Shown here one piece after another: positions 1 through 64,000 of a DNA stretch of 64,000 bases. The notes below the pieces were generated by a model, which did not search any database, had not been told where the DNA came from, and saw nothing but the letters and a program-made list of their open reading frames with translations. The position numbers were made by a program, and so were the translations under genes. The stretch comes from a virus. The stretch is from the IMG/VR virus record IMGVR_UViG_3300045988_139474, positions 88,908 to 152,907 of that record; one strand, given 5' to 3'. Each line of letters starts with the position of its first letter. The first letter of the stretch is position 1.

Positions 1-183
1 ATCGTCAATCAAGGTTCTGCGTTCAGGGACACGCTCATCATTGATGGTGATATCAAAGTTGGTCTCAGAGTTGCGAGTTATCGTCAAGCCTTTACCAATG
101 CCTGTTTCGCCGATAGGAATTTGAGCGATAACAGTCAATACCGATTCCAAGTCCAATTCATCAATCTCAATCTTAGCCGTCAT
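1..183 (-). CDS. hypothetical protein, N-terminal part only (gene runs off the left edge)
   Basis: Minus-strand ATG at 183-181, overlapping the 3' end of the RusA-like gene (stop 175-173) by 11 nt. The frame stays open to position 1 (MTAKIEIDELDLESVLTVIAQIPIGETGIGKG...). Confidence 0.4.
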   Translation of the reverse strand, partial: MTAKIEIDELDLESVLTVIAQIPIGETGIGKGLTITRNSETNFDITINDERVPERRTLIDD

Positions 184-589
184 GTCCGTCACCTTTCAGC
201 CATTCGGCCTTATCCATGACCTCAATATCAATGATGATAGTTTCCTCCGATTCTTTCGTCTGCACTTTTCGGCTTTCGATTGCTACCGTCTGACTATCAT
301 CAATCCCTGTTGCTTTCATAATACCGTCCTCAACATACTTAAACATGTTGCTGGTGTCTCTGCGCCAGTAGTTTGTATTGAGCTTGAAAGTCAGGGAAAG
401 CTTGTAGCACTTCTCAGGGTCATCTTTCAAGACATCATTTATCCCCTGACGTTGCAATAGCTCCTTGATTTTGGTTTGCATCTTTACAACGTCAGGGTTC
501 AGATAAATCCATGCCTTCATTCCCTTCTGGCCTAGCTTATGGGCGTTGTTTGTAGATTCGATTTTCGGTAATGTTACGACAAATTTCAT
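173..589 (-). CDS. rusA: RusA-like Holliday junction resolvase
   Basis: 138 aa. The segment RRDTSNMFKYVEDGIMKATGIDDSQ matches the RusA acidic catalytic core (R-D-x-D/S-N-x2-K ... DDSQ). Lies in the replication/recombination block. Confidence 0.65.
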   Translation of the reverse strand: MKFVVTLPKIESTNNAHKLGQKGMKAWIYLNPDVVKMQTKIKELLQRQGINDVLKDDPEKCYKLSLTFKLNTNYWRRDTSNMFKYVEDGIMKATGIDDSQTVAIESRKVQTKESEETIIIDIEVMDKAEWLKGDGHDG

Positions 590-1857
590 GAATTTCCTTT
601 GGCGATTGAGCCCTTATACATAGCCAACTCTGCTTGAGTAATGCTAAGCATTCGGCCTGTTGGGGTCATACGGATAGCTTGAGTGATATCAGACTGGCCA
701 CGACGCATTTTGGCGATATTCATCATACCAATCTTATGATTGCCTGGGTTTCTAACCTTACCAATGGTAATCATGATATCAACGGTATGCTGTTTGCGTG
801 AGGATTCGCCAGCGGAATCTAAGCCCAGAAGCTCCTCACCCCACAAGTGGGATTTCGGCTGAGAAGCAATCATAACCACACGCGCCTTAGCACCTGTTGG
901 TCGGGCAATTTCGGTTGCGCGCTCATAAATCTCACCGCCTGTATGATACATATTGTCAGGGTCAGAGTTGTCAGCCAAGTTTGAGTCATAGTCAATTACA
1001 ACCATATCATACTTGTCTGGTTCTTCCTCCACCAAGTTTTGAATTTCGGCTGAAGTCAGCTTCTTACTAGGCACCAACACCAAATCAATATTCTCAACGG
1101 CCTTTTTAACAGCATCAGTATAGTAGGCAGCTGGGTTCAGAATCACCTCGCTGTACGGCTTATCCAAGACTGACGATGAGATACGCGTGATGAAGTCAAA
1201 GCGTAACAAGTCACCCAAAGCAATATACAACACCCGATAGCCAGCCATTGAAGCATGGACTGACTCTTGAATCATAGCAGCCGTCTTACCTAAGCCAGGG
1301 ACACCCACGACCATAACAACGCTGCCCGGCAGGTATCCACCGAAAGCAGAAGCATTCTTAACAGCGTCAAAGGAAGTCGGCAAGATACGGTCAAGTGTAC
1401 CCAATTCCTCCTCAACCACTTTTGAGGCATCCAAAGATTTCAGCTGAATCACGTCAGTGGCTGGCGACAATTCTTTCGGAATCTCGCTAATCAAATCAAC
1501 CATTCGGTCGATATTCTGACCTTCTGAAGTTACAATGTCGGCGATTCGTTCACGCTTGTAATAGTGAAACATGCCTGACGCCATAGCCCTGACTTGAGGC
1601 TCGGAGTTACAGGCACGGATGTTACTCGCAATCTTAATGAAAGTTTCCAGTTCAGCTGGTACCAATTTATTTGCTAGGACGGCTCGTGTCGATTCTGGCT
1701 CCCACTTACTGAGGTCAAAATTCGATTCCTTCATGAGCGTTTTTGCAACGTCCGTTTTCCATGGGAACGTCTTTACAATGCCTCGCGTCATCCGACTCAT
1801 CATCGGGTTGAACAGCGAAGCCAGAAAGTTCATTTCTGAGTTCAATTCCATACTCAA
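586..1857 (-). CDS. DnaB-like / RecA-fold replicative helicase
   Basis: 423 aa. Walker A GVPGLGKTAA, Walker B-like DMVVIDYDS, RecA-type C-terminal half. Overlaps both neighbouring genes by 4 nt. Confidence 0.55.
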   Translation of the reverse strand: MSMELNSEMNFLASLFNPMMSRMTRGIVKTFPWKTDVAKTLMKESNFDLSKWEPESTRAVLANKLVPAELETFIKIASNIRACNSEPQVRAMASGMFHYYKRERIADIVTSEGQNIDRMVDLISEIPKELSPATDVIQLKSLDASKVVEEELGTLDRILPTSFDAVKNASAFGGYLPGSVVMVVGVPGLGKTAAMIQESVHASMAGYRVLYIALGDLLRFDFITRISSSVLDKPYSEVILNPAAYYTDAVKKAVENIDLVLVPSKKLTSAEIQNLVEEEPDKYDMVVIDYDSNLADNSDPDNMYHTGGEIYERATEIARPTGAKARVVMIASQPKSHLWGEELLGLDSAGESSRKQHTVDIMITIGKVRNPGNHKIGMMNIAKMRRGQSDITQAIRMTPTGRMLSITQAELAMYKGSIAKGNS

Positions 1858-3332
1858 ATGTCCTTAGTTTGTTGTGTTTTCAAGATGAAGTGGTCTTTCA
1901 ACATCTGCATTTTATGCCTCATCTGACGGTTCATTACGCCGTTATGCTTATCATACAGCAAGGCGCATGTTAACTCGGTCGTCCTAGCTGCACGGCCTAC
2001 AGGCTGTACTAAGCCTTTGAACGATACGCTAGTGATGGGGATAACGCTGTTGATGTTAGGAATATCCAAGCCCTCAGTACCCACTTGGTTTGCTATCAAC
2101 ACTCTAAACGCTTTTTGTGCAGCCAAAGCTTTCAGCTGCTCCAATGTCATAGATACCTCGCCAACAGGCGATAACTGAACTTGGGCGGACAAAAAGACTG
2201 TCCGAATGCCCATAAGGTTCAAAGCATTACAGATAGCAGTACCAGTCTCAATTGAAGTCGTCTCAGGTATAAACACGATACCGTCTGGCATATCCCCAAT
2301 AATCCTAGCTAACGTCAATGGGAAGTTAGGGTGCTTCAGGGTACAAGCTCCGATGAACTGAGGTGTTGGAACATCTTTATCAAGGTTTTCGGCCACTACT
2401 TGCTCATACTCAGCCTTGCTGATAATTTCCGCATTGTAGCTTACCAAATTGATAGGCACTTGTAGCTTCACATGGATAAGAGATTCCCCGAAATATTCCA
2501 GCATTGCGAAGTTTTGCTGAGTCAGCTGTTTTCTCAATACTAGGTCAGGTGTCACCTCATGTCCAGACTTAGCGTCAGCTGAGCCAGTGAAGCCATACAG
2601 GAAGTCTGGATTACACGCCTTGATAACCTGTTTCCAAGTATCAGCTGAGGCGTGGTGAGCCTCGTCAGCGATTAGAAGGCCGACATTCGACAATTCATCC
2701 CAGCGTTCAGGCTTGGTAGCAGCTGACTTGACGAAGCCTGTTGGGTGAATCAATTTCACTCGGCTGGTATCAACGTCATACTGCTTCAATCGCAGTTCCA
2801 ATTCCTTCAGCAGGTTCTTGGTAAATGAAATCAGCACAACGTCTTTGTCGTGCTGTTCCAAGTATGATTCTACCAGCGCGGAAATGATAGTTGCTTTACC
2901 ATAACCAACAGCCAGAGACACAATGCCTGAACTCTTCTCTTTCAATAGCGCAGCCGTCTGTAACTGAACTTGGTCGTATCCCATGTCCTTCTTAGGATGA
3001 GACGCAAAGATGCCCAGCCAGCGTTGTGTTATCTCAATTCCTTTGTCGTCAGTCTTTTCACCAACAACCTTATAGGGCATGCCGTTAGCAGACAACACAT
3101 ATTTCAGGGTGCTCAATAGGCCTTTGAAGACATACAGGCATTTATCCTTCAATCTGCTGTCGCGCTTGAGGTAAGCTACATCTTCATCTGCGACAGTCCA
3201 TTTCTTGAGGTGATACAGATACCGTCTGTTTTGTTCCCTCTGGGTGAATATACGCTCGAAGCTATTATATTCCCTGTCTGTCTCAAACTCGATTCTAAGC
3301 TGGCCGTTTTTCAGACACTCAACTGTTATCAT
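1854..3332 (-). CDS. SF2 DEAH-box DNA helicase
   Basis: 492 aa. Motif I-like AVGYGKATII, motif II LLIADEAHHAS, motif VI-like QPVGRAARTT. Confidence 0.75.
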   Translation of the reverse strand: MITVECLKNGQLRIEFETDREYNSFERIFTQREQNRRYLYHLKKWTVADEDVAYLKRDSRLKDKCLYVFKGLLSTLKYVLSANGMPYKVVGEKTDDKGIEITQRWLGIFASHPKKDMGYDQVQLQTAALLKEKSSGIVSLAVGYGKATIISALVESYLEQHDKDVVLISFTKNLLKELELRLKQYDVDTSRVKLIHPTGFVKSAATKPERWDELSNVGLLIADEAHHASADTWKQVIKACNPDFLYGFTGSADAKSGHEVTPDLVLRKQLTQQNFAMLEYFGESLIHVKLQVPINLVSYNAEIISKAEYEQVVAENLDKDVPTPQFIGACTLKHPNFPLTLARIIGDMPDGIVFIPETTSIETGTAICNALNLMGIRTVFLSAQVQLSPVGEVSMTLEQLKALAAQKAFRVLIANQVGTEGLDIPNINSVIPITSVSFKGLVQPVGRAARTTELTCALLYDKHNGVMNRQMRHKMQMLKDHFILKTQQTKDI

Positions 3333-5173
3333 AGCATGTCTCCATATGTGATATCATACTTGTGTTCTCGGTTCTTCGTCAGGCTGCGAATCAGGCCTTT
3401 CTGTACCTTACCTTCAACGCGGAAACCATCATACTCATATGATGCGATTTTCAAGCCTTCGGCTCGTAAGCCCTCGATTGTATGATGGATGAAATCCAAT
3501 TCTTTGCCTTGGCAGTACCATACCAACAGTTTGCTATGAGAATTGAAGATTTCAGAATCCTCTGTAATCACACTTACACCGTTGAAATACATCTTCTTGC
3601 CTGTAAAGCCTGTTACAACTTGACCGTTTTCAAAGATAGCCTCTTGGATGAACTTAGCTCGTTGAGTCGGAGCATCTTGACCCCAAACACGTGTTCTGCG
3701 TTTGATGTAGTCAATTGCGTGAGTATGGATTGCTTCGGATACTCTGCCCCAGTAGTTCACGATACTGTCCCAAACTCTGTCGGCTTGTTCTGCGGAGTCA
3801 GTTGCTTCCCAGATGCGGGTGTAAACTGATGACGTGGCTTTATCTTCCAAGCTTGCGCCCATGAAGATTGCATTGGTACAGTCTTTAAACAACTGATACT
3901 CCACACCGCACAAAGCTGCGATAACACGTTTGTCTTCCAAGTAGTCATCAATCAGCTCAGTTACTGTTCTGCCTCGTTGGTTGTCTTTAACACTAACGAA
4001 TTGGCCATTTTCATCAAACTTGCGTTTCACTTGATAGGCTCGGAAAGCGGTTTTTCTCAACAGCATTGGGTAGGCTGATTTCATGTCCACTTTGGTTGCT
4101 TTAGCAAACAGGTGAGATTTCAGACGGCCTTTGAGTAAGGTCACACTTGAATTGTAAACTCGTCCATAAGCAGTAACAGTCACATCGTCTGCGTTGAAGA
4201 CTTGCAATTTGGTAACATCCGCCTTGACTTTAACAGTCAACGGATTCACTTTCAGACGTTTGATAGCATCAATATCGCCCAAGTTGATATCAGGAATGCT
4301 GTTATCAATCTCAATCTCAGTAAATTGGCCTAAGGCTTCTACCAATTCTTGTTGTTTTCTGAAGCCCTCAGCAGTCAGTACAACACCGTCTTTGATTTGG
4401 CTCAGATGGAACTCGGGTTTGCGGTTTGCATACTCAGTTTCCATATAAACAACTTCAAGATTGTTTGCTTTCCAGATAGCTTTTCGGCTTCTTGGAGATT
4501 CATACACGCGTAAGACTTCTTGAATTGCTTTCCACATGAACTCTACAGGCAGAGCAAGCGCAGCAGGCTTAGCCTCGAATTTCTTGTTGTAGCGTTCAGT
4601 CAAGATGTCTGCATAATATGGGCTGATATGGTCTTCAGCATAAGTGCCCAGGAACAGCGCCAATGAACCCGCAGCCCATTTACAATTGCGGGATACCTCA
4701 TCAGTCGGAGACTGACCGCGACCAGTCAGTACAACACCATCTTCGTCAATCAGGGTTGCACCGTTCAGGCCACCAGCTTGAGCTTGTTGGTTAGCTCGGT
4801 GACCGAAAGATACCAGCCAGTGTTCTTTGTCGAACTGGGCTTGAGTGATTACTCGTTTCAGGCCGTCTATCGTCAAATTGGCCAGGAGTACAGACAGAGG
4901 TGTTTTTGAGTTCAATTTCAGGGTTTTCACACCTTGTTTGATTGCGGATTCAGGCGTGTCCGCATAAACAACTTGAAAATCTGTTCTTGTATCAATGTAG
5001 CCTTGGATTGTCTCACCCAGAGTCACTTTCACTCTACGCATTATCGATTGAGGTAGCATGTTAACCAAGTCAACAATGCTAAACGCAGTATTTTGAGCCG
5101 TTGCGTCGTCAGGTCGGGCGGTGACCTTTGCGGCTTTGAATTCAACATAATTGTTGTGTTTAGCGGTTGACAT
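3329..5173 (-). CDS. large replication-module protein, function unresolved (weak polymerase-like motifs)
   Basis: 614 aa, first gene of the leftward operon, with RBS GAAAGGA upstream. Contains DMKSAYPM and KDCTNAIFMG, which loosely recall the family-B motifs DxxSLYP and KxxxNSxYG. No clear DTD motif C. Confidence 0.5.
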   Translation of the reverse strand: MSTAKHNNYVEFKAAKVTARPDDATAQNTAFSIVDLVNMLPQSIMRRVKVTLGETIQGYIDTRTDFQVVYADTPESAIKQGVKTLKLNSKTPLSVLLANLTIDGLKRVITQAQFDKEHWLVSFGHRANQQAQAGGLNGATLIDEDGVVLTGRGQSPTDEVSRNCKWAAGSLALFLGTYAEDHISPYYADILTERYNKKFEAKPAALALPVEFMWKAIQEVLRVYESPRSRKAIWKANNLEVVYMETEYANRKPEFHLSQIKDGVVLTAEGFRKQQELVEALGQFTEIEIDNSIPDINLGDIDAIKRLKVNPLTVKVKADVTKLQVFNADDVTVTAYGRVYNSSVTLLKGRLKSHLFAKATKVDMKSAYPMLLRKTAFRAYQVKRKFDENGQFVSVKDNQRGRTVTELIDDYLEDKRVIAALCGVEYQLFKDCTNAIFMGASLEDKATSSVYTRIWEATDSAEQADRVWDSIVNYWGRVSEAIHTHAIDYIKRRTRVWGQDAPTQRAKFIQEAIFENGQVVTGFTGKKMYFNGVSVITEDSEIFNSHSKLLVWYCQGKELDFIHHTIEGLRAEGLKIASYEYDGFRVEGKVQKGLIRSLTKNREHKYDITYGDML

Positions 5174-5211
5174 GATTGTCCTTTCACGATTGAGAGGTTA
5201 TTATATCGAAA

Positions 5212-5223
5212 TTTGCTAGCAAA
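5212..5223. promoter_or_regulatory. perfect 12-bp palindrome TTTGCTAGCAAA (operator candidate)
   Basis: Lies 39 bp upstream of the first leftward gene and is flanked by TCGAAA/ATCGA half-sites. Related TTTCGAT/ATCGAAA motifs recur near 5397, 5407, 5450, 6612 and 61903. Confidence 0.35.
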
Positions 5224-5731
5224 ATCGAATGTGCCTCGCCACTGGAATATTGTCTAAGCCAAGCTCCTAGACAAAATTGTAAGTCATTGATTCTGTTCAG
5301 AAGAAAGTTTCAGGCCTTTCGTCTTTCTTCTCGCTTGGGGTGTTCACAATACACAAAGAACGGTAGGATGTAAAAGCGCATTTTCTTTAAAATAATTTCG
5401 ACTTTTTCGATAACTCGTTGTTTTTACTAAGAAGAAAGTTTAAAATATTTTCGATTTTCTTTCCCTGCTGGGGATTAAGGTCAGGGATTGAGGGAAATTT
5501 CAAGCTTCAATCTTCAGGCCTCAAGCTTTCGGCTCGATTCCTCTTGTGATTGAGGGTTATACAGGCTCAAGCCTCGCTCAGGCAGAAGTTTCATGTTTCA
5601 ACAGGTTTGAGGAGGATTCATGACTGATTCCTTCTTATATTTCCACTCTTGCTTGACCACATAGCAGAGCCTTTCATGTTTCAAGTCTCATGTTTGATTG
5701 AGGTAGCAGGGTAATGAATGATTGTTTCATC

Positions 5732-5762
5732 TCTAGCCTGCTACACCACACAAGCAGGCAGA
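5732..5762 (+). repeat. CA-loop hairpin (H-box) copy
   Basis: Stem GCCTGCT/AGCAGGC, loop ACACCACACA, outer pairs TCT/AGA. Confidence 0.7.
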
Positions 5763-5894
5763 CGGTTTAAGCTAGGATTTCACTCAACATCAGGGTTGAG
5801 AATTGAAGATTTCAGCCTCATGGCTTGAGATTTAGGATTCATGATTGTTGAGGGATTGAGAGGGTTTATGATTCATGTTTCAACACTCAATAGT

Positions 5895-6046
5895 AGATTA
5901 TAAGATATATAATACCTGAGGTTGATATTGTATCACATCTATGACATTGAAATCGTATATTTCGTGACTAACTTCTTATTTTCGCAAGGGAATTTTTAGC
6001 CAAAATCCTGTATTTATGTACGGAATCCCAATAGTTACAAGATTCA
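5895..6046 (+). repeat. R-element copy 1
   Basis: TATAAT at 5908-5913; anchor TATCACATCTATGA at 5931-5944; V1 ACTAACTTCTTATTTTCGCAAGGG; V2 CAATAGTTACA. Confidence 0.9.
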
Positions 6047-6284
6047 GCATTCAGCTTCTGTATCCCTGTCAACAGATTTCACCAGTGTTGATTGATTTCG
6101 CCTTTTAGCTTTCTATCCTCTGCTTGACACTCACCCAGACGGTCGGATTTCAGTCAGTCATTACTCATGCTTCAGCAGGGTTGAGTAGGATTCATGATTG
6201 TTACCCCTTCTTCTGCTGACTCAGGCTACAGGCCGTCTAGTTTCATTGCTTCAGCAGTGTTGATAAAGACTGATTCTGTTCCAT

Positions 6285-6316
6285 CTCTAGCTTGCTACGC
6301 TCACACGCAAGCAGAG
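6285..6316 (+). repeat. CA-loop hairpin (H-box) copy
   Basis: CTCT-A-GCTTGC / loop TACGCTCACAC / GCAAGC-AGAG: 10 bp with a 1-nt bulge. Confidence 0.75.
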
Positions 6317-6444
6317 GGTTTCTTATCTCATGTTTCAGCATCATGATTCTCAAATTTCACGATTTCATTCTCATGGCTGATTGAGGATTGAGAGTGAATG
6401 ACTGATTCCTGTTCAACAGCAGATATTAAGTCGGTATCGTTTTC

Positions 6445-6600
6445 TAATTTAATATATATATATATATAACCTGTAGTTTGTTATTGTATCACATCTATGA
6501 CATTGAAATCGTTTATTTCGTGGATAACTTCCTAATCCGCCAAAAGAATTTTTAGCCAAAATCCTGTATTTATGTTCCGATTCCTGTACCCGCCAAGACC
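6445..6600 (+). repeat. R-element copy 2
   Basis: Anchor at 6487-6500. The -10-like box is replaced by (AT)8 at 6452-6467. V1 GATAACTTCCTAATCCGCCAAAAG; V2 TGTACCCGCCAAG. Confidence 0.9.
6452..6467. repeat. (AT)8 dinucleotide microsatellite
   Basis: Read directly. It occupies the position where other copies have ATTAGTNATATAAT. Confidence 0.9.
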
Positions 6601-6826
6601 AGCATAAAAATATCGAAAAATCTTTCCCAATGTTGACTGCCTAAAGACGGTATCCCCTCTGTAAGCGCGGCAAGGCCAATTAACGTAATTTTTTGGTAAC
6701 ACCCTAATATCTATTGATGTATCGCCCTACACGATTTCGCAGAGCGTCGCTGCTAAGTCGTTGATTCTTCACGGGAATGATACAAATGGCCGTCAGTATC
6801 GGCACTATTTACAGGAAGAACTGAAA

Positions 6827-7276
6827 ATGACCAATCAGGTAATAAGTCTAAATTCCAGTTCATTGCCAGCTACCTTGTCTGATATCGACAAGCATTTTGA
6901 TATCGACCAGCTTCAGGTACACCGTATTGCAGCACAGCTGTTGTTGACTAAATTAGCCAACAGGGAAGCTGTACGGCTCGAAAAGCTCGTCAATTTCAGA
7001 GATGCTATTGAAGAGCAGCTATTTGATGAAGACCGCATCGACAAGTTGACTCAGGAAGAGTTGATTGCTTTGCACCAGTTGATATCAAGTAGTGAGAGTC
7101 AGGCATACGGCCAAATTCAGAAAGTTAGCAAAGATGTGAACCTCGAAGAAGTGAAAGTCCATATCAAGATTCTGTCACAGTCAATGAACGATTCCGATAA
7201 TCCAAACCTAGTGGACAACTCAGAAGCCGCAGCTGTAGCACAACGATTGCTGTCGCAAGTGGAAAGTAAGAAGTAG
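6827..7276 (+). CDS. hypothetical protein (small terminase candidate by position only)
   Basis: In-frame ATG at 6827 with RBS AGGAAG. The ORF-track start at 6761 is TTG without an RBS. 149 aa, helical, acidic. Lies upstream of TerL. Confidence 0.45.
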   Translation: MTNQVISLNSSSLPATLSDIDKHFDIDQLQVHRIAAQLLLTKLANREAVRLEKLVNFRDAIEEQLFDEDRIDKLTQEELIALHQLISSSESQAYGQIQKVSKDVNLEEVKVHIKILSQSMNDSDNPNLVDNSEAAAVAQRLLSQVESKK

Positions 7277-7292
7277 TCCAGAAAGAAACATC

Positions 7293-7523
7293 ATGACCCC
7301 GATTAAAAGACAAGCGTGTAATTTGACTGTTGGAAAAGCCGTAACCCTGCCTTCAGGCCGCAGGGCTATCGTGCTTGAGATTCAGACAGAAAGCATTTCA
7401 TTCTGCTATGCTGATGAGGCTGAGCTGTTCTCATTTGAGCTATCCCGAAACAAGTGCATTGAACTGTTCGGCAATACCCCCGAATATCGTGACTACTGGA
7501 CGCCAGCCAATCAAAGAATCTAG
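7293..7523 (+). CDS. hypothetical protein
   Basis: 76-aa ORF packed between neighbours on the operon strand. Confidence 0.5.
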   Translation: MTPIKRQACNLTVGKAVTLPSGRRAIVLEIQTESISFCYADEAELFSFELSRNKCIELFGNTPEYRDYWTPANQRI

Positions 7524-7540
7524 GCCGAAAGGACTGACTC

Positions 7541-9343
7541 ATGAGCCAATCAAGCGAGATTGTAGCATTAGATAACAAGGTGCTATTTGAGATTGCCAAG
7601 AAAGCAGGCTTTAAAGAGGAAGTCCCAACGATTGAGCAATTTATTGATGACCCTTACTATCTTGGCAAAGTGTTGGGTGACGGATTGTATCCTATTTGGC
7701 GAGAAGCAGCCAAGAAGCTGTACCCCAACCCTTACCATTCACCATATGATGAAGTCATTCTATCGGGTGCTATCGGTTTGGGTAAATCGACTATGGCACT
7801 GCTCATCACTTTCTATGACCTTTGCCGAGTCATGTGCTTGGAAGACCCGCATAAGCATTATGACCTAATTTCCTCAACAGTCATCACATTCCCAATGATG
7901 AATGCAACCAAGTCCCTTGCGTCGAAGGTGCTCTGGTCGCAATTCGTGGATTGGGTAGAAGCAAGCCCATTCTTCAAACACCGTGTTGATACCCGCAAGG
8001 GTGCTAAGACCTTCTTCAAAGGCAACATTGATGTTTCGACAGGCTCACGCGGCAGTGACTACTTAGGTCAAGCAACCATCGGTGCAATCTTTTCGGAGAT
8101 TAACGACATGACGGTTGTAGCTGGCCAAGCAGAGGACAACCTTGACACAATCTCCACTCGTAGGGATTCCCGATTTGGCGGTAAAGGTAAGGAAATTCTA
8201 GGACACATCATCCTTGATTCCTCTAACAAGGGCAATCGCTCATTCATTGATGCGCGCCTTGAGGAAAAGGAAAAGAAAGGCTCAACAGGACATATCGTCT
8301 TCAGCTTCTCACACTGGGAAGCAAAATGGCACTTGGGAGGATACTCAGGCAAATTCTTCCAAGTGTACGCAGGCGATGAGTTTATTGACCCTTTCATCAT
8401 TGATGATTCCAATTCCGACATGCTTCCAAACTTGAAGCCTAATCGTATTGTCGATGTCCCTGTTGAGCATAGGGAACAGTTTGAATTCAACATCATCAAA
8501 TCATTACGTGACTTGGCTGGTGTTTCAACTTTCGGCACGGCTTCCTTTATCTCATCCAATGAGGTTCTCAATCGCACGTTCATTCGGCCTAATCCTGTTA
8601 CCAAGGATTTGATAGTGCTAGACTTCTTCAACGACCAGTCATTGCGGGATTACATCGACATCGGGTTGTTGAAGGCGTTATGCGACAAGCCCCGATTCAT
8701 CCATATTGACTTAGGCTTGACTACTGACTCAACAGGTATTGCTTGCTCATACATTGACAGGTACGAAGAGGTGAAAGCTTATGACCCTGTCAAGGGCACT
8801 CAGACGGTAGTTGTTGAGCCAGTATTCGTCAATGAATGGCTGATGGAGATACGGAGCATACCAGGACAGGAAGTCCCAATCCACAAAATCAAGAAATTCA
8901 TTCTTGATGCAAGGGCTGAGGGCTATCCAATTGCTTGCGTTTCAACAGACGGCTTCCAATCAACCAACCTGCGGCAGGATTTACTGTATGCTGGTTTTGA
9001 AGTGAAGCTGATTTCAGTTGACCGAACCAAAGACCCTTACTATCATTTGCGCTCAGCGATTCTCGAAGGCCATGCAACAGCTGTCGCCTCAGAAAAGCTC
9101 AAGCGTGAAATCAGGGAATTGGAAGAGCATGATGACAAGTTTGACCACCCACCACCTCCAGCAGGCTCGAAAGACTTGTCTGACGCATTATGCGGTTCAA
9201 TCTGGTCAGCCAAAGAGAACATGCAGCTAGCAGACAAGACGAAAGTGACCAAGCAACAGGCTGATACATTGCTCAAAGTGTTGGAAAAATCCGCTCCGAA
9301 AGAACAGGCATTCAAAGCTAAATTGATGGGCGGTTACAATTAG
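7541..9343 (+). CDS. terL: terminase large subunit
   Basis: 600 aa. Walker A GAIGLGKST. The C-terminal half has RNaseH-like nuclease acidic motifs (VSTDGFQS, DLSDALCGSIW). Confidence 0.8.
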   Translation: MSQSSEIVALDNKVLFEIAKKAGFKEEVPTIEQFIDDPYYLGKVLGDGLYPIWREAAKKLYPNPYHSPYDEVILSGAIGLGKSTMALLITFYDLCRVMCLEDPHKHYDLISSTVITFPMMNATKSLASKVLWSQFVDWVEASPFFKHRVDTRKGAKTFFKGNIDVSTGSRGSDYLGQATIGAIFSEINDMTVVAGQAEDNLDTISTRRDSRFGGKGKEILGHIILDSSNKGNRSFIDARLEEKEKKGSTGHIVFSFSHWEAKWHLGGYSGKFFQVYAGDEFIDPFIIDDSNSDMLPNLKPNRIVDVPVEHREQFEFNIIKSLRDLAGVSTFGTASFISSNEVLNRTFIRPNPVTKDLIVLDFFNDQSLRDYIDIGLLKALCDKPRFIHIDLGLTTDSTGIACSYIDRYEEVKAYDPVKGTQTVVVEPVFVNEWLMEIRSIPGQEVPIHKIKKFILDARAEGYPIACVSTDGFQSTNLRQDLLYAGFEVKLISVDRTKDPYYHLRSAILEGHATAVASEKLKREIRELEEHDDKFDHPPPPAGSKDLSDALCGSIWSAKENMQLADKTKVTKQQADTLLKVLEKSAPKEQAFKAKLMGGYN

Positions 9344-9644
9344 CTCAAAATCAGCTACCTCACCAATTTCAGGTCAGGTATTGCTTGTTGAGAACAGGGC
9401 GTTATCAGCTGGAATTTACCATCGCTGGGGGATATACCAGCGAGTTATTTCAGTCATCAGAATCCTTGTTTTTGATTGATTTTAAGATTTCAGTCTCATG
9501 GCTGTTAAATCCCTTGTTTTCAGTCTTCAGGCCTCCTGATTTCTTGATTCTTGCTTTCGGGATTCTATCCTGACTGCTTGATTCTTCTCTTCGGGATTCC
9601 GTGAGGGCTGTTTTCAAGGATTCCAGTTTCATGGATTGTTAGTT

Positions 9645-9803
9645 TTCTTTATTTAATATATAGTATAACTTGTGTTGTGTATATTGTATCACATCTATGA
9701 CATTGGAATTGGATATTTCGTGGATAAGTTATTATTTTCGCAAGGGAATTTTTAGCCAAAATCTTGGACTTATGTTCGAGATTCTGTCTAGGCCAGGATT
9801 CAG
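9645..9803 (+). repeat. R-element copy 3
   Basis: Anchor at 9687-9700; TATAAC box about 9664-9669; V1 GATAAGTTATTATTTTCGCAAGGG; V2 TGTCTAGGCCAGG. Confidence 0.9.
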
Positions 9804-9879
9804 ATTTCAACTCTTGTATCGCAGCCTCAAGTTTCATCAGTCAATGATTGATTTCAGGCTTCCAGCAGTCTGTTTTCAA

Positions 9880-9913
9880 CTCTAGCTTGCTCACACTCAC
9901 AACGCAAGCAGAC
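9880..9913 (+). repeat. CA-loop hairpin (H-box) copy
   Basis: CTCT-A-GCTTGC / loop TCACACTCACAAC / GCAAGC-AGAC. Confidence 0.75.
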
Positions 9914-10044
9914 GGTTTCTTGTTTTGATTTCAGGCTTCAGGCCGTCTGATTTCAAGGATTCCATGCTCATGGCTGATCGATAAGGATGAATGACTGCTC
10001 TCAAGTCTCAGGATTGATAGAAATGAAAGCAGGGTTGTTCTTTT

Positions 10045-10206
10045 TCGTCTATTAGTAATACTCTTGTGTGGTGTGTATATTGTGTATCACATCTATGAGT
10101 TTGGAATTGGCTATTTCGCGGATAAGCTTCTGATTCTCCAGCACTATTTTTCGCCAAAATCCTGTCTTTATGTTCGGAATCCTGTTCCCTACAAGATTCA
10201 TCTTCC
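10045..10206 (+). repeat. R-element copy 4
   Basis: Anchor at 10085-10098. Terminal hairpin 10177-10199 (GAATCCTGT / TCCCT / ACAAGATTC). Ends 32 nt before the portal start codon. Confidence 0.9.
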
Positions 10207-10237
10207 ATTAACCTGACATCTGCAAGGAATAAGCCCT

Positions 10238-11929
10238 ATGCACTTCAATGCCCGTGTGGACTCAGATGTAAGCGGCATCTTGTCCGCTACTATGAACAGC
10301 ATTATCAATCCCAAAGGCCATCTTGTGCATAACTTCAGCGTGCAGGATACTAGGGCTGCAAGGGATTTGAACTCAAAGCTGACTGCGTTTGCTACTACTC
10401 GCATTCAGTATTACAAGACACTCCGTCAATTCCGCCGTAATTGGGTGACTGAAGGCGTGTATGATACTATCAATAATGACGTGCTGTTGGATAACACCTC
10501 AGACGATACTGTTTCAGTCGAAGTAATAGGCGATGATGCCTTGACTCAAGAGGCCAATGACCTGTTTCGCAAACTGAAGATAGTTGAAATCTTACACTCC
10601 ATCATTGATGACCTGCTTCATTACGGTTCATACGCCCTCCGACCGATTGCCTACAAGGGTGTTGGTGTGGTTGACTTGGTTGACGATTATGAACCGCATC
10701 AAGTCATTGCTTTGACCGATAGCAAAAACAATCCAGTCATGTTCTTCATCTCAGATGATTATTTGTCTAGCGATTTCAGTCAAGCTGATGCTGCTGGTAC
10801 TTATGCTTATGTACCTCAGAGCAAGAAGCCTGTATCTCAGCGTTATCACTCAATTGATGAGTTGGTTTATTTCGGCCTTGACTTGAGCTTCACCAAAATC
10901 CATATCGAAGAGGATTGGACACAAGCTATCCGCCAAGCTGCCCCGTTGTCGGCTTTCCGCGCTACTCTGCCGAAAACCTTTAAGCTGCGTGCCAGCCGTT
11001 CCTTTATCTTCAACAATCTCGACAAGCTTCAGGACATCTTGCTGATGGACAAGCTTAACACCTACCGCTCCATTGGCGACACGTTGACTCCTAACGTGTT
11101 GGGTGTTCCGTTGCCGGACAACTATGACTCGCAACAATCTACTGAAGTGACTAAACACTATGATGCTCTGTTGAATAACAACATCGACCAAATGACCGAC
11201 TTCCTTGACCCTGAAACAATGTTCAGGGAATTAGCGAGAATTCGTGTTGTCCCGATAGTGGGTGACCGCTCGCAACCCGTCAAGTTAGAAACAAAAGAAA
11301 ATGAGAGAGTTGAAGACATCGAATCGAAGAATCAGGCCTTGCGCAATTTCCTAGATTCGATAGGCGTGCCTGCAGCCGTCTTTTTCGGCGAAGGCGAGCA
11401 TAAGGAAAGCTTGAAAAACTCAATCCGTTACGCCAAAAAAGTCAAGAGAATTCAGAAGAATATTTCACGCGCATTAACTCGCTTATTGATTATCCACTTT
11501 CAAAACCGTTATCCTGAGCTTTCGGGTAAACTGAATGAGGGTGATATCAGAGTTACACTGCGCAACAATACCAACCTTGATGAGCTTGAAGACTTGGAGT
11601 CACAAGACTTGACGCTATCCTCTATCAATTCAGCATTGGAGATGTTTGAAACTATCCGACCGCTGACGGAAGGTGAGGACAGCGAGTATAAGATTGACGA
11701 CAACATGATTCTGCAAGTAATCAAAGATAGGCTGGGCACCTCAGGCTCGATATTTGCACGCGCTTTGACTAAGCTCGAAGATGAGTCAATCACGCTTGAG
11801 ACTTCTGAAATCTCACCATCGAAGGATACACCTGGTGCAAACTATAAAGCAATTAAGAGGGCTATTGGAATCTCAGAAGGTCAGAAGCCTCCGAGAAAGC
11901 GGTGGTTCAGTCGCTTGTTTAACTCGTAG
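10238..11929 (+). CDS. putative portal protein
   Basis: 563 aa. First large gene after TerL and before the protease/scaffold and capsid genes, with RBS AAGGAA. Call rests on synteny and size only. Confidence 0.5.
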   Translation: MHFNARVDSDVSGILSATMNSIINPKGHLVHNFSVQDTRAARDLNSKLTAFATTRIQYYKTLRQFRRNWVTEGVYDTINNDVLLDNTSDDTVSVEVIGDDALTQEANDLFRKLKIVEILHSIIDDLLHYGSYALRPIAYKGVGVVDLVDDYEPHQVIALTDSKNNPVMFFISDDYLSSDFSQADAAGTYAYVPQSKKPVSQRYHSIDELVYFGLDLSFTKIHIEEDWTQAIRQAAPLSAFRATLPKTFKLRASRSFIFNNLDKLQDILLMDKLNTYRSIGDTLTPNVLGVPLPDNYDSQQSTEVTKHYDALLNNNIDQMTDFLDPETMFRELARIRVVPIVGDRSQPVKLETKENERVEDIESKNQALRNFLDSIGVPAAVFFGEGEHKESLKNSIRYAKKVKRIQKNISRALTRLLIIHFQNRYPELSGKLNEGDIRVTLRNNTNLDELEDLESQDLTLSSINSALEMFETIRPLTEGEDSEYKIDDNMILQVIKDRLGTSGSIFARALTKLEDESITLETSEISPSKDTPGANYKAIKRAIGISEGQKPPRKRWFSRLFNS

Positions 11930-12149
11930 CTATGCAGACAACAAACAAGCAACCTATACCGTCACCAATATCTCTTCTGAGTATCAAAAACGCAGAATCC
12001 GAGAGACCTTGAGGGAGACTTGCGGCCAATGCTCAATCCGTTCAATAGACGGCGGAATCGAATTCACCGTGCCGTTGAAAGTGAAATTGGGCGAGTTGGC
12101 TCAGGCCTTGCAGAATCTTGGACATGCCCTTGAACGGAAGCATAAATGA
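11781..12149 (+). CDS. possible small structural-module protein, start uncertain
   Basis: This frame fills the 217-nt gap after the portal stop and ends in an ATGA overlap with the next gene. Candidate starts are ATG 11781 and TTG 11865 (RBS AGAGG); both overlap the portal 3' end. Confidence 0.35.
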   Translation: MSQSRLRLLKSHHRRIHLVQTIKQLRGLLESQKVRSLRESGGSVACLTRSYADNKQATYTVTNISSEYQKRRIRETLRETCGQCSIRSIDGGIEFTVPLKVKLGELAQALQNLGHALERKHK

Positions 12150-13711
12150 CACCCAATACATTGCAAAGCATTTGGGAGAGCAAAACGGCTTACACAGTCA
12201 AAGAAACTGGGCCAGAAAGCGTTGTTGACGGCGTTAACATTCTGGCTCGTGTGTCTGGCCCAACTTTTTTCCCCGAAACAACAAGCAGAAATGGCGTGTA
12301 TTACACGCTTGAAGCTTGGCAAAATGCCTTGAGTGACCCAGAACTTCAACAACGGTTAGATAGCCGTCTGGTTCTGGGCACTTTCGGTCATGATATTGAA
12401 ATCACTGATGAAGAGGTGCGCAAAGGCTTGTTTTCTCATATCACAACCAAACTCTGGATTGAGGGCGGTGTAGGATATGCGGAACACCTAGTGTTAAACA
12501 CTGAGCCTGGCCGTAACTTAAACACTCTACTGCGCGCTGGAGCGCGAATCAGTACATCAACCAAAGCCAACGGTTTCTTGGCTGAATCTCAAACAGCTGA
12601 CGGTTACAGTATGGTTGAGCCAGAGGGCTTTACGCTCGAAAGGATTGACTTTGTACTTGACCCTGGCTATCTTGAGGCCAAGCCTGAACTGCTGGAATCT
12701 TTTTCATCCAAAGGTAAACAAAAAATGGACAAAACTCGCACTCCGATTGAAATCATGGAAGCACATGTGAGCGACTTGCGCGCACGTGGTGAGCTTTCCG
12801 ACAAACGCGCAACTGAGCTGCAAGAAGCCCTGAGCGCATCTCGTGTAGAAGTAGCTGAAGCTAAAGCAGCAATGAAGCTGTATGAAGCATTCGGCACTCC
12901 TGTTGAAATTCACGAAAAGCTGAAAAAACTCAGCGTGTACGAATCTATTGACGATGACCCAGAAGCCCTGGCCGACACCGTTGAAGCCGCAACCGAAACT
13001 ATTGAAGACCTGACCGACAAGCTGGATGCAGCTACTCAGGAACTGGAACACACTCAAGAAGCTTTGGGTGACGAAACTCCTGAAACCTACAAAGCCCTGT
13101 TGGCTGAAGCTGACGCTGCTGTCGAACAACTGGCTGCCTTCAAAGAAGTCGCTGACACCCCTGAACAAGTCAAAGAGTTGATGGACGCTGCTGCCCAAGC
13201 AGAAGAAAAACTGACTCAATACCAAGAGTTGGGCACCGTTGAAGAACTCGAAGAGTTGATTGACACCGCTGAGAAAGTACAAGAGCAATTGGAAGGCGAA
13301 GAAGTCGCTGATATTGCTGACGAAGTAGGCGTTGAGCCTGAAATCGTTGAATCTCTGCGTCGCAAAGGCATGAGCCTGAAAGAAGCCCGCAAACTGCTGG
13401 TTTCCATGAAAGAAAGCTTTGGCGAAGTAGAAGGCCTACCAGAAGATGATGACCCTTACCTCGACAACGAAGAAGAGCATCAAGACGGCGAAGATGGCAA
13501 CAACGAAGATGAAGACCGCTTCAGCGTTCAAGAATCCGTTGCACGCTTCAAACGTGGTCGTGGCCGCAAAGCCTTCACTGAGGCTAAAGTAAAAGCTAAC
13601 AAGAAATCTCCTGCTGCTAAAGGTAAAACCACATTGGCAGAAGCTTTGATTTCACGTAACCGTGCTGGCAACCGCAATGCTCGCACTAATGTTCGCAGCA
13701 CCCGCAAGTAA
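12146..13711 (+). CDS. prohead protease (T4 gp21-like) fused to an acidic coiled-coil scaffold-like domain
   Basis: The N-terminal ~185 aa carries SRNGVYY...LGTFGHD...EPGRNLNTLLRAGARISTST. This parallels T4 gp21 NRNKRLY...LGELNHP...GPGDKLAANIRAGWIPGVSS. Then comes ~270 aa of E/A/L-rich coiled coil and a basic tail. Confidence 0.6.
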   Translation: MTPNTLQSIWESKTAYTVKETGPESVVDGVNILARVSGPTFFPETTSRNGVYYTLEAWQNALSDPELQQRLDSRLVLGTFGHDIEITDEEVRKGLFSHITTKLWIEGGVGYAEHLVLNTEPGRNLNTLLRAGARISTSTKANGFLAESQTADGYSMVEPEGFTLERIDFVLDPGYLEAKPELLESFSSKGKQKMDKTRTPIEIMEAHVSDLRARGELSDKRATELQEALSASRVEVAEAKAAMKLYEAFGTPVEIHEKLKKLSVYESIDDDPEALADTVEAATETIEDLTDKLDAATQELEHTQEALGDETPETYKALLAEADAAVEQLAAFKEVADTPEQVKELMDAAAQAEEKLTQYQELGTVEELEELIDTAEKVQEQLEGEEVADIADEVGVEPEIVESLRRKGMSLKEARKLLVSMKESFGEVEGLPEDDDPYLDNEEEHQDGEDGNNEDEDRFSVQESVARFKRGRGRKAFTEAKVKANKKSPAAKGKTTLAEALISRNRAGNRNARTNVRSTRK

Positions 13712-13754
13712 TCGCTTGCCTGCACCGAGTAATTTCTAATCAAGGACACACCCA

Positions 13755-15176
13755 ATGAATCCTATGAAACAACAAGTATCTATCAACGAATCCAATGTGG
13801 ATCAAGTAGCAAGCCAATATGAACGCCGTTACGGCAACCTGTTTGAAGCCTATGTAGGCGGTTGTGCTCGTACAGCGATTGGCGAAAGCGTCAGCAACTT
13901 TGAATTGGCTGCCTTAGGCCGTCAATTGGACCAATTCCAACAATACCGCGCCTTTACTGAAGCCAACGCTTCTATCGGCTCGCTGGGCAAATTGCCTCAA
14001 GTCGCTTTGGACGTGATTACCGCAGCTGCCGCTGACTCTATCGTTCCTTTGCTGGCTTCTGTTCAACCAATGGCTGAAGAACACGGCATTGCTTACTTCC
14101 GCAACGTTGTTGCTGCTAACGCTGGTGGCGGTTATACTGCTGGCCAAGTAATCAGCGACCCTATGACCCGCGATAACCCAGGTGACGGCACCTTCGGTTC
14201 TGCCCGTCGCACTTCTGTAACTGACTTGGTTGACGGTCAAGCTGAATACGTTGTTCAACTGAACACCCAAGTCCGTCCTTATCAAACTGAAATCTTGGTT
14301 GATACCTATGGTATGGGTAAGGATGACGGTCAAGGCAATATCGCAGGCTTTGGTATCCAAGGCTCAGTAGATTATGCTACTGGTAAAGTGACTGTTAAAG
14401 TCCTGCAAACTGTAGCTGACGCTACTACTCAAAGCAAAAAATTGCGTGTAACCTACAACTTGGACGTTGACGCGCTCGAAGAAATCGACCGTATCCAATC
14501 AACCCTGTCCACTGTTGACGTGGTTGCTCAAATCACCGCCTTGTCTTCTGATATCGGCGCGTTCACCAACTTTGCGTTCACTCAACGCTTCGGCCGTTCT
14601 GCAACTGACGAAGTTGCTCAAGACTTGACCAATGAGTTGACTCGTCTGTTGAACACTCGTGCTGTTAAAGAGATTGCTGGTAGCTACAAACAAGTTGGTA
14701 CTCCACTGACTTGGTCAATTAAACCGCCATCTGGCGTATCTTATGCAGAGCACAAGTTGACTTTCGTGGACGCAATTGCTTCTGCTGAAGCTCAATTGCA
14801 TGCCGCTTCAGGCGTAAACGGTGCAAACCGCTACATCGTTGGTAATGGTGCAGCTGCTGTATTGCGCGGTATGCCTGACTTTGAAGTTGCTTCTGACGCA
14901 GCTACCACTTCTGTTGGTTTGTACGGTTACTATGACGGCATCCCTGTTATCCGCGCTACTGGCGTGGTAGCTGATGACGACATGTACTTCGTTGCCAACA
15001 GCGGTAACTACTTCAATGCACCTCTGGTGTACGCTCCTTACATGCCTTTGATGATCACTTCTACCATCCAAGACAGCCGCAACCCATTCCGCAGCCGTAC
15101 AGCTGCCGGTGAATGGTCTGCTATGAAAGCTGTTAACCCTAACTTGGTGACCAAGCTGACTATCACTCGCAACTAA
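13755..15176 (+). CDS. major capsid protein
   Basis: 473 aa, directly after the protease/scaffold gene, with a good RBS context, followed by a 12-bp stem terminator. Call is positional and compositional. Confidence 0.65.
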   Translation: MNPMKQQVSINESNVDQVASQYERRYGNLFEAYVGGCARTAIGESVSNFELAALGRQLDQFQQYRAFTEANASIGSLGKLPQVALDVITAAAADSIVPLLASVQPMAEEHGIAYFRNVVAANAGGGYTAGQVISDPMTRDNPGDGTFGSARRTSVTDLVDGQAEYVVQLNTQVRPYQTEILVDTYGMGKDDGQGNIAGFGIQGSVDYATGKVTVKVLQTVADATTQSKKLRVTYNLDVDALEEIDRIQSTLSTVDVVAQITALSSDIGAFTNFAFTQRFGRSATDEVAQDLTNELTRLLNTRAVKEIAGSYKQVGTPLTWSIKPPSGVSYAEHKLTFVDAIASAEAQLHAASGVNGANRYIVGNGAAAVLRGMPDFEVASDAATTSVGLYGYYDGIPVIRATGVVADDDMYFVANSGNYFNAPLVYAPYMPLMITSTIQDSRNPFRSRTAAGEWSAMKAVNPNLVTKLTITRN

Positions 15177-15183
15177 TGTAAGC

Positions 15184-15225
15184 AGCCGTCTGGACGAAGC
15201 CTCAAAAACTCCGTTCAGACGGCCT
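15184..15225 (+). terminator. hairpin built from an inverted pair of DUS-like sequences
   Basis: GCCGTCTGGACG ... CGTTCAGACGGC forms a 12-bp stem (one G-U pair). The right arm is an exact AG-DUS. The downstream T-tract is weak. Confidence 0.55.
15214..15225 (-). repeat. DNA uptake sequence, AG-DUS 12-mer AGGCCGTCTGAA
   Basis: Exact match read on the minus strand. Confidence 0.9.
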
Positions 15226-15253
15226 AACTTAAAACTTGTGGGAGAGTGTAAAC

Positions 15254-15769
15254 ATGGTGGAACTTAAAAACACCTCAAAAGCTGTGGTCATCTTCTATGG
15301 CTTACTTGCTAACGGTCAGGCTATCGTCTTTATGCCTGAACAAACATTAGAATTTGCTGAATCAGCACTCAGACTGAAATGGCAAAAATTCATTGCGAAG
15401 TGGAACTCAGACGTCCAAGTTACCAAAATTGACGGGGTTGAGCCTCCGAAAGCTCCTCAAGACCCGCCAAAACCTAAAACTCAAAAACCTGCTCACGCTA
15501 AACCAGCTGAAAACAAAGAAGGAACACCGGCAAGCCCTTTTCCAGCTAACCCTACAGCAACTGCAGGTTCTAGTGCTACAGGACAGCCTACATCGCCTGC
15601 AGCACCTGTAACTAATCCTACAACTCAACAACCTCCAGCAGCTAACCCAGCACCTACTACTCCTCCAAAAGAGGGAGGCGGTAAACCTGCTGCCGCAGAT
15701 TCCGCAGCTGCTAATGGCGGTGTGAGTGACGAAGGCTTGGCTGCCATCCTGAACGAATTGGGTGATTAA
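15254..15769 (+). CDS. small head-module protein, paralog A (folded N-domain plus P/A/T-rich tail)
   Basis: ATG at 15254 with RBS GGGAGAG. The N-terminal ~60 aa aligns with the 19209 protein (LKNxS...IFYGxL..G.A..F.P..TLEF.E..L...W). The tail is about 110 aa of PAPT-rich low complexity. Confidence 0.6.
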   Translation: MVELKNTSKAVVIFYGLLANGQAIVFMPEQTLEFAESALRLKWQKFIAKWNSDVQVTKIDGVEPPKAPQDPPKPKTQKPAHAKPAENKEGTPASPFPANPTATAGSSATGQPTSPAAPVTNPTTQQPPAANPAPTTPPKEGGGKPAAADSAAANGGVSDEGLAAILNELGD

Positions 15770-15771
15770 TT

Positions 15772-18700
15772 ATGGCCAAGCAACTGAACAACCTTGAAAA
15801 TGCGTTGCTTTCTATTGCCCGAAAGACTAAAGCAGCCAAAGATGTCGCTGCTGAAGCTAAAGAGTTAGCAGCACCTGCCAATATTGCAACCGCAGTCAAC
15901 GGTGCGCTGTCTGAAGTAGAAACAGCAGCCAAGATTGCGGCTTTACAAGCTGCGCATACAGCTGGTATGAAACTTGCTGTTGAGCGTGGCGTGTATTATC
16001 TCGAAGATGCGTTGACTGGCGATTTGCGCGAAAAAGTCTTGTCAGGCTATTTCAAAGACAACAAACAAACTCCTGACGAAGCAGCTGTAATCAGCCGTGC
16101 AATTACCGAGTTTATTGAACGCATCCCCAACGGCTCGTATATTACAGCCCGTCAAGGCTCAGTATTCAGTGTCGATAAGAACAAAGGCTACAAGCCTGAA
16201 GTTTTCGGCGCAGACGGTCGTGTCGTTAGTGTCGGCGGAATGAAGTTGACTATTGACGGCGCACAGCCTTGTATCTATATCCGAAATAAATCCAACTGTT
16301 ACTTTGATTTTCGTGGCGTTACATTCATCGTTGAGTCTTTTGGCGTCAACGTGTTTGAAATGGACGGTGGCGAAGGTAACATCATTACACACGGCGGTAT
16401 CATCCGATCACGCCGATACCTTGAGAAAGGCTATGTCGGCGGTCGTCAAGGCCTGTTTGCGCCTATCGATGGCTGGACTCCAGAAAATCCAGACATCGGT
16501 TACGGCTATGCCGACAAGGGCTTGTACGATTTAGGCTTTAACACCACAACATTGATGCATGACTTGGCTCGCTATCGTAACAATGCTGCTCAAGTACAGA
16601 ACGTCAAGAAACCTGTTGATTTGACTTGGGCTCAAGTCAAAGAATATGAACGTCAACAAAGCGTCAGAAAATATCTGAGTGTCGGTGGCTATTGGAATGA
16701 AGACGGTACCAAAAACCAATTCCCACAAGAAGATGGTACAGTGTCTGAAGAGTGGGGTACATGGGCTGGCGGCCAACGCGGTTCATCTGCTTGCGGTTGG
16801 GTATTCTATGATGTCCATCATCTGGTCGTCTGGGATTTTGATATCCGTGGCATGACTAGCTCCGCATTGCAATTTGGCTTGTATTCTACTCGTGACTGTC
16901 GCGCAGTAGATGGTGGCGACATCGCAACGGCTATCCGAGAGAAAATGGTTTGCTATGACTGCAAAGTCTATGGCGGATTCATGGATGCTAACTATATTGG
17001 CGGCATCGGTGTTGTACGCGGTGTTGGTATTACGATTGAGGGCATGAATTGTATCGAAGGTCGTGTTGGTCACCCTGACGCTTCTTTAGGACACTCACGC
17101 GACAATAGCCAAGTAACTGTTGACCCAGGCTATTGGCTATGGACTAGTCGTTATCTGCCTCAAATTGGTATCCGTTTCCTGAATAACCATTTCGGCTTCG
17201 CAGCACGCAAAGTTTGTGATGCTCATACTGGTAATAACATCCAAATTATCGGTAACAGTGGTTCGTGCTTGTACTATGGTACAGGCGTGGTGATTGAAGA
17301 ATCCTTTGCAATGGACGCAACCAAAGGCGGTCGGGCAGAGGACACCAGCTTCAAATACCAAGAGTCAAACATCGTCATCAAGGATAATGAGTTTGAATGC
17401 GGTTTGAACGGTATCTTCCTGATTAATGGCGCAACAGGCGTAAAAGCCCGCAGAGACAAGAAACTCTGGTGGCTGCGCGCAAACGTTACAGTTGAGAACA
17501 ACCGTATTTATGCCCCACGCGGTATGCCTTGTAACTTCGGTCATAACCGATTTACAATTCAAGGCAACAGTTGTACCTTCGCATTGCCTTTTGGCGAGCC
17601 TTTCGGCTTACGCTATCTGAGCGCAATCAATATCAAGAAGGGTGGTCAAAACTACAGCCCTGATACCAAGCTTGTTATTACAGGCGGTGGCGAAGGCGCA
17701 CGCGGTGCAGCTGCTACTTGTACTGTTACCAACGGCGTGATTACAGCAGTTAGAATTACCGCAACAGGCACGAAGTATGCTGACGCAAGCTCCATTTCTG
17801 TTCAAGCTGTTGACCCGACAGGTCAAGGCTCAGGCGCAGAGTTTGAAGCGTTCTGTAACTCTTCTTCTTACGCCTACATGATTGGGGCAGAGGCTCGCTA
17901 TGGTACCATTGACGCTTCTTACATCGTCAACAACATGGCTCGCAACTCACAATACGGTAACTATGACCGCATGTTCTTGTCTGCTAACCTGACAGGCTGT
18001 ACTGTACGCGATAACCGACTGGACACCACACCTTACACTAAAGGTGCTAATCCAGCCCTGCCGTACACTTCTGACCGCGATTACGTTCACCGCTCAGGCG
18101 TTGCTAGTCAAGGCTTCTACCAAACTGGTACTCACACTGACTGCTTCCATGAAAACAACAAAACATGGGATCAACGGTCAGGCGCGTGGACTGACTTTGT
18201 TTTCCGCAACGTAACGACTGCTAACGGTACAGCTGAAGCCAATGCCAAAGTATCCAAGACTGATATTCAAGCCTTGATTGATTCAGCCGTCGCAGCTGCT
18301 ATCTCTAAATTGAATATCGGCAAGGCCGAAACAGCTAAACCAGCTGACCCTAAACCTGCCGATGCTCCAAAAGCGAATGAAGGCGGTCAGCCTGCTTCAC
18401 CTCAACCAACTACTGAAACTCAACCGCCTGCTGCGTCTAGCGAGCCTCCGAAAGCCGCAGAGACTACAGCAGAAGCTTCTCCAGCACCAGCGTCACCTCC
18501 AACTGAGGCTGCTACTACAGCTGAAACGTCTATCAAGTTTACATTTGACGGGCTGGAAGCTAAGGCACCTGAAGCGATTGGTAGCAACGGTACAGCCAAG
18601 CTGAAATCCGTGAATAACGCTATCCGCGCAGGTGAACCAGAAGGCTGGGCAGGAGCATTCGGCGAAGTTGATGGTCATAAGACTATGCGCGCATTAGTAG

Positions 18701-19164
18701 CTGGCGAAGGCAAGGGCATCCGATACATTGAATCAGAAGGCTTGACTTCAGATGGTTCTGCTGCTTCTGCGTTGATTGTTCCGTTCAAGCAAGTTGCTGG
18801 TGGAGCTAACGGTGCTGGCTTCTCTGTAATTCATCAGAAAGGCCGTAGCATTATTGGTAATGGCTTGATCACTACCAACGAAGCAGACGGATTCAAACTG
18901 CGATTTGCAGAGGGTACAACCATTAACGGTAAGCCAATCTCAGCAACCAAAGTCTATCCTTACGACACATGGCACGTTGCTATGATTCCTGTACCTGCTG
19001 GCGCAGACAAAGCCTTCGACATGATCAGATTTGGTATGAACCATGCTGGTAACGTAGGCCGTAACATCATTATCGGTGCAGGCACTGAATTTGTACAAGG
19101 CGACATCAGCAAAGTTGGCGATAAAGTCGCTGCTTTGATGACTGAGTACAATATCAGCAACTAA
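15772..19164 (+). CDS. 1130-aa beta-helix (pectate-lyase-fold-like) protein in the head module, possible capsid fibre or depolymerase
   Basis: Repeated parallel beta-helix type turns (NNHFGF..., IQIIGNSGS, IVIKDNEFECGLNGIFLINGATG, VENNRIYAPRG, TIQGNSCTF). Also a GGxNYSPDTKLVITGGGEGARGAAA repeat, a PT/A-rich linker near 18330-18520, and a C-terminal globular domain. Confidence 0.5.
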   Translation: MAKQLNNLENALLSIARKTKAAKDVAAEAKELAAPANIATAVNGALSEVETAAKIAALQAAHTAGMKLAVERGVYYLEDALTGDLREKVLSGYFKDNKQTPDEAAVISRAITEFIERIPNGSYITARQGSVFSVDKNKGYKPEVFGADGRVVSVGGMKLTIDGAQPCIYIRNKSNCYFDFRGVTFIVESFGVNVFEMDGGEGNIITHGGIIRSRRYLEKGYVGGRQGLFAPIDGWTPENPDIGYGYADKGLYDLGFNTTTLMHDLARYRNNAAQVQNVKKPVDLTWAQVKEYERQQSVRKYLSVGGYWNEDGTKNQFPQEDGTVSEEWGTWAGGQRGSSACGWVFYDVHHLVVWDFDIRGMTSSALQFGLYSTRDCRAVDGGDIATAIREKMVCYDCKVYGGFMDANYIGGIGVVRGVGITIEGMNCIEGRVGHPDASLGHSRDNSQVTVDPGYWLWTSRYLPQIGIRFLNNHFGFAARKVCDAHTGNNIQIIGNSGSCLYYGTGVVIEESFAMDATKGGRAEDTSFKYQESNIVIKDNEFECGLNGIFLINGATGVKARRDKKLWWLRANVTVENNRIYAPRGMPCNFGHNRFTIQGNSCTFALPFGEPFGLRYLSAINIKKGGQNYSPDTKLVITGGGEGARGAAATCTVTNGVITAVRITATGTKYADASSISVQAVDPTGQGSGAEFEAFCNSSSYAYMIGAEARYGTIDASYIVNNMARNSQYGNYDRMFLSANLTGCTVRDNRLDTTPYTKGANPALPYTSDRDYVHRSGVASQGFYQTGTHTDCFHENNKTWDQRSGAWTDFVFRNVTTANGTAEANAKVSKTDIQALIDSAVAAAISKLNIGKAETAKPADPKPADAPKANEGGQPASPQPTTETQPPAASSEPPKAAETTAEASPAPASPPTEAATTAETSIKFTFDGLEAKAPEAIGSNGTAKLKSVNNAIRAGEPEGWAGAFGEVDGHKTMRALVAGEGKGIRYIESEGLTSDGSAASALIVPFKQVAGGANGAGFSVIHQKGRSIIGNGLITTNEADGFKLRFAEGTTINGKPISATKVYPYDTWHVAMIPVPAGADKAFDMIRFGMNHAGNVGRNIIIGAGTEFVQGDISKVGDKVAALMTEYNISN

Positions 19165-19166
19165 CA

Positions 19167-19178
19167 AGGCCGTCTGAA
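19167..19178 (+). repeat. DNA uptake sequence, AG-DUS 12-mer
   Basis: Exact AGGCCGTCTGAA, 3 nt after the stop of the 1130-aa gene. Confidence 0.9.
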
Positions 19179-19208
19179 CCGCTACAATCCTTATGAAAGA
19201 GGTAACCA

Positions 19209-19658
19209 ATGATTAATCTCAAAAATATCTCAGGCTCCATGCTCATCTTTTACGGCATGTTGGAGAGCGGTTCAGCTGTCTTCTTCAAGCCTGACGAAAC
19301 CCTTGAATTCAGCGAAGCTGAGTTGAACGGCAACTGGCGCAAGACCCTTGCTAAATACGGCTCAACAAGCATTGAAATTGTTGAAGCTGTTAGCAAGGCG
19401 GAATCGAAGCCTAAGGCCGAAACATCTAAAAAGCCTGCCGGCAAACCAGCTGCTGACTCGAAAGGCGAAACAAAGACTTCAACGCCTGCTAAGCCTAATG
19501 CAGACACCAAATCAGATGCTACTAAGTCTGAGGACAAGTCTGATGCTAACCCTAAAGGTGAAGGCAAGGCTGAAACATCTACTGACCCTGAGGGCGAAGG
19601 CAAAGGTGAAACACCGCCTGCTAAACCTGACGGAAAACCTGAGGCTGAGGACAAATAA
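19209..19658 (+). CDS. small head-module protein, paralog B (folded N-domain plus K/E/P-rich tail)
   Basis: 149 aa with RBS AAGAGG. The N-terminal domain is roughly 40 percent identical by eye to the 15254 protein. The tail is lysine, proline and acidic low complexity. Confidence 0.6.
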   Translation: MINLKNISGSMLIFYGMLESGSAVFFKPDETLEFSEAELNGNWRKTLAKYGSTSIEIVEAVSKAESKPKAETSKKPAGKPAADSKGETKTSTPAKPNADTKSDATKSEDKSDANPKGEGKAETSTDPEGEGKGETPPAKPDGKPEAEDK

Positions 19659-19696
19659 GCCATTCGCAGAATTTGTCTGCGGCTAATCTCTTGAGA

Positions 19697-19800
19697 GGTT
19701 AGCACAACTGCTTACAACTATGTTAACCCAACCGACCTTTTGTCCCTTTTCATCGTGTTAATCAGTTTGTCTAGGCAGTTGTGCTAACCTTTTATTTTTC
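19697..19800 (+). terminator. long inverted repeat plus T-run (terminator or structured RNA)
   Basis: Arms GGTTAGCACAACTGC (19697-19711) and GCAGTTGTGCTAACC (19775-19789) form a perfect 15-bp stem, extendable with G-U pairs. The loop is 63 nt and is followed by TTTTATTTTT. Confidence 0.5.
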
Positions 19801-19812
19801 CAGGGGAATCCT

Positions 19813-20364
19813 ATGAGATTGATTGATTTAGTTTCACGCACCAGCGATTTACGCAATCGCCAATACAAAACAGGTGCCGTGACTCAAGTTGAGTACTCTT
19901 ACTCGCGCAAAAACAGAATCCTCTATGTTACGGCTCGAATCAAGTCAGCCTCATCCAATACCGTTTACAAGACTATGTTGGGCTTCAAAGGCGTGAACTG
20001 GTCAAAAGAGCGTGGTGGCGATTTCATCGTCAAATATACGGAGGATGGCGAAGTCATCTGGCTCAACCGTCCGTCCGTATTGATGGAAGTTGTAACGCGT
20101 TGTCAATGCCAAGACTTCAGACACCGATTCATGTGGCAAGACAAAAGCGTGAAATCCCTACACGGCAAGGCTATCCCATATACCAGAGTGCCAGGCAGTA
20201 ATAGACCGCCTGCAAACCCTTTAGGGGATACTGGTTGGGGCTTCTGTAAGCATGAGCTTGCTTTAGTTAAACATCTGCGCAAAAATTACATCTTAGGCCG
20301 AAACGCCGTGGTTGATACTTATTTGCGCAAACGTGAAAGGAAGCCAGGTGAACCCCGTAAATAA
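19813..20364 (+). CDS. SWIM zinc-finger protein
   Basis: 183 aa. CQCQDF ... FCKHELA fits the CxCxnCxH SWIM signature. Confidence 0.55.
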   Translation: MRLIDLVSRTSDLRNRQYKTGAVTQVEYSYSRKNRILYVTARIKSASSNTVYKTMLGFKGVNWSKERGGDFIVKYTEDGEVIWLNRPSVLMEVVTRCQCQDFRHRFMWQDKSVKSLHGKAIPYTRVPGSNRPPANPLGDTGWGFCKHELALVKHLRKNYILGRNAVVDTYLRKRERKPGEPRK

Positions 20365-20644
20365 ATTGAGACAACTGCTTGAAACTAGTAACTCATACGT
20401 CAAGAAGCGCGTGTTGCGCGTGAGAAACGGTAAAAAGGAGCTAGTCACGCAGAAAGTCTATAAAGAGCCATGCCGTGACGGTTGGCGGAGAGACCCGAAA
20501 ACCGACAGATGTGTCAAGATGTCGCCTCAGGAGATTCGCAACCGCAAGCTGGCTGCTAAGAAAACCGCACGGAATCCTATGACCAAGCGCAACCGCTCAA
20601 TCAGCCTGAGACGGCGTAGCCAATGGGGATTGAACAAGAAATGA
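20348..20644 (+). CDS. small highly basic protein
   Basis: GTG at 20348 with RBS AAGGAAG 5 nt upstream (the ORF-track start at 20312 has none). R/K-rich throughout, possibly DNA-associated. Confidence 0.4.
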   Translation: MNPVNKLRQLLETSNSYVKKRVLRVRNGKKELVTQKVYKEPCRDGWRRDPKTDRCVKMSPQEIRNRKLAAKKTARNPMTKRNRSISLRRRSQWGLNKK

Positions 20645-21258
20645 TAACATACCAAGACATTCTCTATTCCGTCCTGTTGGAAACAGGTCAATGGATTGGA
20701 GGCCTTGAAGCGACAGCCATCTCAAAACAACAGATGGATATCATCATCAAGCGTGAATTAGGCCAATATTCCCGATTCTTTCCGAATGTAGTTACACGCA
20801 CGCTACCAATCGGCGGACAATACCGATTCAGCGAAGAGGTTGACGGCCAGATTCCCCTACAGGTGACTAGCGTAGCAGCTGACAATAACGCTTATACGGC
20901 TGGCTATCGAAGAGGGAACAACACCATCGGTATCTCAAACTGGCAATACAATGCACCAGTCCTACAATTACGCTATCCTAGCATGTCTGACCGTCTGTAT
21001 ATTGTATCCTATACTGTACCGCATGTTTACAAAGATGATGTAATCCAAACGATTGATATTGAGAATTACAAGTTCATGAGTCTGGTTGCTGCTAGATTCA
21101 TGATTACATTAGGCCGTTCACGCAGGGCTTTCTTGCTTAATGACCTGCCCTTCCAAATGGACTCAGACATGCTGATTACAGAAGGCCAAGACCTGTACGA
21201 ACGCACAATGGAAGACATCAGGACTAACTCATCGTTTTATCTGGCTATTTTACACTAG
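20623..21258 (+). CDS. hypothetical structural protein (head completion or adaptor candidate)
   Basis: 211 aa. An alternative ATG at 20641 makes an ATGA overlap with the previous stop. Call is by position only. Confidence 0.5.
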   Translation: MGIEQEMITYQDILYSVLLETGQWIGGLEATAISKQQMDIIIKRELGQYSRFFPNVVTRTLPIGGQYRFSEEVDGQIPLQVTSVAADNNAYTAGYRRGNNTIGISNWQYNAPVLQLRYPSMSDRLYIVSYTVPHVYKDDVIQTIDIENYKFMSLVAARFMITLGRSRRAFLLNDLPFQMDSDMLITEGQDLYERTMEDIRTNSSFYLAILH

Positions 21259-21269
21259 GAGGCTGGTTT

Positions 21270-21800
21270 ATGTCCTATGCTGTAACATTGCATGAGAAGC
21301 ACGAAAAGGCTGCTTCTAGGCATACCGCCGTTGTCGTAAATAATGCTTTGAAATTCTCAGGCACTGAAGTCCTTATCTTTCGGCCTAAAATTGAGCTCAC
21401 AACTGATGAAGTGTACGGTATCTATGCTGGCTCAGACCTCAGGGAATCCAATTCCTACTCAATCTATGATAGGGGCAGGGAGACTGAGGACATTATTGAG
21501 ATAACAGGCACTGAATCCTCGACTGATAATGACCAGGAATACGCTTACAATGACCCAGTCAAGTGCCTAGCCTTGATAACCGCCAATACATGGCGTCAGA
21601 TAGACGGCGTAGCAGACGGTTTCTTTGAAGACCCAATTGATTTATGGTGTAGTGCTAAGGTTGATATTGAGCCTGGTGACGTAGTTCAGATTACAAGGGA
21701 TGATGGCGAATCACTCCGATTCAAAGTCATTGCCGCCAAGACTATCGGCGCGTCAACTGATATCGTCAGAAAACTTCAACTTTCCAACGTGGGGGATTGA
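21270..21800 (+). CDS. hypothetical structural protein
   Basis: 176 aa with RBS AGGAGG upstream. Confidence 0.6.
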   Translation: MSYAVTLHEKHEKAASRHTAVVVNNALKFSGTEVLIFRPKIELTTDEVYGIYAGSDLRESNSYSIYDRGRETEDIIEITGTESSTDNDQEYAYNDPVKCLALITANTWRQIDGVADGFFEDPIDLWCSAKVDIEPGDVVQITRDDGESLRFKVIAAKTIGASTDIVRKLQLSNVGD

Positions 21801-21802
21801 CC

Positions 21803-22519
21803 ATGGCTACAACTGTAATTGCACCTGCGGACATATTCGTCACGATACTGCGGGCAATAGCCGTGCAATATCCATTCATCAAAGAGACCGTCTTTGACCC
21901 AACTCTGGATTATGAGCACACTGTAGCCCTCAACCGACTGAATAACGATACGCCAACCATTGAAAAGTCAAAATTGCCTTTGTTGTCTTGGAATCGTTCG
22001 CCGTTCAGGAAAGCTGGGACAGGCCGTTATCATAATTTCAAAGCCTACAACGGCAAGGCCGTACAAGACGTGAACTTTTCCGTGTTGGAAGCTGATTTCC
22101 GCTTCTCCCTCTTCACGTCAACAATGATTGATATCGAAAAGTTTGAGCTGGACTGGTACTTGAACAAAGGTATCCGTACAATCAATAAGGTTGAGATTGA
22201 AGTTGAGAATGAAAAGGTCAGCTACTCAATCATCTGGGGAGACAATCTTGATGATGTCCTCTGGAACTTGGAGAGCAACTATTACAAGGCCTTATCAGGT
22301 ACAGCCATGATTGTTGGCCCACTCATCCGTATTGACACTGATGAATCTGAAGACGCCAAGTCAGGCTTGATTGAAAGTATCAAGTTTTCTTTCATGAACT
22401 GTTACGGCGATGAGGTCACTCTATCCGAGTTGAAACCTGACCCGAATGACCCTCCAACCAATCCAGACAAGCTCAAACTGTTTGAACTCTGGAAACTAAG
22501 ACAGAAAGACCAAATATGA
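21803..22519 (+). CDS. hypothetical structural protein
   Basis: ATG at 21803 with RBS GGGGGA 6 nt upstream (the ORF-track start at 21797 is TTG). 238 aa. Confidence 0.55.
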   Translation: MATTVIAPADIFVTILRAIAVQYPFIKETVFDPTLDYEHTVALNRLNNDTPTIEKSKLPLLSWNRSPFRKAGTGRYHNFKAYNGKAVQDVNFSVLEADFRFSLFTSTMIDIEKFELDWYLNKGIRTINKVEIEVENEKVSYSIIWGDNLDDVLWNLESNYYKALSGTAMIVGPLIRIDTDESEDAKSGLIESIKFSFMNCYGDEVTLSELKPDPNDPPTNPDKLKLFELWKLRQKDQI

Positions 22520-22755
22520 GTGAACAAACAAAAGAACAACCGCAAGAGTCAGAAGTGAAGCCTGCAACCACTAAAAAGGCCGAAAAGAAAGCACCGAAAC
22601 TCATGCGAGTTTATAACCGTCGCAATGAAGACGCAATTTTGGGTGATGGTGAAGATGCTATCCTCATTCCGCCTCGTGGCCAAGTAGTAGTCAGCGAAGA
22701 GAATTTGCCTGAGGAATTGCCCGCAGGCGTTGTCGTTACTGACTTTACAGAGTAA
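22516..22755 (+). CDS. hypothetical small acidic protein
   Basis: 79 aa. Its start overlaps the previous gene by 4 nt (ATGA), suggesting translational coupling. Confidence 0.5.
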   Translation: MSEQTKEQPQESEVKPATTKKAEKKAPKLMRVYNRRNEDAILGDGEDAILIPPRGQVVVSEENLPEELPAGVVVTDFTE

Positions 22756-22831
22756 CACACAATTCAGAATCCTTCAGCTTGATTAGATTCAGGCTGAAAG
22801 ATAACCCATTAATTTTGATAGGAAAAAGACT

Positions 22832-24670
22832 ATGACTGCTGCTCGTGTCATCAAGCGAGAACAGGATTTGTCCATCTATGCCAATTCAACAGGTACTTAC
22901 TATGCTGCCATGGTCGTGCCTGCGTTAAAAGGTAAACGCAACAAAGCTCAGTTGATTGCTACTCGCAAACAGCTGCTGCGCATGCTTACTCCTAACGACC
23001 GTGTTGAAGTTGGTATGAATATGGCACTTTTTGGCGCACTCAACGTTCTGCAATCAACCAAGAATCTGGTTGTAGTAGTGCCTGAGACCAAAAATTGTAA
23101 ATATGCTGGCATCCAGTTCCATAAAGAAAACGCTCCACAACCAGTTTCAGACGGCCTAACGAATCCTGACGCTCACGAATTGGGTGCAAATTCGTTCCTG
23201 ATTGCCGCCTCTTCTCAAGGTGCTTGGGGTAATGACCTGTTCATTACCGTTCACAGCTACAAATTCATGGAGCAAGTTAAGGTTGAAGCCCAAACTACTC
23301 CTGCGGCCTTGAGCCTGCCTACAACTCAAGACTGGGGCAACGGTTTCCCAGTTCAGGTTTACGGCTCGAAGCTTCCTGCTGAAATCGACCCGAATGCTAC
23401 ATACTTCGTCATTCGTGACGGTAACAACAAAATCAAGCTGGCGAAAACTCAAGCTGACGCCTTGTCTGGCGAAACTTCTGCGGCTATTGAAGTCAAATCA
23501 ATCGAAGCCCAAACCCTGAACCTTTCCCCAGCTATTTACTACACGCGTGAACCTAACACTATGTGTATCCGCGTGTTTACCAAAAATGACCTGAACAACC
23601 CAGTCAAGACCTACATTGTTTCCAAGTCTCAATCTGCTAAGAATGAAGACGGCCGAACACTCTACATGGAAGACGTGATTACAGATGGTGAATTCATCAG
23701 CATTTTTGATAACACGCTCGTGTCTGACGCATATATCCGAGACATCATCAAGCCTGTACGCTTGTCTGGTGGCCATGACGGCGATGCCTTGACTACTGGT
23801 GATATGATTCGTGCCTTGCGCGCTTTGGATAATACCAAAGAGTTCAGCATTAAAGTGATTGGTGACTCAGGCTTTACTGTACCTGCTTACCATCATGCCC
23901 TGCTCGAATTGGCTAAGAAACGTGATGACTGTTTCGTTGCGCTTTCCGCTCCTCTTTCTACTCAACAAAGCCCAGATACAGCTGCTCAAGAGATTGTGAA
24001 CTACGTCAATTTCGTAGGTAATTTCAACACCTCTTGGGGCGGTATCTATGCGCCACACGTGAAGATTTATGACGAATTCAATGACCGTGAAGTCTTGATT
24101 TCACCTGATTCCGTTGCTATGCGCGCTATCTTGGATACTGCCTCCAACTATGAAATCTGGTATCCGCCTGCTGGTAACCGCCGTGGCGTTGTTTCCGCGC
24201 TGGACGCTAAAGTTCACTTGACTGATGCCGACCAAGACTTGCTGTACGACAACAACGTCAACCCAATCGTGTTTGACGCTGGTCAGGGTATCAAAATCTG
24301 GGGTCAGAAAACCCTTTACCGCACCCCATCCATGCTCGACCGTATCAATACTCGCATGATGCTCATTACAATTGGCCCAGCAATCAAAGAGTTGCTGCAT
24401 AGCTTCCTGTTTGAGTTCAATGATGAGGGCACACGCGCTATCGTCCGTGCATTGATTAAAACCTACATGGACGGCATTCAAGCTCGCAAGGGTGTTGAGA
24501 AATATGAGATTGTCTGCGATGAGACTAACAACACACCAGACCGTATCGACAATCATGAGCTGGTTGTAGATTTGCTGGTTTGTCCTAAATCTTCCATTGA
24601 GTACATTCCATTCACTATTGGCATCACTAACAACAGCATTAGCTTTGACTTGGCTAAACAGGCATTGTAA
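22832..24670 (+). CDS. contractile tail sheath protein
   Basis: 612 aa. The C-terminal signature NVNPIVFDAGQGIKIWGQKTLYRTPSMLDRINTRM is typical of phage and CIS sheath proteins. Confidence 0.85.
   Translation: MTAARVIKREQDLSIYANSTGTYYAAMVVPALKGKRNKAQLIATRKQLLRMLTPNDRVEVGMNMALFGALNVLQSTKNLVVVVPETKNCKYAGIQFHKENAPQPVSDGLTNPDAHELGANSFLIAASSQGAWGNDLFITVHSYKFMEQVKVEAQTTPAALSLPTTQDWGNGFPVQVYGSKLPAEIDPNATYFVIRDGNNKIKLAKTQADALSGETSAAIEVKSIEAQTLNLSPAIYYTREPNTMCIRVFTKNDLNNPVKTYIVSKSQSAKNEDGRTLYMEDVITDGEFISIFDNTLVSDAYIRDIIKPVRLSGGHDGDALTTGDMIRALRALDNTKEFSIKVIGDSGFTVPAYHHALLELAKKRDDCFVALSAPLSTQQSPDTAAQEIVNYVNFVGNFNTSWGGIYAPHVKIYDEFNDREVLISPDSVAMRAILDTASNYEIWYPPAGNRRGVVSALDAKVHLTDADQDLLYDNNVNPIVFDAGQGIKIWGQKTLYRTPSMLDRINTRMMLITIGPAIKELLHSFLFEFNDEGTRAIVRALIKTYMDGIQARKGVEKYEIVCDETNNTPDRIDNHELVVDLLVCPKSSIEYIPFTIGITNNSISFDLAKQAL
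23146..23157 (-). repeat. DNA uptake sequence, AG-DUS 12-mer (inside sheath gene)
   Basis: Exact match on the minus strand. Confidence 0.9.
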
Positions 24671-24687
24671 AGAGAGAGACCTACAAC

Positions 24688-25209
24688 ATGAGACCAACCT
24701 TTTCTCAAATTCGTTCTCTTGGTGACCCAGCCTTAAACAATGCTTGGTACATCCAATTTACCAAGATTCCTGCAGCTGCTGGTGTTACCACTGAAGATTT
24801 GAATTTCCGTTGCGAATCTAGCGACATCCCTAAAATGAGCGGTCAGAGCGTGCAAGTACAGATTCGTGGCTTGCCGCCTGTTAAGTATCCAGGCACTTAC
24901 GTTCCTGACGGTACTTTCACTCTGAACTTCACCGAGACTGAAGACAACAAAGTCACTGCGGCTATTGCAGCATTGCGTCAGCTTTGTTACGATTCCGAAA
25001 CAGGCGCAGGCCTTCCTAAGTCTGAGCTTGAGATTGAAGCTCGCTTGGTACGACTGAGCCGTCAAAACAAACCAATCTGGGAATACAACCTGCTTGGCGT
25101 GTTTATCGAATCGTATGACCCAGGTGGTCAATTACAAGGTGCGCAGGCTGATATCCTGAAGCCTAGTATGACTCTGTCTTATGACAGTTTCACCGAAAAA
25201 GCATTGTAA
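24688..25209 (+). CDS. tail tube protein (T4 gp19-like)
   Basis: 173 aa immediately after the sheath gene. LNFRCESSDIPKMSGQSVQVQIRG resembles the gp19-family N-terminal motif. Confidence 0.75.
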   Translation: MRPTFSQIRSLGDPALNNAWYIQFTKIPAAAGVTTEDLNFRCESSDIPKMSGQSVQVQIRGLPPVKYPGTYVPDGTFTLNFTETEDNKVTAAIAALRQLCYDSETGAGLPKSELEIEARLVRLSRQNKPIWEYNLLGVFIESYDPGGQLQGAQADILKPSMTLSYDSFTEKAL

Positions 25210-25238
25210 ACTGATTCAGACACCAGTCTGATTGAAAT

Positions 25239-25278
25239 AAACCCATTGACGCTCCAAGTGTTAATGGGTTTCTTTTTT
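25239..25278 (+). terminator. rho-independent terminator
   Basis: AAACCCATT / 15-nt loop / AATGGGTTT, followed by CTTTTTTG. Confidence 0.8.
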
Positions 25279-25299
25279 GTACACACTGAAGGAACAGCC

Positions 25300-25707
25300 A
25301 TGTATAACCTGTTAATTCCATTACATGTAATAGTGTCACGGATTCCTGAGGGCTTAGCAGACAAGACCTTATCTGAAGATGATGACTGGTTTTTCAGTTA
25401 CATGTCTCAGACAGAGGGTAACGAAGATTTGCTTGACACTCTAGATGTTCTTGTACGGCTCGAAAAGATACACATCAAGACTTTGACCCGCAAGAAGTTC
25501 ATCTCCATCTGGTTCAATGAGTATCCGCGTTCATTCATCGCTGATATTCTGACCACTAGTGATAACCCTCAATCAGTCATTGCTAAACGGTTGAACGATA
25601 CCGATGAGCTGTTACAAGTCTATCAGTTAACAGGCGATGAGATGGCTGAAGAGTATAACCTGCATTCAGCATACTCAATCAAGACGAAGAAGTGTTACAG
25701 ATTCTAA
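25300..25707 (+). CDS. hypothetical protein
   Basis: ATG at 25300 with RBS GAAGGA. The ORF-track start at 25246 lies inside the terminator hairpin. 135 aa. Confidence 0.5.
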   Translation: MYNLLIPLHVIVSRIPEGLADKTLSEDDDWFFSYMSQTEGNEDLLDTLDVLVRLEKIHIKTLTRKKFISIWFNEYPRSFIADILTTSDNPQSVIAKRLNDTDELLQVYQLTGDEMAEEYNLHSAYSIKTKKCYRF

Positions 25708-25860
25708 GTTATTAATATATAACTTGTGGTGTGTTATATATTGTATCACATCTATGAGTTTGGAATTGGACTTTTCGTGGATAATCCTTTGATTCACCAA
25801 AAGAATTTTTAGCCAAAATCCTGTATTTATGTTCGGAATCCTGTAGCCGCCAGTATCCTT
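25706..25860 (+). repeat. R-element copy 5 (minimal copy, no upstream module)
   Basis: Anchor at 25744-25757; V1 GATAATCCTTTGATTCACCAAAAG; V2 TGTAGCCGCCAGT. Ends 18 nt before the ATG at 25879. Confidence 0.9.
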
Positions 25861-25878
25861 ACCAACGAACGGAAGCAT

Positions 25879-26424
25879 ATGAAAGTATTAACACGCAGTA
25901 AGGTTGCCTCAGTTCAATGGGGTAGCCAGAATCAATGGAATGTATCATTCCCAAACAAGGGGGCTAACGAAAAAGTTGCCCCTCTTCCTAATCCTTTTGA
26001 TGACTGGTTTCCCGCCACTGACGTTACCTTGAATGAAGTGTCCCTTGAAACTGCTACCTCAAGGCTGGGATTGTCTGAGTTCAAATTCCCGCAGTCATAC
26101 TCTGCGCCTGATTTGACCTTAACAGTTGTGGATACAGAAGATGAAAAACTGTACCACTGGTACAAAGCTTGGGTGGACTACGTCAGGGGCGGTGACACCA
26201 TGAAAACCGTGGATGAGTCTTACAAGCTAGTCCAGATTGAGAGTTACTCAAAAACAGGCTCAAGTAAAACAGGCCTTCCTCACTCGATTGAAAGCCGTTG
26301 GAAGAGTAACGGCATTCGCACTTACAAGATAGTGCCAACAGGCATTGTAAGCTGGTCACGCGGTTCATCTGCTGAGACGGTGAATATTGCATTAACATTT
26401 GACATAGTAGGTATTGTACGATGA
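25879..26424 (+). CDS. hypothetical tail protein (tube-like or tube-initiator candidate)
   Basis: 181 aa with RBS GGAAG. Lies between the tube and tape measure genes. Confidence 0.45.
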   Translation: MKVLTRSKVASVQWGSQNQWNVSFPNKGANEKVAPLPNPFDDWFPATDVTLNEVSLETATSRLGLSEFKFPQSYSAPDLTLTVVDTEDEKLYHWYKAWVDYVRGGDTMKTVDESYKLVQIESYSKTGSSKTGLPHSIESRWKSNGIRTYKIVPTGIVSWSRGSSAETVNIALTFDIVGIVR

Positions 26425-27173
26425 TTCAAACAACAGGGGCTTACATTGTTGTAACCCAATTACCATCCAAATTCTTGTCTTATCCAGACAACGTATCAAT
26501 CAAATTCAAGCCGTATTCATTCGGAGAGATTGAACAGGCCTCCCAACTCAAGGGTGCGCCTGAAAAAGAGGTCATTCAAGCAGCCCAATCAGGCATTATT
26601 GTTGAGGGGATGGATTTCCTTGACCTTGAAGTAGCAGATTTTGCGTATCTCGTATTGCTGCGCCATCTGTCCACTTTCGACCGTACAAAATTTAACCTTG
26701 AATTTGAATGTCCTGTCTGCCAACACAAGAACAAGAAAGAAGTACACACTGACGAAGTGGAATTCAATGAGCTGAACGACCGCTTCAAGTCATTGCCCGT
26801 GAAATTCAACTTGTCTAATGGTGTTCCGATTGAAGTTGGCGGTTTCACTCTGCGAGACCGTCTGAAGCTCGTTGAAGCAGGCGAAGAGACCAATGACCTT
26901 GCTAATCTGGCTATTCGTATCAAGAACATGCCTTTTGAAGAGGCCAAGCTAGTGATTGCTGGCTTAGACTCAGGCGAAGATATTGACCTGCTGACTGTAG
27001 TCGCTTCTGAGCTTGACTTCAACACCCAATATGTCGTATCTACTTGCGACCATTGCCACGCTGATAACATTTCTATTGCATTGGAGGACATCTTAGAGAT
27101 TGCCACACCCTTTCGCCGAAACGCAAATGATGTTCTCAATCGCATACTTCCTAGCTCGCAATCAGGTAGTTGA
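26421..27173 (+). CDS. tail assembly chaperone candidate with two CxxC pairs
   Basis: 250 aa, directly upstream of the tape measure gene. Contains CPVCQH and CDHCH. A 55-codon open frame in the +1 register spans 27097-27262. Confidence 0.4.
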   Translation: MIQTTGAYIVVTQLPSKFLSYPDNVSIKFKPYSFGEIEQASQLKGAPEKEVIQAAQSGIIVEGMDFLDLEVADFAYLVLLRHLSTFDRTKFNLEFECPVCQHKNKKEVHTDEVEFNELNDRFKSLPVKFNLSNGVPIEVGGFTLRDRLKLVEAGEETNDLANLAIRIKNMPFEEAKLVIAGLDSGEDIDLLTVVASELDFNTQYVVSTCDHCHADNISIALEDILEIATPFRRNANDVLNRILPSSQSGS

Positions 27174-27256
27174 CCCTGTGACTTTGCGTAGGATGGATTG
27201 GTCGGAAGTCAATTACATGTGTGAACAATTATCCAAAGAATTAGAGGAATTGAACG

Positions 27257-30200
27257 ATGGCTAAACTAACACGCATTGTTACGCACAGCGCAAAAACCGA
27301 ACAGGCTGCTCACGAAGTCCGAATGCTGCACGAAGAAACAAGGGCTAACGCTAACCTCTATGCTGATTTCATGTCGAAAGAACAGAAGAAGCTTGTAGCA
27401 GCCTTTGAAAAGCAATTGGATAAACGCCTAACGGCTAAACAATGGTCTCAAAAGGATTCCGACCAGCTGCAAGCTATGCAAGAGCAGTTGGTTGAAATCT
27501 TTGAGAAAATCAAGACAGAGAATGCCGACAAGACAATCTCTGTCGTCAAGATGATTGAGACCTATCTGGAAATGCGCGCTCGTAAGGATTTATCATCATT
27601 ACAGCGCAAGCATATCGAAGATGACTTGGATAAGCTGTTGCGTCAGTTAGGCCTTGAGAACATTGACCGTGACGATTACGACCGCAGCGCAGCTGACCGC
27701 AGTAGAGAGGCTCACAACCGTAGCATTCAACTCAAGCGCGCAACGGAATTAGCCGATAAGATTACAGCCACTGCTGAAGAGACTCAAGGCTTGAAAGACC
27801 ATCTGTATGAGCTGAAAGTCGGTTATGACGAAGCGATTAAATCAGACGGCTTCAAAAACCTCAAGCGAGATGCAGTTGACCGATTGCTCAAAGGTACAGG
27901 CTTGGGCGAATTGGCTGAGATGTTTGACTTAGGCGGTAAAGCCAAGTCGGGCTGGGGCAAGCTCAAGTCTGGCTTAGGCAAAGGCTGGGATAAGCTCAAA
28001 GACAGCTTTGACGAAAAGAGCCAAGAACAGCTACAACAGCAGAAAGAGATAGCTGATGAACAGGAGTTGAAAGAGACAGAGCGACATGAGCACCTGATTT
28101 CAACGACCGTGTCAGAAAGCAACCGCACTCAACAGCTGTTATCCGAAAGCATACAAATTCAGCGGAATATGCTGAATGAGCAAGAGCGTACAACCAGCCT
28201 GATAGAGCAAGAGCAGAACAAGCAAGACCTTGTGCCCCTCAAGAAGTCTAAGGATAAATCTGAAGATGATGAAGAGAGCGAAGGCGGAGGCATCATTGAA
28301 AAGCTGTTTGATGTAATCGGCGGCAAGAAAGGTAAGCTCGCAAAAACTATCTTCAAAGGCGGTAAAGGCCTGCTCCGTCTTGGCGGCAAAGGCTTAGGCA
28401 TGATTGCAACGTCTTTGTTTCCTAAAGCAGCACCTATTGCCGGCAGAATCGCCTCAAGATTCCTACCAGTCACAGGAAAGATAGGCGGTGGCCTATTATC
28501 CAAAGCAGGAGGCCTTGCAGCAGGCATGGCTGGGCGATTAGGTGTAAACGCGTTGAAAGCCGTTCCTGGCCTGGGTTTAGCTGCTACTGCGGCCATGGCT
28601 GCTTATGATGGCTATAAGGGCTGGGACAGCGAAAAGGCTAAAGCATTATATGGCGACGATAGCTTCAAGTCAAAAGCAAAATCATCATTAGCACATATCG
28701 GTTCAGGCCTGACTTTCGGTTTGGCTGACCCTAAACAGGTGTCTGACTTCTTCGGCAAGATGATGGACTACAGCCCGTGGTCACTCCTACAGAAAGGCAT
28801 TTCTAAAGTCTTTGATTTTAAGGATAGCGACACATTTAAGGCATTGAAAGATGGCTTCAAAGAGAAATTAGGAGTTGTAAAAGACTTCCTGTTTAGCCCG
28901 ATTGAGACTATTGGTAAAGGCTTCAACAAGCTGATGGATACATTAGGCTCGATTCCGATTGTTGGCGATTTCTTTGAGGGCTTGCGCTCGCCTAAGATGA
29001 AACAGCTGGCTACCAGTGTTTGGAAGATGTCGCCGATAGGCCGTGTGTTTGATACCCTGACTAAAATCATGAAGAAGATTGCAAGCTACTTCAACATTGA
29101 CCTACCGTCTGGACAACAGCTGAAAGACGGCATGTCTAACGCTTTCCAAACTGCTATAAGCTCAGTTGGTGAGGCTTTCGGAGTAGATAAGGGCTTGGGC
29201 TCAGTTTCAGCCAAGTATGAAGGCAAGGTTGAATCGGCTAACAAAGACAACAAGGGCTGGGCATACGGTAAATATCAATTCAACTCAGCAACAGGAGGAC
29301 TGGATGATTTCTTCAAGCATAATCCTAAGTATGCTGCTCAGTTCAAAGGCTTAACGCCTGGAACTGAGGAATTCAATAACAAATGGCGTGAGATAGCTGC
29401 TAATGACCGTGAGGGCTTTGAAGCAGCCCAACATAACACTGTCGTCAAGACCCGATATAACCCTGCAGCTGAATATGCGGGCAAGCTAGGATACAAGTTG
29501 GATAACCGTGGCGTGCAAGAGATGATTTTCTCAGGCTCAGTACAACATGGCGGTATCAACAAGTTGTTAAAACAAGTTGCTAGCACACCTGGCTTCGCTA
29601 ACATGACGCCAGAGCAGCAGATTCAGGTTTTTTATGCAGCGCGCAAGCAATACGTTGCAGGCAATGTCGATGCTAAGACTAATGCGGGCTTACAATCCCG
29701 ATATGACAGCGAAGTTCAGACGGCCTTGCAATACGCTAGGGGTGAGCAATCAACCAATATTGCAGGCGCAGCAGCCAACTCTGTAAGTACAGCAGCCAGC
29801 GGTTTGGCGATGAAAGTTTCAGGTATTATCCGAAACAACGCTACAGTCAATACCAAGCATGGCGGTACAAAAGCTGCTACCAAGTCTATCGGTAGATGTG
29901 CTCGACACGTATTCAACTCATTAGCCGCAGCAGGCTTTGAAGTCGGTAATGCTGATATCAATAAGGCCTCTGGTATTCAATCAGCCAAAGATGCTGTTCC
30001 GCCGTTGAAAAGGGCTGGTTTTGAGGTAGTCGGTTATCCGTCAGCCGATAACAGCAATGCAGGGGCTATGCCTGGTGACGTTGAAGTCTGGTCAGGTGTT
30101 CCTGGTCACCCAGACGGTCATATTGCTTTCTTTGATGGCCGCAACTGGATTTCGGATTTCGTACAAAAAGGCCGTATCGTTGCATCTGAGTATGCAGGCA

Positions 30201-30484
30201 GGGCAAGAGTTACTCGACTGAGACACCCAAAAATGGCGTCCAGCGGTAAAGCAAGCAGTGGCGGTGGCGTTAGTGCGCCTCCTATGCTGAAAGCACCTGC
30301 TAAAGCTCCGAGTAATTCAGGCTCACCTAATCTGATTCAGTCGATGAATAAGCCGTCTGCGCCTGTCGGTATTGCAGCCAATCCGCCTCAAAAGCCTGCT
30401 ACAGTGAATACAATCCTGTCGGCCTTTGCAGCGAAGCCTGATGATAACATCAAGTCCACATTGAATCTCGTGAATGTCTTGTAA
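27257..30484 (+). CDS. tape measure protein with lytic-transglycosylase-like and CHAP/NlpC-P60-like domains
   Basis: 1075 aa. N-terminal coiled coil, then G/A/L-rich hydrophobic segments. KYEGK...GWAYGKYQF resembles the E...GRYQ core of lambda-R-type transglycosylases. The C-terminal GRCARHV...GHPDGHIAFFDG forms a Cys-His peptidase pair. Confidence 0.7.
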   Translation: MAKLTRIVTHSAKTEQAAHEVRMLHEETRANANLYADFMSKEQKKLVAAFEKQLDKRLTAKQWSQKDSDQLQAMQEQLVEIFEKIKTENADKTISVVKMIETYLEMRARKDLSSLQRKHIEDDLDKLLRQLGLENIDRDDYDRSAADRSREAHNRSIQLKRATELADKITATAEETQGLKDHLYELKVGYDEAIKSDGFKNLKRDAVDRLLKGTGLGELAEMFDLGGKAKSGWGKLKSGLGKGWDKLKDSFDEKSQEQLQQQKEIADEQELKETERHEHLISTTVSESNRTQQLLSESIQIQRNMLNEQERTTSLIEQEQNKQDLVPLKKSKDKSEDDEESEGGGIIEKLFDVIGGKKGKLAKTIFKGGKGLLRLGGKGLGMIATSLFPKAAPIAGRIASRFLPVTGKIGGGLLSKAGGLAAGMAGRLGVNALKAVPGLGLAATAAMAAYDGYKGWDSEKAKALYGDDSFKSKAKSSLAHIGSGLTFGLADPKQVSDFFGKMMDYSPWSLLQKGISKVFDFKDSDTFKALKDGFKEKLGVVKDFLFSPIETIGKGFNKLMDTLGSIPIVGDFFEGLRSPKMKQLATSVWKMSPIGRVFDTLTKIMKKIASYFNIDLPSGQQLKDGMSNAFQTAISSVGEAFGVDKGLGSVSAKYEGKVESANKDNKGWAYGKYQFNSATGGLDDFFKHNPKYAAQFKGLTPGTEEFNNKWREIAANDREGFEAAQHNTVVKTRYNPAAEYAGKLGYKLDNRGVQEMIFSGSVQHGGINKLLKQVASTPGFANMTPEQQIQVFYAARKQYVAGNVDAKTNAGLQSRYDSEVQTALQYARGEQSTNIAGAAANSVSTAASGLAMKVSGIIRNNATVNTKHGGTKAATKSIGRCARHVFNSLAAAGFEVGNADINKASGIQSAKDAVPPLKRAGFEVVGYPSADNSNAGAMPGDVEVWSGVPGHPDGHIAFFDGRNWISDFVQKGRIVASEYAGRARVTRLRHPKMASSGKASSGGGVSAPPMLKAPAKAPSNSGSPNLIQSMNKPSAPVGIAANPPQKPATVNTILSAFAAKPDDNIKSTLNLVNVL
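29715..29726 (-). repeat. DNA uptake sequence, AG-DUS 12-mer (inside tape measure gene)
   Basis: Exact match on the minus strand. Confidence 0.9.
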
Positions 30485-30496
30485 GGGAGGAAGCGC

Positions 30497-31354
30497 ATGA
30501 GCTTGTTTTATGAAGAGATGTTGAAGAATCCCAACCTGTTAGTCACTCTAGCTTTCAGCGGTTCTGATTCCGTCCCTGCGTTTACAGTAAGCAGCCTGAT
30601 TTCTGATGATTTCGGCGTTAACACTCAAACGCAATGGAATCATAATGACGCGTCAGTCAGCGATAACGGCTTGCAGACGGTTGCGAATGTGATAGCAGGC
30701 ATGACGGGTGATGCTAAACGCTCAATGAGCACGCTGGTCGGTACTTTGTCTGACTGGTCGGGCAATAGCAAACCTAGCTTCACAATTCCGTTGGTGCTAC
30801 CAAAATACAGCAAATCCGCACCTGGCCTTGATATTGCTTCAACAATGCTGGCTATGTGTGCGCCGTCCTACAATAAGGGCGTGTTGGTAGCACCTGGTGG
30901 GTACTATCGGGGCAATGCTATCACTCAAGTGTACGGCCAGATTCAAGACGCAATCAATGGCGGTATAGAACTGGCTAATGAAGCACTTGAAAGCGTTGGT
31001 AGCACTAGCGCGATTCCTACTGTTGGGGCAGGCTCAGACATGGGCTATGCAGACATCTTATCCCAACTAAAAGGCACCTGGTCAATCCAGATTGGTAATT
31101 GGTTCAGAGCAAGTCATCTGGTGCTGGATACCGTGAATTTCTCAGGCTCAAAAGAGGTAGTGACTGGCGGTGTACCTTTGATGGTAAACGTTTCCGCCAG
31201 CTTCACTACTGCGATTCAGCCGTCTGCTAGTATCGTCAAAGGCTGGTTCATTGCTGATAATGATACGTCTGTTTTCAAAGATACAGACATTGCTATTGCT
31301 ACTCAAGGTACAACACCGTCAGCTGACGGTAACACTACACCTGCGGAGGCCTAA
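30497..31354 (+). CDS. hypothetical baseplate/tail protein
   Basis: 285 aa with RBS GGGAGG. Lies between the tape measure gene and the LysM-like gene. Confidence 0.5.
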   Translation: MSLFYEEMLKNPNLLVTLAFSGSDSVPAFTVSSLISDDFGVNTQTQWNHNDASVSDNGLQTVANVIAGMTGDAKRSMSTLVGTLSDWSGNSKPSFTIPLVLPKYSKSAPGLDIASTMLAMCAPSYNKGVLVAPGGYYRGNAITQVYGQIQDAINGGIELANEALESVGSTSAIPTVGAGSDMGYADILSQLKGTWSIQIGNWFRASHLVLDTVNFSGSKEVVTGGVPLMVNVSASFTTAIQPSASIVKGWFIADNDTSVFKDTDIAIATQGTTPSADGNTTPAEA

Positions 31355-31743
31355 TGTTTAAATTATCAGCTCAAGAGTTGGCGTATCGTTACGACATCTC
31401 CAATTTTATCCGCCGAACGGAATCAACATCATACTTTGATATTGTCGATTCAACCTTTCTGAGCGACTTGAAGTCATTGAAGGGTATGCAGACATACACG
31501 GTCAAGTTTGAAGCTAACAGACCTGACCTGTTGTCTGAGGCGATATACGGCGCAGGCATTTCTCAACTATGGTGGATTATCATGACTGTTAATGGCTTGA
31601 GATTACCGACTGAAATCAAGACCAACATGACGGTTCAGTATCCAACATTAGACCAGTTGGAAAACCTGTATTTTAAACTTAGCGCACGGATGTCAGCCAA
31701 CAAGGTTGATTTCCGTGGCTCAAACATTGAATTGTTGGATTAA
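31354..31743 (+). CDS. LysM-like tail protein (P2 gpX-like)
   Basis: 129 aa. YTVKFEANRPDLLSEAIYG...WWIIMTVNGL fits the LysM-type pattern of gpX-like proteins, and the position matches. Confidence 0.45.
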   Translation: MFKLSAQELAYRYDISNFIRRTESTSYFDIVDSTFLSDLKSLKGMQTYTVKFEANRPDLLSEAIYGAGISQLWWIIMTVNGLRLPTEIKTNMTVQYPTLDQLENLYFKLSARMSANKVDFRGSNIELLD

Positions 31744-31745
31744 TC

Positions 31746-32873
31746 ATGATAGGGATACAAGGTCAATACCTTTTTGACGTAAAAATCGGCAGTTTGTCAG
31801 GATTCTTAACAGAGGCTGACCTTGTTGTCTTTAAGCTTATCGAAGAGGCCGGCAACAAATTGCCTTTGTTTGAGATGATTTTCAGAGTCAACGACCCTGC
31901 AATCTACCGTGTTATGAACCAAGGCAATTTGCTGAAAGTTTCTTTCGGCGTTCACCAACTGAATATGCATGACCTACAATTGATGATTGTTGAAAGAGAT
32001 AGGATTTCTGAATCTGCTAATTCAACATACGTCAGACTAGTCGGAACATTGGCTGCTATTCAGTATTCGACCGCTAATACAACATACAGCAAAACAACCA
32101 CGACTAAAGAGGCGATTCAAGAATTGGCCTCCAAATTCTTTCAATATGAGTCCAATATTGATAAGGGCAACGACCGTATGGGCTGGGTATCTAACAGCAA
32201 GACAGTCAGGTCATTTATCAACAAGCTATGGTTGCATAGTGATGTTGGAAACGATATTCCAATGATTGGTATTACGTCAACAGGCAAGTTTAGACATCTT
32301 GCCCTTTTAAAGCATGTAAACCAATCGAATAAATGGACGCTAACGACTAACACACCAAACCCTGGTGAGATACCTCTCAGCCAGCTTCCTAGCGTTTTTA
32401 GCAACGCAGCAGCTGTAAACCTGCTTGGCGGGTATTCTCGCAGCGTTATCGTCAACGACTTAGGCAATGCTAAGACGAAACGGATTACACCGCCTGAATT
32501 AGGCAAAGGCCTTCTTTCAAACTCAGAATCGTTGGATACTATCAATGCTGGTACACGCCTCAAGTCTGTATCTTACGTCAACGACAACGTGTTTCCTGAG
32601 TATCATCAACGCAGGGAATTCAATTCAAAACACTTGTTAATGTTAGATTCCCTCAATGCTAAATGCTATGTTGAGGGCGTATTCTGCGGAGTACAGGTGC
32701 TAGATGTCGTCATGCTGAGGGATTCAAGCTATTCATTAGGCCAATCTGTTGAAGATACCTCAGGCCTATGGATAGTCAAGAAAGTTGCTCGCATTATCCA
32801 AGACAAGAAGTTTCATACAGTCATCACCCTGACTAGAGACTCAATCAACAAACTCACATTGCTGAAAGCTTAG
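31746..32873 (+). CDS. baseplate hub protein candidate (gpD / gp27-like by position)
   Basis: 375 aa. Size and position upstream of the spike gene fit. Confidence 0.35.
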   Translation: MIGIQGQYLFDVKIGSLSGFLTEADLVVFKLIEEAGNKLPLFEMIFRVNDPAIYRVMNQGNLLKVSFGVHQLNMHDLQLMIVERDRISESANSTYVRLVGTLAAIQYSTANTTYSKTTTTKEAIQELASKFFQYESNIDKGNDRMGWVSNSKTVRSFINKLWLHSDVGNDIPMIGITSTGKFRHLALLKHVNQSNKWTLTTNTPNPGEIPLSQLPSVFSNAAAVNLLGGYSRSVIVNDLGNAKTKRITPPELGKGLLSNSESLDTINAGTRLKSVSYVNDNVFPEYHQRREFNSKHLLMLDSLNAKCYVEGVFCGVQVLDVVMLRDSSYSLGQSVEDTSGLWIVKKVARIIQDKKFHTVITLTRDSINKLTLLKA

Positions 32874-32884
32874 GAGGACAACTA

Positions 32885-33547
32885 ATGCTACCAATTGATG
32901 AATGGTTCAGCGAAACTAAGCCGAATGAAAGCTATCAGCGCGGTATCGTGTTAGACAATAACGACCCTGAGATGAAGAAACGGTTGAAAGTGCGAATCCC
33001 TGGCTTCATGGAAGGCGACAAAGAGACCCTGCCATGGTGCGTCCCTATCGGTGACGCTTTCTTAGGGGATTCTGCTCAATCAGCTGAAGTGGCTGTTCCT
33101 GCTATCGGCTCAGAAGTGGTAGTGTCCCTGCCCACTACTGATGCCTCATTCCCTTTCTATATCGGCTCATGGCAATCCAAGCCTGTTCCTGCTGAGTTTC
33201 AGACCAATTATCCGAACAGACATGGCAGGAAGGATAACTCAGGCACTTATTGGTATAATGACCAGACGACAGGGGAATTCAAATTCAAACATTCCTCAGG
33301 CTTTGAGTTCACGATTAAGGCGAATGGCGATTTCACCCTCAAGACGGCTGGAAACGGTATCGTCAAGGCTGGTCAGCTGTTAGACTTGATTGCTGCTACT
33401 ATGGTTTCGGCTCAAACGCCAATGCTGAAAGCCTCGCAAGAGATTATGGATGAAGTGAGAACCATGTCTGCTGACCGTGAGATTTACAACACTCACATTC
33501 ATCAAGGTTACCATGGCCCAACCAGTCAGCCTTTGCAGCCTAAGTAA
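32885..33547 (+). CDS. baseplate spike protein (gpV / gp5 OB-fold-like)
   Basis: 220 aa. GIVLDNNDPEMKKRLKVRIPGFMEGDKETLPWCVPIG is the typical gpV/VgrG N-terminal motif. Confidence 0.7.
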   Translation: MLPIDEWFSETKPNESYQRGIVLDNNDPEMKKRLKVRIPGFMEGDKETLPWCVPIGDAFLGDSAQSAEVAVPAIGSEVVVSLPTTDASFPFYIGSWQSKPVPAEFQTNYPNRHGRKDNSGTYWYNDQTTGEFKFKHSSGFEFTIKANGDFTLKTAGNGIVKAGQLLDLIAATMVSAQTPMLKASQEIMDEVRTMSADREIYNTHIHQGYHGPTSQPLQPK

Positions 33548-33552
33548 TTGCT

Positions 33553-33706
33553 TTCTTGGCCTAGTCAGAATCTCGAACATAAAGACAGGATTTTGGCTAA
33601 AAATTCTTCTGCTGAAACAATTGCTTACCAACGAAATAGCCAATTCCAATGTCATAGATGTGATACAATATCAACACTACAGATATTATATTACTAATAA
33701 ATCTTA
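33553..33706 (-). repeat. R-element copy 6 (inverted, minimal copy)
   Basis: Anchor reads on the minus strand (plus-strand TCATAGATGTGATA at 33652-33665). The 49-nt block 33589-33637 is the exact reverse complement of 60321-60369 in copy 8. Confidence 0.9.
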
Positions 33707-33723
33707 GCTGAAAGGAGACAGCC

Positions 33724-34080
33724 ATGCAGGTATTTTCAGACCTTGACCAGCATAACCCTGCTATCGTCACTGATATACAATCAATCAAGCAACACATCCT
33801 GAATATCCTGACTACTCGCAAGCGAAGCCTGATATTCCGTTCAGATTTCGGCTCGAATATCGAAGATTACCTGTTTGAACTCATGGATTCTGAAACTAGC
33901 TTGGCTGTACTGTCTGAGGTAACAAATGCGGTAGGCCGTTGGGAGCCAAGAGTTGAAGTTGACTTTGCTAACAGTAAGGCTTACTCAGACCCTGACAGGC
34001 ATACATTATGGGTTGAACTCGCTTTCATCGTCAAGAAGACAGGTGAGTTTGAAAAATTCACGATAGGTTTTGCAAGATGA
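33724..34080 (+). CDS. baseplate wedge protein (gpW / T4 gp25-like)
   Basis: 118 aa. ILNILTTRKRSLIFRSDFGSNIEDYLFE matches the GPW_gp25 signature. Confidence 0.8.
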   Translation: MQVFSDLDQHNPAIVTDIQSIKQHILNILTTRKRSLIFRSDFGSNIEDYLFELMDSETSLAVLSEVTNAVGRWEPRVEVDFANSKAYSDPDRHTLWVELAFIVKKTGEFEKFTIGFAR

Positions 34081-35438
34081 ACATTTTTAATATCAAATCC
34101 ATCTCATTTGAAGAGATTAGAAACAAGCTGTATGCTTGGATTGCTAGCAAGCCTAATCTCAACTCGCGCTGGCGTGACTTCTATGCTGGCGGTGCTGGTT
34201 CTAACCTTGTTGAGCTAGCAGCAGCTATCGGGGCTTTCCTCGCTTATTCCGCCTATATGAATAGGCGCGATTCCCTGTTGGAATACACGACTTTAGGCTC
34301 ATCTGCTATTGCTATCGGCTCGTCTATTGGGTATCTATACAATCGCAAAGTAGCAACAGGCTTGCGAGTTAAGTTTCTGGCACACTCTTCGGCCTATCTA
34401 CCGAGAGAGACAGTCATCGGGGCTTACAAGAGTCATAGCATATCCCTGAAAGAGAGCGTTCAGCTGAGGCCTGGTATCAATACACTTGATGTTGTTTTCG
34501 GGGCTTGGAAGTCTCAAACACAAGTCGTACAAGACAGTAAGGATTTCATCAGTATCATGTTTGAGGCTGATGTAGATAACAACCTGTATGAGCTGTTTAC
34601 ATCTTCAATCAGAACACCTGTTGTATTGGAAGCTGAGGAATTGAACCCTGATAATGCCCTGCTCCGCTCGTTTGAAGACGGCGTATTTGTTGTCTATGGC
34701 AACGGTCATCTTGGTAAACGGGTTCAGGCTGGTCAAACAGTAGAGTTGAAATACCTTCAGCCGTCTATCCTTGATGAGGATTTCCTGTTATCAGCCTTAC
34801 AACTGAACCTAGACGGTGATGTTGAAGCAGCTGAGATTACAGAACATGGCTCATATCCCGATTCAATCGACAAAATCAAGGCTGTTGCCCCTGCTTACCA
34901 TTCAAGCCGCAGGATTCTGACTGGCCTTGAATCTTACAAGGCGATTATTTCGGCCTATCAAGGCAACATATCAGGCTCAGCAAGACCGTTTCCCAAGTCA
35001 TGCTGTAAATGGAATGTCTGTTACTTGCGGAAAGACGAAAAGAAATACACACCTGAGCAAGAACTTGAATTTATCAAGTATCTTAGCAAATACGCCATGT
35101 ATGGTAGTGAATTCATTGTAGTTGACCCTGTACGAATCCCTGTAAGGGTGAAATTGCGAGTTGTAGTCAGCGAGTTAGCCGACACTCAAGCTATTCTTGC
35201 AGAGATACGCAAAACGCTGGAAAAGCAGTGCCTGAAGCTGGACGTAACATTCAGCCCTGGGGTACTACATGGACTAGAGACTGAGGGCATTAGACGGCTG
35301 TATCTGGAATACCCGATAGCCGATAAGACGGCTGACTACAACCAGTACTTCGCATTAGAAGATTTGAACGTTGAGTTTACAACCGACAACTATTTGACCC
35401 TATCCAACGGTACAGACGCAGGGAAAGGATATGATTGA
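34077..35438 (+). CDS. baseplate J-like protein (gp6-like)
   Basis: 453 aa. Overlaps the gp25-like gene by 4 nt, in the canonical W-J order. Confidence 0.6.
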   Translation: MNIFNIKSISFEEIRNKLYAWIASKPNLNSRWRDFYAGGAGSNLVELAAAIGAFLAYSAYMNRRDSLLEYTTLGSSAIAIGSSIGYLYNRKVATGLRVKFLAHSSAYLPRETVIGAYKSHSISLKESVQLRPGINTLDVVFGAWKSQTQVVQDSKDFISIMFEADVDNNLYELFTSSIRTPVVLEAEELNPDNALLRSFEDGVFVVYGNGHLGKRVQAGQTVELKYLQPSILDEDFLLSALQLNLDGDVEAAEITEHGSYPDSIDKIKAVAPAYHSSRRILTGLESYKAIISAYQGNISGSARPFPKSCCKWNVCYLRKDEKKYTPEQELEFIKYLSKYAMYGSEFIVVDPVRIPVRVKLRVVVSELADTQAILAEIRKTLEKQCLKLDVTFSPGVLHGLETEGIRRLYLEYPIADKTADYNQYFALEDLNVEFTTDNYLTLSNGTDAGKGYD

Positions 35439-36289
35439 TGGAGAAACTAGACAGCGTGAGGTCATCGGATTACCTGCCCTCAAACCTGAAAAAGTTGCCC
35501 CTGTATAAGACGTTCACGGACATTCTCGATTACGCCATCCAGACCTTCTTCAAGCCTCTGTCTGACTCCAACCAGAATCTGTATAACCCAATCAGTGAGC
35601 ATTATACTGCTAGGAACGTCATACACCTATTAGGCGGTGACCAGCTCATCAGTATGCTAGACACCGATATTGACGAAAAGACGGTGGCCTTGCTCTTGCC
35701 TGACCTACTTGATATCAAGGGTACAGAACAGGGCATAAAAACGCTTCTGCGCCTGTTAGGTATCGAATTTGAAGACCTGCTACTAATCAAAGACCGAGAT
35801 GGCTGCGGCAGGGTGACTATCATCCTCAAGAACAATGTTGACGTATCCCTTGAGAAAATCAAGCTTCTGGAAAAATTCTCACATAGCATCTTTTCCCAGT
35901 GCGCTAGTCTAGCAGCGATTACCAATTGCCAAGCTACAAAAGACGCATTGGCTGACGGAGCTACAGTTGAGCAAGACCTCCAAATCAACACTCACTTATT
36001 GAGCTACAACTTCAGGTTGGATAGAAGAAGCCGAATGAGCCGTGCGGAAAGCTATCAGCTGCCGAAAACACCAGTGTATATCAAGCTTTGCAATAATGAG
36101 ACAAATGTAATCGACTTTGCTGAGCATGATGAAATGTCTGTATTCTCTTCGACCCGAAACACTTATCAGCCTGAATTCGTACAGACAGTAGTCACTCAAG
36201 ACCTCTTGAACGACACCTTAGTCTTGGATAGAACAGACTTGGCGCAAACCCAATTCATGGTTATGTCAACAAACAATTTTAAAGGATAG
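35435..36289 (+). CDS. baseplate protein (gpI-like by position)
   Basis: 284 aa, overlaps the J-like gene. Confidence 0.35.
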   Translation: MMEKLDSVRSSDYLPSNLKKLPLYKTFTDILDYAIQTFFKPLSDSNQNLYNPISEHYTARNVIHLLGGDQLISMLDTDIDEKTVALLLPDLLDIKGTEQGIKTLLRLLGIEFEDLLLIKDRDGCGRVTIILKNNVDVSLEKIKLLEKFSHSIFSQCASLAAITNCQATKDALADGATVEQDLQINTHLLSYNFRLDRRSRMSRAESYQLPKTPVYIKLCNNETNVIDFAEHDEMSVFSSTRNTYQPEFVQTVVTQDLLNDTLVLDRTDLAQTQFMVMSTNNFKG

Positions 36290-36292
36290 ACA

Positions 36293-36451
36293 ATGGAACC
36301 AACATTCATCGTTACTGGAAATGATATCCCTCCGTCAGAGGCCGTTGAGGGCAGCATTTTCCAAGAAGCTTCAACAGGCAATTTGTTCCGTTATCAAGAC
36401 GGCCAATGGGTTGCTATCGTCAGCGAGCCGAAAGAAGAGGCTAAAGAATGA
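36293..36451 (+). CDS. small hypothetical protein (52 aa, below the ORF-track cutoff)
   Basis: ATG at 36293 with RBS AAAGGA. Translation MEPTFIVTGNDIPPSEAVEGSIFQEASTGNLFRYQDGQWVAIVSEPKEEAKE. Its stop overlaps the next start (ATGA). Confidence 0.5.
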   Translation: MEPTFIVTGNDIPPSEAVEGSIFQEASTGNLFRYQDGQWVAIVSEPKEEAKE

Positions 36452-36975
36452 GTACAGTTTCTGAACGCCAAGCTGCGTTATTTACAATCACGGACTCAGG
36501 GCATATTGCTATCGCCAAGAAGATGATGGAAAGCGACTTGTTCTTGGCTTGGGGTACATTACCCGACAATCATCCAGAGAAAGCCAGCCGTGATAATTCA
36601 GCACCTTTCCCTAACCGTTTTGAGGCTGACCTGATTAAAGAGGTAGGCAGACGCAAGATTGTGCAGAAAGCCTATCTTGAGCAGTACAATGATGGCCCAA
36701 TCGTAACGCCAATTGCTAACTATCGCAAGACAACTACTCCGACCCGCACCCTGATGTTGAGTGTGACTAATGAAGTTACAGACGCACCTAATGCTAAAAT
36801 CTACCAATTGGGTGTATATGCGGACACGGTAGCGAAGCCAGCTGCTCAAGGTAAGAATTGGCTGTTGCCTGAAGAGATAGCAGACAAGGGCTATTTGGTA
36901 GTCATGGCCAACATTCTACCGATACAACGCAATAATGCAACTGTTGAATCCCGACAGTTCATAATCAATTTCTGA
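36448..36975 (+). CDS. hypothetical structural protein
   Basis: 175 aa, translationally coupled on both sides. Confidence 0.55.
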   Translation: MSTVSERQAALFTITDSGHIAIAKKMMESDLFLAWGTLPDNHPEKASRDNSAPFPNRFEADLIKEVGRRKIVQKAYLEQYNDGPIVTPIANYRKTTTPTRTLMLSVTNEVTDAPNAKIYQLGVYADTVAKPAAQGKNWLLPEEIADKGYLVVMANILPIQRNNATVESRQFIINF

Positions 36976-36982
36976 GGTATTT

Positions 36983-39900
36983 ATGATTCAAAATCCACAC
37001 CCAGATTACCGCAACAATTTTGATGAGAACAAGCAATATTCCGCTATCTCTTTCTTAGCTGGTGCGCCGTTGCAAGCCAGCGAGTTGAACGAATTGCAAG
37101 ACATTCAAGCGACTAAGACCGAAAAGCTGGCTGATTATCTGGTTTCATCTGGTACTATCCTGTCGGGCGGTGAGGTTAAATCCCTGTCTGCTTCTCAAGT
37201 TGAGATGGCGGGCGGTACAGTGTCTTGTCAAGGTAAGCTCGTGTTAGTGCAGGGTGCTGTACTCAGCCTTGACCTAGCTGCTGAAAACACCGTAGGCGTG
37301 CGCCTCGTTGAAGAAATAGTTACAGCGCAAACTGACCCAAGCATTGCTGAGTTAGACCCTAAATCGCCACACTATGGCGAAGAGACAGCTCACCGAGTTA
37401 AGACTACAGGTGTTTGGGTTGTATCTGAAAAGACCAACCTGAACGGTGATTTGTTCTTTCCTGTCTTGACTATTCAAAACGGTAACATCACTGGCTACAT
37501 CAGCAATACCAAAGTCCAAGACTATGTATCTTCATCAATCAGTATCTATGATAAAGGCGTTCACGGCTCGTATGTCGTTGACGGCTTAGTCATCACCAAC
37601 GTGCGAGACGATACCCGAAACCGTAAACATGTCTTGGCTGCTTCCTCTGGTACTGCCCGCATTCAAGGTATTGAGGTCAAGAAAGGTACAGAGACCGTCT
37701 TTTATGTTGATACAGCAGAAGCCGATGACCGACAAGTCAACTCTGAGCCTGTAACTTTCAGACGTGGCCAACTGCTTTACGGCCTTCGCAATAATCCGTT
37801 GAAAGCTATCACTAAAGTAACAGGCACTAAACGGATAACACGCACGATTAATAGGGGCGGTTCAGCTGGCGGTGCAGACGCATTGCCTGATACTCCTGTA
37901 TTGCGTATTACACAAGTGACTCAAGGCGGTACAACCTACTCAGCTGGTAAAGACTTCACCCAGACTGGTGACCGTATCTCATGGGCACCAAACGGTACAG
38001 AGCCTAGCCCAGGCAGCCAATACGTTGTTGAGTATGAATATGTTGCTACATTCAACGGCTCAGTCGTTAATGGTCGTCTGAATTTAAGCGCAACTGACGC
38101 TAACGCTTTGGTTGACCAATCGACACTGTCTGTATGGTACACATTCTACTTGAACCGTATCGACCGCGTTGTGATGTCCAATATCACTCGTGAAATCAAA
38201 GTCTTGAAAGGCGTGCCGAATATTCCGACCGCTGTATTGCCTCCAGCAGCTGCCTCAGATAGCGAGATTTCACTTGCTACAATCACTGTAAGCTATGGTG
38301 TTGCGCCTGTAATTGATATGGACTCAACCGTTCATATGATTCCTTTCTCGACACTGAAAAAGATGAACAGCCAGATTGCCGATTTGCAATTCAACGTTGC
38401 TCAACTGAGCTTGATTGAAGAGGCTCGTGCATTAGACCCTGTTACAACCAAGAAAGGCGTGATTGTTGACTCCCTGAGCAATGAGAACATGCGTGATAAG
38501 GGTATCCAACAAAATGCCTTGATTCAAGACAAGACCCTGACTATTGGTACACGTATAGCAGGTCAAGTTACCCTGACGCGCGGAAACATTACATTGGACG
38601 GCCTAAGCTATCCTGTAATCCGCAAACAAGAAGTGCAGACTGGTTCTCAACGAATCAACCCGTATGCCCGACCAGGCAGTTTGCCTAAGGCTAATGGCGC
38701 AGCAACTCCAAGTATCATCTATGGTAACGCTTGGGATGCTGGCTATGACTTGGAAGTCTTGCCTCGTTCAGTTGCTGTTGTAGTTGACCTGTCAGGCTAC
38801 GAAGCCTCAGAAGAAGTTGTCTTGGTGTTGCGTGGCGAGCAAGTAGGCCGAGTTCAGACTTCAGGTGCTGGCGCAGCTTCAACTACAATCAATATTCCGA
38901 AAGGTTTGCAATACGGTACATACACGATTGAGGCAACTGGTACTCGCTCCAAAGCGATTGCTATTGTTCCTGTATCTATCAGCCGCAACGACCAAAGCTA
39001 CAACCAGTTCCTGCTGAATCAGCTTGACCAGAAACAGACCGCCTTGCTTGAGCAACAGGCTAAGGACTTCCAATCCCAAATCGACCGATTGCGTCAGGAT
39101 ATGGAAGCTGAGGTGTCTGCTATCAATAGCCGTCTGAATGACCTGCAAGCGCAGTTGAATCAGATGAAAGACGCGTTCAAGAACTTCAAGTCTGCTATGA
39201 CTGCTGAATTGGCCAAGTTAGGTTTCCGTCTGGATGATTTGCAAGGTCAGGTTGATGAGATTCGCAAACGCTTGCCTGGCTTCTGGTTGCATTACTATGA
39301 CAGAGACAACCGCCGCACCGACCCTAACCAATTCTTGAAAGTGTATGCGTCAACTGAGTATAGCAAAGGCGCAATCCAATACAATCAAGGTAGTGCTGGT
39401 ACGGCTATCGGCTCGCAAATGTGGGAAGTAGGTGTTACAGCTACTAGGGCAACTAAAACGCGCTATACGGTGGTTGCTAACGATGACCAAGTAAGTGTAT
39501 GGCTCAACGGTCAAAGGGTGGCTTCTTACTCGAACGGTTCAACGCCTCGTTCATTCGACTTAAACTTTAAACAGGGTCATAACGTTGTTCAGGTAGTCTT
39601 GAATAACCAGGGCAACAACTTGAGCCACTTGCAGACTTCTGGCGATTTCATTGACGGTACAGTTATCCAAATGAACCCTGAATGGATGCAAGCTCAATTG
39701 ACTGCTGCTCAAAACGGCGTGGCTGCTCATGAGGCTGAAATTGCTCGTCAGGAAGCTGCCCGCGCAGAAGCTCAACGACAGTCCCAGTCCCAACGCACCT
39801 TATGGTGGAGCATGCGCCGTCGCACTGACCCGATTGCTCAATCATTCACTCTGGACATCACTCGACAACTCAGCTCAATTGACGTATTCGTGACTGAATT

Positions 39901-40855
39901 GCCTACACGCGATTTAAGCCTGAAAATTGTCGAAACGACCGCTGGTCAACCCAATATTGAACGGTTGGTTGGATACGGTGAATTAGCACTCGCTAAGGTT
40001 CAGAAAGGCTGGAATACGATTCCTTTATTGACCCAGACTGTTCTCAGCGCAGGCGTTGAGTATGCGTTCATCGTCATCACTGAGTCGTTTGAAGGCCAGA
40101 TTGGTATTGGTAAAGTTGGCGACAAATCAACAACTGGTACTTTCGTCCAAACCCAATTGGATGCAGGTGTGATGTTTATCTCTGCGAATGAGAATACATG
40201 GACTGCGGTACAGGATACAGATGTCTGCTTCCGTATGAAGTCTATCAACTTCGCAACTAGCAAAACAGTCAAGTTGGGTACTATCCCTGCTAACGGCCGA
40301 ACTAACAACCTGACGGATTTCCGCTTGGTTGGTTCTCAATCTACAAGCTCAAGCACAAGCGTTGAGTACTACATGCAGATTGGAACGGCTCGCTATCCTT
40401 TAGGCTTGAATGAGACTACATTTGTACCAGCTGTAACGACCGCCGCAGGAAACATCGACATCTATGCAGTGTTGACTACAACCGATACATCTGAAACGCC
40501 AATCATCGGCTCAGGCTTGACTCTGGTTTACGGTTTGGCTGAAACTCCTGCTACTTATGTTGCTCGACAATTCACTATTCCGAATGGTTTGATTCAACCA
40601 GCCAAGATTCAAGTTGTATTGAGTCAGCTGTTACCAGCCTCAACTAACATCACTGTTAGCTTGCAGACTGATACTAACACTTGGACGGCTGTTCCTCGCA
40701 AACAGTCAGTTCAGGAATTAGGCGAAGGCTGGGTTGATGTATTGTATGAGATTCCTGACATTCAGAAGGCTAACGGCCGTATCAAGATTGAATTGACTAC
40801 AGACAATTATGCTAATCGTCCAGCAGTCAAGAATATCAGAACAATGATTGTTTGA
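36983..40855 (+). CDS. 1290-aa baseplate-associated fibre/structural protein with PA14-like insert
   Basis: The N-terminus (FLAGAPLQASELNELQDIQ) recalls DUF4815-type phage structural proteins. A central coiled coil follows. 39281-39650 encodes YTVVANDDQVSVWLNGQRV...GHNVVQVVLNNQG, a PA14-like pattern. Confidence 0.5.
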   Translation: MIQNPHPDYRNNFDENKQYSAISFLAGAPLQASELNELQDIQATKTEKLADYLVSSGTILSGGEVKSLSASQVEMAGGTVSCQGKLVLVQGAVLSLDLAAENTVGVRLVEEIVTAQTDPSIAELDPKSPHYGEETAHRVKTTGVWVVSEKTNLNGDLFFPVLTIQNGNITGYISNTKVQDYVSSSISIYDKGVHGSYVVDGLVITNVRDDTRNRKHVLAASSGTARIQGIEVKKGTETVFYVDTAEADDRQVNSEPVTFRRGQLLYGLRNNPLKAITKVTGTKRITRTINRGGSAGGADALPDTPVLRITQVTQGGTTYSAGKDFTQTGDRISWAPNGTEPSPGSQYVVEYEYVATFNGSVVNGRLNLSATDANALVDQSTLSVWYTFYLNRIDRVVMSNITREIKVLKGVPNIPTAVLPPAAASDSEISLATITVSYGVAPVIDMDSTVHMIPFSTLKKMNSQIADLQFNVAQLSLIEEARALDPVTTKKGVIVDSLSNENMRDKGIQQNALIQDKTLTIGTRIAGQVTLTRGNITLDGLSYPVIRKQEVQTGSQRINPYARPGSLPKANGAATPSIIYGNAWDAGYDLEVLPRSVAVVVDLSGYEASEEVVLVLRGEQVGRVQTSGAGAASTTINIPKGLQYGTYTIEATGTRSKAIAIVPVSISRNDQSYNQFLLNQLDQKQTALLEQQAKDFQSQIDRLRQDMEAEVSAINSRLNDLQAQLNQMKDAFKNFKSAMTAELAKLGFRLDDLQGQVDEIRKRLPGFWLHYYDRDNRRTDPNQFLKVYASTEYSKGAIQYNQGSAGTAIGSQMWEVGVTATRATKTRYTVVANDDQVSVWLNGQRVASYSNGSTPRSFDLNFKQGHNVVQVVLNNQGNNLSHLQTSGDFIDGTVIQMNPEWMQAQLTAAQNGVAAHEAEIARQEAARAEAQRQSQSQRTLWWSMRRRTDPIAQSFTLDITRQLSSIDVFVTELPTRDLSLKIVETTAGQPNIERLVGYGELALAKVQKGWNTIPLLTQTVLSAGVEYAFIVITESFEGQIGIGKVGDKSTTGTFVQTQLDAGVMFISANENTWTAVQDTDVCFRMKSINFATSKTVKLGTIPANGRTNNLTDFRLVGSQSTSSSTSVEYYMQIGTARYPLGLNETTFVPAVTTAAGNIDIYAVLTTTDTSETPIIGSGLTLVYGLAETPATYVARQFTIPNGLIQPAKIQVVLSQLLPASTNITVSLQTDTNTWTAVPRKQSVQELGEGWVDVLYEIPDIQKANGRIKIELTTDNYANRPAVKNIRTMIV
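39129..39138 (+). repeat. DNA uptake sequence 10-mer GCCGTCTGAA (TA-prefixed)
   Basis: Exact 10-mer inside the 1290-aa gene. Confidence 0.85.
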
Positions 40856-40860
40856 GAATT

Positions 40861-40900
40861 CAGCAACCTGATTTCATCAGATTTCAGGTTGCTGTTCTTT
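40861..40900 (+). terminator. rho-independent terminator
   Basis: CAGCAACCTGA / 12-nt loop / TCAGGTTGCTG (11-bp stem), followed by TTCTTTC. Confidence 0.7.
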
Positions 40901-40924
40901 CGGCTCGCTTCCTCTTTGATTCGA

Positions 40925-40957
40925 TTCTTGCTTGCTACACTCACACCGCAAGCAGAA
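40925..40957 (+). repeat. CA-loop hairpin (H-box) copy
   Basis: TTCT-T-GCTTGC / loop TACACTCACACC / GCAAGC-AGAA. Confidence 0.75.
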
Positions 40958-41034
40958 CATTTCATGATGATTTTCGGCTCATGGCTGTTTCAGGTTAGTT
41001 GAGTGAGGTATCAGTTATGTGAGTGTTTGTTATT

Positions 41035-41200
41035 TAGCTTATTAGATAATATATTAATTTGTGGTGTGTATATTGTGTATCACATCTATGACATTGGAAT
41101 CGTATATTTCGTGGATAAGTTTCTAATAAATCAGGGAAATTTTTAGCCAAAATCCTGTATTTATGTTCCGATTCCTGTTCCCTACAGGATTCATTTCTCA
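41035..41200 (+). repeat. R-element copy 7
   Basis: Anchor at 41078-41091; V1 GATAAGTTTCTAATAAATCAGGGA. Terminal hairpin 41170-41192 (GATTCCTGT / TCCCT / ACAGGATTC). Confidence 0.9.
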
Positions 41201-41276
41201 ACAGCACTGCTATGCGTGGGGATTTCCCCAAGTCGTCAGGCATAACGATGCTTCAATTTCCACTAGGAGTAACACT

Positions 41277-44200
41277 ATGGTGAAACCTTGTATTCAAGAA
41301 CAATCCGTCTTGCGTTACAGCGACACTGCCTCGCATGATAAAGCAGGCATGGTGCCTCTGGCTACACGCTGGGGTGAAGTCCCTGAAGACCAGTATGCAG
41401 TCACTGCTGCTTCCTTGCTGATGTTGGAGAATACTGTATCCAAAGTCGAAGCATTGGTAGCAGACGCAGTTGACCTTGCAGCCCAAGCTGGTGAAAAAGC
41501 AGCTAAGGCTGCGGTGAAAGCAACCAACACATTAACAGACGGCTCGTCAACTTACAGTCAGCTCAACGGCGAAACAGGCATGAATATTACAGGATTGACT
41601 TACATTCCTGGTCTGTCCCGCATTGAATTGCGTTGGGCTTTACCGACTTATGAACGTGCTGCTGAAACTGTAATCTATCAAGCAACAACTGAAGCCTTTG
41701 AGAATGCTGTTGTTATCAAGAAGGTGGAATACCCAATCTCAGGTGCATTCATTGATGAAACTAAAGCCCGATATTACTGGGTGCAACTGGTTGATAAACA
41801 AGACCCAAGCCGTCGCGGTCAAGTATTTGGCCCAATCCTTGCCGACCCTTATGGCAATTTGGATAAATTGGTAGAGACCTTGCGCGGAAAGATTACCGCA
41901 ACCGAGCTTGATGCTGAGCTAGTACAAGGCCTGTATAAAAACATCCAAGAAGCAACCGACCGTACAATCAATGAACGTCTTGCTTCAATCCGTGAACGCT
42001 TGAATAATCTTGACAATCTGGTTGATTCTCGTGTTCAAAACTCGCTACAAGGCCTCAATCAGGTAACAGATGCGTTGGAACAGGAAATACGCCGTCTAGG
42101 TTCAAATTACTCAAAAGTTGTTGAGAATACCGAGAAAGCTCAAGGCTTGTTGGAAACTTGGACTTCCAAGACAGAAGAAGCCTTAGCAGGCGTTCAGAAA
42201 AATACTTTGGCCTTGACTGACGCCAATACGGCCTTATCGCAAACTCGTGAGACCTTGCTTGCTAAGGTAGGTGCTAACGAAGCCGCAATCAACAAAGAAT
42301 CCGAAGCAAGGACAACCCAGTATGAGTCGATAGCTGACGATATTAAACAGCTGCGAACTAAGACTGAAGCGAATGAAGCTGCTATCGTTGAGGAAGGCCG
42401 ATTGCGCTCAGACCAATTTGGCTCACAAGCTGAGACTTTGAAAGGCTTGCAAGCAACTTCTTCTACCCAAGCAGGCCGTATCCGTGAGTTGTCCCAGACT
42501 GTAGCCGATAACGAACGCTCATCAGCAACCAAGTTTGAAAACTTGAAATCAGGCTTGATGGGTAATCACCACTACAACTACAACTTTACAGCAGGCAAAG
42601 ATAGCTGGGAAGCCTCGCAAGGCGTATTGGAAGCTAAAACATCCAATAATCCGAGTGACCCTTCAAACACCCTGCTGAACCTGAAAACTAACGTCACCAC
42701 GCTGGTGTATTCTACGACTAAGACCGCTATCAACCTTGAGAATGTTTACAATGCTGTAGCGAGCCTCCGAAACATCGGTGCAAATCCCGTCAAAGTGCGT
42801 GTAGGCCTGATGACTTTTGACCATCGTGGCGAAGCTCAGACTCACTCAAATGTCGATTCCCGATATTATTGGGTCAGCGAGAAAACGCTTGCACCTAACA
42901 GTGGTTGGGCATCATTAGGCGGTGAAGCTAAGGGCGCAACCAAACAATGGCCTATCAACTCAGACCTGAAGCTGGCTGCTATCCCATTAGGGGCGAAGCA
43001 GGGCGTGCCTGTAGTTGAGATTGTAGGCGAGCGTGGCTCAGAGGTTGATATTGGTTCTATCGACTTGTTAGACATCTCAGCAACTGCCGCTGTTGGTTCT
43101 GAAATCTCAACCTTGAAAGAGACGACAACTACAGCCCTTGACACCCAAGCCAAAGAGTTTAAGAAGCTGAGCAGCAAATTCGGCGAAAACATCTCTGAGA
43201 TTGAGAAGCAGCAAAAGACTTTTAGTAGTGCTCAGAAAGCCCAAGCTGAACAGATTAACAACATGACGGCAAAAGTCGGTGCGAATGAAGCTGGCTTACA
43301 ACGACTTGATGAGGCTGTTACATCTGACCGTAGTTCAACTGCATTAGCCTTAGATAACCTGAAAGCTGGCTTCAACAGCACTATGGTTAATCACGTCAAG
43401 AATCCGTCTATGTCTAAGGATTCTACAGGCTGGACGGCTAACCCTACTGCTAAATTCAAGCGTGTTCCGAGTACAAGCTTGTTGCCTAAAGGTAAGACTG
43501 AGGCGGATGTTCCGTATTACACCCTCTTCAAATCAGAAGGCTATGTAGGCAAATTCTGGGGCACTGACCTGTTAATTGACTGTGATATTCCAAAGCTGGT
43601 ATCCCCTACAGACTTGGTTCATTTCTCAGTTAAAGTAGCCAATCCCGCCACGACTAACCTGACCCAAATTAAGGTTAGAATCAACGGCGCGCAAACTATC
43701 CTGTTGGGTGAAGTTGCTAAGGGTAAGTTTGAGATTGTATCTGGCTCAGTACCATTGCCTGCTAATACGACCAGCTTGCAGTTACAGATTTCAACCCAGA
43801 ACAGTGCGATTACTGAAGAGAATGCTATCATCATCGCTTTTCCTCAATGCCGAACCAATGCTGCACCGATTGAGTCTGATGCGAAGCTAGAACATCTGCG
43901 TCTGGCCGTAGCGAATGCTGACCAAGCCTTAGCTCGTGAGGTTAACAATTTACAGGTCAACTATAAAGCAGCTGCTGCGGCCATCAAAGAGGAAAAAGAA
44001 ACCCGCGCTAGTGAGACTGAAGCCCTTTCCCTGAAATACCAGACAATGGAATCTGAGCTCAACGGTAGCAAGGCTAAAATCCAGAAATTGGAAACAACAG
44101 TCACTACTGAGACAGAATCGGTCGCAAAACGTGTCCGAGAGATGGGCACAGAATTCAACGGCAAGATTTCAACCGTGACTGAGGTAGCTCAACGCGGTGT

Positions 44201-47200
44201 TGATAATGCTGCGGAAGCCTTACAGAAAGCTAATGATAACTTGGGTTTGGCTAAACGGTATGCTGACGACAAGTCGCTAAAAGCTATTACAGATGCTGAA
44301 AAAGCCGTCCGAGATAAGCTGAAATTAGGCGGTCGAAACCTAATTCGCAAGAGTAATCCCGACACCAACGATAGTCAATATTTACACGCGTTTGCTATTA
44401 CAGAAGCTCCAGCATTTGGTGATGATGTGACTGTAACTTTATGGGGCGATTTAGGCGAAGGCCGAACTGACTTTGCTGTTTACAACTCACGCGGTTTTGG
44501 TGAACTTGCTAAGTTGAAGAAGATTTCAGATGGTGTCTATCAAGCCCAGTTCAAATGGGCGGATAATACCTACACTGGTCCAGAAGACAAGCTGTCCAAC
44601 ACTACTCTGAACGTGTATGCCTATCCTAGTTCATCAACTTCAGCCTTTAGCATCAACAAGGTTAAGTTTGAGAGGGGTACAGTACCTACCGACTGGACAC
44701 CTGCACCAGAAGATGTTGAAGACAAGGTTGATAAGGTAAAAGTTGAGATTGAACGTCAGGTCAAAGAAGCAAAAGACTTGGCTGTTTCATCAAATGCTAA
44801 AATCAAGGAGCATGAGACCTCAATTAATAATGCTGAAAAGGCATTGAACCAAAAAGCCGTTGAATTGACGGGTCAGTTCAACCAAGCATTAACCGAAAAA
44901 GTTGAGGTGCTGAACAATGCAGTAGCTAAAAAAGCCTCAGGCGAAGAAGTCAAAGCACTCTTGGGTAAAGTGACAGCCGTGGAACGTGAGGTCATTGAGT
45001 CTAAGTCCAAAATCAATCAATTCTCCGAGACCTTAGACAACGCCCAACAGTCTAGCACCCAAATAGTGCAAGATGCTGAGTCAAGGTTCAAGAAGGTGGT
45101 TGAGAAAAGTGTAGAGACAATCAACCGAGATATTGGTACAGTTAGACAAGCTGCTGCTGATGCAGCCTCAAAAGCTGACCAAAATCTGCAAGCAGCCCAG
45201 AATTATGCTGACGGTAAGAAAAACGAAGCCCTCGACGCAGCCAAGACCTATGCAGACGGTCAGAAAACAGCTGCAATTCAAGCTGCTTCTGCTGATGCAA
45301 CCAAAAAGGCGAATGCTGCTAAAAAGGCTGCTGAGGATGCGCTGAACCCAGCTATTCAAGCAGCGCAACGAAAAGCTGATGAGGGTGTATCCAACGCTCA
45401 ACAAGCCGTACAAGCTGCTGAGAGGAACTTGCAAGCTGCTAAGGAGTATGCAGACGGTAAGACGGCGGAAGCCAAAAAGCAGGCTATCAAAGACGCAGAA
45501 GAGCAATTGAAACAGGCCAAAGAGTTTCTTCAAGGCAAAATTGCTGAGGCTAAGACCTTGTACGATAACTTGGAATTTGGCGGTCGCAACCTATTGAGAA
45601 AGACTAAAGGGCTGACCGACACTAAGTTTTGGAAGTTTTACAAGGATGCTCGACAGACTGTAGCAGAACAACCTAGAACAGATGATGTCCTGACTATTAA
45701 GACAGGCTCAGCATTCTGGGCAAGCTATCGTCAAACCTCAGTTGATAATCCGTTGATTGCTCTTGAAGCAAACAAGACCTACACTGTATCATTTGAGGCA
45801 AAATCTAGCAACACTTTAGACCGCTCAATTAGATTGTTTGTTCGTGAATATTTTGGCGATTCAAACGACAACAGGTTTTCCTATTACTTCACACCTCTAG
45901 TAGCTGATGATTGGGTTAAGCATAGTTATACATTCACTGTTGATGAGCTTAAAGCCAATCATAAGGCGTGGCATGTTATTTGGGAACTGACTGCACCTGA
46001 TACTCAACTTGAAATTCGCAACATGAAAGTTGAGAGGGGTAACAAACCTACCGACTGGACGCCTGCACCTGAAGATGTTGAAGGCCAAATTGCTGATGTT
46101 AAGCAGAAGGCTGAAAATATCGGTAATGACATGGAAAGGGCACTTGAACAAGTCAAGGGGCAACTTGAGACCAGAATCCAGGAGGCCGAAAAGAAAGCTA
46201 CTGACGCTGAGTCTAAAGTCAACAACTACACCAAAACGAAGGACACTGAGGTCAGCGCAATGGCTGAAAGTGTCAGGGGATTGGAAGGCAAGTTTGTAGA
46301 AGAAGCTGAGAAAGTCCGTGCTACAGTGACGACAGCCATCAACGACATCCAGATAGGCGGTCGAAACTTAGCTAAAGATTCGTACAATCCAAACAAGGAT
46401 AAACACGGCTATCTGAAAGCATACCGTATTACCAAAGCTCCTGAGTATGGCGACAAAGTTACAGTCACTGTATGGGGTGAATTAGGTGATACCCGAAACG
46501 GTCAGATTGGTGTGTACAATACTTTCGGTTATGGTGAGCTATTCAAGCTGACTAAGATTGCAGACGGCGTATGGCGTGGTCAAGGCTTTTGGAATAAACA
46601 TACTTCACCAATTGCTGGTGGCCAAGAACGCCAGAACGAAACCCTGAATCTGTATGCATATCCAAATGATAATACAGACAGGAATTTAGTCAATAACCTG
46701 TTTACTCATGTGAAGTTTGAGCTGGGTAACAAGGCTACAGACTGGACGCCTGCGCCTGAAGACCTTGAGAGCAAGATTGAGGACATCACCACATGGAAGA
46801 TTTCCGCCCAATCAGCACTTGAGCAGGTTCAACGGACGGTTAATAGCGCGCAAGGTTCAGCAGCTACACTTAATGATGCCTTGTCTGCTCGTTTCAATGA
46901 GGCGAAAACTCAAACGCGCAGAGAAGTCCGTGAAGAGTTGAATCCAGAGATTGCAAAAGCTAAGAAAGCTGGCGTGGATGCCGCAGGGGCTGTTAAGACT
47001 GAGCTGACTCCCAAGATTACAGACGCCAAAGACCAAGCCGATAAGGGTGTTGCGGAGGCTAAAAAAGCTAATGACGCCATACCTCAGAAACTAAAAGAGG
47101 CTAAGGACTATGCAGACACCAAAAAGACTGAGGCGATTACAGCAGCGGTTACTGAGGCGCGTGATTGGAAAGCAGTCAATGCTAGAACTGACCTGAATAC

Positions 47201-50200
47201 TCTGAAAGAAACAGGCCGATTCTTCATTAAAGCAACAGCCAATCCGAATGCGCCGATTAACAACTGGCTGTACGTTACAGTTGATAAAGGCACTGACAGC
47301 AGGATTACCCAGAAGATTCAAGCTGATAATGACCCTAACATCCGCTATTACCGATATTTCAACGGTAGCAGTTGGACTGATTGGGTCAAAGAAGCTAACC
47401 TGTCTGATGTTAATGCTGTTGACGGCAAGGTGACTGAGACTAACAAGCGGATAGACAATCTGCGTGTGAGCGGTCGAAACCTTTTGGCTGCTACTCGTAA
47501 GCTGACTGCATTCTACAAGGGTGTGAATGTTTGGCATTACGCTAAACACCCTGACGAAAGGCAAGAAAGACTTGAGCCGATTTCGTCAGGTGACGGCTAT
47601 GAATACCTTGACGCGGATAAGCAACCTGCTAATACCTCAACTAATTACGTTCAATTGATTAGTAGAGTAGCAGGCCGTTGGGTCAATTGGCATCAGTACA
47701 GTAGAGAGGGTAGCAGGGCAGCTAGAGACGATAGCTCACCAACATTAGCTAAAGTCCAATCAGGTCGTTGGTACACTTTGAGTTGCGAAGTTAGAAAGAC
47801 AGCAACCAGTCCTAATACCCGATTGCAATTGAACTTGAGGGAATACTACACGACTTCAGGATTCAAAGACAATGGTGGTTGGGTTGACGTAAATTCTACC
47901 GAATGGCAACAGGTTCATGTAACTGTATTTGTTGAATACGGTCGAGGAATCTTGGGTCATGACTACTGGCTCGCCTACTTTGAGCTGTATGATGTCGGTG
48001 AAGTCCATATCCGCAAGCCGATGTTGGTTGAAGCTAATATCCCAGCCGATTGGTCAGAAGCTCCTGAGGATTTGGAACGCACTGAGATTGAATTCTCTGC
48101 TGACTTGCAAGAGTTCAAATCAACACTAGCAGATAACCGCAAATCTTTAGCTAGGCAAATGACACAATTGGAGGCAGGTTTAGGTATTTCTGCCAACCTG
48201 ATAGCCGATTCCGAGTTTGTCGAGGGCTTATCTGAGCAGGCATTTACTGAAGACAGTAATACAACTGGCTATGTGCGAGGTATAGTAGCTGTTGATAATG
48301 GTAGGTCGCCCAAAAACTTCCTGCCTAATAAGGCTGTCCGCGATATCAATGTTGGTTATGTAGGCCGTCTGAACGAAGCTAATGACTCAAACTGCTATTT
48401 CGGTACTTATAACGTCCCTATAATCCCAGGCATTTACCAATACAGCATTTATGTCCGCAATGACGCTAAAGTAACTGCTGATGTGTATGCTAACTTCCTT
48501 GACGAAAACCGCAGTCAACTAGCTCAGCCTGAAAGTAAGTATTGGAAGGACGATTTTGGCCCAAGAACGATTCAGCCTGCACCAGCCAAGCCTGCTGGTC
48601 AACAGTTGACTTTAGGTGACTTCACTAGGGTTGTATTTAACATTGATACAACTCATATGACTAATCTGCACTACACCAGGATTGTCGTCAGACTGAACTC
48701 AGTACCAGCCAATAAGGTCGGAGAGAATGTTGTATTGTTCTGCCGTCCTCAAATCGTCAAGATTAAGAAGCTGGAACTGGCGGATGTAGTTGAGTACACA
48801 CCTGGCCCAAGCAGGACTTCAGCCAAAGCCTTATTTACTGAGGAACGCCAAGCAAGGACAACTGAAACAGATAGCCTTGTGAAGCAGATTACCAAAGGCT
48901 CAGCCAAATTCCCGAATGGTACAGGCGACATAAATCAGGTCAGCGTGGTTATGAATCAAATCATGACTGCAACAGCCAATAAGGTCACTGCTGATTTGAC
49001 TAAGAAGTATCAGTTAGATATTGGTGGAGACAACTTGGTTGAAAACTCTGACTTCAAGGCTTACGAAAACATACAGTCATACCCTAACTCAACCTCAAGA
49101 AACAAGACCGCTACAATCTATCAATACATGTACCCAAACGCAGGCACTATGACGCCACTCATCATTCCAGATGTTGGTTTGAACGGCTCAAATGCTCTGC
49201 GAGTATCTTGGACTGAATTCCCTGAATTCCAGAACAAGGGGCTACAGATAGTATTTAGCAAAAAGACTTGGGCAAGAGGTCAGTTTTACATCTTAGCGGT
49301 CGCTGCAAGGCTTCCTGCAGGTGTAACTACTAGAGGTTGTCGAGTAAGGTTGGACGTTTCTAATGCGCCTTTCTGGCAAGATGTTGAATACCTGAATCAA
49401 CCTGAACTGACTAACGATTGGCAGTGGACTATCTGTAAGGCTCGCAAGACTCAAGAAGATAACCTCAACCAATTGTTTATCTCAGTCAACGGTGCTAATA
49501 GCCCGTCATTAAGAAGCGTTGAATTCTGCCTCCCTTATGCTAGTCAAGGTTCTACTTGGGGCGGTTACAAGCCACCTACAATCTCAGCTGTCTTAACAGA
49601 GACGAAAGAGATTGCACTTGATGCTCAAGGCAAGGTCAATGCTAAAATCGGTATGACGGTTGATGCAGGCGGTCGAGTTATCGGTTGGGAAGCTCAGAAT
49701 AGAAACGGCTCAACTGAGTTTAATGTGTTGGCTGATAAATTCCGAGTATTGAACAGCTTGAATCAAGGTGGTTCTCCTTTCACTATTGAAAACGGCGAAG
49801 TTGTATTCAAGGGTAAAGTGCGGTTTTCAAACGTTCAAGACCCTCCAGCCATTCCTAAAGTGCCGATAACTATCACGGCTGTAGGTGTGTCCAATCACCT
49901 GGATGTAGCCAAGCGAGTAGCACTGCTGACTACAGATACCAGAGACTTGCACCGCTCAAGTAATGGTCGAGGTGTTTGGTTGTCCGTAATCAATAACCAG
50001 ACAGGCACATTGATATCCAATGTCCTGTACGATACCTACACGGCTGCTGGCTGTACCGCATTTGCTAATGCAGTCAATAGCTTGAATCGAGGTAGCAATC
50101 TGGTAATTGTGAGGTCACAAGATGCGTCAATGGCTGATAACCAAGACTTCATAAGGGCTTTGAATAGCTTGGCAGCTGGCTTTGGTAATAACGTCAACAA

Positions 50201-51740
50201 GGCTTTGAAAAGCGAGGTTAGAACTAGCTTCAGCCTGATTAGCCAAGTCATTGGTACTGACCGCTGTACGTCAGAAGCTATTGATGGTCGTAAGAATCCT
50301 GACCAAGTTGCGGCTGTATGCTCAGGCTTGTTGAAAGACGGCGTTTACTCGTTCATTTCAGCACCTACAAACAACAGTCAAACCAGCTTAGTTGATATTG
50401 CGGAAGCTGAGGCCAATAAAAAGGCTAATGCAGCCAAAAAGGCTATTGAGGATACCTGGAGTCCTACAATCAATGAAGCTTTGACTAAAGCCAAAAAGGG
50501 TGTTGAGGAAGCTGATAAAGCCAATAAAGCAATACCTGAGAAGCTGAAAGAGGCTAAGGACTATGCTGATGATCAAAGAATAGAGGCAATCAAGAAAGCT
50601 GGTGAAGCAGCAGGCGAAAAGATTAAGCAAGCCAAAACTGATGTTAAAAATGACTTAGCACCTGTAATCAATCAAGCCAAGACTGACGCGATTACAGAAG
50701 CCCGACAATCTGTAGTATTCACAACTGCTCAAGACCTAAACAGTCTGGCTAATTCGGGTAGTTATGTAATCAAAGCAGCCAATAATCCGAATGCCCCGAT
50801 AACTAACTGGTTATTTGTTACAGTTGAGGGTGACGGTCGTGACCGCATTTTACAGACCGTGACTCGAGACAACGACAGTACAGTCCGTTACACTCGCAGA
50901 AAGGTTGGCGGTACATGGTCAGATTGGGCTAAAGAGGTCAGTGCTGATGACGTTCAACAGTCAATTTCAGCTTTGAAGATACCGAATGTGTTGTATGCTC
51001 AAGGGGCTTACAATAACAGCTATGCTCAGATGAAAGTATCAACTCCTTCTGGAATCCGCAATCTACCGATTGCAGATAACATAGGTATTGCGGTACAGAT
51101 TCTGAACATTTCAACGCTGGGTGTTGAGTTTGCTAAAGTCTATCCTGCTAATGCTACCAGCTATGCTCAGTTGGCTGCTGATTTAAGTAAGACCGCCTAC
51201 AACGGCAAGATAGTCATGATTGTATCTAGGGCTAATGTCGGTAGAGTGGACGATACCAACCTGAGGTCAGCTTTGCGTAGAGCAGGTTCAACAGACCTGA
51301 TTTACAACACGCTGAACAAGCGAGGCAACAATACATTTGCTTTGATTGGTAAGATTGGTTCAGAAGGCTCAGCCCAAGAATCTATCATGGCTGTTGGAGG
51401 TTCAGGTGGTGTCTTTGGCGATTTCGCTCAGGTTTCTGCAGTTTGGAACAACGGCGATTTAATGCCAGGCAGTCAGACACTGATTGACGGCGGTAGGATT
51501 ACAACCAATTCTATCACTGCTAATCAAATTAGTGTTGGTAGCTTGTCCGCAATATCAGCTAACTTAGGTCATGTTACTGCAGGCTCAATTAACATTGGTG
51601 GTAAGTTTAGAGTTGATAGCAATGGTGAAGTAACGATTAGTTCAGGCGGTTCTACTGGCTTGAAGATTACTAACCAACGCATTGACGTGTATGATGAAAA
51701 TGCTAGATTACGCGTCCGATTAGGCAAACTGGTTGATTAA
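41277..51740 (+). CDS. giant (3487 aa) modular tail fibre / adhesin
   Basis: ATG at 41277 with RBS AGGAG. Long coiled coils alternate with jelly-roll-like modules, each starting GGRNL and ending (K/E)xExGxxxTDWTPAPED (44328-44720, 45579-46083, 46356-46769, 47469-48077). Two pyocin-knob-like domains, two ILEI/FAM3-like domains, and a C-terminal fibre-tip-like repeat ITANQISVGSLSA. Confidence 0.75.
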   Translation: MVKPCIQEQSVLRYSDTASHDKAGMVPLATRWGEVPEDQYAVTAASLLMLENTVSKVEALVADAVDLAAQAGEKAAKAAVKATNTLTDGSSTYSQLNGETGMNITGLTYIPGLSRIELRWALPTYERAAETVIYQATTEAFENAVVIKKVEYPISGAFIDETKARYYWVQLVDKQDPSRRGQVFGPILADPYGNLDKLVETLRGKITATELDAELVQGLYKNIQEATDRTINERLASIRERLNNLDNLVDSRVQNSLQGLNQVTDALEQEIRRLGSNYSKVVENTEKAQGLLETWTSKTEEALAGVQKNTLALTDANTALSQTRETLLAKVGANEAAINKESEARTTQYESIADDIKQLRTKTEANEAAIVEEGRLRSDQFGSQAETLKGLQATSSTQAGRIRELSQTVADNERSSATKFENLKSGLMGNHHYNYNFTAGKDSWEASQGVLEAKTSNNPSDPSNTLLNLKTNVTTLVYSTTKTAINLENVYNAVASLRNIGANPVKVRVGLMTFDHRGEAQTHSNVDSRYYWVSEKTLAPNSGWASLGGEAKGATKQWPINSDLKLAAIPLGAKQGVPVVEIVGERGSEVDIGSIDLLDISATAAVGSEISTLKETTTTALDTQAKEFKKLSSKFGENISEIEKQQKTFSSAQKAQAEQINNMTAKVGANEAGLQRLDEAVTSDRSSTALALDNLKAGFNSTMVNHVKNPSMSKDSTGWTANPTAKFKRVPSTSLLPKGKTEADVPYYTLFKSEGYVGKFWGTDLLIDCDIPKLVSPTDLVHFSVKVANPATTNLTQIKVRINGAQTILLGEVAKGKFEIVSGSVPLPANTTSLQLQISTQNSAITEENAIIIAFPQCRTNAAPIESDAKLEHLRLAVANADQALAREVNNLQVNYKAAAAAIKEEKETRASETEALSLKYQTMESELNGSKAKIQKLETTVTTETESVAKRVREMGTEFNGKISTVTEVAQRGVDNAAEALQKANDNLGLAKRYADDKSLKAITDAEKAVRDKLKLGGRNLIRKSNPDTNDSQYLHAFAITEAPAFGDDVTVTLWGDLGEGRTDFAVYNSRGFGELAKLKKISDGVYQAQFKWADNTYTGPEDKLSNTTLNVYAYPSSSTSAFSINKVKFERGTVPTDWTPAPEDVEDKVDKVKVEIERQVKEAKDLAVSSNAKIKEHETSINNAEKALNQKAVELTGQFNQALTEKVEVLNNAVAKKASGEEVKALLGKVTAVEREVIESKSKINQFSETLDNAQQSSTQIVQDAESRFKKVVEKSVETINRDIGTVRQAAADAASKADQNLQAAQNYADGKKNEALDAAKTYADGQKTAAIQAASADATKKANAAKKAAEDALNPAIQAAQRKADEGVSNAQQAVQAAERNLQAAKEYADGKTAEAKKQAIKDAEEQLKQAKEFLQGKIAEAKTLYDNLEFGGRNLLRKTKGLTDTKFWKFYKDARQTVAEQPRTDDVLTIKTGSAFWASYRQTSVDNPLIALEANKTYTVSFEAKSSNTLDRSIRLFVREYFGDSNDNRFSYYFTPLVADDWVKHSYTFTVDELKANHKAWHVIWELTAPDTQLEIRNMKVERGNKPTDWTPAPEDVEGQIADVKQKAENIGNDMERALEQVKGQLETRIQEAEKKATDAESKVNNYTKTKDTEVSAMAESVRGLEGKFVEEAEKVRATVTTAINDIQIGGRNLAKDSYNPNKDKHGYLKAYRITKAPEYGDKVTVTVWGELGDTRNGQIGVYNTFGYGELFKLTKIADGVWRGQGFWNKHTSPIAGGQERQNETLNLYAYPNDNTDRNLVNNLFTHVKFELGNKATDWTPAPEDLESKIEDITTWKISAQSALEQVQRTVNSAQGSAATLNDALSARFNEAKTQTRREVREELNPEIAKAKKAGVDAAGAVKTELTPKITDAKDQADKGVAEAKKANDAIPQKLKEAKDYADTKKTEAITAAVTEARDWKAVNARTDLNTLKETGRFFIKATANPNAPINNWLYVTVDKGTDSRITQKIQADNDPNIRYYRYFNGSSWTDWVKEANLSDVNAVDGKVTETNKRIDNLRVSGRNLLAATRKLTAFYKGVNVWHYAKHPDERQERLEPISSGDGYEYLDADKQPANTSTNYVQLISRVAGRWVNWHQYSREGSRAARDDSSPTLAKVQSGRWYTLSCEVRKTATSPNTRLQLNLREYYTTSGFKDNGGWVDVNSTEWQQVHVTVFVEYGRGILGHDYWLAYFELYDVGEVHIRKPMLVEANIPADWSEAPEDLERTEIEFSADLQEFKSTLADNRKSLARQMTQLEAGLGISANLIADSEFVEGLSEQAFTEDSNTTGYVRGIVAVDNGRSPKNFLPNKAVRDINVGYVGRLNEANDSNCYFGTYNVPIIPGIYQYSIYVRNDAKVTADVYANFLDENRSQLAQPESKYWKDDFGPRTIQPAPAKPAGQQLTLGDFTRVVFNIDTTHMTNLHYTRIVVRLNSVPANKVGENVVLFCRPQIVKIKKLELADVVEYTPGPSRTSAKALFTEERQARTTETDSLVKQITKGSAKFPNGTGDINQVSVVMNQIMTATANKVTADLTKKYQLDIGGDNLVENSDFKAYENIQSYPNSTSRNKTATIYQYMYPNAGTMTPLIIPDVGLNGSNALRVSWTEFPEFQNKGLQIVFSKKTWARGQFYILAVAARLPAGVTTRGCRVRLDVSNAPFWQDVEYLNQPELTNDWQWTICKARKTQEDNLNQLFISVNGANSPSLRSVEFCLPYASQGSTWGGYKPPTISAVLTETKEIALDAQGKVNAKIGMTVDAGGRVIGWEAQNRNGSTEFNVLADKFRVLNSLNQGGSPFTIENGEVVFKGKVRFSNVQDPPAIPKVPITITAVGVSNHLDVAKRVALLTTDTRDLHRSSNGRGVWLSVINNQTGTLISNVLYDTYTAAGCTAFANAVNSLNRGSNLVIVRSQDASMADNQDFIRALNSLAAGFGNNVNKALKSEVRTSFSLISQVIGTDRCTSEAIDGRKNPDQVAAVCSGLLKDGVYSFISAPTNNSQTSLVDIAEAEANKKANAAKKAIEDTWSPTINEALTKAKKGVEEADKANKAIPEKLKEAKDYADDQRIEAIKKAGEAAGEKIKQAKTDVKNDLAPVINQAKTDAITEARQSVVFTTAQDLNSLANSGSYVIKAANNPNAPITNWLFVTVEGDGRDRILQTVTRDNDSTVRYTRRKVGGTWSDWAKEVSADDVQQSISALKIPNVLYAQGAYNNSYAQMKVSTPSGIRNLPIADNIGIAVQILNISTLGVEFAKVYPANATSYAQLAADLSKTAYNGKIVMIVSRANVGRVDDTNLRSALRRAGSTDLIYNTLNKRGNNTFALIGKIGSEGSAQESIMAVGGSGGVFGDFAQVSAVWNNGDLMPGSQTLIDGGRITTNSITANQISVGSLSAISANLGHVTAGSINIGGKFRVDSNGEVTISSGGSTGLKITNQRIDVYDENARLRVRLGKLVD
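48362..48373 (+). repeat. DNA uptake sequence, AG-DUS 12-mer (inside giant gene)
   Basis: Exact match. Confidence 0.9.
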
Positions 51741-51744
51741 TCCG

Positions 51745-51780
51745 CAAGGCTGGCTTCGGCTGGCCTTGCTATCTCTTTAC
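51745..51780 (+). terminator. stem-loop with UUCG tetraloop
   Basis: GCAAGGCTGGC-TTCG-GCTGGCCTTGC forms an 11-bp stem including two G-U pairs. The downstream run TATCTCTTT is only partly T-rich. Confidence 0.55.
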
Positions 51781-51790
51781 GGAGGAAACG

Positions 51791-52447
51791 ATGTATGGAC
51801 TTCAAATAAGAAATGACGATGAAGTGTCTGAGATTTCCGAGTATATCGGCAACACATCAGGTTACAGTGGTCAAGAGGGTTTCAATCCAATTGTAACAAC
51901 AGAAGCTCCGTTAGGATACGGCTTGTCTATTAACGGTCAAAAGATTATATTGCAAAATGACGATACTTTCATATTAAGACATCTAAGAGCTTCAGGTGAT
52001 AGCGTCAATTATTCAAACGATTTCTTCAATGACCCTGTTCCGCCTAATGTACTACTGCTAGTGAGCGTAGAAGCTGATAACTTAGCGCACCTTTATGCAT
52101 TAGACCGCTTGTCGTTAGCAAGCAAGAAGGGGCAATTTGGTTTACAGTCAGACTCAAGGATTTTTGCGCCAACCCAAAGACCTGTTATCGTGCGCACTAA
52201 CCAAATGGTAGCAGAAGCCCGTAAAGGTAAAGTGTTGACAGGGTATAGGGGCGAAGAACGCACCTTTGTTGTGAAAACAATAGGTTGGCCTGAAAATCTT
52301 TTTGCTAACTATTACGACTTGCGGGAAGCCTGTAAAAATTGGCGATTTACCGTTTATCGGGAGGGAGGCCTAGCAAAATTCCAAAGCCATTACCTGAATC
52401 AAGATACCCCGTCATCAATTATTAGGACTTACACAGGCATAAGGTAA
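51791..52447 (+). CDS. hypothetical protein
   Basis: 218 aa with RBS GGAGGA. Confidence 0.55.
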   Translation: MYGLQIRNDDEVSEISEYIGNTSGYSGQEGFNPIVTTEAPLGYGLSINGQKIILQNDDTFILRHLRASGDSVNYSNDFFNDPVPPNVLLLVSVEADNLAHLYALDRLSLASKKGQFGLQSDSRIFAPTQRPVIVRTNQMVAEARKGKVLTGYRGEERTFVVKTIGWPENLFANYYDLREACKNWRFTVYREGGLAKFQSHYLNQDTPSSIIRTYTGIR

Positions 52448-52452
52448 CCAAC

Positions 52453-52791
52453 ATGTATATCATTGAAAAAGAATACGCCAATCCAGACGATGGCAAGACT
52501 TCAGCCGTCTTTCTAGCAGGCAAGATTGAGATTGACTGGATTAACAACCTGTCAGAGATTGTAATCGCAGGATTCAGTAATCTCCAAGACTTCATTGACG
52601 GGAATCCTCCCAATTTAGTCAAGTTGCTATCATTCGCAACATCCCCAGCTCAATGTGAAGACCCGATTTTGTACTTGTTCCGTGAGCTGACTTTACATGA
52701 CGGCTGGTTGCCACTTAAAGGCGGTAATATCAAGCGATTGTATGACCTTGATATCAACTTCAATACAACATATGCGAGGAGCGCAAGATGA
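52453..52791 (+). CDS. hypothetical protein
   Basis: 112 aa, closely packed with neighbours. Confidence 0.5.
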   Translation: MYIIEKEYANPDDGKTSAVFLAGKIEIDWINNLSEIVIAGFSNLQDFIDGNPPNLVKLLSFATSPAQCEDPILYLFRELTLHDGWLPLKGGNIKRLYDLDINFNTTYARSAR

Positions 52792-53423
52792 GAGTGATTA
52801 TTATGGGCGACAAGCCTGTATTCTCAGAGATTAACCGCAAGGAAGAGATTACACCTGAAACCTACTTGCTGACTGATAAGGAAGAGCATGATATCAGGGA
52901 GAGCCTTGAGAAAGGCGGTGAGGTGTACGTTACAGCAGACAAACGACTTGTCTGGACAGGCGCAAAACCTGATGACTACTACGCTTATGATAAAGCAACT
53001 GAAACTTGGGTTGTAGATGACCAGAAGTTTAAGGAACGCTTGGAGCAGTACAAAGCTGACTTGTGGGAAAAGACGAAGGCCGAACGTGAAACCAGATTAG
53101 TATCAGGCTGCTATGTGCCTTCAATCGAGAAATGGTTTCATACAGATATGGTTAGCCAAATGAGCTACACTAGAGCGTTGGAATTCTTCAACTTGAACCC
53201 TGAGGCCAAACCCGTCATGTGGAAGACAATGGACGGTACTTTTGTTGAAATCAACAAGGACAAAGTAGTTGAAATCATCTCAACCATCTTCATTCGCAGC
53301 CAAGAGATTTTCAAGATTGCGGAAACTCACGGCGCAAAAATTAAAGCCTTGACTAGCTTAGATTCGTATGATATTATGACTGGTTGGCCAAGCTCATTCT
53401 CGAAGGCAAATAACAATGAATAA
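52788..53423 (+). CDS. tail fibre assembly / chaperone-like protein
   Basis: 211 aa. YAYDKATETWVVDDQKF ... WFHTDMVSQMSY...MWKTMDGTFVEI resembles Tfa/DUF4376-type fibre chaperones. Lies downstream of the fibre genes. Confidence 0.4.
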   Translation: MRVIIMGDKPVFSEINRKEEITPETYLLTDKEEHDIRESLEKGGEVYVTADKRLVWTGAKPDDYYAYDKATETWVVDDQKFKERLEQYKADLWEKTKAERETRLVSGCYVPSIEKWFHTDMVSQMSYTRALEFFNLNPEAKPVMWKTMDGTFVEINKDKVVEIISTIFIRSQEIFKIAETHGAKIKALTSLDSYDIMTGWPSSFSKANNNE

Positions 53424-53889
53424 CATTTTCATCGCATTTTATCGCGGCAAGAAACCTTACAAACAGGGTGAATCTAAAATCAAGACACGTTGGTTCAGAC
53501 TTTTAGACCGCCTGACCCGATTCTTCACTAATGGCAAATATTCGCACTGCGAAGTAGCTATCAAGGATGAAGAGGGTACATATAGTATCTATTCGGCCTC
53601 CGTCCGTGACGGCGGTGTCCGAGTTCAGCACCATAAGAAGTTGACTGCAGACCAATGGACGTTAGTACCAGTCCAGCTATCGGAGGAAGAAGTCATCAAG
53701 TATTTTGAGCAGAACAAGGGCAAAAATTACGACTTCTTTGGGGCTATCGGTTGTGCGGTAACCTGGATTGATAACAGTAGCAAGCGTATGTTCTGTAGCG
53801 AGTTTTGTGCAGGCGTATTGGGATATGATGAGCCATGGCGATTCGACCCTAATGAACTATACTCAATCCTGACTAGACGGACATATTAG
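53416..53889 (+). CDS. permuted papain-fold (YiiX/YaeF, C92-like) peptidase
   Basis: 157 aa. The His-containing motif YSHCEVAI precedes the Cys motif MFCSEFCAGVLG, the permuted order typical of this family. Confidence 0.5.
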   Translation: MNNIFIAFYRGKKPYKQGESKIKTRWFRLLDRLTRFFTNGKYSHCEVAIKDEEGTYSIYSASVRDGGVRVQHHKKLTADQWTLVPVQLSEEEVIKYFEQNKGKNYDFFGAIGCAVTWIDNSSKRMFCSEFCAGVLGYDEPWRFDPNELYSILTRRTY

Positions 53890-53926
53890 CAAGGAAAGCT
53901 ATCGTGATGAAAAGGAGTTGATGTAA

Positions 53927-54253
53927 ATGAAACGGATAGACCTTGAGTGGTACAGAGGTGACGATGAGATGGAGACTTTTGTTTTTGAAATAGACAACAA
54001 GCCTGTTGATTTTACAGGATGCTCCTTCAACATGAAGATAGTCCCTGAATATCTAGGAGAGCCGATACTATTGAGCACATCTGAAGGCATTGTAGTGAAA
54101 GATAACATGGTGCAAATTTCAGTCCCTCATCAAGCAACTGAAAATGTTTCATGGGATTCCGCCAATTACGACCTGCAGATAACTGATAGTACAGGTAGGA
54201 TTAAAACCCTGTGTTACGGCAGCATAAGTCTATTACAAGACACCACGAGGTGA
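53927..54253 (+). CDS. hypothetical Ig-like small structural protein
   Basis: 108 aa. The WYRGDD...VDFTGCSF...YDLQITD pattern is seen in BppU-N-like phage Ig domains. Confidence 0.35.
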   Translation: MKRIDLEWYRGDDEMETFVFEIDNKPVDFTGCSFNMKIVPEYLGEPILLSTSEGIVVKDNMVQISVPHQATENVSWDSANYDLQITDSTGRIKTLCYGSISLLQDTTR

Positions 54254-54258
54254 AAGAG

Positions 54259-54441
54259 ATGGATGAACAGGGTATTTTTACTGCACGGCTATTGCGAAAG
54301 CCCGCAATAAAAGTGAAACTAGACCCAAGGGCTGCACCTTTTAAACCTCAAAAGCAAGAAGGTAAGCCCTCAGAGGTTGACTGCGAAGAACTGCCTGAAC
54401 TGGCAGATTTACTACTAAACTACAAACTTGGAGCATTGTAA
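54259..54441 (+). CDS. hypothetical small protein
   Basis: ATG at 54259 with RBS GAGGTG. The ORF-track start at 54211 overlaps the previous gene. 60 aa. Confidence 0.4.
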   Translation: MDEQGIFTARLLRKPAIKVKLDPRAAPFKPQKQEGKPSEVDCEELPELADLLLNYKLGAL

Positions 54442-54854
54442 TGAGCTTAAAATCATTGTTAGGCCAATTCGCACAATTTATCGGCGAAAAAGACAAAGAA
54501 TTAAAACAGGAACTCTCAGGCAGCATTAATACGGCTAAAACTGAAGCCATCAATACTGCGGCCACTGCTGCTGACGCTAAAATCAATACGGCTAAAGGTG
54601 AAATTCAATCCCAAATCCAATCAGCCGTCTCAGCCTTGAAAACTGAATTGATTGGTGGGGCTTCTGAAGAATTAGACACATTCAAGGAACTGGCTGAAGA
54701 ACTGACTAAGTTGAAAGCAAACGGTAGCAGCGTGCCTGAATCTTTGGTCACCAAGATTACTGAGATTAAGGGTACTGCTGATGGAATCAAATCTGATATC
54801 GACAGCATCACTCTTCAAGAGTTGAAGAACAGCTACACTGCGGCTCTGTCTTAA
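54441..54854 (+). CDS. coiled-coil fibre-stalk-like protein
   Basis: 137 aa. Heptad-like repeats (INTAKTEAINTAATAADAKINTAKGEIQSQIQ). Confidence 0.45.
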   Translation: MSLKSLLGQFAQFIGEKDKELKQELSGSINTAKTEAINTAATAADAKINTAKGEIQSQIQSAVSALKTELIGGASEELDTFKELAEELTKLKANGSSVPESLVTKITEIKGTADGIKSDIDSITLQELKNSYTAALS

Positions 54855-54861
54855 CCGTATT

Positions 54862-54883
54862 CAGGGTGCGTCCCACCCTGTTT
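54862..54883 (+). terminator. short stem-loop
   Basis: CAGGGTG-CGTCC-CACCCTG, followed by TTT. Confidence 0.45.
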
Positions 54884-54894
54884 AAGGAGGTTTA

Positions 54895-55521
54895 ATGAGT
54901 TTACAAACAACATTGAACGACTTTTCGGCCTTCCTAGCTACTCAAATTGCAGATGCTGGCGTATTGAAAGGAACAGGAAGGCCTGATACAAATCAAAGTA
55001 TGGCTGATAAGCCGAAAGGAACGCTGTACCAAGACAAAGCAATTACTAACGGCGCAGCACTCTGGCTTAAAACTGGCCCAGCAGCCAGAGATTGGAAAGT
55101 TATTTCGGGCGATACTGGCTGGAAAACGCTTGAAATTGTTTCAAAACTAGGTAATTCTTTTCTGAGAGTGCGTAGGCTCAACGATACAGTAACATACCAG
55201 TTTGGTGGGCTGCAATGGGGTTGGTTTGGTATTGTTAGACGTGGTGGCCCAGGGTATCAACTTCAACCGTCTGACCGTGAACGGAACGTGTACATTTTAA
55301 GTCAACAAAGAGTACCTCAGGGCTTTCGGTCAGAAGCCAGTATGATTGGCGGTATCTACAACGACAAGGGCGTGCCTTATGGTACGTGGTATCTGGGTGG
55401 CCCAGGTGATGGTAACATGCTTCGGTTTCAATTCCTTGACCCTGTCCCAACTGATAGAGACATTGGGGATATCAGGGTGAGTAACATCATGTATACCACT
55501 AATGACCCATGGCCAAGTTAA
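54895..55521 (+). CDS. putative receptor-binding / fibre tip protein
   Basis: 208 aa with RBS AAGGAGG. The GTGRPD...GTLYQD...WKVISGDTGWKTLEI pattern is common in small phage fibre-tip proteins. Confidence 0.35.
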   Translation: MSLQTTLNDFSAFLATQIADAGVLKGTGRPDTNQSMADKPKGTLYQDKAITNGAALWLKTGPAARDWKVISGDTGWKTLEIVSKLGNSFLRVRRLNDTVTYQFGGLQWGWFGIVRRGGPGYQLQPSDRERNVYILSQQRVPQGFRSEASMIGGIYNDKGVPYGTWYLGGPGDGNMLRFQFLDPVPTDRDIGDIRVSNIMYTTNDPWPS

Positions 55522-55575
55522 GACGGACTCAACCTAGTGAACCGCATTCAATCTTATTTTACAAGGAAAGACAAC

Positions 55576-56277
55576 ATGAATAAAGACGTTGCATGGCTAC
55601 AAGAGTGGCTCAATAGCAAAGGCGCAAATCTCAAGGTTGATGGTGTAGGCGGTTCTTTGACCCGCGCTGCATTCATCACCCTGTTTACCAACAAAGAAGC
55701 AAAGGCTATCACTCAGGCTGAGCTTGACCAGATTGCTAAGGACTTGGGCGACACTAGTGCAAAACGCATTCAAGCCGTTGCTAAGGTTGAATCTGCAGGC
55801 TCAGGCTGGTTCGATTCAGGCCTACCTAAAATCCTGTATGAGCGTCACAAATTCTATAAGCATACCAAAGGCCGTTTTGGTACGACCTATTACAGCAATC
55901 GCCTGCCTGGCGGTTACACTATGGACGCTGACCGCAACGGTATCAACGACAGTTGGGAAAAGCTCGCAACAGCCGTCTGCTTAGACCCGAAAGCTGCCCT
56001 GATGTCTGTTTCTATCGGTAAATTCCAAGTGTTGGGTGAGTATTACGCCTTCTGCGGTTATGAGCACCCAATTGAAATGCTTTGGGCTGCTCGCAATTCT
56101 GAATACTCGCACTATACAATGCTGCGAGATTTCATCTTGAAAGTGGCCAATATCAAGCCGCAATTCCTCCGACTATCTACCAACCCATCAGACAATATCC
56201 CATTCGTATCTCGCTACAATGGACCAGCATATGCTAAAAACAACTATCACGTAAAAATCGCCCAAGCAATGCGGTAA
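55576..56277 (+). CDS. endolysin: peptidoglycan-binding domain plus N-acetylmuramidase domain
   Basis: ATG at 55576 with RBS AGGAAAG. LQEWLNSKGANLKVDGVGGSLTRAAF is PG_binding_1-like. VESAGSGWFDSGLPKILYERHKFYKHT is the Muramidase (former DUF3380) signature. Confidence 0.85.
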   Translation: MNKDVAWLQEWLNSKGANLKVDGVGGSLTRAAFITLFTNKEAKAITQAELDQIAKDLGDTSAKRIQAVAKVESAGSGWFDSGLPKILYERHKFYKHTKGRFGTTYYSNRLPGGYTMDADRNGINDSWEKLATAVCLDPKAALMSVSIGKFQVLGEYYAFCGYEHPIEMLWAARNSEYSHYTMLRDFILKVANIKPQFLRLSTNPSDNIPFVSRYNGPAYAKNNYHVKIAQAMR

Positions 56278-56326
56278 CAGCTTGAGGCGATTGCAATTCA
56301 AACCATTAGAATAAAAGGAAAATCCA

Positions 56327-57091
56327 GTGGACTTAGCAAAATTGATTGAGTCTTTGAAGGATTTCACGGTCAAGCGCATACTACTGCTGGCTGTTATCGG
56401 TATCGTTTCATTGGTTATTTGGAAGATAGACCCAATCCTGACCTACCTAGCCAGCCGACCGCCCAAACACACGGAAGCACCGCCAAAAACGGTTGAAAAA
56501 TTGCCTGCGATTATCTACGATTCAACCACTGACATACTCAAGGTTGCGAGAGTAGATACAGACAAACTGTTTCAGGCTGTTGAAAAAGTCGTTACAAACA
56601 CTAGTTTGCCTGTAACCTCTGTAGCTATCTACAAGTTTGTGCCTGGCAATATTCCACACGAATATCAAGGGCGCGTGTTAGTGTTTTATTGGAACAAACA
56701 GATAGGTAACGACCGAGAACAGGCAGAAGCCAAGATTGATGAAATCAACCTGAGATGGCTGCCTATCTGGTCAGGTAAAGATACGATTGAAGAATTATTG
56801 GACGGTCATCCGACCAAGTCCAAGCTTGTTGACCAAGAATTCAGATTTATCAATTCTAAAGGCCAAGAAGAGCTAGACAATATACCTTCAATCAACCAAG
56901 ACAGCATGATTCTGGACGGTGTAAAAGGGATTTATCGCTTTCCAATCAAGCGCAATGCTCATATCGTAGGCTACATCTCAATATTTTTGACTGAAGATAA
57001 TGTACCTGACGCGGATTTGCAGAAATACGCTGGCCTGATTTCGGCTAAGACCGCAAGGATGTTAGAGGACAACAAATATGAAGACGATTAG
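56327..57091 (+). CDS. membrane-anchored protein with GAF-like C-terminal pattern
   Basis: GTG start with RBS AAAAGGA. N-terminal TM segment ILLLAVIGIVSLVIW. C-terminal GIYRFPIKRNAHIVGYISIFLTE. Confidence 0.4.
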   Translation: MDLAKLIESLKDFTVKRILLLAVIGIVSLVIWKIDPILTYLASRPPKHTEAPPKTVEKLPAIIYDSTTDILKVARVDTDKLFQAVEKVVTNTSLPVTSVAIYKFVPGNIPHEYQGRVLVFYWNKQIGNDREQAEAKIDEINLRWLPIWSGKDTIEELLDGHPTKSKLVDQEFRFINSKGQEELDNIPSINQDSMILDGVKGIYRFPIKRNAHIVGYISIFLTEDNVPDADLQKYAGLISAKTARMLEDNKYEDD

Positions 57092-57635
57092 CATGTACTT
57101 AACAGCATTACTTTTGGTTATCTTATACGGCTGCGGAATACCGATTGACCAACAGACTAGCACTCAACCTGTTCATGTTGATAGTAACCGCTGTTTCAAG
57201 GATTTGGAGCTATCGAAAGATTCCAACCATCTCAATGAGTTCATCTTCGTGTACCGTATGAAGTATTCATCAGAGATAGCCATGACGAAGGAACTGGTAT
57301 ATTCAAGCCTTGAGGGTAAGTCCTTATGGCGTTCAGACGTCCAAGTGAAAACAAAAGACCCGAAACTACAGGCTGCTATCTTCAACAATCAACCAACCAT
57401 TCTCAGGGTTGCTGAGTTAACCAATACTGAAGCACTTGACCTTGAGCTTTTACGCAAGAACAACTTAGATTCCCTGTTGGTTTATCCGATTGAAACCAGA
57501 GACAACAAGAAGATTGCAGGCGTGATAATCATAGCCTACAATTGCCACAACTTGGAGCGTGAGATTTCGGCCGAGTATATCTTGTCTATTCCAAAAATGG
57601 CTATCAGGGAATCACTCATCTATGGGTGTAATTAA
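57078..57635 (+). CDS. putative lipoprotein, distant paralog of the previous gene
   Basis: Signal peptide plus LYGC lipobox-like motif. C-terminal SLLVYPIETRDNKKIAGVIIIAYN parallels the previous protein. Confidence 0.4.
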   Translation: MKTISMYLTALLLVILYGCGIPIDQQTSTQPVHVDSNRCFKDLELSKDSNHLNEFIFVYRMKYSSEIAMTKELVYSSLEGKSLWRSDVQVKTKDPKLQAAIFNNQPTILRVAELTNTEALDLELLRKNNLDSLLVYPIETRDNKKIAGVIIIAYNCHNLEREISAEYILSIPKMAIRESLIYGCN

Positions 57636-57637
57636 CC

Positions 57638-57970
57638 ATGAATCTTTTGAAAGCAACAGGGAGCGATACGACCTCCCTGTCTAAATTCGTGATGTTTGTA
57701 GGCCTGATAACGACAACAGGTGTTGTAATTTGGCAGGCCTATCAAGGAACGCTATCAACTGAAATCTTCAGTTGGTACGTCCTCACGACCTTTGGGGCTA
57801 ACAGCGTGAACAAGGCTATTTCGGTTGCCGGCAAGGTGACTGAACTCAAGCAACTTGTAAGTGCAGGGGTAGTCCCAACAGCAGAAGAGGAAACTCCAGA
57901 ACCAGCAGACGTTCAGCCTGCGGAGTTTTTCTATGCAACAGGTGTAACACCAACTGAAGAAAGGAAATAA
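57638..57970 (+). CDS. holin candidate
   Basis: 110 aa. Two predicted TM segments (FVMFVGLITTTGVVIW, IFSWYVLTTFGANSV), a charged C-terminus, and spanin genes next to it. Confidence 0.5.
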   Translation: MNLLKATGSDTTSLSKFVMFVGLITTTGVVIWQAYQGTLSTEIFSWYVLTTFGANSVNKAISVAGKVTELKQLVSAGVVPTAEEETPEPADVQPAEFFYATGVTPTEERK

Positions 57971-57972
57971 CC

Positions 57973-58401
57973 ATGTGGGCTGCTATCTTGGCAGCCTGCG
58001 GTCACTTCGTAAAAGGTAACTGGGCTTGGCTAGCAGTTTGCTTCGGCTTACTTGCTTTTGCTTGCTATGAAAATGTTCAGTTAGCTCGCACTATTGAAGA
58101 GGCGCACCGCAAGGCTGTAGAATGTAAAACTGCTACTGATGAGGCAAATAGACGGATTCTTGATTTGCATAACAAATTGACCTTCCAAAACATGTCTATC
58201 AGCGAGTATGAATCGCGTTCAAAATTCTTGGAGCTTGAATTGAGCAAGGTTCAAGAAGAGAATCAGGCATTGGCTGAGAAAACTAACAAGACGGTTGAAG
58301 AGAAATGGCAGGCCAAGCCGTTCACCTCAAATTGCGAAGCTAATGCAGACATATTGAAAGGTCAAGCAGACGGCCTAGCTAAGAAATGGAGTTCAGACTA
58401 A
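57973..58401 (+). CDS. i-spanin candidate
   Basis: 142 aa with an N-terminal TM segment, then a coiled coil. Confidence 0.55.
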   Translation: MWAAILAACGHFVKGNWAWLAVCFGLLAFACYENVQLARTIEEAHRKAVECKTATDEANRRILDLHNKLTFQNMSISEYESRSKFLELELSKVQEENQALAEKTNKTVEEKWQAKPFTSNCEANADILKGQADGLAKKWSSD

Positions 58402-58736
58402 TGAAACCGCTTATCGCAATATCAGCAACACTGGCTATGACTGGCTGCGTATCTAAGGCCGTTCATGAAGCAGAAGTGAAGCAACTTACAGTCGAGTTGG
58501 AGAAAGTCAAGACACAAACAGTCATTGTTAGCAAGCCTGTTATCTACTGTCCTGCCCCGAAAATCCCTGCGAAGCCGAAACTCGCTATTCAATCTATCAG
58601 CCCCCAATCCCAGAATGCTGATGTCTTGAGAGCATACGGCCAGTCAGTAGAGCAGTTGATTAATTACAGCAACACTCTGCGTCGCAATTTGAAGTCTTAC
58701 GAAGGCCTAGACAAACGTGTAAACAAGGAGCAATAG
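58401..58736 (+). CDS. o-spanin candidate (lipoprotein)
   Basis: ATG at 58401 overlaps the previous stop (TAATG). Lipobox LAMTGC, proline-rich, 111 aa. Confidence 0.6.
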   Translation: MKPLIAISATLAMTGCVSKAVHEAEVKQLTVELEKVKTQTVIVSKPVIYCPAPKIPAKPKLAIQSISPQSQNADVLRAYGQSVEQLINYSNTLRRNLKSYEGLDKRVNKEQ

Positions 58737-58737
58737 G

Positions 58738-58980
58738 ATGTATGCCCAAGAGATATTAGACCAGCTAGAACGCGAAAAACGCCATCAAGAAACGCGCCCT
58801 TGTAAGTTTTGCTCAAGCCAACCTGAATTTCATCGCAGTGAGCGACTGATAGTGCTGCGTTGTTCCAAATGCTCAATGATTGCTAGAGGCTATATTTCCG
58901 TGGGCTGCATCAAATCAGACGGTCAAGCAAGAACAGCAGCAAGGAAGTTGCTGATCTCATGGAATGAGAGGAACACATGA
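58738..58980 (+). CDS. Lar-family restriction-alleviation-like zinc-ribbon protein
   Basis: 80 aa. PCKFCSS...LRCSKCSM...AARKLLISWNERN fits the Lar pattern (CxxC...CxxC...WNxR). Confidence 0.55.
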   Translation: MYAQEILDQLEREKRHQETRPCKFCSSQPEFHRSERLIVLRCSKCSMIARGYISVGCIKSDGQARTAARKLLISWNERNT

Positions 58981-59807
58981 TAAATCGTGAGATTTTGGAA
59001 GTATTTGATAATTGCGAAGGCACTAAGAATCCGCTCAAGACTCAATCAGTACTGCTAGAAAGCAAGACGGCTAAGGCTAAAGAGTCATTGGCTGAAGTGA
59101 CTGCGCTGTTATTCCCTGCTGAAAGTAGCGATTCGCCCAGACGGCCTCAAGCCTCTGCTCAGGCTTCCTCTTCCGATTCTTCTGCTAACTTGTCGCCGAA
59201 ACAGAAGCTCATCAATGAATTCTTGAAAGGTACAGGCCTTGCTAAACAGCATTTAAGCCGTATCAAGCAGGCTACCAACAAAATCAGCCATGCTACAGGC
59301 TTGATTAAGAATTATTCGATTGAGAATCTGGCGGACATTCCAACCAAGTTTTCCGTAGTCGGTCAATACATGGCTGATAGGGGGCATGATTGTAATATCG
59401 TCAATTCAGTCTTTGGGGTAATGATGGGCGGAGGCAAAGCCTTGCTAGAATCCTTAGGGATTGAGACGCAGTTCATTACCGACTTATCAAGCAAGCTCAA
59501 CGGCTTCGTTGAGTTAGCTAAGAGGGGTGCGGAATACGTCAATGGTGCTATTGAAAGGTTCAATGCACTGGTTGGGGATGTTGAGTCTTTCATTAACAAT
59601 CTTGAAAGCAGGATAACCAATCTTGAGCAGCTGATTAAAAGTACGATTCAGGCTGAAATAGACAAGCTGAAAGAATTGATGATACGCAATCTCAATGCTA
59701 TGTGGGCTAGGAATTTGCCTGGTTGGTTGAAGAATGATTGTTTCAAGTCAGTCTTGTCTAATGCTTTGTCAGATAAAGTCGGTCGGTTGACTGAGGAACT
59801 GCTATAA
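58977..59807 (+). CDS. hypothetical protein (last gene of the rightward block)
   Basis: 276 aa, helical, with an S-rich linker. Confidence 0.55.
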   Translation: MINREILEVFDNCEGTKNPLKTQSVLLESKTAKAKESLAEVTALLFPAESSDSPRRPQASAQASSSDSSANLSPKQKLINEFLKGTGLAKQHLSRIKQATNKISHATGLIKNYSIENLADIPTKFSVVGQYMADRGHDCNIVNSVFGVMMGGGKALLESLGIETQFITDLSSKLNGFVELAKRGAEYVNGAIERFNALVGDVESFINNLESRITNLEQLIKSTIQAEIDKLKELMIRNLNAMWARNLPGWLKNDCFKSVLSNALSDKVGRLTEELL

Positions 59808-59850
59808 CAACAATTCAACATAATGCTAGGCATACAGCTGTCTAGCCTCT

Positions 59851-59889
59851 GCCCCTTTAGCCGTGATTGGTTGAAGGGGCTTTTTTATT
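59851..59889 (+). terminator. rho-independent terminator
   Basis: GCCCCTT / 16-nt loop / AAGGGGC, followed by TTTTTTATT. Confidence 0.8.
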
Positions 59890-60062
59890 GCGACTAAAAT
59901 TCTGGCGATTTTAGCTGGGTGCAGAGGGTTGAATGGTAAATGATTTGGTCAGCGAGTAGAAATTGGCTACCGCGTTGAAATAGACAGCAAACTTTCGATT
60001 CTAGCGTGATTGGGGAGGGTTCAGCAGTCAAGTATCGGATTTTCACTCCTGTTGGGTCAGGG

Positions 60063-60074
60063 TTCAGACGGCCT
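60063..60074 (-). repeat. DNA uptake sequence, AG-DUS 12-mer (inside repeat module)
   Basis: Exact match on the minus strand. Confidence 0.9.
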
Positions 60075-60140
60075 AAGCTAAGATTTCATACTTCAGCAGG
60101 GTTGAGTAAGATTTCAAGTCATCAGGCTTGTTTTGATACT

Positions 60141-60166
60141 TGACTGGCCCATCACACAGCCAGTCA
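60141..60166 (+). repeat. CA-loop hairpin (H-box) copy
   Basis: Stem TGACTGGC/GCCAGTCA (a completely different stem sequence), loop CCATCACACA. Confidence 0.7.
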
Positions 60167-60254
60167 GACGGTTGATTGACTTCAGCAGTATCATGTTTTT
60201 CACTCTCATGGCTGATTGATGATTGAGAGATTACAGTTAGTGTTTGTTTATCAA

Positions 60255-60412
60255 TTTATTAGTAATATAATATTTGTGTGTGTGTGATATTGTATCACAT
60301 CTATGACATTGAAATCGTTTATTTCGTTGGTAAGCAATTGTTTCAGCAGAAGAATTTTTAGCCAAAATCTTGGACTTATGTACGGAATCTTGTAGGGAAC
60401 AGGGTTCATCTT
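60255..60412 (+). repeat. R-element copy 8
   Basis: TATAAT at 60266-60271; (TG)6 at 60275-60286; anchor at 60293-60306. Terminal hairpin 60385-60407 (GAATCTTGT / AGGGA / ACAGGGTTC). Confidence 0.9.
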
Positions 60413-60563
60413 TCAAGTCTCAACAGTCAGTAGCAAGTTTCATCACTCAATGTTGGGTGATGTCTCCTCGATTCCTGTTGTTGCTTGAGCAGGGGTTCAG
60501 ACGGTCGGATTTCTAGGTTGCTGCTACAGCAGGGTTGAGTAAGGATGAATGAGTGTTTTCATC

Positions 60564-60595
60564 TCTTGCCTGCTACATTCACACCAGCAGGCAGA
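60564..60595 (+). repeat. CA-loop hairpin (H-box) copy
   Basis: Stem TGCCTGCT/AGCAGGCA, loop ACATTCACACC. Confidence 0.75.
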
Positions 60596-60663
60596 CGGAG
60601 GAATCCTTGAAGCTGAGATTTCACTCTCATGGCTGTTTGAGGGAGGAATCAGGGCTGTTAGAA

Positions 60664-60828
60664 TTTATTATAGTTATTAATAATCTGTGATTATATATTG
60701 TATCACATCTATGACATTGAAATCGTATATTTCGTGGATAAGTTTCTAATAAATCAGGGGAATTTTTAGACAAAATCTTGGACTTATGTACGGAATCCTG
60801 TACCCGCCAAGCTTCATCTCTCAATCGT
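60664..60828 (+). repeat. R-element copy 9
   Basis: Anchor at 60701-60714; V1 GATAAGTTTCTAATAAATCAGGGG; V2 TGTACCCGCCAAG. Confidence 0.9.
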
Positions 60829-60982
60829 CAACAATCAGCCTCAAGTTTCACTAGTCAGCAATTGAATTTGCTTTTCAGCTTTCGGTCGGTGCATGAATGC
60901 TGCTAATCAGTATTGATATTAATGATTTTCAGCACTCAATCGTCATTCGGTCGGAGGGTGTCCCAACACGGTTGAGATTCAA

Positions 60983-61013
60983 TTCTTGCCTGCCACTCAT
61001 CAGTCAGGCAGAA
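60983..61013 (+). repeat. CA-loop hairpin (H-box) copy
   Basis: TTCT-T-GCCTG / loop CCACTCATCAGT / CAGGC-AGAA. Confidence 0.65.
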
Positions 61014-61182
61014 CAGTCTCATGCTTCAGCAAGCTTGAGGGAGGATTCACCCTTCAGGGCTGATTGCTAAGATTTCATGCTTCAGCAGTCTCAAATTCTT
61101 GTTTTCCAGTCTCATGGCTGTTCTCAAGTCTCATGGCTGTTGGGGATTGAGAGTGAGGGACTGATTCATGACTGTTAGAAGT

Positions 61183-61340
61183 TTATTAGTTATATAATAC
61201 CTGTTGTTTGTTATTGTATCACATCTATGACATTGAAATCGTATATTTCGTGACTAACTCGTTATAAAATCAGGGAAATTTTTAGCCAAAATCCTGGACT
61301 TATGTTCGGAATCCCAATAGTTACAGGATTCATTCCTCAA
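61183..61340 (+). repeat. R-element copy 10
   Basis: TATAAT at about 61193-61198; anchor at 61217-61230; V1 ACTAACTCGTTATAAAATCAGGGA; V2 CAATAGTTACA. Confidence 0.9.
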
Positions 61341-61448
61341 CCATTGCTGTTCAGTCTCAAGTTTCACCAGTCAGCAATTGGTTTCATGATTCCGTCTCAA
61401 TCACACCCTCAGGCCGTCTGATTCCATTCTCATGCATGACTGTCCCTC

Positions 61449-61482
61449 TTCTTGCTTGCTCACACTCACACCGCAAGCAGAA
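61449..61482 (+). repeat. CA-loop hairpin (H-box) copy
   Basis: TTCT-T-GCTTGC / loop TCACACTCACACC / GCAAGC-AGAA. Confidence 0.75.
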
Positions 61483-61659
61483 CATTTCATGCTTCAATTT
61501 CGTTGCCTCAGCAATCTCATGCTTGACTGTTTCCGTTTCTTAGGCCGTCTATTCTTCTGATTGATGATTCTCAGTCTCATGTTTCAAGGATTCCATGCTC
61601 ATGGCTGTTGTTTCTCAAGTCTCAGTCTCAATGGTGTGTTAAATGTTTGTTGATTCTTC

Positions 61660-61812
61660 TATTAGTTATTATATACTTGTGTTGTGTATTTGTATCACAT
61701 CTATGACATTGGAATCGTATATTTCGCGGATAAGTTATTGTTTCTCAATCGCTATTTTTAGACAAAATCCTGTCTTTATGTACGGAATCCCAATCGTTAC
61801 AAGAAGCAATCA
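61660..61812 (+). repeat. R-element copy 11 (3' hairpin degenerate)
   Basis: Anchor at 61693-61706; V1 GATAAGTTATTGTTTCTCAATCGCT; V2 CAATCGTTACA. Confidence 0.85.
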
Positions 61813-61970
61813 TTGCAAAATTGAAAAACACGCTAGAAGCGAAAATTAGCCACTCTGTATCTTGAGTCAAGTCGTTATCTGGTCAGAAGTCCTAAACTGT
61901 CTAATTTTCGATTCTCGCTGTCGCAAAATCCCGATTAGGCCGTCTTGAATAGCTACTCAGTAAATAGACG

Positions 61971-62010
61971 CAAAAAGAAAAGCCCAACACTCGATTAAGA
62001 CTGCTGGGCT
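61971..62010 (-). terminator. rho-independent terminator of the leftward operon
   Basis: On the minus strand: AGCCCA / 18-nt loop / TGGGCT, followed by TTTCTTTTTG. Confidence 0.7.
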
Positions 62011-62032
62011 CAGGGTCAGATTAGGCCGTCTG

Positions 62033-62404
62033 CTACTCTTGAATTCCGCATTGACCTGCGTATTTGCTGGAGGCTTTGAGTCGCATTATGATTTCACCGC
62101 TTGAATAGTGAGTGCGTGTGACTTGGTCGTCGCATAGCTTAGCAATGACTTGCGGGGATTTCAGCTCATTCTCGTAGCGTTTAACGCAGGCTACAATGGC
62201 TTCATCACGCGCTTTGGCTGCTTGTAACCAGCCACGCCTATGCTGGCACATATATGTCGGATTGTCTCTTGCGCGGTCTTGGTAAGTGACGAATAACGCA
62301 AGGCCTACTACAGCCGCAGCTGCTACTGCAACCAGCCCTATGAACCAGGTTAAGCTAGTGGAAGCCCCATCTTCGCTGTAAGGCTCAAAGTATTTCTTAG
62401 ACAT
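62033..62404 (-). CDS. hypothetical membrane protein ending QCGIQE
   Basis: 123 aa with one TM segment (WFIGLVAVAAAAVVGLALFV). Confidence 0.55.
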   Translation of the reverse strand: MSKKYFEPYSEDGASTSLTWFIGLVAVAAAAVVGLALFVTYQDRARDNPTYMCQHRRGWLQAAKARDEAIVACVKRYENELKSPQVIAKLCDDQVTRTHYSSGEIIMRLKASSKYAGQCGIQE

Positions 62405-62424
62405 CGCAATCTCTTTCGGCTCGT

Positions 62425-62520
62425 CTAGCGTGTGAAAGCGTCATAAGCTGCAATGGCTGCTACTGTAACACAACCTACAGCGGTGACGATTCCTACAAGT
62501 GTAAATAACAGTGTAAACAT
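62425..62520 (-). CDS. possible 31-aa hydrophobic peptide
   Basis: Minus-strand ATG at 62520 with RBS AAAGGA 8 nt upstream. Translation MFTLLFTLVGIVTAVGCVTVAAIAAYDAFTR. Below the ORF-track cutoff. Confidence 0.35.
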   Translation of the reverse strand: MFTLLFTLVGIVTAVGCVTVAAIAAYDAFTR

Positions 62521-62543
62521 TTCAATTGTCCTTTCTAAAGTGG

Positions 62544-62756
62544 TTATTTCTGAACACCGCATTGACTAGTGTCATGGGAGTGGGAAAGCTCAAGTTGCTG
62601 TTCGATTTTGTACCTTGAACAGGTTATTTCATGTTTGTATTCTAGGTATCTGATAGTCAGTAACATTGTAATTCCAAATAGTATCAGTATTACAGCACTG
62701 ATGAACCTCAACTCATTGATGTACTTAGCTTTTTCAGCTTCGCTCAATTCAATCAT
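62544..62756 (-). CDS. hypothetical membrane protein ending QCGVQK
   Basis: ATG at 62756 is preferred. The ORF-track start at 62789 is TTG and overlaps the upstream gene. One TM segment (FISAVILILFGITMLLTI). Confidence 0.5.
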   Translation of the reverse strand: MIELSEAEKAKYINELRFISAVILILFGITMLLTIRYLEYKHEITCSRYKIEQQLELSHSHDTSQCGVQK

Positions 62757-62757
62757 T

Positions 62758-63015
62758 TCATTCGCCAACTTTGACGTAAGTACAACCAATAGAGCTTACA
62801 GAATAGTGCTTGCCTTCCTCGTAAGGTCGTTCAAATTTGAAGATACCCTGTTTCTCTGTCAGACGGTAAACAACGCCATAGTCAGTATCACTGCACACAA
62901 GATGATATTTGTAGTTCAATCGGGTTTCTTGATAGCGGTGTTCGCCCCAGAGGAACAAGACTGCTAGGCCTACCAGAGTAGCCAGTATGACGAATAAGTC
63001 CATATATGCTCTCAT
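62758..63015 (-). CDS. hypothetical membrane protein
   Basis: 85 aa with strong RBS AGGAGG. N-terminal TM segment (LFVILATLVGLAVLFLW). Confidence 0.6.
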   Translation of the reverse strand: MRAYMDLFVILATLVGLAVLFLWGEHRYQETRLNYKYHLVCSDTDYGVVYRLTEKQGIFKFERPYEEGKHYSVSSIGCTYVKVGE

Positions 63016-63024
63016 GTTGTCCTC

Positions 63025-63216
63025 CTACAGACTTTCATTTTGCAGCTTAGACAGAGCAGCGTCAAATTCGTTCATTGCTTCGTATGATTGGGTGCTGAAG
63101 TTGTTACCAATCCAGTTGATTTTCGGAATGAACTTCTTGTCGAGATTTCGGCTCGCTTTTGCTAAAGCAACCAGTTTCTCATACAATTCTTTGTCGACAG
63201 TCACTTGCGGTTTCAT
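63025..63216 (-). CDS. hypothetical small protein
   Basis: 63 aa with RBS GAGAGGA. Confidence 0.5.
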   Translation of the reverse strand: MKPQVTVDKELYEKLVALAKASRNLDKKFIPKINWIGNNFSTQSYEAMNEFDAALSKLQNESL

Positions 63217-63228
63217 GATGTATTCCTC

Positions 63229-63537
63229 TCAGGATTCAATCGGGGTCAGACTTTGACGGACTGCAAAGGTGTTGTTTCTTACCAGCCAGCTGATATTTTC
63301 AACCAGCCATTCAGACAGACGATAAGTCAGCATTTGTCTTCGCAGGATTTCAAGCAGTACCAAGTCATCGTGATGAACTTCTACAACCTTTGCTTGTCGC
63401 CCATTAGGCAGGGACATAAACAGGTCTGTAGTGTCTCTCGATAACCAGTCCAAGAAGTCGATTTCATCTTGGTCTGGTGTCTCAAAATACGCCTGCTTAG
63501 CGTCATCTAGCAGGGCTTTGAATTGTAGCAAAATCAT
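63229..63537 (-). CDS. hypothetical protein
   Basis: 102 aa. Overlaps the upstream gene by 4 nt. Confidence 0.5.
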   Translation of the reverse strand: MILLQFKALLDDAKQAYFETPDQDEIDFLDWLSRDTTDLFMSLPNGRQAKVVEVHHDDLVLLEILRRQMLTYRLSEWLVENISWLVRNNTFAVRQSLTPIES

Positions 63538-63746
63538 TTTACATCTTTCTCTTCTAAGTCGAAGTCAGACAGTTCAGGTTTGTTAGGGCAAGCAAATTTT
63601 ACAGGGCTATCTGCTCGGCGTTGTACGCATTCTTGGTGTTGAGCTAATTGCTGTTTGTAGTCTTGAACATCAGAGGCTTTCAGAGCAGCTGTACCGACGA
63701 TTGCGAAAACGACTGCACCAACAGCGATAAAAAGAATAGATTTCAT
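63534..63746 (-). CDS. hypothetical secreted/membrane protein
   Basis: 70 aa with an N-terminal hydrophobic segment (ILFIAVGAVVFAIVGTAAL). Confidence 0.5.
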   Translation of the reverse strand: MKSILFIAVGAVVFAIVGTAALKASDVQDYKQQLAQHQECVQRRADSPVKFACPNKPELSDFDLEEKDVK

Positions 63747-64000
63747 TTTTGACTCCAGAATGTATTAGTTGTTGTATAGGGTATTATCTTGAGCACCAAT
63801 CTTAATTTTTAATCTAAAATCGGCCTCCGTTATAATTGAATATCGCAGAGGCCAACTATAATTTTTATTGGTCGTTCCAGCCTTGCATCAGCCATTCAAC
63901 GACTAAAGTGAGTTTGGCGTCCATTATCGCCCATAAGTGGTCAAGCATGATTGTCTTTCAGATATTGACGCTTGGCTGCTAGCAGATTCCTGAAGATACG

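What the first reader, a model, noticed from the sequence alone, without database searches (positions are those of the whole stretch)
5646..61482. CA-loop hairpin family (H-box) with compensatory stem changes
Each full module contains a hairpin of the form YTCT-N-[6-8 bp stem]-[loop YACAYTCACAC(C)]-[stem]-AGAR. Good copies are at 5732-5762, 6285-6316, 9880-9913, 40925-40957, 60141-60166, 60564-60595, 60983-61013 and 61449-61482. Weaker or degenerate versions lie at 5646-5669 and about 6117-6142. The stem sequence differs between copies but pairing is kept: GCTTGC/GCAAGC, GCCTGCT/AGCAGGC, TGACTGGC/GCCAGTCA and GCCTG/CAGGC. The CA-rich loop, the single bulged nucleotide and the outer 4-bp clamp are conserved. 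That is direct evidence of selection for the structure, as an RNA stem-loop or a DNA cruciform, with a sequence-specific loop. Several copies are followed by CAGACGG, so the 3' flank resembles a partial DUS complement.
Basis: seen in the sequence. Interest (0 to 1): 0.65.

Follow-up and report, generated by a model that had tools for sequence, protein, structure and literature searches.

The report
Conserved hairpin in phage promoter cassettes
A short stem-loop with a C/A-rich loop recurs in the non-coding repeat cassettes of an uncultivated ~154-kb phage, probably of oral Neisseria; its pairing has been kept by matched mutations on both sides of the stem, so the fold is selected, but its job is not yet known.

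Summary
All eight "good" hairpins sit at the stated coordinates. A covariance model built from them finds only these eight plus the degenerate copy at 5637-5682 in the 64-kb window. All nine are on the + strand and all are intergenic. Related metagenomic phage contigs add copies, for 77 hits and 43 distinct sequences. Of these, 94% of cells are paired and 4 of 10 pairs show double (compensatory) changes. At one orthologous site three strains read U-A, U·G and C-G.

The window comes from an uncultivated myovirus of about 154 kb from human oral samples. Its DNA is enriched in the DNA uptake sequence (DUS), which points to a Neisseriaceae host.

Each hairpin lies 130-300 nt upstream of, and always co-oriented with, a 115-160-nt promoter-like module that precedes the structural genes. 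The same module also forms gene-less tandem arrays.

The hairpin is not a canonical terminator, an N4-type promoter, a nut/boxB site, a CRISPR repeat or any Rfam family. The variable arm spacing argues against a duplex operator.

The best reading (confidence about 0.4) is a sense-strand RNA hairpin recognised through its loop, which processes or stops transcripts between successive late promoters. A single-stranded-DNA role cannot be excluded. The family is lineage-specific and undescribed.

The parts
5732..5762 (+). H-box copy: TCT-A-GCCTGCT-[acaccacaca]-AGCAGGC-AGA
   Evidence: 61.9 bits; -14.2 kcal/mol
6286..6315 (+). H-box copy: TCT-A-GCTTGC-[tacgctcacac]-GCAAGC-AGA
   Evidence: 61.2 bits; -13.2
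9881..9912 (+). H-box copy: TCT-A-GCTTGC-[tcacactcacaac]-GCAAGC-AGA
   Evidence: 70.3 bits; -9.5
40926..40956 (+). H-box copy: TCT-T-GCTTGC-[tacactcacacc]-GCAAGC-AGA. It lies 24 nt after the terminator-like hairpin at 40861-40905.
   Evidence: (69.1 bits)
60138..60168 (+). H-box copy: ACT-T-GACTGGC-[ccatcacaca]-GCCAGTC-AGA
   Evidence: 55.9 bits; -13.2
60564..60595 (+). H-box copy: TCT-T-GCCTGCT-[acattcacacc]-AGCAGGC-AGA
   Evidence: (63.1 bits)
60984..61012 (+). H-box copy: TCT-T-GCCTG-[ccactcatcagt]-CAGGC-AGA
   Evidence: 52.5 bits; -10.2
61450..61481 (+). H-box copy: TCT-T-GCTTGC-[tcacactcacacc]-GCAAGC-AGA. Its orthologues show the series U-A, U·G, C-G.
   Evidence: (64 bits)
5637..5682 (+). 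Decayed H-box whose inner stem is deleted. The copy is intact in relatives (L013, L046, L053: GCTTGAC/GTCAAGC).
   Evidence: (24.5 bits)
6117..6142 (+). H-box remnant with 5' arm, loop and CAGACGG but no 3' arm
   Evidence: not detected
5928..6042 (+). Promoter-like module (TTGTATCACATCTATGA...), copy 1 of 11. The other copies start at 6484, 9684, 10082, 25741, 41075, 60290, 60698, 61214 and 61690 on the + strand, and at 33668 on the minus strand.
59990..61810 (+). Gene-less tandem array of four cassettes (H-box ... CTCATGGCTG ... AT-rich stretch ... module)
5460..6620 (+). Array of two cassettes between the replication genes (minus strand) and the terminase region
9440..10237 (+). Two cassettes between terminase and portal. 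One is missing in strain L051, lost by recombination between modules.

Best explanation
The H-box is a structured element that works as a folded single strand of the sense (+) strand, most probably RNA. It belongs to a lineage-specific non-coding cassette. The cassette order is: T-rich repeats, H-box, the CTCATGGCTG box, an AT-rich TATAAT-like stretch, then a 115-160-nt promoter-like module.

The cassettes sit in front of the structural (late) operons and also form gene-less tandem arrays.

Inferred mechanism: transcripts coming from the upstream gene or the upstream cassette fold the hairpin. A phage or host protein then reads the unpaired C/A-rich loop (core UCAC/UCAU), together with the bulge and the invariant UCU/AGA base. 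That protein cuts, stops or otherwise marks the RNA there. This insulates the next late promoter and defines the transcript ends.

What is shown:
- the fold exists and is under selection;
- it is strand-specific and co-oriented with the module;
- it is not a canonical terminator.

What is inferred:
- that the folded molecule is RNA;
- that a protein binds the loop;
- that the outcome is processing, termination or insulation.
For: Selection on pairing:
- Compensatory changes occur at 4 of 10 pairs across 43 distinct copies.
- RNAalifold gives the same helix on an unbiased alignment.
- Orthologous sites switch between strains.

Sense-strand folding:
- The only non-Watson-Crick cells in the core stem are G·T on the + strand: L025:5119, and L035:8968 among the weaker hits. 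On the other strand these would be A·C.
- The orthologous series U-A, U·G, C-G is the classical route through a wobble pair.

Orientation and position:
- Every copy is co-oriented with a module 130-300 nt downstream. This also holds in L035, where arrays lie on both strands.
- There are no copies in the 55 kb of coding DNA or in 20 kb of flanking early/replication genes.

Against a duplex operator:
- The conserved arms GCYTG/CARGC are 12-15 bp apart, and the spacing varies.
- Only the 5' side carries a bulge.

Room for an insulator role:
- Between tandem modules the scans find no stem-plus-T-run terminator. The 3' ends of genes do have canonical ones, at 59851-59880, 9422-9443 and 40861-40905.
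- The H-box is among the top four local folds in every interval that holds one.

Stability:
- The RNA fold is stable, at -9.5 to -14.2 kcal/mol.
Against: - There are no transcription data, so neither the start sites nor the existence of read-through RNA is known.
- At 40929 the H-box follows a canonical terminator. At 60141 it follows a weak terminator-like hairpin at 60115-60130 (the canonical terminator lies at 59851-59880). RNA would therefore reach these two copies only by read-through.
- The wobble evidence rests on two cells.
- Half of the stem and the whole clamp never vary, so sequence-specific recognition of DNA is not excluded.
- The hairpin also folds as single-stranded DNA.
- Three modules (9684, 25741, 33668) work without it.
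- A cassette that carries it is absent in one strain, so no single copy is essential.
- No candidate binding protein was identified.
Confidence: 0.4

Rival explanations
1. The hairpin forms in single-stranded DNA, when the + strand is exposed during replication, recombination, packaging or promoter melting. There it would be a loading or recognition site for something such as a primase, a nickase, a recombinase or a polymerase factor. It would be comparable in principle to N4 hairpin promoters or to single-strand initiation signals.
For: - Strict strand specificity and compensatory stems fit single-stranded DNA as well as RNA.
- The element folds as DNA at -5.6 to -8.2 kcal/mol.
- G·T is tolerated in DNA hairpins.
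- The H-box always lies upstream of the promoter-like module, including at the first cassette of each array. At 40929 it follows a canonical terminator and at 60141 a weak terminator-like hairpin. An upstream DNA element would look like this.
- About half of the loops carry ATCACA, the same hexamer as in the invariant module box TTGTATCACATC.
- The left array adjoins the replication genes.
Against: - Extrusion from duplex DNA is energetically unlikely for stems of 5-8 bp with loops of 8-13 nt.
- The orientation follows the local module, even in divergent arrays. Nothing ties it to a replication direction.
- The distance to the module varies from 130 to 300 nt.
- There is no N4-type virion polymerase: the giant ORF is a tail fibre.
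- Copies are dispensable.
Confidence: 0.2
2. The hairpin is part of the machinery or the history of a selfish, recombining repeat, such as a PeSL-like, REP-like or MITE-like cassette. On this view it persists because cassettes spread and homogenise by recombination, and it adds little regulatory function of its own.
For: - Cassette number differs between strains through recombination between modules.
- Arrays occur on both strands in L035.
- The sister clade, with 55% portal identity, has compact intergenic regions. Its terminase-portal gap is 13 nt, and it has no module and no H-box. The cassettes are therefore a recent lineage-specific expansion.
- Decayed copies exist at 5637 and 6117.
Against: - Gene conversion alone does not explain repeated independent double substitutions that restore pairing at orthologous sites, nor the U·G intermediate.
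- The loop composition is maintained while its length changes.
- No transposase, REP-associated tyrosine transposase (RAYT) or terminal inverted repeats were seen. Only about 28 of roughly 60 window ORFs were scanned.
Confidence: 0.15
3. It is an ordinary intrinsic (factor-independent) transcription terminator that ends each cassette transcript.
For: - It is a stable hairpin lying between successive promoter-like modules.
- Some copies are followed, after 3 nt, by a T-rich stretch (CGGTTTCTTGTTTT).
Against: - The loops are 8-13 nt and conserved in sequence.
- No T-run abuts the stem, and several copies are followed by AGAACAGTCTCATG or AGACGGAGGAATCC.
- The terminator scan does not pick up any copy, yet it does find the canonical terminators at gene ends.
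Confidence: 0.05
4. It is a duplex-DNA operator: an inverted repeat bound by a dimeric regulator of the downstream promoter.
For: - The arms are partly invariant (G-N-Y-T-G ... C-A-R-N-C, plus TCT/AGA).
- The position is upstream of a promoter-like module.
Against: - The two half-sites change together, which a dimer site does not require.
- The spacing between arms varies by 3 bp or more.
- The bulge makes the arms asymmetric.
- The loop is strongly strand-asymmetric and conserved.
- The distance to the module varies from 130 to 300 bp.
Confidence: 0.05

Closest known systems
PeSL composite terminator-promoter cassettes of T4-like phages (PMC2839356, PMC4122927)
   Same: - Repeated intergenic cassettes that combine a stem-loop with a promoter.
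- Present many times per genome.
- Associated with insertions and deletions that arise by recombination between copies.
   Different: - PeSL stem-loops are short G/C terminator-type hairpins placed directly next to sigma-70-type early promoters, and they flank small accessory ORFs.
- The H-box has a long conserved C/A loop and no T-run.
- It lies 130-300 nt from a non-sigma-70-looking 115-nt module.
- It serves structural genes or no gene at all.
lambda-type nut sites (boxA + boxB RNA hairpin bound by N); from general knowledge
   Same: An RNA hairpin whose stem may vary while the loop is read by a protein. It acts on transcription that passes through it.
   Different: - boxB has a 5-bp stem and a 5-nt GNRA-like loop.
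- It occurs once per early operon, downstream of the promoter.
- The H-box has an 8-13-nt loop, occurs at least 8 times per 64 kb, lies upstream of promoter-like modules, and has no recognisable boxA.
N4 virion-RNA-polymerase hairpin promoters; from general knowledge
   Same: A strand-specific DNA hairpin with sequence-specific loop and flanks, used as a recognition signal.
   Different: - N4 hairpins have a 5-7-bp stem and a 3-nt loop.
- There are three copies, at the early end of the genome, and they need the giant virion polymerase.
- Here the giant ORF is a fibre, and the element is tied to late genes.
REP/BIME elements and IS200/IS605-type subterminal hairpins; from general knowledge
   Same: Short imperfect palindromes dispersed in intergenic DNA. 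They are strand-specific and are recognised as folded single strands.
   Different: - No GTAG-type guide tetranucleotide and no RAYT or TnpA gene was seen.
- The family is confined to one phage lineage.
- It is always coupled to one orientation of a promoter-like module.
T7-type RNase III processing hairpins between genes; from general knowledge
   Same: Conserved intergenic RNA stem-loops that separate transcription units in a phage late or early region.
   Different: RNase III sites are roughly 20-bp irregular duplexes. The H-box has 9-11 pairs and a large single-stranded loop.

Membership tests
Intrinsic (Rho-independent) terminator | G+C-rich stem with a short loop (3-8 nt) | tested here: not met
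   Loops are 8-13 nt. No copy is reported by the terminator scan.
Intrinsic (Rho-independent) terminator | A T/U run directly after the stem | tested here: not met
   The 3' flanks are AGA+CGG..., AGA+ACA... or AGA+G... At best, T-rich sequence starts 3 nt after the clamp.
N4-type hairpin promoter | 5-7-bp stem with a 3-nt loop | tested here: not met
   Loops are 8-13 nt.
N4-type hairpin promoter | A giant virion RNA polymerase is encoded | tested here: not met
   The 3487-aa ORF matches tail-fibre and adhesin families, CBM_4_9 and ILEI. It has no polymerase match in the PDB or PHROGs.
N4-type hairpin promoter | Located in front of early genes | tested here: not met
   All copies flank or interrupt the structural gene block. 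There are none in 20 kb of replication and early-type genes.
lambda nut (boxA/boxB) | 5-bp stem and a pentaloop of GNRA-like type | tested here: not met
lambda nut (boxA/boxB) | An N-type antiterminator protein and a boxA | not tested
   Most of the genome outside the window was not available.
PeSL (promoter-early stem-loop) | Stem-loop immediately adjacent to a sigma-70-type promoter | tested here: not met
   The distance from H-box to module is 130-300 nt. The module has no convincing -35/-10 pair.
PeSL (promoter-early stem-loop) | Copies mediate insertions and deletions by recombination | tested here: met
   Strain L051 lacks one cassette, with a hybrid module at the junction.
Rfam families | Match to any curated covariance model | tested here: not met
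   No hit at gathering score in the window. At E below 5 in 59800-62050, the only hit is a chance snoRNA match.
CRISPR repeat / solitary repeat unit | Similarity to the host CRISPR repeat | tested here: not met
   Local alignment to the N. meningitidis type II-C repeat (sequence recalled from memory) scores within the shuffled range.
DNA uptake sequence (DUS) | A 10-mer GCCGTCTGAA or a dialect with an intact core | tested here: not met
   The H-box tail has at most CAGACGG (7 of 10), and only in 4 of 8 window copies. True DUS copies occur elsewhere in the window.
REP/RAYT or IS200/IS605 hairpins | An associated HUH-family (Y1) transposase and a conserved guide tetranucleotide | not tested
   About 28 of the roughly 60 window ORFs were scanned against Pfam or PHROGs, and none gave such a hit. 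The rest of the genome was not available.

The most novel reading that the evidence does not exclude
The gene-less tandem cassettes are transcribed late into abundant non-coding RNAs. The H-box loop (AUCACA/CUCACA) repeats the invariant box of the late promoter module. On this reading the H-box presents a single-stranded copy of that box, or of the UCA motif that recurs at 7-nt spacing through the arrays, to the phage's late transcription factor or to an oligomeric RNA-binding protein. That would make these arrays a new class of phage decoy or sponge RNA, 6S-like or CsrB-like in logic, that tunes late transcription or titrates a host factor.
Probability: 0.07. Interest if true: 0.85.

Novelty: new variant of a known kind. 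Interest (0 to 1): 0.55.

Why it matters
Virulent-type large phages of Neisseriaceae are essentially unstudied. This lineage is known only from metagenome assemblies.

It carries a non-coding system that has expanded within the lineage. The system has two parts: a promoter-like module, and a hairpin whose structure is selected. Both flank the structural genes and also form tandem units without genes.

If the hairpin is an RNA signal read by a protein, it would define how late transcription units are separated in a phage group whose relatives encode their own RNA polymerase subunits. It would also supply a compact, orthogonal RNA-protein pair.

If instead it works as single-stranded DNA, it would be a second example, after N4, of hairpin DNA used as a regulatory signal in a tailed phage.

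Tried and rejected
- **N4-like phage with hairpin promoters.** The 3525-aa ORF suggested this. It was rejected because the ORF is a fibre or adhesin with internal repeats.
- **tRNA or known RNA family.** None was found.
- **Small ORFs across the H-box** (for example 5718-5828 and 60549-60680). Frames are not conserved, 1-2-nt indels occur between orthologues, and there is no RBS.
- **Kissing interaction** between the C/A loop and the G/T-rich tract just upstream of each module. One unit has a perfect 8-nt match (60141/60272), but most units have none (by eye).
- **Consensus RNA structure of the module leader.** RNAalifold predicts no pairs.
- **Long-range 7-nt periodicity.** Only a local lag-7 autocorrelation is present, with no coherent spectral peak.
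- **Similarity to the N. meningitidis CRISPR repeat.** None was found.
- **The same elements in cultured relatives.** IME392 has a different repeated motif and no H-box.
- **Host identification through isolate genomes.** The module is absent from GTDB representative genomes.
- **RNA polymerase subunits like those of IME392.** None was found in the roughly 100 kb of this lineage that could be fetched.
- **H-box outside the lineage.** A pattern scan of IMG/VR gives only chance look-alikes elsewhere.


Full report
**1. What the window is**

The window is mostly the structural gene block of a tailed phage with a contractile tail. PHROG matches include:
- tail sheath (22832-24670);
- tail tube, baseplate, prohead protease and major head protein;
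- a weak large-terminase match (7541-9343).

A DnaB-like helicase and a second helicase lie on the minus strand at the left edge.

The 3525-aa ORF is a fibre or adhesin with a carbohydrate-binding domain and internal repeats. It is not an N4-type virion polymerase. Its true start is probably 41277, which has a GGAG ribosome-binding site. The ATG at 41163 picked by the ORF finder is a conserved ATG inside a repeat.

No phage record in GenBank is similar at the DNA level. The closest cultured relatives are E. coli phages EP_H11 and IME392 (sheath 48% identical) and an Acinetobacter phage.

Exactly the same proteins occur on contigs of 146-154 kb from human oral metagenomes. In NCBI they are annotated only as metagenome-assembled "Caudoviricetes sp.".

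The 7-mer GCCGTCT occurs 47 times in 64 kb against about 8 expected, and there are 8 full GCCGTCTGAA copies. This points to a Neisseriaceae host.

**2. The observation**

A covariance model built from the eight finds only these plus the decayed copy at 5637-5682 in the whole window. All are on the + strand and all are intergenic.

Each copy folds as drawn, with energies of -9.5 to -14.2 kcal/mol as RNA. None to four of 200 shuffles fold as well. RNAalifold on the plain MAFFT alignment gives the same helix.

**3. Relatives and covariation**

I searched public collections for the invariant 17-25-mer of the neighbouring repeat. This returned related phage contigs from IMG/VR and from metagenomes. 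These are 88-98% identical to the window in genes and 70-90% identical in the non-coding parts.

The model finds 77 H-boxes in all, of which 43 are distinct. The counts on these are:
- 94% of cells are standard pairs.
- 4 of 10 pairs show changes on both sides, in 38 cells.
- No shuffle out of 500 reaches the observed covariation, and none is seen when the 3' partners are slid.

The stem types are:
- GCTTGC/GCAAGC
- GCCTGC/GCAGGC
- GCTTGGC/GCCAAGC
- GCTTGAC/GTCAAGC
- GCCTGGT/ACCAGGC
- GACTGGC/GCCAGTC
- GGCTGAC/GTCAGCC

Orthologous sites have switched between strains:
- Behind the 1290-aa gene, the window has TGCTTGC/GCAAGCA and L005 has TGCCTGC/GCAGGCA.
- At 61453, the window has U-A, L025 has U·G and L030 has C-G.

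Two caveats apply. The alignment used for counting was fitted to the model. Five pairs, including the whole TCT/AGA clamp, never vary, so they say nothing for or against pairing.

**4. Anatomy of the surroundings**

The H-box is one part of a larger repeat. A module of 115-160 nt has an invariant start, TTGTATCACATCTATGA. It occurs 11 times in the window, at these places:
- in front of the terminase region (6484);
- in front of the portal-like gene (10082);
- in front of the tail tube gene (25741);
- in front of the giant fibre gene (41075);
- once on the minus strand between baseplate genes (33668);
- as gene-less tandem units at 5928, 9684, 60290, 60698, 61214 and 61690.

An AT-rich TATAAT-like stretch and a G/T-rich tract precede the module. 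RNAalifold finds no consensus structure in it. It therefore looks like a DNA-level promoter or recognition box rather than an RNA fold.

The other gene cluster carries a different repeated motif upstream of its genes, so the module marks one gene class. The module contains CTATGA. In phiKZ the late promoter of the phage-encoded polymerase is TATG, with the start at G (PMC4666361). The relative IME392 encodes polymerase beta and beta' fragments. I could not find such genes in the DNA of this lineage that I could reach, so this remains a lead only.

Every H-box has a module 130-300 nt downstream in the same orientation. This also holds in contig L035, where arrays lie on both strands. The reverse does not hold: the last module before a gene has no H-box after it, and the first H-box of an array has no module before it. 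The unit is therefore H-box first, module last.

Between H-box and module lies a CTCATGGCTG box, present 9 times.

The non-coding stretches are strongly strand-asymmetric:
- T makes up 35% of the bases.
- TTTCA occurs 44 times against 1 for its complement.
- CTCATG occurs 17 times against 0.

TCA tends to recur at 7-nt spacing locally. There are no conserved ORFs.

**5. What it is not**

- **Canonical terminator.** The loops are 8-13 nt, no T-run abuts the stem, and the scan that finds the real terminators at gene ends finds no H-box.
- **N4-type promoter.** The loop size, the gene class and the lack of a virion polymerase all argue against it.
- **nut/boxB.**
- **Any Rfam family**.
- **The host CRISPR repeat**.
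- **A DUS.** The CAGACGG tail is in only 4 of 8 window copies and is replaced by AGAACA or AGAG in other subfamilies.

A duplex operator is unlikely for four reasons: both arms change together, the arm spacing varies by 3 bp or more, the bulge makes the arms unequal, and the loop is conserved on one strand only.

A cruciform is unlikely for such short stems and long loops. As single-stranded DNA the fold is worth only -5.6 to -8.2 kcal/mol.

**6. Evolution**

Cassette number changes by recombination between modules. Strain L051 has a 493-nt terminase-portal spacer with one hybrid module, where the window has 895 nt with two modules and an H-box.

A sister clade has a portal 55% identical to the window's and AT-rich DNA. 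It has compact spacers (terminase-portal gap 13 nt), no module and no H-box. IME392 has none either.

A pattern scan of IMG/VR finds true copies only in this lineage. The module is absent from GTDB genomes.

The system is thus a recent, lineage-specific expansion. No single copy is essential, yet pairing has been restored repeatedly.

**7. Mechanism**

The data show a folded single strand of the + sense with a loop that is kept unpaired and C/A-rich. I favour RNA (0.4) for four reasons:
- The element follows the direction of transcription units wherever they point.
- The only non-canonical cells in the core stem are G·U on this strand.
- The orthologous series passes through U·G.
- Tandem promoter-like modules otherwise have no terminator between them. 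A protein-read stop or processing signal at this position would therefore make sense.

The weak points are:
- There are no transcript data.
- The wobble sample is tiny.
- The first H-box of two arrays lies behind a terminator or a terminator-like hairpin.

A single-stranded-DNA role (0.2) fits the "always upstream of the module" rule, and it fits the ATCACA hexamer shared between loop and module box. A mainly selfish, recombination-driven repeat (0.15) fits the copy-number variation and the lineage restriction, but not the repeated compensation.

Upstream CAGCAG(G/T) motifs can pair with the 5' arm. For example, 5703-5747 folds at -19.6 kcal/mol. An alternative-pairing switch is therefore conceivable, but I did not test it for covariation.

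**8. Verdict**

This is a real, selected and previously undescribed hairpin family. It is tied to a novel promoter-like cassette in an uncultivated phage, probably of oral Neisseria. Its kind, a repeated regulatory stem-loop coupled to promoter cassettes, is known from PeSLs and other phage signals. Its form and context are new, and its function is open.

Noticed in passing
5928, 6484, 9684, 10082, 25741, 41075, 60290, 60698, 61214, 61690 (+); 33668 (-): A 115-160-nt module with the invariant start TTGTATCACATCTATGA and a second conserved block ATTTTTAGCCAAAATCCTG..TTATGT. An AT-rich TATAAT-like stretch precedes it. It has no consensus RNA fold and contains CTATGA. It is probably the late promoter or recognition box of this phage.
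   Followed up: partly
59990-61810 and 5460-6620: Tandem cassettes with promoter-like modules but no conserved ORFs. The right-hand array ends at a bidirectional terminator near 61975-62015, facing convergent minus-strand genes. These are possible late non-coding RNAs.
   Followed up: partly
whole window: The DUS core GCCGTCT occurs 47 times on both strands (about 8 expected), and there are 8 full GCCGTCTGAA copies. This implies a Neisseriaceae host. DUS enrichment in a large virulent-type phage is notable in itself.
   Followed up: partly
non-coding stretches 5460-5900, 6040-6450, 9440-10050, 59990-61660: Extreme strand asymmetry of short motifs: TTTCA 44 against 1, CTCATG 17 against 0, AGTCTC 12 against 0. 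TCA recurs at 7-nt spacing locally (lag-7 identity 0.35 against about 0.25). This suggests a binding array on a single strand or on RNA.
   Followed up: partly
5817, 6370, 9495, 9967, 40978, 60206, 60626, 61111, 61134, 61598 (approx.): A CTCATGGCTG box lies between the H-box and the module in nearly every cassette. Its function is unknown.
   Followed up: no
33540-33668 (-): One module copy points against the flanking + strand baseplate genes. It would drive an antisense transcript into 32885-33547.
   Followed up: no
41163 vs 41277: The ORF-finder start of the giant fibre gene is the conserved ATG inside the module. The likely true start is 41277, which has a GGAG ribosome-binding site.
   Followed up: yes
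5703-5747; 60529-60573: The upstream CAGCAGG/CAGCAGT motif can pair with the 5' arm of the H-box. This gives an alternative fold as stable as the H-box (-19.6 and -14.3 kcal/mol). It was not tested for covariation.
   Followed up: no
9906-9950: The CAGACGG tail of the H-box at 9885 pairs with a true DUS at 9940. Together they form an inverted DUS pair hairpin (-15.3 kcal/mol), the arrangement Neisseria uses at terminators.
   Followed up: no
44300-50600: The 3487-aa fibre gene contains several families of internal direct repeats of 28-103 nt (repeat families D4, D5, D9 and D10).
   Followed up: no
L054 1562, 6001, 9729 (window equivalent near 63770-63830, minus strand): A different repeated upstream motif (AAAATTAAGATTGG...TATAAACAAC) sits in the minus-strand gene cluster. 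It is probably the promoter of another temporal class.
   Followed up: no
outside the window (L051, L054): The flanking genome encodes an HU/TF1-like protein, an actin-like ALP protein, a YadA-type adhesin, a ligase, topoisomerase II and an SbcCD-like nuclease. In some relatives the major capsid protein is recorded as split products of 126 and 333 aa, which suggests an insertion in that gene.
   Followed up: no
L035 (contig ERZ773072.70): A relative carries cassette arrays on both strands, with genes in inverted order relative to the window. This suggests inversions by recombination between oppositely oriented modules.
   Followed up: no

Follow-up and report, generated by a model that had tools for sequence, protein, structure and literature searches.

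A recurrent intergenic element with an invariant core in a clade of T4-like myoviruses: a candidate promoter cassette

What is the role of a non-coding element of about 150 bases that recurs along the genome of a tailed phage? We addressed this question in a window of 64,000 nucleotides, the whole stretch of DNA analysed here (IMG/VR record IMGVR_UViG_3300045988_139474, positions 88,908 to 152,907). An initial annotation, made from the letters alone, had described the R element as an eleven-copy family of unknown class and had offered three readings: a promoter with a conserved structured 5' leader, a family of non-coding RNAs with exchangeable specificity cassettes, or a DNA-level binding platform.

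The R family and its accompanying hairpin

The R family comprises exactly 11 copies in the window, 10 on the + strand and one on the - strand (Table 1). A repeat search recovered 9-10 of the + strand copies and paired the - strand copy (33553-33706) with others as an inverted repeat. The TATCACATCTATGANNTTGRAAT core pattern, allowing up to two mismatches, gave 11 matches, every one at a position first described in the initial annotation, and chance expectation for it is 0 (no match in 100 dinucleotide-preserving shuffles). The eleven-copy family and the intergenic location claimed for all of its members (11/11) were thus both upheld. For a long ORF that opens at 41163, within copy 7, the most likely start is outside the element at 41277, with an AGGAG ribosome-binding site.

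Table 1. Coordinates of the R copies and of the S hairpins that precede them
Feature	Position	HMM limits	Strand	Remarks
R copy 1	5895..6071	~5899-6071	+	Found by repeat search, core pattern and HMM; parts in order: AT box, GT-rich spacer, invariant core, V1, block 2, V2
R copy 2	6445..6622	~6458-6622	+	~205 nt 5' of first packaging-operon gene (likely start 6827)
R copy 3	9645..9831	~9654-9831	+	Within 895-bp non-coding insert between large terminase and portal
R copy 4	10045..10227	~10048-10227	+	End 11-32 nt 5' of portal start codon 10238
R copy 5	25706..25881	~25714-25881	+	Occupies entire gap from stop 25707 to start 25879; without S module
R copy 6	33547..33706	~33547-33701	-	Antisense, between two + strand baseplate genes
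R copy 7	41035..41210	~41040-41210	+	5' of giant tail-fibre gene (likely start 41277)
R copy 8	60255..60437	~60255-60437	+	First in four-copy tandem array
R copy 9	60664..60845	~60664-60845	+	Extended -10-like TGTTAGAAT directly 5' of AT box
R copy 10	61182..61361	~61182-61361	+	Array member
R copy 11	61658..61837	~61658-61837	+	Last in array
S hairpin before copy 1	5730..5768		+	CTYTWGCYTGCT, CA-rich loop, AGCARGCAGA
S hairpin before copy 2	6284..6321		+
S hairpin before copy 4	9879..9918		+
S hairpin before copy 7	40924..40961		+	Followed by CTCATGGCTG motif, ~40978-40987
S hairpin before copy 8	60136..60173		+	Stem GACTGGC/GCCAGTC, fully compensated relative to other copies
S hairpin before copy 9	60562..60598		+
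S hairpin before copy 10	60982..61017		+
S hairpin before copy 11	61449..61486		+

Sixty columns are invariant in the alignment of the 11 copies. When sequences from relatives were added (69 sequences), the invariant parts were TATCACATCTATGA, TTG.AAT, ATTTCG, TTTT...CAAAATC.TG and TTATGT.C, and across 68 copies the invariant blocks of 14-20 nt keep a strictly fixed spacing over 118 columns. The element is of fixed length from the core through V2, columns 1-118 being free of indels except for a 1-nt deletion in two copies, and the cassettes adjoining the invariant blocks differ by 30-50%. The six-part architecture first proposed held broadly, with this scope of the fixed length and several other points corrected. 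An AT-rich box does lie 5' of the core, but its sequence varies, as does its distance to the core, for which a spacer of 13-17 nt had been given. The hairpin said usually to be closed by V2 is present in some copies only (V2 helix paired in 59-70%, 68 copies), and the limits set by the element HMM reach past the 3' ends originally given in most copies. The 3' end of copy 11 (..CAAGAAGCAATCATTGC..) is unlike that of other copies and similar to that of copy 6.

Most R copies have a second repeat, the S hairpin, on their 5' side. In 64 of 72 cases it precedes R by no more than 200 nt and shares its strand, with a gap of about 100 nt between hairpin and AT box. Double changes occur in four of its nine pairs, a level reached by none of 500 shuffles. 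The structural signal is carried by this neighbouring hairpin, not by the R element.

Searches for RNA structure in R itself were negative. Rfam gave no match in the whole window at gathering score and, at E up to 5 in 59800-62100 and 5100-10300, nothing beyond chance matches outside the R copies, to eukaryotic snoRNA and miRNA families; ARAGORN found no tRNA or tmRNA gene in the window, in agreement with the earlier failure to assign R to a known RNA family or to the tRNAs. Single copies were no more stable on either strand than shuffled sequences (z-scores -1.5 to +1.4), and the RNAalifold consensus fold reached -2.3 kcal/mol for 11 copies and 0.0 for 36 copies on the + strand, with a further value of -1.4 kcal/mol. 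Covariation, which the initial annotation had suggested checking, was evaluated for three proposed helices in 68 distinct copies: 474-500 of 500 shuffles reached the observed values, the 19 proposed pairs scored 0.063 against 0.069 in shuffles, and two of the helices never vary. The substitutions in the core described as pairable only through G-U come down to a single A/G column facing an invariant U (35 G-U versus 33 A-U), a one-sided change, so the argument built on them says little. Relatives at 55% portal identity are without R, and hence offer no deeper alignment for covariation. On the Rfam, folding, RNAalifold and pair-count results, a structured RNA was rejected.

The idea of exchangeable specificity cassettes fared no better. 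Complementary targets of V1 and V2 elsewhere in the window did not go past chance 11-15-mers, and V1/V2 were rejected as guides; a guide-RNA-like scaffold (CRISPR, omega/reRNA or bridge RNA) was rejected in the absence of scaffold structure, window targets and an effector gene, family scans having found no Cas, TnpB, IscB or recombinase gene. Pairing of V1 with V2, or of flank with flank, was discarded because one left flank is found with both right-flank alleles. R is most likely conserved as primary sequence, not as a folded RNA.

Genomic placement and promoter features

R copies precede the packaging, portal/head, tail and fibre operons. Those that share the orientation of these operons stop 19-227 nt short of the first gene's ribosome-binding site and start codon (19, 32, 77 and 227 nt from R end to start codon are examples), with ribosome-binding site and ATG outside the conserved element. 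The dUTPase operon of relatives L009 and L167, on the - strand, has - strand R copies on its upstream side. Further copies form tandem arrays in the two large gene-free regions where early and late gene blocks border on each other; a few others run antisense within operons. Copy 1 stands in a divergent region, with leftward replication genes on one side and rightward packaging genes on the other, and the four-copy array (copies 8-11) in a gene-free region between convergent late and early blocks. Copy 7 is preceded by a terminator-like hairpin and the S module. Copy 6 adjoins a stop at 33547 with its 3' end, and 18 nt separate its AT box from an ATG at 33724; its antisense orientation is kept in relatives.

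A TATAAT-like hexamer (at least 5/6 match) was found within 75 nt upstream of the core in 67 of 68 copies, at varying distance. The AT-rich box is near-palindromic. A good -35 is absent from most copies, and one copy type combines the extended -10 TGTTAGAAT with a TTGAGG -35.

The reading that we favour, tentatively and at somewhat under even chances, is that of a recombining promoter cassette, comparable to the promoter-early stem-loops (PeSLs) of T4-like phages or to REP2 of Neisseria, in which the invariant core would be a protein recognition site. The earlier promoter-plus-leader reading thus appears to survive, minus the word 'structured', and the DNA-level platform remains as a reading. 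The full cassette would consist of the S hairpin, about 100 nt, the AT-rich box and then the core of about 118 nt, R being the conserved core. The box would act as a putative host sigma-70-type promoter with TATAAT-like or extended -10 hexamers and no need of a -35 hexamer; it would start the packaging, head, tail and fibre operons and, in relatives, also the dUTPase operon, and since it is near-palindromic it could fire both ways. The blocks TATCACATCTATGA..TTGRAAT..ATTTCG and ATTTTTAGCCAAAATCYTG..TTATGTNCGGAATCC would be read by a protein as linear sequence at fixed spacing, either on DNA, where they could serve as operator or roadblock in the manner of P1's dispersed C1 operators, or on nascent 5' RNA, to bring about antitermination or govern mRNA handling. 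Both routes would place many operons under joint control.

The co-oriented copies at the heads of the packaging, portal/head, tail and fibre blocks argue for a promoter cassette, as does the rest of the 53-kb late region, whose other intergenic gaps hold ribosome-binding sites, hairpins and DNA-uptake-sequence pairs but no other recurring promoter-like repeat. So do the dUTPase-operon copies of L009 and L167, the TATAAT-like hexamers, the conservation of sequence and not of structure, the lineage-specific gain of R, the recombination between its copies and the known analogues PeSL and REP2. Against it, the candidate promoter is built on AT-rich hexamers, and DNA of this composition readily yields them by chance; in most copies the AT box itself escaped a promoter consensus scan. 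Downstream of copies 1, 3 and 8-11, six of those in the window, no ORF is of convincing length, and copy 6 and three copies in L167, L168 and L178, antisense to both flanking genes, are conserved as well as the rest; action in cis on a downstream mRNA therefore cannot be the core's sole role. When small proteins encoded nearby were scanned against Pfam, PHROGs and NCBIfam, no clear DNA- or RNA-binding domain emerged and hence no candidate for the binding protein, and conservation showed no helical periodicity of 10-11 bp (p = 0.11).

Several other candidates were tried and rejected. An 11.3-bp series in conservation, picked out by eye, did not hold up under permutation (p = 0.11), and T4 MotA-box middle promoters (TGCTTCA-N11-TAAGAT) gave 3 matches in the spacers versus 1.5 expected. 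An AsiA-like anti-sigma factor in a relative fell below the Pfam cut-off (E = 0.02), with no PDB or PHROG support and one homologue only; its BLASTP identity to T4 AsiA was 32% over 38 aa.

A bolder proposal, possible though doubtful, is that the R core represents a new kind of cis-acting signal. Some 60 fixed positions over 118 nt, with no secondary structure, would be read on DNA or nascent RNA by a putative phage protein that jointly switches a dozen promoters, as a global lysis/lysogeny or early/late switch or by linear antitermination, with the S hairpin as partner.

We consider it unlikely that R is a DNA-level platform apart from transcription start, with blocks binding a phage or host protein that acts in genome organisation, partition, replication or recombination. 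It could consist, for example, of dispersed centromere-like sites for a ParM-type actin system, or of promoter-plus-unwinding (R-loop) origins, of which T4 oriF and oriG are known cases. Such a role would suit conservation that is independent of orientation and of the presence of a downstream gene, the fixed spacing of invariant blocks with free sequence between them, and the arrays at the early/late borders. It would also suit the recurrence of short motifs within the element (AATCCTG twice direct and once inverted, GGAATCC flipping to GGATTCC, and the V2 loop in both orientations, TGTTCCCTACA and TGTAGGGAACA) and a ParM/Alp7A-like gene next to the array in relative L012, just past the window's right end. 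However, most solitary copies are exactly where operon promoters are needed, no iterons were found by the ParM-like gene and GC skew gave no origin signal at the arrays; the missing helical periodicity and binding protein weigh here as well.

Distribution, recombination and the weaker alternatives

The R family was found only in one clade of distantly T4-like myoviruses, the host of which we judge to be Neisseria from AG-type DNA uptake sequences. Conservation in related phages, named in the initial annotation as a point to check, was evident from the 68 distinct copies found there, all with the invariant blocks kept. Megablast and blastn against INPHARED phages gave no match, and a literature search on the core sequence found nothing. 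A profile of the spurious antisense ORFs over R, compared with 5.8 billion proteins, gave 13 matches, all in phage MAGs and none in bacterial genomes. A scan of bacterial-genome DNA with a 15-mer, which is too short, gave scattered single chance matches among the matches listed, and none of the loci among them was convincing against the element HMM. Terminal inverted repeats were not detected (longest terminal match 4-6 nt versus a shuffled mean of 5-6 nt), nor were the 12-nt flanks of any copy duplicated. Passive acquisition of a host chromosomal MITE, which had been named as a refuting alternative, therefore finds no support.

In relatives whose portal is 54-56% identical, terminase and portal lie 12 bp apart and about 20 kb of syntenic DNA held no R; the terminase-portal block is thus a non-coding insertion into a tight gene junction, and R is a lineage-specific addition. 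Within the clade, the terminase-portal gap holds two R copies in the window and in L171 and one c3/c4 hybrid copy in other relatives, array size ranges from 3 to 5 copies across contigs 87-98% identical to the window, and some paralogues, c6/c8 and c7/c9 among them, share an identical V1 cassette but are otherwise different. These comparisons show that copies recombine, through short-tract exchange and through unequal crossing-over that alters array size.

Such recombination is also what would be expected of a selfish or neutral mosaic repeat, like the intergenic mosaic elements of Neisseria or PeSLs, which would persist and spread by homologous recombination, have module shuffling as its main consequence and, it is proposed, be tolerated because it carries an outward promoter. 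The insertion at the terminase-portal junction, the lack of R in distant relatives and the occurrence of copies in either orientation agree with this, as does a fall in identity to two relatives from 90% to 77-78% across copy 7. We nevertheless find it improbable. Invariant 14-20 nt blocks in 68 copies, beside cassettes 30-50% different and with indels almost absent, need purifying selection on the core; solitary sites showed no presence/absence polymorphism among the clade members sampled, and terminal inverted repeats and target-site duplications are missing. Identity is steady at copies other than 7, and R copies as general mosaic breakpoints were rejected.

An autonomous family of non-coding RNAs, transcribed from their own AT-box promoters and acting in trans as decoy, sponge or antisense, has a slim chance. 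In the arrays, each RNA would run through the spacer to the next S hairpin, and the 250-350 nt that come after an array copy do lack a credible ORF while holding conserved modules and a compensated hairpin. One variable stem position is paired on the + strand only (A-U or G-U), and antisense copies could yield antisense RNAs. Against this stand the lack in R of conserved structure, covariation, stability above shuffles or an Rfam match, and of window targets for the V cassettes. R has no terminator at its 3' end (neither of two terminator-like sites in 59700-62100 follows an R copy), and at solitary copy 7 the S hairpin is upstream of R, not downstream.

A family of small antisense protein genes is effectively refuted, with almost no probability left to it: antisense ORFs of 49-76 aa do cover 7 of the 11 copies (c3-c9), translation of one antisense frame gives ..IPNINTGFWLKI..NVIDVIQ.. 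for every copy, and phage MAGs list ORFs of this kind as hypothetical proteins, but six-frame translation places TAA/TAG stops of that frame in V1 in 7/11 copies and stops the sense frames early, no single frame is open in all 11 copies, the antisense ORFs have no ribosome-binding site, and neither the 11- nor the 69-sequence alignment, read directly, has an excess of variation at third codon positions. The invariant blocks happen to be stop-free, so open antisense copies are no commoner than chance. These grounds led us to reject any coding role, on either strand or as a leader peptide from conserved ATGs, and the element is non-coding, as first proposed.

Comparison with known systems and implications

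To our knowledge, almost nothing is known about gene control in the tailed phages of Neisseria, and we know of no lytic phage in use for the pathogenic species. The closest parallels to R come from other systems. PeSLs are composite terminator/promoter cassettes of T4-like myoviruses, about 50-70 bp long and ending at the promoter, that are concentrated in variable early regions (PMC2839356, PMC4122927). Both PeSLs and R are short conserved non-coding intergenic cassettes with many copies in a T4-like myovirus, occur singly and in tandem series, and associate a stem-loop with a sigma-70-type promoter, which in R is a predicted one. In both, copies recombine, and the DNA between them is lost, duplicated or exchanged, as R shows in the two copies versus one hybrid between terminase and portal and in the arrays of 3-5. 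Unlike PeSLs, R continues past its promoter-like box into about 118 nt of strict conservation, has an S hairpin that lies about 100 nt upstream of the box instead of adjoining it, and has no conserved -35; R flanks structural (late) operons, and the two share no sequence similarity.

REP2/CREN of Neisseria meningitidis are repeats that lie between genes, measure 120-150 bp and lack terminal inverted repeats, REP2 being read as a promoter with 5' untranslated region that gives a set of genes common control (PMC3184786, citing Parkhill 2000 and Morelle 2003). Like R, REP2 is described there as lying in many copies directly upstream of genes, and the bacterial genus is the same (PMC3184786). REP2 holds a ribosome-binding site, an ATG and two predicted stem-loops, whereas R has no supported stem-loops and ends 19-227 nt before the start codon. 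REP2 as described is chromosomal and R was seen in phage contigs only; the likeness drawn here is one of description.

Dispersed operators offer a further analogy. In the C1 operators of the phage-plasmid P1 and in the stoperators of cluster A mycobacteriophages alike, one asymmetric conserved site of 13-17 bp recurs over the genome at promoters or between genes, and through it one protein reaches many operons. R likewise places one asymmetric conserved sequence at many putative promoters or intergenic sites and would let one protein reach many operons, but differs in its approximately 60 invariant positions across 118 bp, and no repressor was identified. Correia elements, MITEs of Neisseria of about 100-155 bp, are multi-copy and intergenic, carry promoters and occur in either orientation. 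R resembles them in size, copy number, intergenic location, both orientations and putative promoters, but has no terminal inverted repeats or target duplication, and the search with the antisense-ORF profile detected no copies in bacterial genomes.

Strong conservation combined with variable cassettes of fixed length need not imply a folded RNA. One cassette before most operons would be a direct experimental handle on the timing of phage gene expression, and the R cassette would offer a portable promoter module for Neisseria genetics and serve as bait for its regulator. If the core does prove to be a new kind of cis-acting signal, it would give phages of commensal Neisseria their first described regulatory network.

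Detection of the R family and its conserved sequence

A repeat search of the window recovered a family of 115–163 nt with 9–10 copies on the + strand, together with an inverted copy at 33553-33706 that pairs with each other member. Searches with the core pattern TATCACATCTATGANNTTGRAAT, tolerating ≤2 mismatches, gave exactly 11 matches, every one of them mismatch-free, compared with 0 in 100 shuffles. All 11 fall on the positions at which the initial annotation had placed the eleven copies (c1–c11) of the non-coding R element, and their alignment contains 60 invariant columns. Related phages on IMG/VR and metagenome contigs yielded 83 copies, 68 of them distinct. Across these 68 the invariant stretches are TATCACATCTATGA, TTG.AAT, ATTTCG, TTTT...CAAAATC.TG and TTATGT.C, and two copies lack a single nucleotide within columns 1–118 of the alignment (A6), which otherwise contain no indels. 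The variable cassettes V1 and V2 diverge by 30–50% even among orthologous copies. Short inversions occur within R (GGAATCC vs GGATTCC; TGTTCCCTACA vs TGTAGGGAACA), and its conservation showed no 10–11 bp periodicity.

The AT-rich box ahead of the core (typically TTATTAG...TATAAT) is constant neither in sequence nor in its spacing from the core. In 67 of the 68 copies, a hexamer in the 75 nt upstream of the core agrees with TATAAT at ≥5 of 6 positions; few have a usable -35, and one copy type carries an extended -10, TGTTAGAAT. A 71-aa protein encoded by the relative L012 (3047-3262) gave a weak Pfam match, below threshold (E = 0.02), to AsiA, the anti-sigma factor of T4, and, by BLASTP against T4 AsiA, 32% identity over 38 aa, with no confirmation in PDB or PHROGs. 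If real, such a protein would be consistent with phage promoters that lack a -35.

Tests for coding and RNA structure

Six-frame translation ruled out R as a protein-coding sequence, as the sense frames meet early stops and the one antisense frame common to all copies is interrupted within V1 by a TAA or TAG stop in 7 of 11. ARAGORN detected nothing in R or the window, and R had no Rfam match at the gathering score or at E up to 5. The structured RNA suspected in the initial annotation is likewise not supported. On both strands the copies fold no better than their own shuffles (z-scores −1.5 to +1.4), and RNAalifold returned −2.3 kcal/mol for the 11 copies and, for 36 copies, 0.0 on the + strand and −1.4 on the − strand. 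Pairs were also counted for three hairpins suggested by the sequence, using the 68 distinct copies in A6. GRAAU-N5-AUUUC and AUUUU-N5-AAAAU form 5-bp A/U stems that do not vary except at one A/G column opposite U, so the G-U pairing put forward for R comes down to one single one-sided change. The V2 helix is paired in just 59–70% of cells, and V2 folds differ from copy to copy. Compensatory changes in the three hairpins are rarer than in shuffled controls, 474–500 of 500 shuffles reaching the observed values.

The structural signal is carried not by R but by a second repeat, the S hairpin. Spacers between R copies are mosaics of conserved modules (alignment A3), of which S is the clearest: CTYTWGCYTGCT-loop-AGCARGCAGA, with a stem of 7–9 bp and a CA-rich loop of 10–13 nt. 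We found 72 copies, 64 of them ≤200 nt upstream of a same-strand R. Stem variants include GCCTGC/GCAGGC, GCTTGC/GCAAGC and GACTGGC/GCCAGTC, and double changes affect 4 of 9 pairs in 26 cells (alignment A5), a result matched by 0 of 500 shuffles and missing from slid controls. Another companion is the motif YTCATG / CTCATGGCTG (often GATTTCANTCTCATGGCTG), which occurs 27 times on the + strand and 0 times on the − strand of three non-coding regions (5174-6760, 9344-10237 and 59890-61990), and at about 1 per 2 kb elsewhere in the window.

Genomic setting, distribution and exchange of R copies

The window belongs to a myovirus genome of 45% GC, for which no close relative was found among deposited phages. 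PHROGs and Pfam searches identified RusA and two helicases, one of them DnaB-like, among the left-end genes of the − strand, and a T4 gp20-like portal, prohead protease, gp23-like capsid protein, tail sheath, baseplate hub and wedge, 3525-aa tail fibre and endolysin on the + strand. The Neisseria DNA uptake sequence in its AG dialect, AGGCCGTCTGAA, is present in 7 exact copies in 64 kb compared with ~0.01 expected, and these copies point to a Neisseria host, the AG type being that of the N. subflava/perflava group. One exact and one degenerate uptake sequence form an inverted pair at approximately 15184-15227, directly after the major capsid gene, which resembles the uptake-sequence terminators of Neisseria. 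A 1075-aa tail-module protein (27257-30484) has a VgrG3-like C-terminal domain, as in the type VI secretion spike (Pfam E = 8e-30).

Positions and settings of R copies and associated features (window coordinates unless a related contig is named)
Feature	Position	Strand	Setting or match
R copies c1, c2			divergent early/late region
R copies c3, c4			between 600-aa putative large terminase and portal
R copy c5			between tail genes
R copy c6		antisense	between two baseplate genes
R copy c7			ahead of giant fibre gene
R copies c8–c11			four-copy array between convergent late and early blocks
R-bracketed DUF4326 cassette	L167 7394-9716		
R-bracketed DUF4326 cassette	L168 755-3071		
R-bracketed DUF4326 cassette	L178 1704-3651		
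S hairpin	5730-5768	+	
S hairpin	6284-6321	+	
S hairpin	9879-9918	+	
S hairpin	40924-40961	+	
S hairpin	60136-60173	+	
S hairpin	60562-60598	+	
S hairpin	60982-61017	+	
S hairpin	61449-61486	+	
AG-type DNA uptake sequence	4117-4128	-	exact match
AG-type DNA uptake sequence	15212-15223	-	exact match
AG-type DNA uptake sequence	19167-19178	+	exact match
AG-type DNA uptake sequence	23146-23157	-	exact match
AG-type DNA uptake sequence	29715-29726	-	exact match
AG-type DNA uptake sequence	48362-48373	+	exact match
AG-type DNA uptake sequence	60063-60074	-	exact match

Solitary R copies are in the majority oriented toward the gene downstream, and in the related contigs L009 and L167 − strand copies lie upstream of a − strand dUTPase operon. 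Copy c6 is antisense to the genes on both sides, as are three copies around genes for a DUF4326 protein and a 276-aa protein in L167, L168 and L178; in all of these the R 3' end lies against the stop codon before it, and the AT box points at the start codon that follows. The early region of relatives holds a cassette of two genes, encoding a DUF4326 protein of 127 aa and a second protein of 276–290 aa, flanked by antisense R. Antisense copies are conserved equally with the others and no credible ORF follows the array copies c8–c11; therefore, the core does not act solely in cis on a downstream message. Directly 3' of c11 is a long inverted repeat (~61830-61922; 25-nt arms, 84% complementary, 37-nt spacer), seen both at L012 4694-4780 and in the window's orthologous stretch, which may be a terminator or a structure closing the array.

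All R copies found belong to one clade, on contigs 70–99% identical to the window, and a profile built from the spurious antisense ORFs matched only 13 of 5.8 billion proteins, all from phage MAGs. Phages with a portal 54–56% identical are syntenic, and no R was seen in ~20 kb of them. Their terminase and portal are 12 bp apart (L155/L157 9988-10001), compared with an 895-bp gap in the window (9344-10237) occupied wholly by S and R modules, so the c3/c4 block is an insertion. Neither terminal inverted repeats nor target duplications were found at R copies. A 1130-aa gene (15772-19164) is also without counterpart in the nearest R-free relatives.

Across contigs the terminase-portal interval holds either two R copies or one hybrid copy and the array 3–5 copies; copy number shifts through unequal crossing-over. 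Identical V1 cassettes in paralogues that differ elsewhere indicate short-tract exchange. Identity to two relatives falls from 90% to 77–78% across c7, and no comparable shift was found at other copies. The tail-fibre gene (ORF 41163-51740, likely start 41277) is the segment diverging most between relatives (77–79% identity); its 3525-aa product has internal repeats of 84–103 nt with a ..TDWTPAPED.. motif at 44657-46789 and 45373-50590, and the ATG at 41163, within c7, happens to share its frame.

R as the proposed core of a composite cassette

With lower probability, R may instead be a platform on the DNA that serves partition, replication or recombination, a selfish repeat that the phage tolerates, or a trans-acting RNA. 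Just past the window's right end, next to a NAD-dependent ligase, L012 (~89% identical) carries a ParM/Alp7A-like actin gene (2012-2962; Pfam ALP_N + MreB-like_C), and the phage may use plasmid-style maintenance or active DNA positioning; no iteron cluster was found near this gene.

The best fit is that R forms the core of a composite cassette of stem-loop, promoter and conserved core, the core being recognised by a protein as sequence. It is alike in architecture and recombination behaviour to the promoter-early stem-loop (PeSL) cassettes of T4-like phages (PMC4122927), and in size, position and absence of terminal repeats to the REP2 intergenic repeats of Neisseria (PMC3184786); unlike both, R continues beyond the promoter-like box into a long invariant block on its downstream side. 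We infer the promoter, its firing direction and the binding factor; the near-palindromic AT box may act as a -10 in both directions. A putative protein would read the core as sequence, on DNA or nascent RNA, and through this shared core many operons would come under single control.

Follow-up and report, generated by a model that had tools for sequence, protein, structure and literature searches.

A gene-free stretch of about 2 kb at 59.9–61.8 kb of the window (the 64,000-nucleotide segment of IMG/VR record IMGVR_UViG_3300045988_139474 that was analyzed) consists of four modules of 408–516 bp each, arranged head-to-tail. Comparison with copies elsewhere in the window and in related phages leads us to favor, with slightly less than even confidence, a model in which the array is made up of four tandem copies of a standard transcription-start cassette that would drive non-coding or antisense transcription, with a copy number arising by unequal recombination. 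The phage is uncultured, and its genome is probably about 140 kb. Thus, the 2 kb of coding-free DNA that a preliminary description considered costly for a phage is real, but its cost would be lower than was assumed.

Five elements make up each module: a TCA/TCATG-rich tract that is strand-specific, a hairpin whose loop is CA-rich, the box CTCATGGCTG, a TATAAT-like box that is AT-rich, and a core of about 105 nt, termed R. The array and its flanks contain the following features.

59851–59889, + strand: intrinsic terminator closing the rightward late block; a 13-pair stem, then TTTTTTATTG
59900–60412, + strand: module 1; hairpin 60134–60175, CTCATGGCTG 60205–60214, TATAAT 60266–60271
59987–60011, + strand: left boundary motif GCAAACTTTCGATTCTAGCGTGATT; arm of an inverted repeat flanking the array
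60287–60391, + strand: R core of module 1; 14-mer 60293–60306, TATG 60302–60305
60413–60828, + strand: module 2; hairpin 60560–60602, CTCATGGCTG 60626–60635, AT-rich box at about 60664–60690, R core 60695–60800
60829–61340, + strand: module 3; hairpin 60980–61019, CTCATGGCTG 61111–61120 and 61130–61139, R core 61211–61315
61341–61812, + strand: module 4; hairpin 61446–61488, CTCATGGCTG 61598–61607, R core 61690–61791
61800–61970, + strand: conserved tail past the last R core, about 200 nt; AG-DUS-like AGGCCGTCT
61971–62010, − strand: terminator of the convergent leftward operon; T-run on the minus strand only

The four-copy arrangement was recovered mechanically from repeat families, motif counts and hairpins. 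Copies of repeat family D2 (74 nt; 60260, 60668, 61184 and 61660) and of family D3 (58 nt; 60354, 60762, 61278 and 61754) are both spaced by 408, 516 and 476 nt. Within the window, the 28-mer TTGTATCACATCTATGACATTGAAATCG has nine matches at three or fewer mismatches (0.00 expected), the 14-mer TATCACATCTATGA occurs 11 times without a mismatch and never with one or two (0.56 expected), and CTCATGGCTG occurs nine times (0.17 expected), with five of the nine inside the array. The two CTCATGGCTG boxes of module 3 reflect a 19-nt tandem duplication. CA-loop hairpins at 60134, 60560, 60980 and 61446 provide one for each module. The array went undetected by Tandem Repeats Finder, since similarity between whole modules is below 70%. 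Contig L033 independently carries the entire array at about 99–100% identity; therefore, the array is not an assembly artefact. The DNA between the cores is module sequence without gene remnants. CRISPR arrays consist of short (about 23–50 nt) identical repeats with unique spacers between them. This identity was rejected for the present array, in which the conserved unit is 105–160 nt and the intervening DNA is related module sequence with common motifs.

On its left side the array is bordered by the terminator at 59851–59889, which was also recovered by a terminator scan and comes after the stop codon of a 276-aa gene (58977–59807), the last in the 53-kb rightward block that spans 6761–59807. 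As had been described, all four modules point rightward and no plus-strand gene precedes the convergent operon; the largest ORFs are 65 aa (60627–60824, −) and 68 aa (61643–61849, +). Since no plus-strand gene follows the array, transcripts from the four putative starts would be non-coding, and the array would yield nothing beyond non-coding RNA or antisense read-through. The T-run of the leftward operon's terminator at 61971–62010 is present on the minus strand only, and thus plus-strand transcripts are not expected to stop there. Between the last core and this terminator, the conserved tail is 85–92% identical between lineages, even where identity across the array drops to 35–65%, and it may be a transcribed target of the array. 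It contains a 21-nt inverted repeat, I2 (61832–61852 with 61898–61918). Another inverted repeat, I1, pairs 59987–60011 with 61826–61850 (25 nt, 84% complementary), and near-perfect copies of TTTTCGATTCTNGC occur only at 59992(+), 61832(−) and 61905(+). An invertible segment between the 25-nt arms was rejected as the orientation is identical in all six lineages compared.

The module is not peculiar to the array: seven further R cores lie elsewhere in the window, at 5931, 6487, 9687, 10085, 25744 and 41078 on the plus strand and at 33665 on the minus strand. All 11 cores are intact, and 10 are on the plus strand, co-oriented with the 53-kb late block, where they stand upstream of terminase, portal, tail and fibre operons. 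The additional sites are as follows.

5460–6600, + strand: two tandem modules upstream of the small-terminase/terminase operon, back-to-back with leftward replication genes; R cores 5925–6029 and 6482–6586, hairpins 5728–5769 and 6282–6322
9343–10200, + strand: two tandem modules upstream of the portal-like gene at 10238; R cores 9681–9785 and 10080–10183, hairpin 9877–9919
25738–25843, + strand: lone R core 36 nt upstream of gene 25879; AT-rich box present, no hairpin or TCATG tract
33567–33671, − strand: lone R core between two plus-strand genes, facing the 3′ end of 32885–33547; same place in L006, L031 and L032
40855–41200, + strand: single full module upstream of a giant fibre-like gene with its real start at 41278; terminator 40861–40895, hairpin 40922–40963, CTCATGGCTG 40978, R core 41073–41177

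At four of these sites (terminase, portal, the 25879 gene and fibre) the R core is the last element before the operon start, and the ATG is 123–290 nt downstream of the core, counted from the G of TATG. Since the same cassettes front late operons, the earlier proposal that the modules are promoters is a reasonable one.

The R core is highly constrained. Its invariant blocks are TATCACATCTATGA..TTG.AAT.G, then TTTCG....TAA, then ATTTTTAGCCAAAATC.TG...TTATGT.C, with no insertions or deletions between the blocks in 68 distinct copies. Related metagenomic phages contain 80 full-length copies, none of which has decayed, and the array cores score 96–97 bits, equal to the gene-proximal copies. This conservation is not that of a protein. 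ORFs of 59–68 aa span the array cores and a minus-strand frame over the invariant block reads ...FQCHRCDT..., so we considered a missed gene, encoded by these small ORFs or by ORFs with unusual start codons. However, the best frame is open in just 17 of the 68 copies, stop codons or other changes interrupt the minus-strand ORF in two of the four modules (3 and 4), a common core-flank variant changes Cys to Thr with neighbouring residues altered non-conservatively, and the motif periodicity is 7 rather than 3. A missed protein gene is thus extremely improbable, and the description of the region as non-coding holds. The core also lacks the properties of a structured RNA: RNAalifold gave an energy of 0.0 and no stacked covarying pairs across the 68 copies, leading us to reject a put-like or riboswitch-like leader. 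No match to the Rfam 15 covariance models at the gathering score was found in the whole window (the only weaker one within the array, at E = 0.15, is a chance match), nor was any tRNA or tmRNA found there. The fixed length and invariant blocks instead suggest that R is a DNA recognition platform, probably a promoter. R does not appear to be a bacterial element. A scan of one genome per species with the core pattern gave a single match among 185,579 species, in Virgibacillus (L035), which is isolated and was taken as a chance match; a host intergenic repeat such as Neisseria Correia/NIME, or a prophage element, was rejected on this basis. A match in IMG/VR sequence L003 lies inside an unrelated gene and is also due to chance, and a blastn search of cultured phage genomes with the array gave no match.

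If R is a promoter, the polymerase that recognizes it may be phage-encoded. A contig that is 94–96% identical to the late genes of the window (IMGVR_3300045988_131213, the source of locus L041) encodes a 1412-aa β′ subunit with Rpb1 domains 1, 2, 4 and 5 and an intein, and its top 60 PDB matches are all bacterial β′. This gene is outside the window and was found in the relative's locus with an alignment query; a single IME392 β′ query matched nothing. The 21.5 kb around it (DNA polymerase, helicase and primase-like genes) contains no R core and no hairpin. The cultured relative IME392 is annotated with both β and β′. The presence of a phage-encoded RNA polymerase subunit in this lineage changes which polymerase the candidate promoters probably serve. 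A TATAAT-like hexamer (at least 5 of 6 positions) was found upstream of 67 of the 68 R copies, in an AT-rich box 20–33 nt from the core, and a full −35/−10 pattern (at least 9 of 12) was present in 34 of 68 copies compared with 8.3 ± 2.5 in shuffled sequences. The −35 region matches at 2–3 of 6 positions in most copies, and the AT-rich box lies at a distance from the core that differs between copies by about 13 nt; both observations weaken the assignment of any one element as the promoter proper. By eye, against the consensus sequences, σ54, other σ and σ70 promoters inside R were rejected owing to mismatches at essential positions; a scan hit within R (ATCACA-18-TATATT) falls on variable positions. 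A 3525-aa ORF raised the possibility that the phage is N4-like, with a virion polymerase acting at hairpin promoters. We rejected this reading because the ORF matches tail-fibre/host-range families, the phage has a tail sheath and the hairpin loops are 9–13 nt.

The CA-loop hairpin, located 140–250 nt upstream of the core, appears to be selected as a structure. Four of its nine stem pairs show compensatory changes (44 cells), and the observed covariation was reached in none of 500 shuffles. It lacks the signature of an intrinsic terminator, as it is followed by AGAAC, AGACGG or AGAGG rather than a U-run. The motifs of the adjacent tract are strand-specific (GATTTCA, 16 copies versus 0 for the reverse complement; AGTCTCA, 12 versus 0), and the TCA words recur with a period of about 7 nt, such that helical (10.5-bp) phasing is absent. 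Spacing of about 7 nt resembles that of the repeated triplets bound by ring-shaped RNA-binding proteins. Pairing of the CA loop with a GT-rich tract upstream of R was good in module 1 only and was dropped. No known model accounts for the hairpin and tract, which could represent a new accessory element; since they lie upstream of the supposed start, a plain promoter model leaves them unexplained.

These properties raise the alternative that each module is a non-coding RNA gene and that the array is a high-dose cluster acting as a protein sponge or decoy. An RNA of 215–375 nt would start at R, carry the TCA-heptad tract and be ended or stabilized by the CA-loop hairpin of the next module, with an RNA-binding host or phage protein as its target. 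Selection for single-strand base pairing in the hairpin stem, the strand specificity of the tract and a periodicity that is neither that of codons nor that of the helix would all be explained, as would the finding that every spacer between cores contains exactly one hairpin and no canonical terminator. Against this, the hairpin and tract are also present in first modules that have no upstream R (5728, 40922 and 60134), the hairpin lacks a U-tract after it, the predicted folds of whole modules do not stand out (z-scores of −2.1, −2.2 and +0.15), no Rfam match exists and the G·U versus A·C evidence for the strand is too thin. We consider this alternative improbable. A broader version, in which the modules constitute a new class of phage ncRNA made by the phage's own polymerase, whose hairpin and UCA tract titrate an RNA-binding or single-strand-binding protein of host or phage origin, is a more doubtful proposition still; geneless convergent arrays would then be sponge dosage clusters, and copies preceding operons would couple the element to late mRNAs. 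The discrete structured ncRNA cluster proposed earlier was not borne out given the lack of an Rfam match or a consensus fold in R, and the proposed decoy role found no direct support.

The geneless array was present in six of six lineages examined, in which the flanking genes are 80–99% identical, with three to five copies and never zero. Five near-identical or close relatives have 3, 3, 4, 4 and 5 copies, L014 being without the window's module 4, and the sixth lineage has at least four, the assembly breaking inside the array. Thus, copy number varies even between near-identical phages, one of the outcomes that the preliminary description had named as refuting a function of the array, although none of these phages is without it. 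A dose of four is therefore not conserved as such, an observation that runs against our model. Other loci vary as well: the number of copies is 1 versus 2 at the fibre site, 2 versus 1 at the portal site (with a single copy in L025 and L029) and 2 versus 3 in the divergent region. Because gene-proximal sites vary in the same way, the number of tandem copies appears to result from unequal recombination and not from tuning. Segments that vary within R are common to distant loci: module 1 shares its segment with the copy at 33665(−), and that of module 2 is identical to the segment of the fibre-gene copy at 41078. Overall, the earlier interpretation of the array is supported in part. Conservation of the array together with its intact cores argues against plain junk.

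Geneless R cores are not confined to the array. In L016, which has minus-strand genes only, the R(+) copies located at 7431 and 9204/9586 have no plus-strand gene and face a terminator or the 3′ end of convergent genes. A hairpin with a minus-only T-run, of the type at 61971–62010, follows geneless R(+) copies in L016, L017, L027 and L034, and geneless convergent R clusters occur at two junctions besides the array. The window copy at 33665(−) is a mirror case of a geneless convergent R. The gene cassette that borders the array (62033–62750), which comprises the presumed antisense targets, is missing from three lineages that retain the array (L008, L014 and L015), an observation that weighs against an antisense role. 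A promoter served by a phage polymerase would not be expected among genes that need to be transcribed ahead of the enzyme's synthesis. R is missing from the 21.5 kb around the β′ and DNA polymerase genes; however, R cassettes stand before a dUTPase gene among genes for nucleotide metabolism elsewhere, and R is thus not exclusively a late-gene signal. P0013 and L037–L039 were set aside as a different phage (29% GC) outside the lineage. The ends of the IME392 record are not at the equivalent junction, the 36-nt intergenic repeat of IME392 is unrelated, and a literature search on a Neisseria lytic myovirus and on IME392 biology yielded nothing useful.

The same comparisons bear on a second alternative, in which the cassettes act as promoters while the geneless array, a by-product of unequal crossing-over and gene conversion among dispersed cassettes, is not under selection for any function. 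It would persist as a harmless, continually homogenised structure and may mark the places from which gene cassettes between modules have been lost. We consider this possibility rather unlikely. Gain and loss at gene-proximal sites as in the array, the mosaic of variable segments between loci and the position of the array beside a variable gene cassette are all as expected for such shuffling, which the promoter-early stem-loop (PeSL) cassettes of T4-type phages also undergo (PMC2839356). On the other hand, loss of the array occurred in none of the six lineages, the array cores match gene-proximal cores in score and no copy has decayed anywhere, no gene remnants lie between the cores, geneless convergent clusters exist at two other junctions, and conservation is higher in the tail that follows the cores than in the array itself. 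We also considered that the array could be a replication or packaging landmark, with geneless promoters close to where the late region ends priming replication or marking concatemer processing. Both roles have been proposed for φOL and φOR of T7, single 23-bp promoters that lie at the physical genome ends, are used by a single-subunit polymerase and have no downstream gene, one of them following the last late gene. As geneless copies of a phage promoter they resemble the array, which differs in having four large cassettes and, presumably, a multisubunit-type polymerase. Cumulative GC skew peaks at about 61 kb, every module has an AT-rich segment, and contigs of relatives often start or stop within R clusters, which the repeats would explain as well. 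However, the same modules are found at seven or more other sites, some directly before genes, the skew shifts at the point where gene orientation switches, neither a terminal repeat nor a genome end was located in the available data, and the terminase genes are 55 kb distant. A landmark role, for which we found no direct support, is thus very unlikely.

In the model that we favor, R would be a DNA platform recognized by a phage-directed transcription machinery in a lineage that has its own bacterial-type β′. The AT-rich box upstream of R would serve as a −10-like element, and initiation would occur within or slightly upstream of the invariant block, where TATG is a candidate start by analogy only. 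Operons would be fronted by one to four such cassettes. Transcripts from the array would cross the conserved tail, pass the terminator that functions on the opposite strand only and enter the 3′ end of the convergent leftward genes. Such convergent or antisense transcription could insulate the late block from leftward read-through, and the neighbouring leftward genes would be damped once the phage polymerase became active. Unequal crossing-over and gene conversion between cassettes would set their copy number.

The closest known elements are the PeSLs of T4-type phages, which, like the R cassette, are dispersed intergenic elements combining a stem-loop with a promoter-like AT-rich segment, adjoin variable genes and differ between relatives in ways explained by recombination between copies (PMC2839356, PMC4122927). 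Their association with insertions and deletions is matched here by the 11 copies in the window, the 80 in relatives and the differing copy number at four loci. PeSLs are short, match the σ70 −35/−10 consensus and nearly always precede an ORF, and their GC-rich stem-loop lies within or beside the promoter and acts as a terminator (PMC2839356, PMC4122927). In contrast, R modules are 400–520 bp in length with an invariant core of about 105 nt and no good −35, their hairpin is 140–250 nt upstream and has no U-tract, and they can stand in tandem with nothing between them.

The late promoters used by the non-virion RNA polymerases (nvRNAPs) of jumbo phages provide a further comparison. The late promoter of φKZ is 5′-TATG-3′ with the G at +1, and sequences downstream of the start also matter (PMC4666361); that of AR9 is 5′-AACA-N6-T-A/G(+1) (PMC5449584). 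The R 14-mer (ATCA-CATCTA-T-G) contains the φKZ TATG and follows the geometry of the AR9 promoter except at one position (the AR9 −10 A is T), and the conserved block of R extends about 90 nt downstream, comparable to the downstream influence in φKZ. The split and highly divergent nvRNAP of jumbo phages differs from the single-ORF 1412-aa β′ found here, for which bacterial β′ is the best match, and we treat the resemblance as a lead only. In halovirus HF2, a conserved intergenic repeat is likewise described as a promoter; those repeats are 29–58 bp and function in archaeal transcription, and the abstract describes no geneless tandem arrays (PMC8707807). The predicted overlap of array transcripts with the opposing operon also resembles the excludon, in which a transcript from a promoter overlaps the 3′ end of an opposing operon (PMC7154746). 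That concept came from bacterial transcript maps, whereas the array overlap is predicted from sequence.

The literature searched contained no promoter for the bacterial-type RNA polymerase of this clade of 110–170-kb phages, relatives of Ralstonia RP13 and E. coli IME392. If R is that promoter, it would provide a concrete sequence for studying the enzyme, and one that is unusually long and invariant. The cassettes also look like recombination substrates that reshuffle the genome. If our model is true, geneless cassettes firing into opposing 3′ ends, found at several junctions, would offer a clear example, open to test, of how a phage may program convergent transcription.

The preliminary description had read 59.9-61.8 kb of the window as a tandem array of four repeat modules with no gene to serve. 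The array is real, as a repeat finder recovered four in-register copies of two segments.

Repeated segments of the array (+ strand)
60260, 60668, 61184 and 61660: 74-nt segment, spaced by 408, 516 and 476 nt
60354, 60762, 61278 and 61754: 58-nt segment, spaced by 408, 516 and 476 nt

Tandem Repeats Finder did not report the array because whole modules are <70% alike. An independent metagenomic contig (L033) carries the same four modules at ~99-100% identity, which excludes an assembly artefact. ORFs in the region do not exceed 65 and 68 aa. Both flanking terminators were also recovered: a scan detected the one at 59851-59889 (+), and the hairpin at 61971-62010 has a T-run on the minus strand only. 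A 28-mer core had 9 matches in the window (≤3 mismatches) vs 0.00 expected, and CTCATGGCTG occurred 9 times vs 0.17 expected, with 5 of the 9 inside the array. The 14-mer TATCACATCTATGA matched perfectly at 11 sites, and no site matched it with 1-2 mismatches.

Each module contains a conserved core of ~105 nt, R. A profile search of the window returned the same 11 R cores at 92-98 bits each, with none weaker at E ≤ 10.

R cores in the window
5931 and 9687 (+): R cores
6487 (+): leads to the terminase operon
10085 (+): leads to a portal-like gene at 10238
25744 (+): leads to a gene at 25879
33665 (−): the sole minus-strand copy
41078 (+): leads to the fibre gene, start ATG 41278
60293, 60701, 61217 and 61693 (+): R cores of the array

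Four copies are the final element ahead of an operon start, with the ATG 123-290 nt downstream of the G of TATG. A mechanically called ORF starts within an R core at 41163; the real fibre start is the ATG at 41278, which has AGGAG upstream. The minus-strand copy (33567-33671) lies between two plus-strand tail genes, and, read in reverse complement, its CATGGCTG-like box is the region of the start codon of gene 33724. In pattern scans, two IMG/VR contigs and 26 stretches of metagenomic DNA carried the core. Since a scan of 185,579 bacterial species, each represented by one genome, gave one match, in Virgibacillus, which we take to be chance, R appears to be phage-specific and not a host repeat. 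About 350 kb of related DNA contained 80 full-length copies and zero fragments.

Comparison of 68 distinct R copies revealed zero indels over ~90 nt and three invariant blocks, with segments between them that vary freely. The best reading frame was open in at most 17 of the 68, and a minus-strand ORF reading FQCHRCDT is interrupted in modules 3 and 4; a hidden protein gene in the array is effectively excluded. RNAalifold folded no part of R into a consensus structure, zero stacked pairs emerged from a scan for covarying columns, and Rfam and tRNA searches gave no match. Strict spacing, sequence-specific blocks and absence of pairing form the pattern that a protein-DNA platform would give. A TATAAT-like hexamer (5 or 6 positions matched) lies upstream of R in 67 of the 68 copies at a distance that varies by ~13 nt, and the −35 match is poor. 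The invariant 14-mer includes TATG, which is the late start motif of the jumbo phage phiKZ, and has, with one mismatch, the ATCA-N6-T-G geometry of the AR9 late promoter. We treat this resemblance as a lead and not as membership, because the β′ subunit of the R-bearing lineage is of the bacterial type.

Upstream of R, the module contains a hairpin with a CA-rich loop of 9-13 nt. A covariance model of this hairpin matched nine sites in the window, all on the plus strand and all within modules, and 59 sites (51 distinct) in relatives, each on the same strand as the R next to it. Practically every copy forms the six inner pairs. Compensatory changes occurred in 4 of 9 pairs (44 cells); none of 500 shuffles equalled the observed covariation and slid controls gave none or one, and pairing within one strand is therefore under selection. 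The hairpin was rejected as a canonical terminator, as no U-run follows it. The 250-350 nt of DNA between cores is made of strand-specific words (GATTTCA, 16 vs 0 for the reverse complement; AGTCTCA, 12 vs 0) with a period of ~7 nt, which is neither a codon nor a helical period. TCA words, on one strand only, are spaced by 7, 14-15, 22, 29 and 36-37 nt in 59.9-61.7 kb and the other inter-core spacers. SD-like sequences paired with ATG are frequent there (e.g. GAGGAGGATTCATG at 5611), and the ORFs downstream of them are not conserved.

The phage was considered as N4-like and this was rejected, as the 3525-aa ORF matched tail-fibre and host-range families and the window encodes a tail sheath, together with terminase, head protease and major head protein. 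The giant fibre- or host-range-like protein (~3490 aa) occupies 41278-51740. By terminase (57-60% amino acid identity) and sheath (~48% amino acid identity to the E. coli phages), the closest cultured relatives are Ralstonia phage RP13 and E. coli phages IME392 and EP_H11. The longest related contig (ODNI01000015.1) is 141.8 kb, with the window corresponding to its ~36-102 kb, and the genome is therefore probably ~140 kb. In that contig, ~9 kb beyond the right end of the window, a gene (L015 11352-12692, −) encodes the YadA head, stalk and anchor domains that typify trimeric autotransporter adhesins, an unusual cargo for a lytic-looking myovirus. The Neisseria DNA uptake sequences GCCGTCTGAA and AGGCCGTCTGA occur 8 and 9 times in the 64-kb window (for example, at 4119(−), 15214(−), 19169(+), 23146(−), 29715(−), 39129(+), 48364(+) and 60063(−)), against our own estimate of ~0.1 by chance for the 10-mer. 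These sites, which we take to be of the AG-type dialect, point to a host in the Neisseriaceae. Partial copies (CAGACGG) follow many module hairpins. Cumulative GC skew over 1-64000 is lowest at ~24-25 kb, near the solitary R core at 25744, and peaks within the array at ~61 kb; yet genes keep one orientation throughout 6.7-59.8 kb.

The annotation of IME392 includes RNA polymerase β and β′ genes. Using an alignment of β′ homologues as query, we retrieved a β′ locus on IMGVR_3300045988_131213, a contig with 94-96% identity to the window across the fibre gene and the late genes that follow it. The 1412-aa ORF (L041 7292-11530) contains Rpb1 domains 1, 2, 4 and 5, with an intein carrying an HNH domain between them, and its best match is bacterial β′ (E = 2e-78). 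The surrounding 21.5 kb encodes DNA polymerase A, a helicase, a Toprim protein and an endonuclease, and contained neither R core nor CA-loop hairpin. A phage-directed polymerase is the most likely reader of R. A second intein is found in a ribonucleotide reductase (L034 3053-5218). IME392 has its own 36-nt intergenic repeat, ACNNTTTAACAGCCTTTCG...AGAAAGAGCGG (L044 4141, 5216, 7935 and 9332; 104-116 kb), which has no sequence relation to R and may be that phage's regulatory cassette.

Cassettes also face opposing genes at a locus outside the window (L016) in which all genes, including a dUTPase gene, are on the minus strand; genes for ribonucleotide reductase, thymidylate synthase and ligase lie at other loci outside the window.

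R modules of L016
9204 and 9586 (+): nothing downstream except the terminator of convergent genes
7431 (+): points at a convergent gene's stop codon
four modules (−): ahead of the dUTPase gene, the normal arrangement

The copy at 33665(−), conserved in three other lineages, is the mirror case of the geneless copies. Cassettes aimed at an opposing gene's 3′ end are therefore a repeated design.

The preliminary description suggested that the array itself is functional. In keeping with this, it was absent from none of the lineages listed below; against it, copy number varied from 3 to 5.

Array copies
Window and L033: 4
L008: 5
L014: 4, of different composition
L004 and L002: 3
L015 (genes ~80% identical): 3
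L022 and L011: at least 4, the assembly breaking within the array

Sites close to genes vary in copy number as well (fibre, 1 vs 2; portal, 2 vs 1; divergent region, 2 vs 3). Module 1 shares its variable R segment with the 33665(−) copy and module 2 with the 41078 copy, whereas 41078 orthologues in four other lineages have a different segment; this pattern demonstrates gene conversion between cassettes. The leftward genes at 62033-62750 (123 and 81 aa), right of the array, are absent or replaced in L008, L014 and L015, which marks the junction as a hotspot where gene cassettes turn over. Beyond the last core, a 200-nt tail is more conserved than the array. The TTTCGATTCTAGCG motif (59987-60011, 61826-61850 and 61898-61918) flanks the array in inverted orientation and also makes up a 21-nt inverted repeat in this tail; the arrays of L004, L008, L015 and L022 contain a paralogue of this hairpin.

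The module anatomy is solid; its function we infer. We tentatively favour, at somewhat short of an even chance, the reading that the array is a cluster of transcription-start cassettes. Their output would be non-coding and antisense into the opposing operon. It would keep the two convergent blocks insulated and, from the time that the phage polymerase becomes active, damp the neighbouring leftward genes; recombination would set the copy number. A plain promoter model does not account for the hairpin and 7-nt tract, which are the best argument for a function at the RNA or single-strand level. That the cassettes are promoters and the array itself a neutral by-product of recombination, by analogy with the promoter-early stem-loop cassettes (PeSLs) of T4-type phages, would be an unlikely explanation, second to the one that we favour. 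The hairpin covariation and periodic tract are consistent with an ncRNA or sponge cluster; both features are also present in the first module of every series, with no R upstream, which counts against an RNA- or single-strand-level role, and we regard such a cluster as improbable. A replication or packaging landmark, for which the GC-skew peak and an analogy with T7 make up the entire case, is highly improbable.

Repeated promoter cassettes and gene-less promoter copies are already known in phages. What is new here is the size and invariance of the R core, its tie to a clade whose phage polymerase is of bacterial type, the upstream hairpin that covaries, the periodic tract, and geneless convergent clusters that recur.
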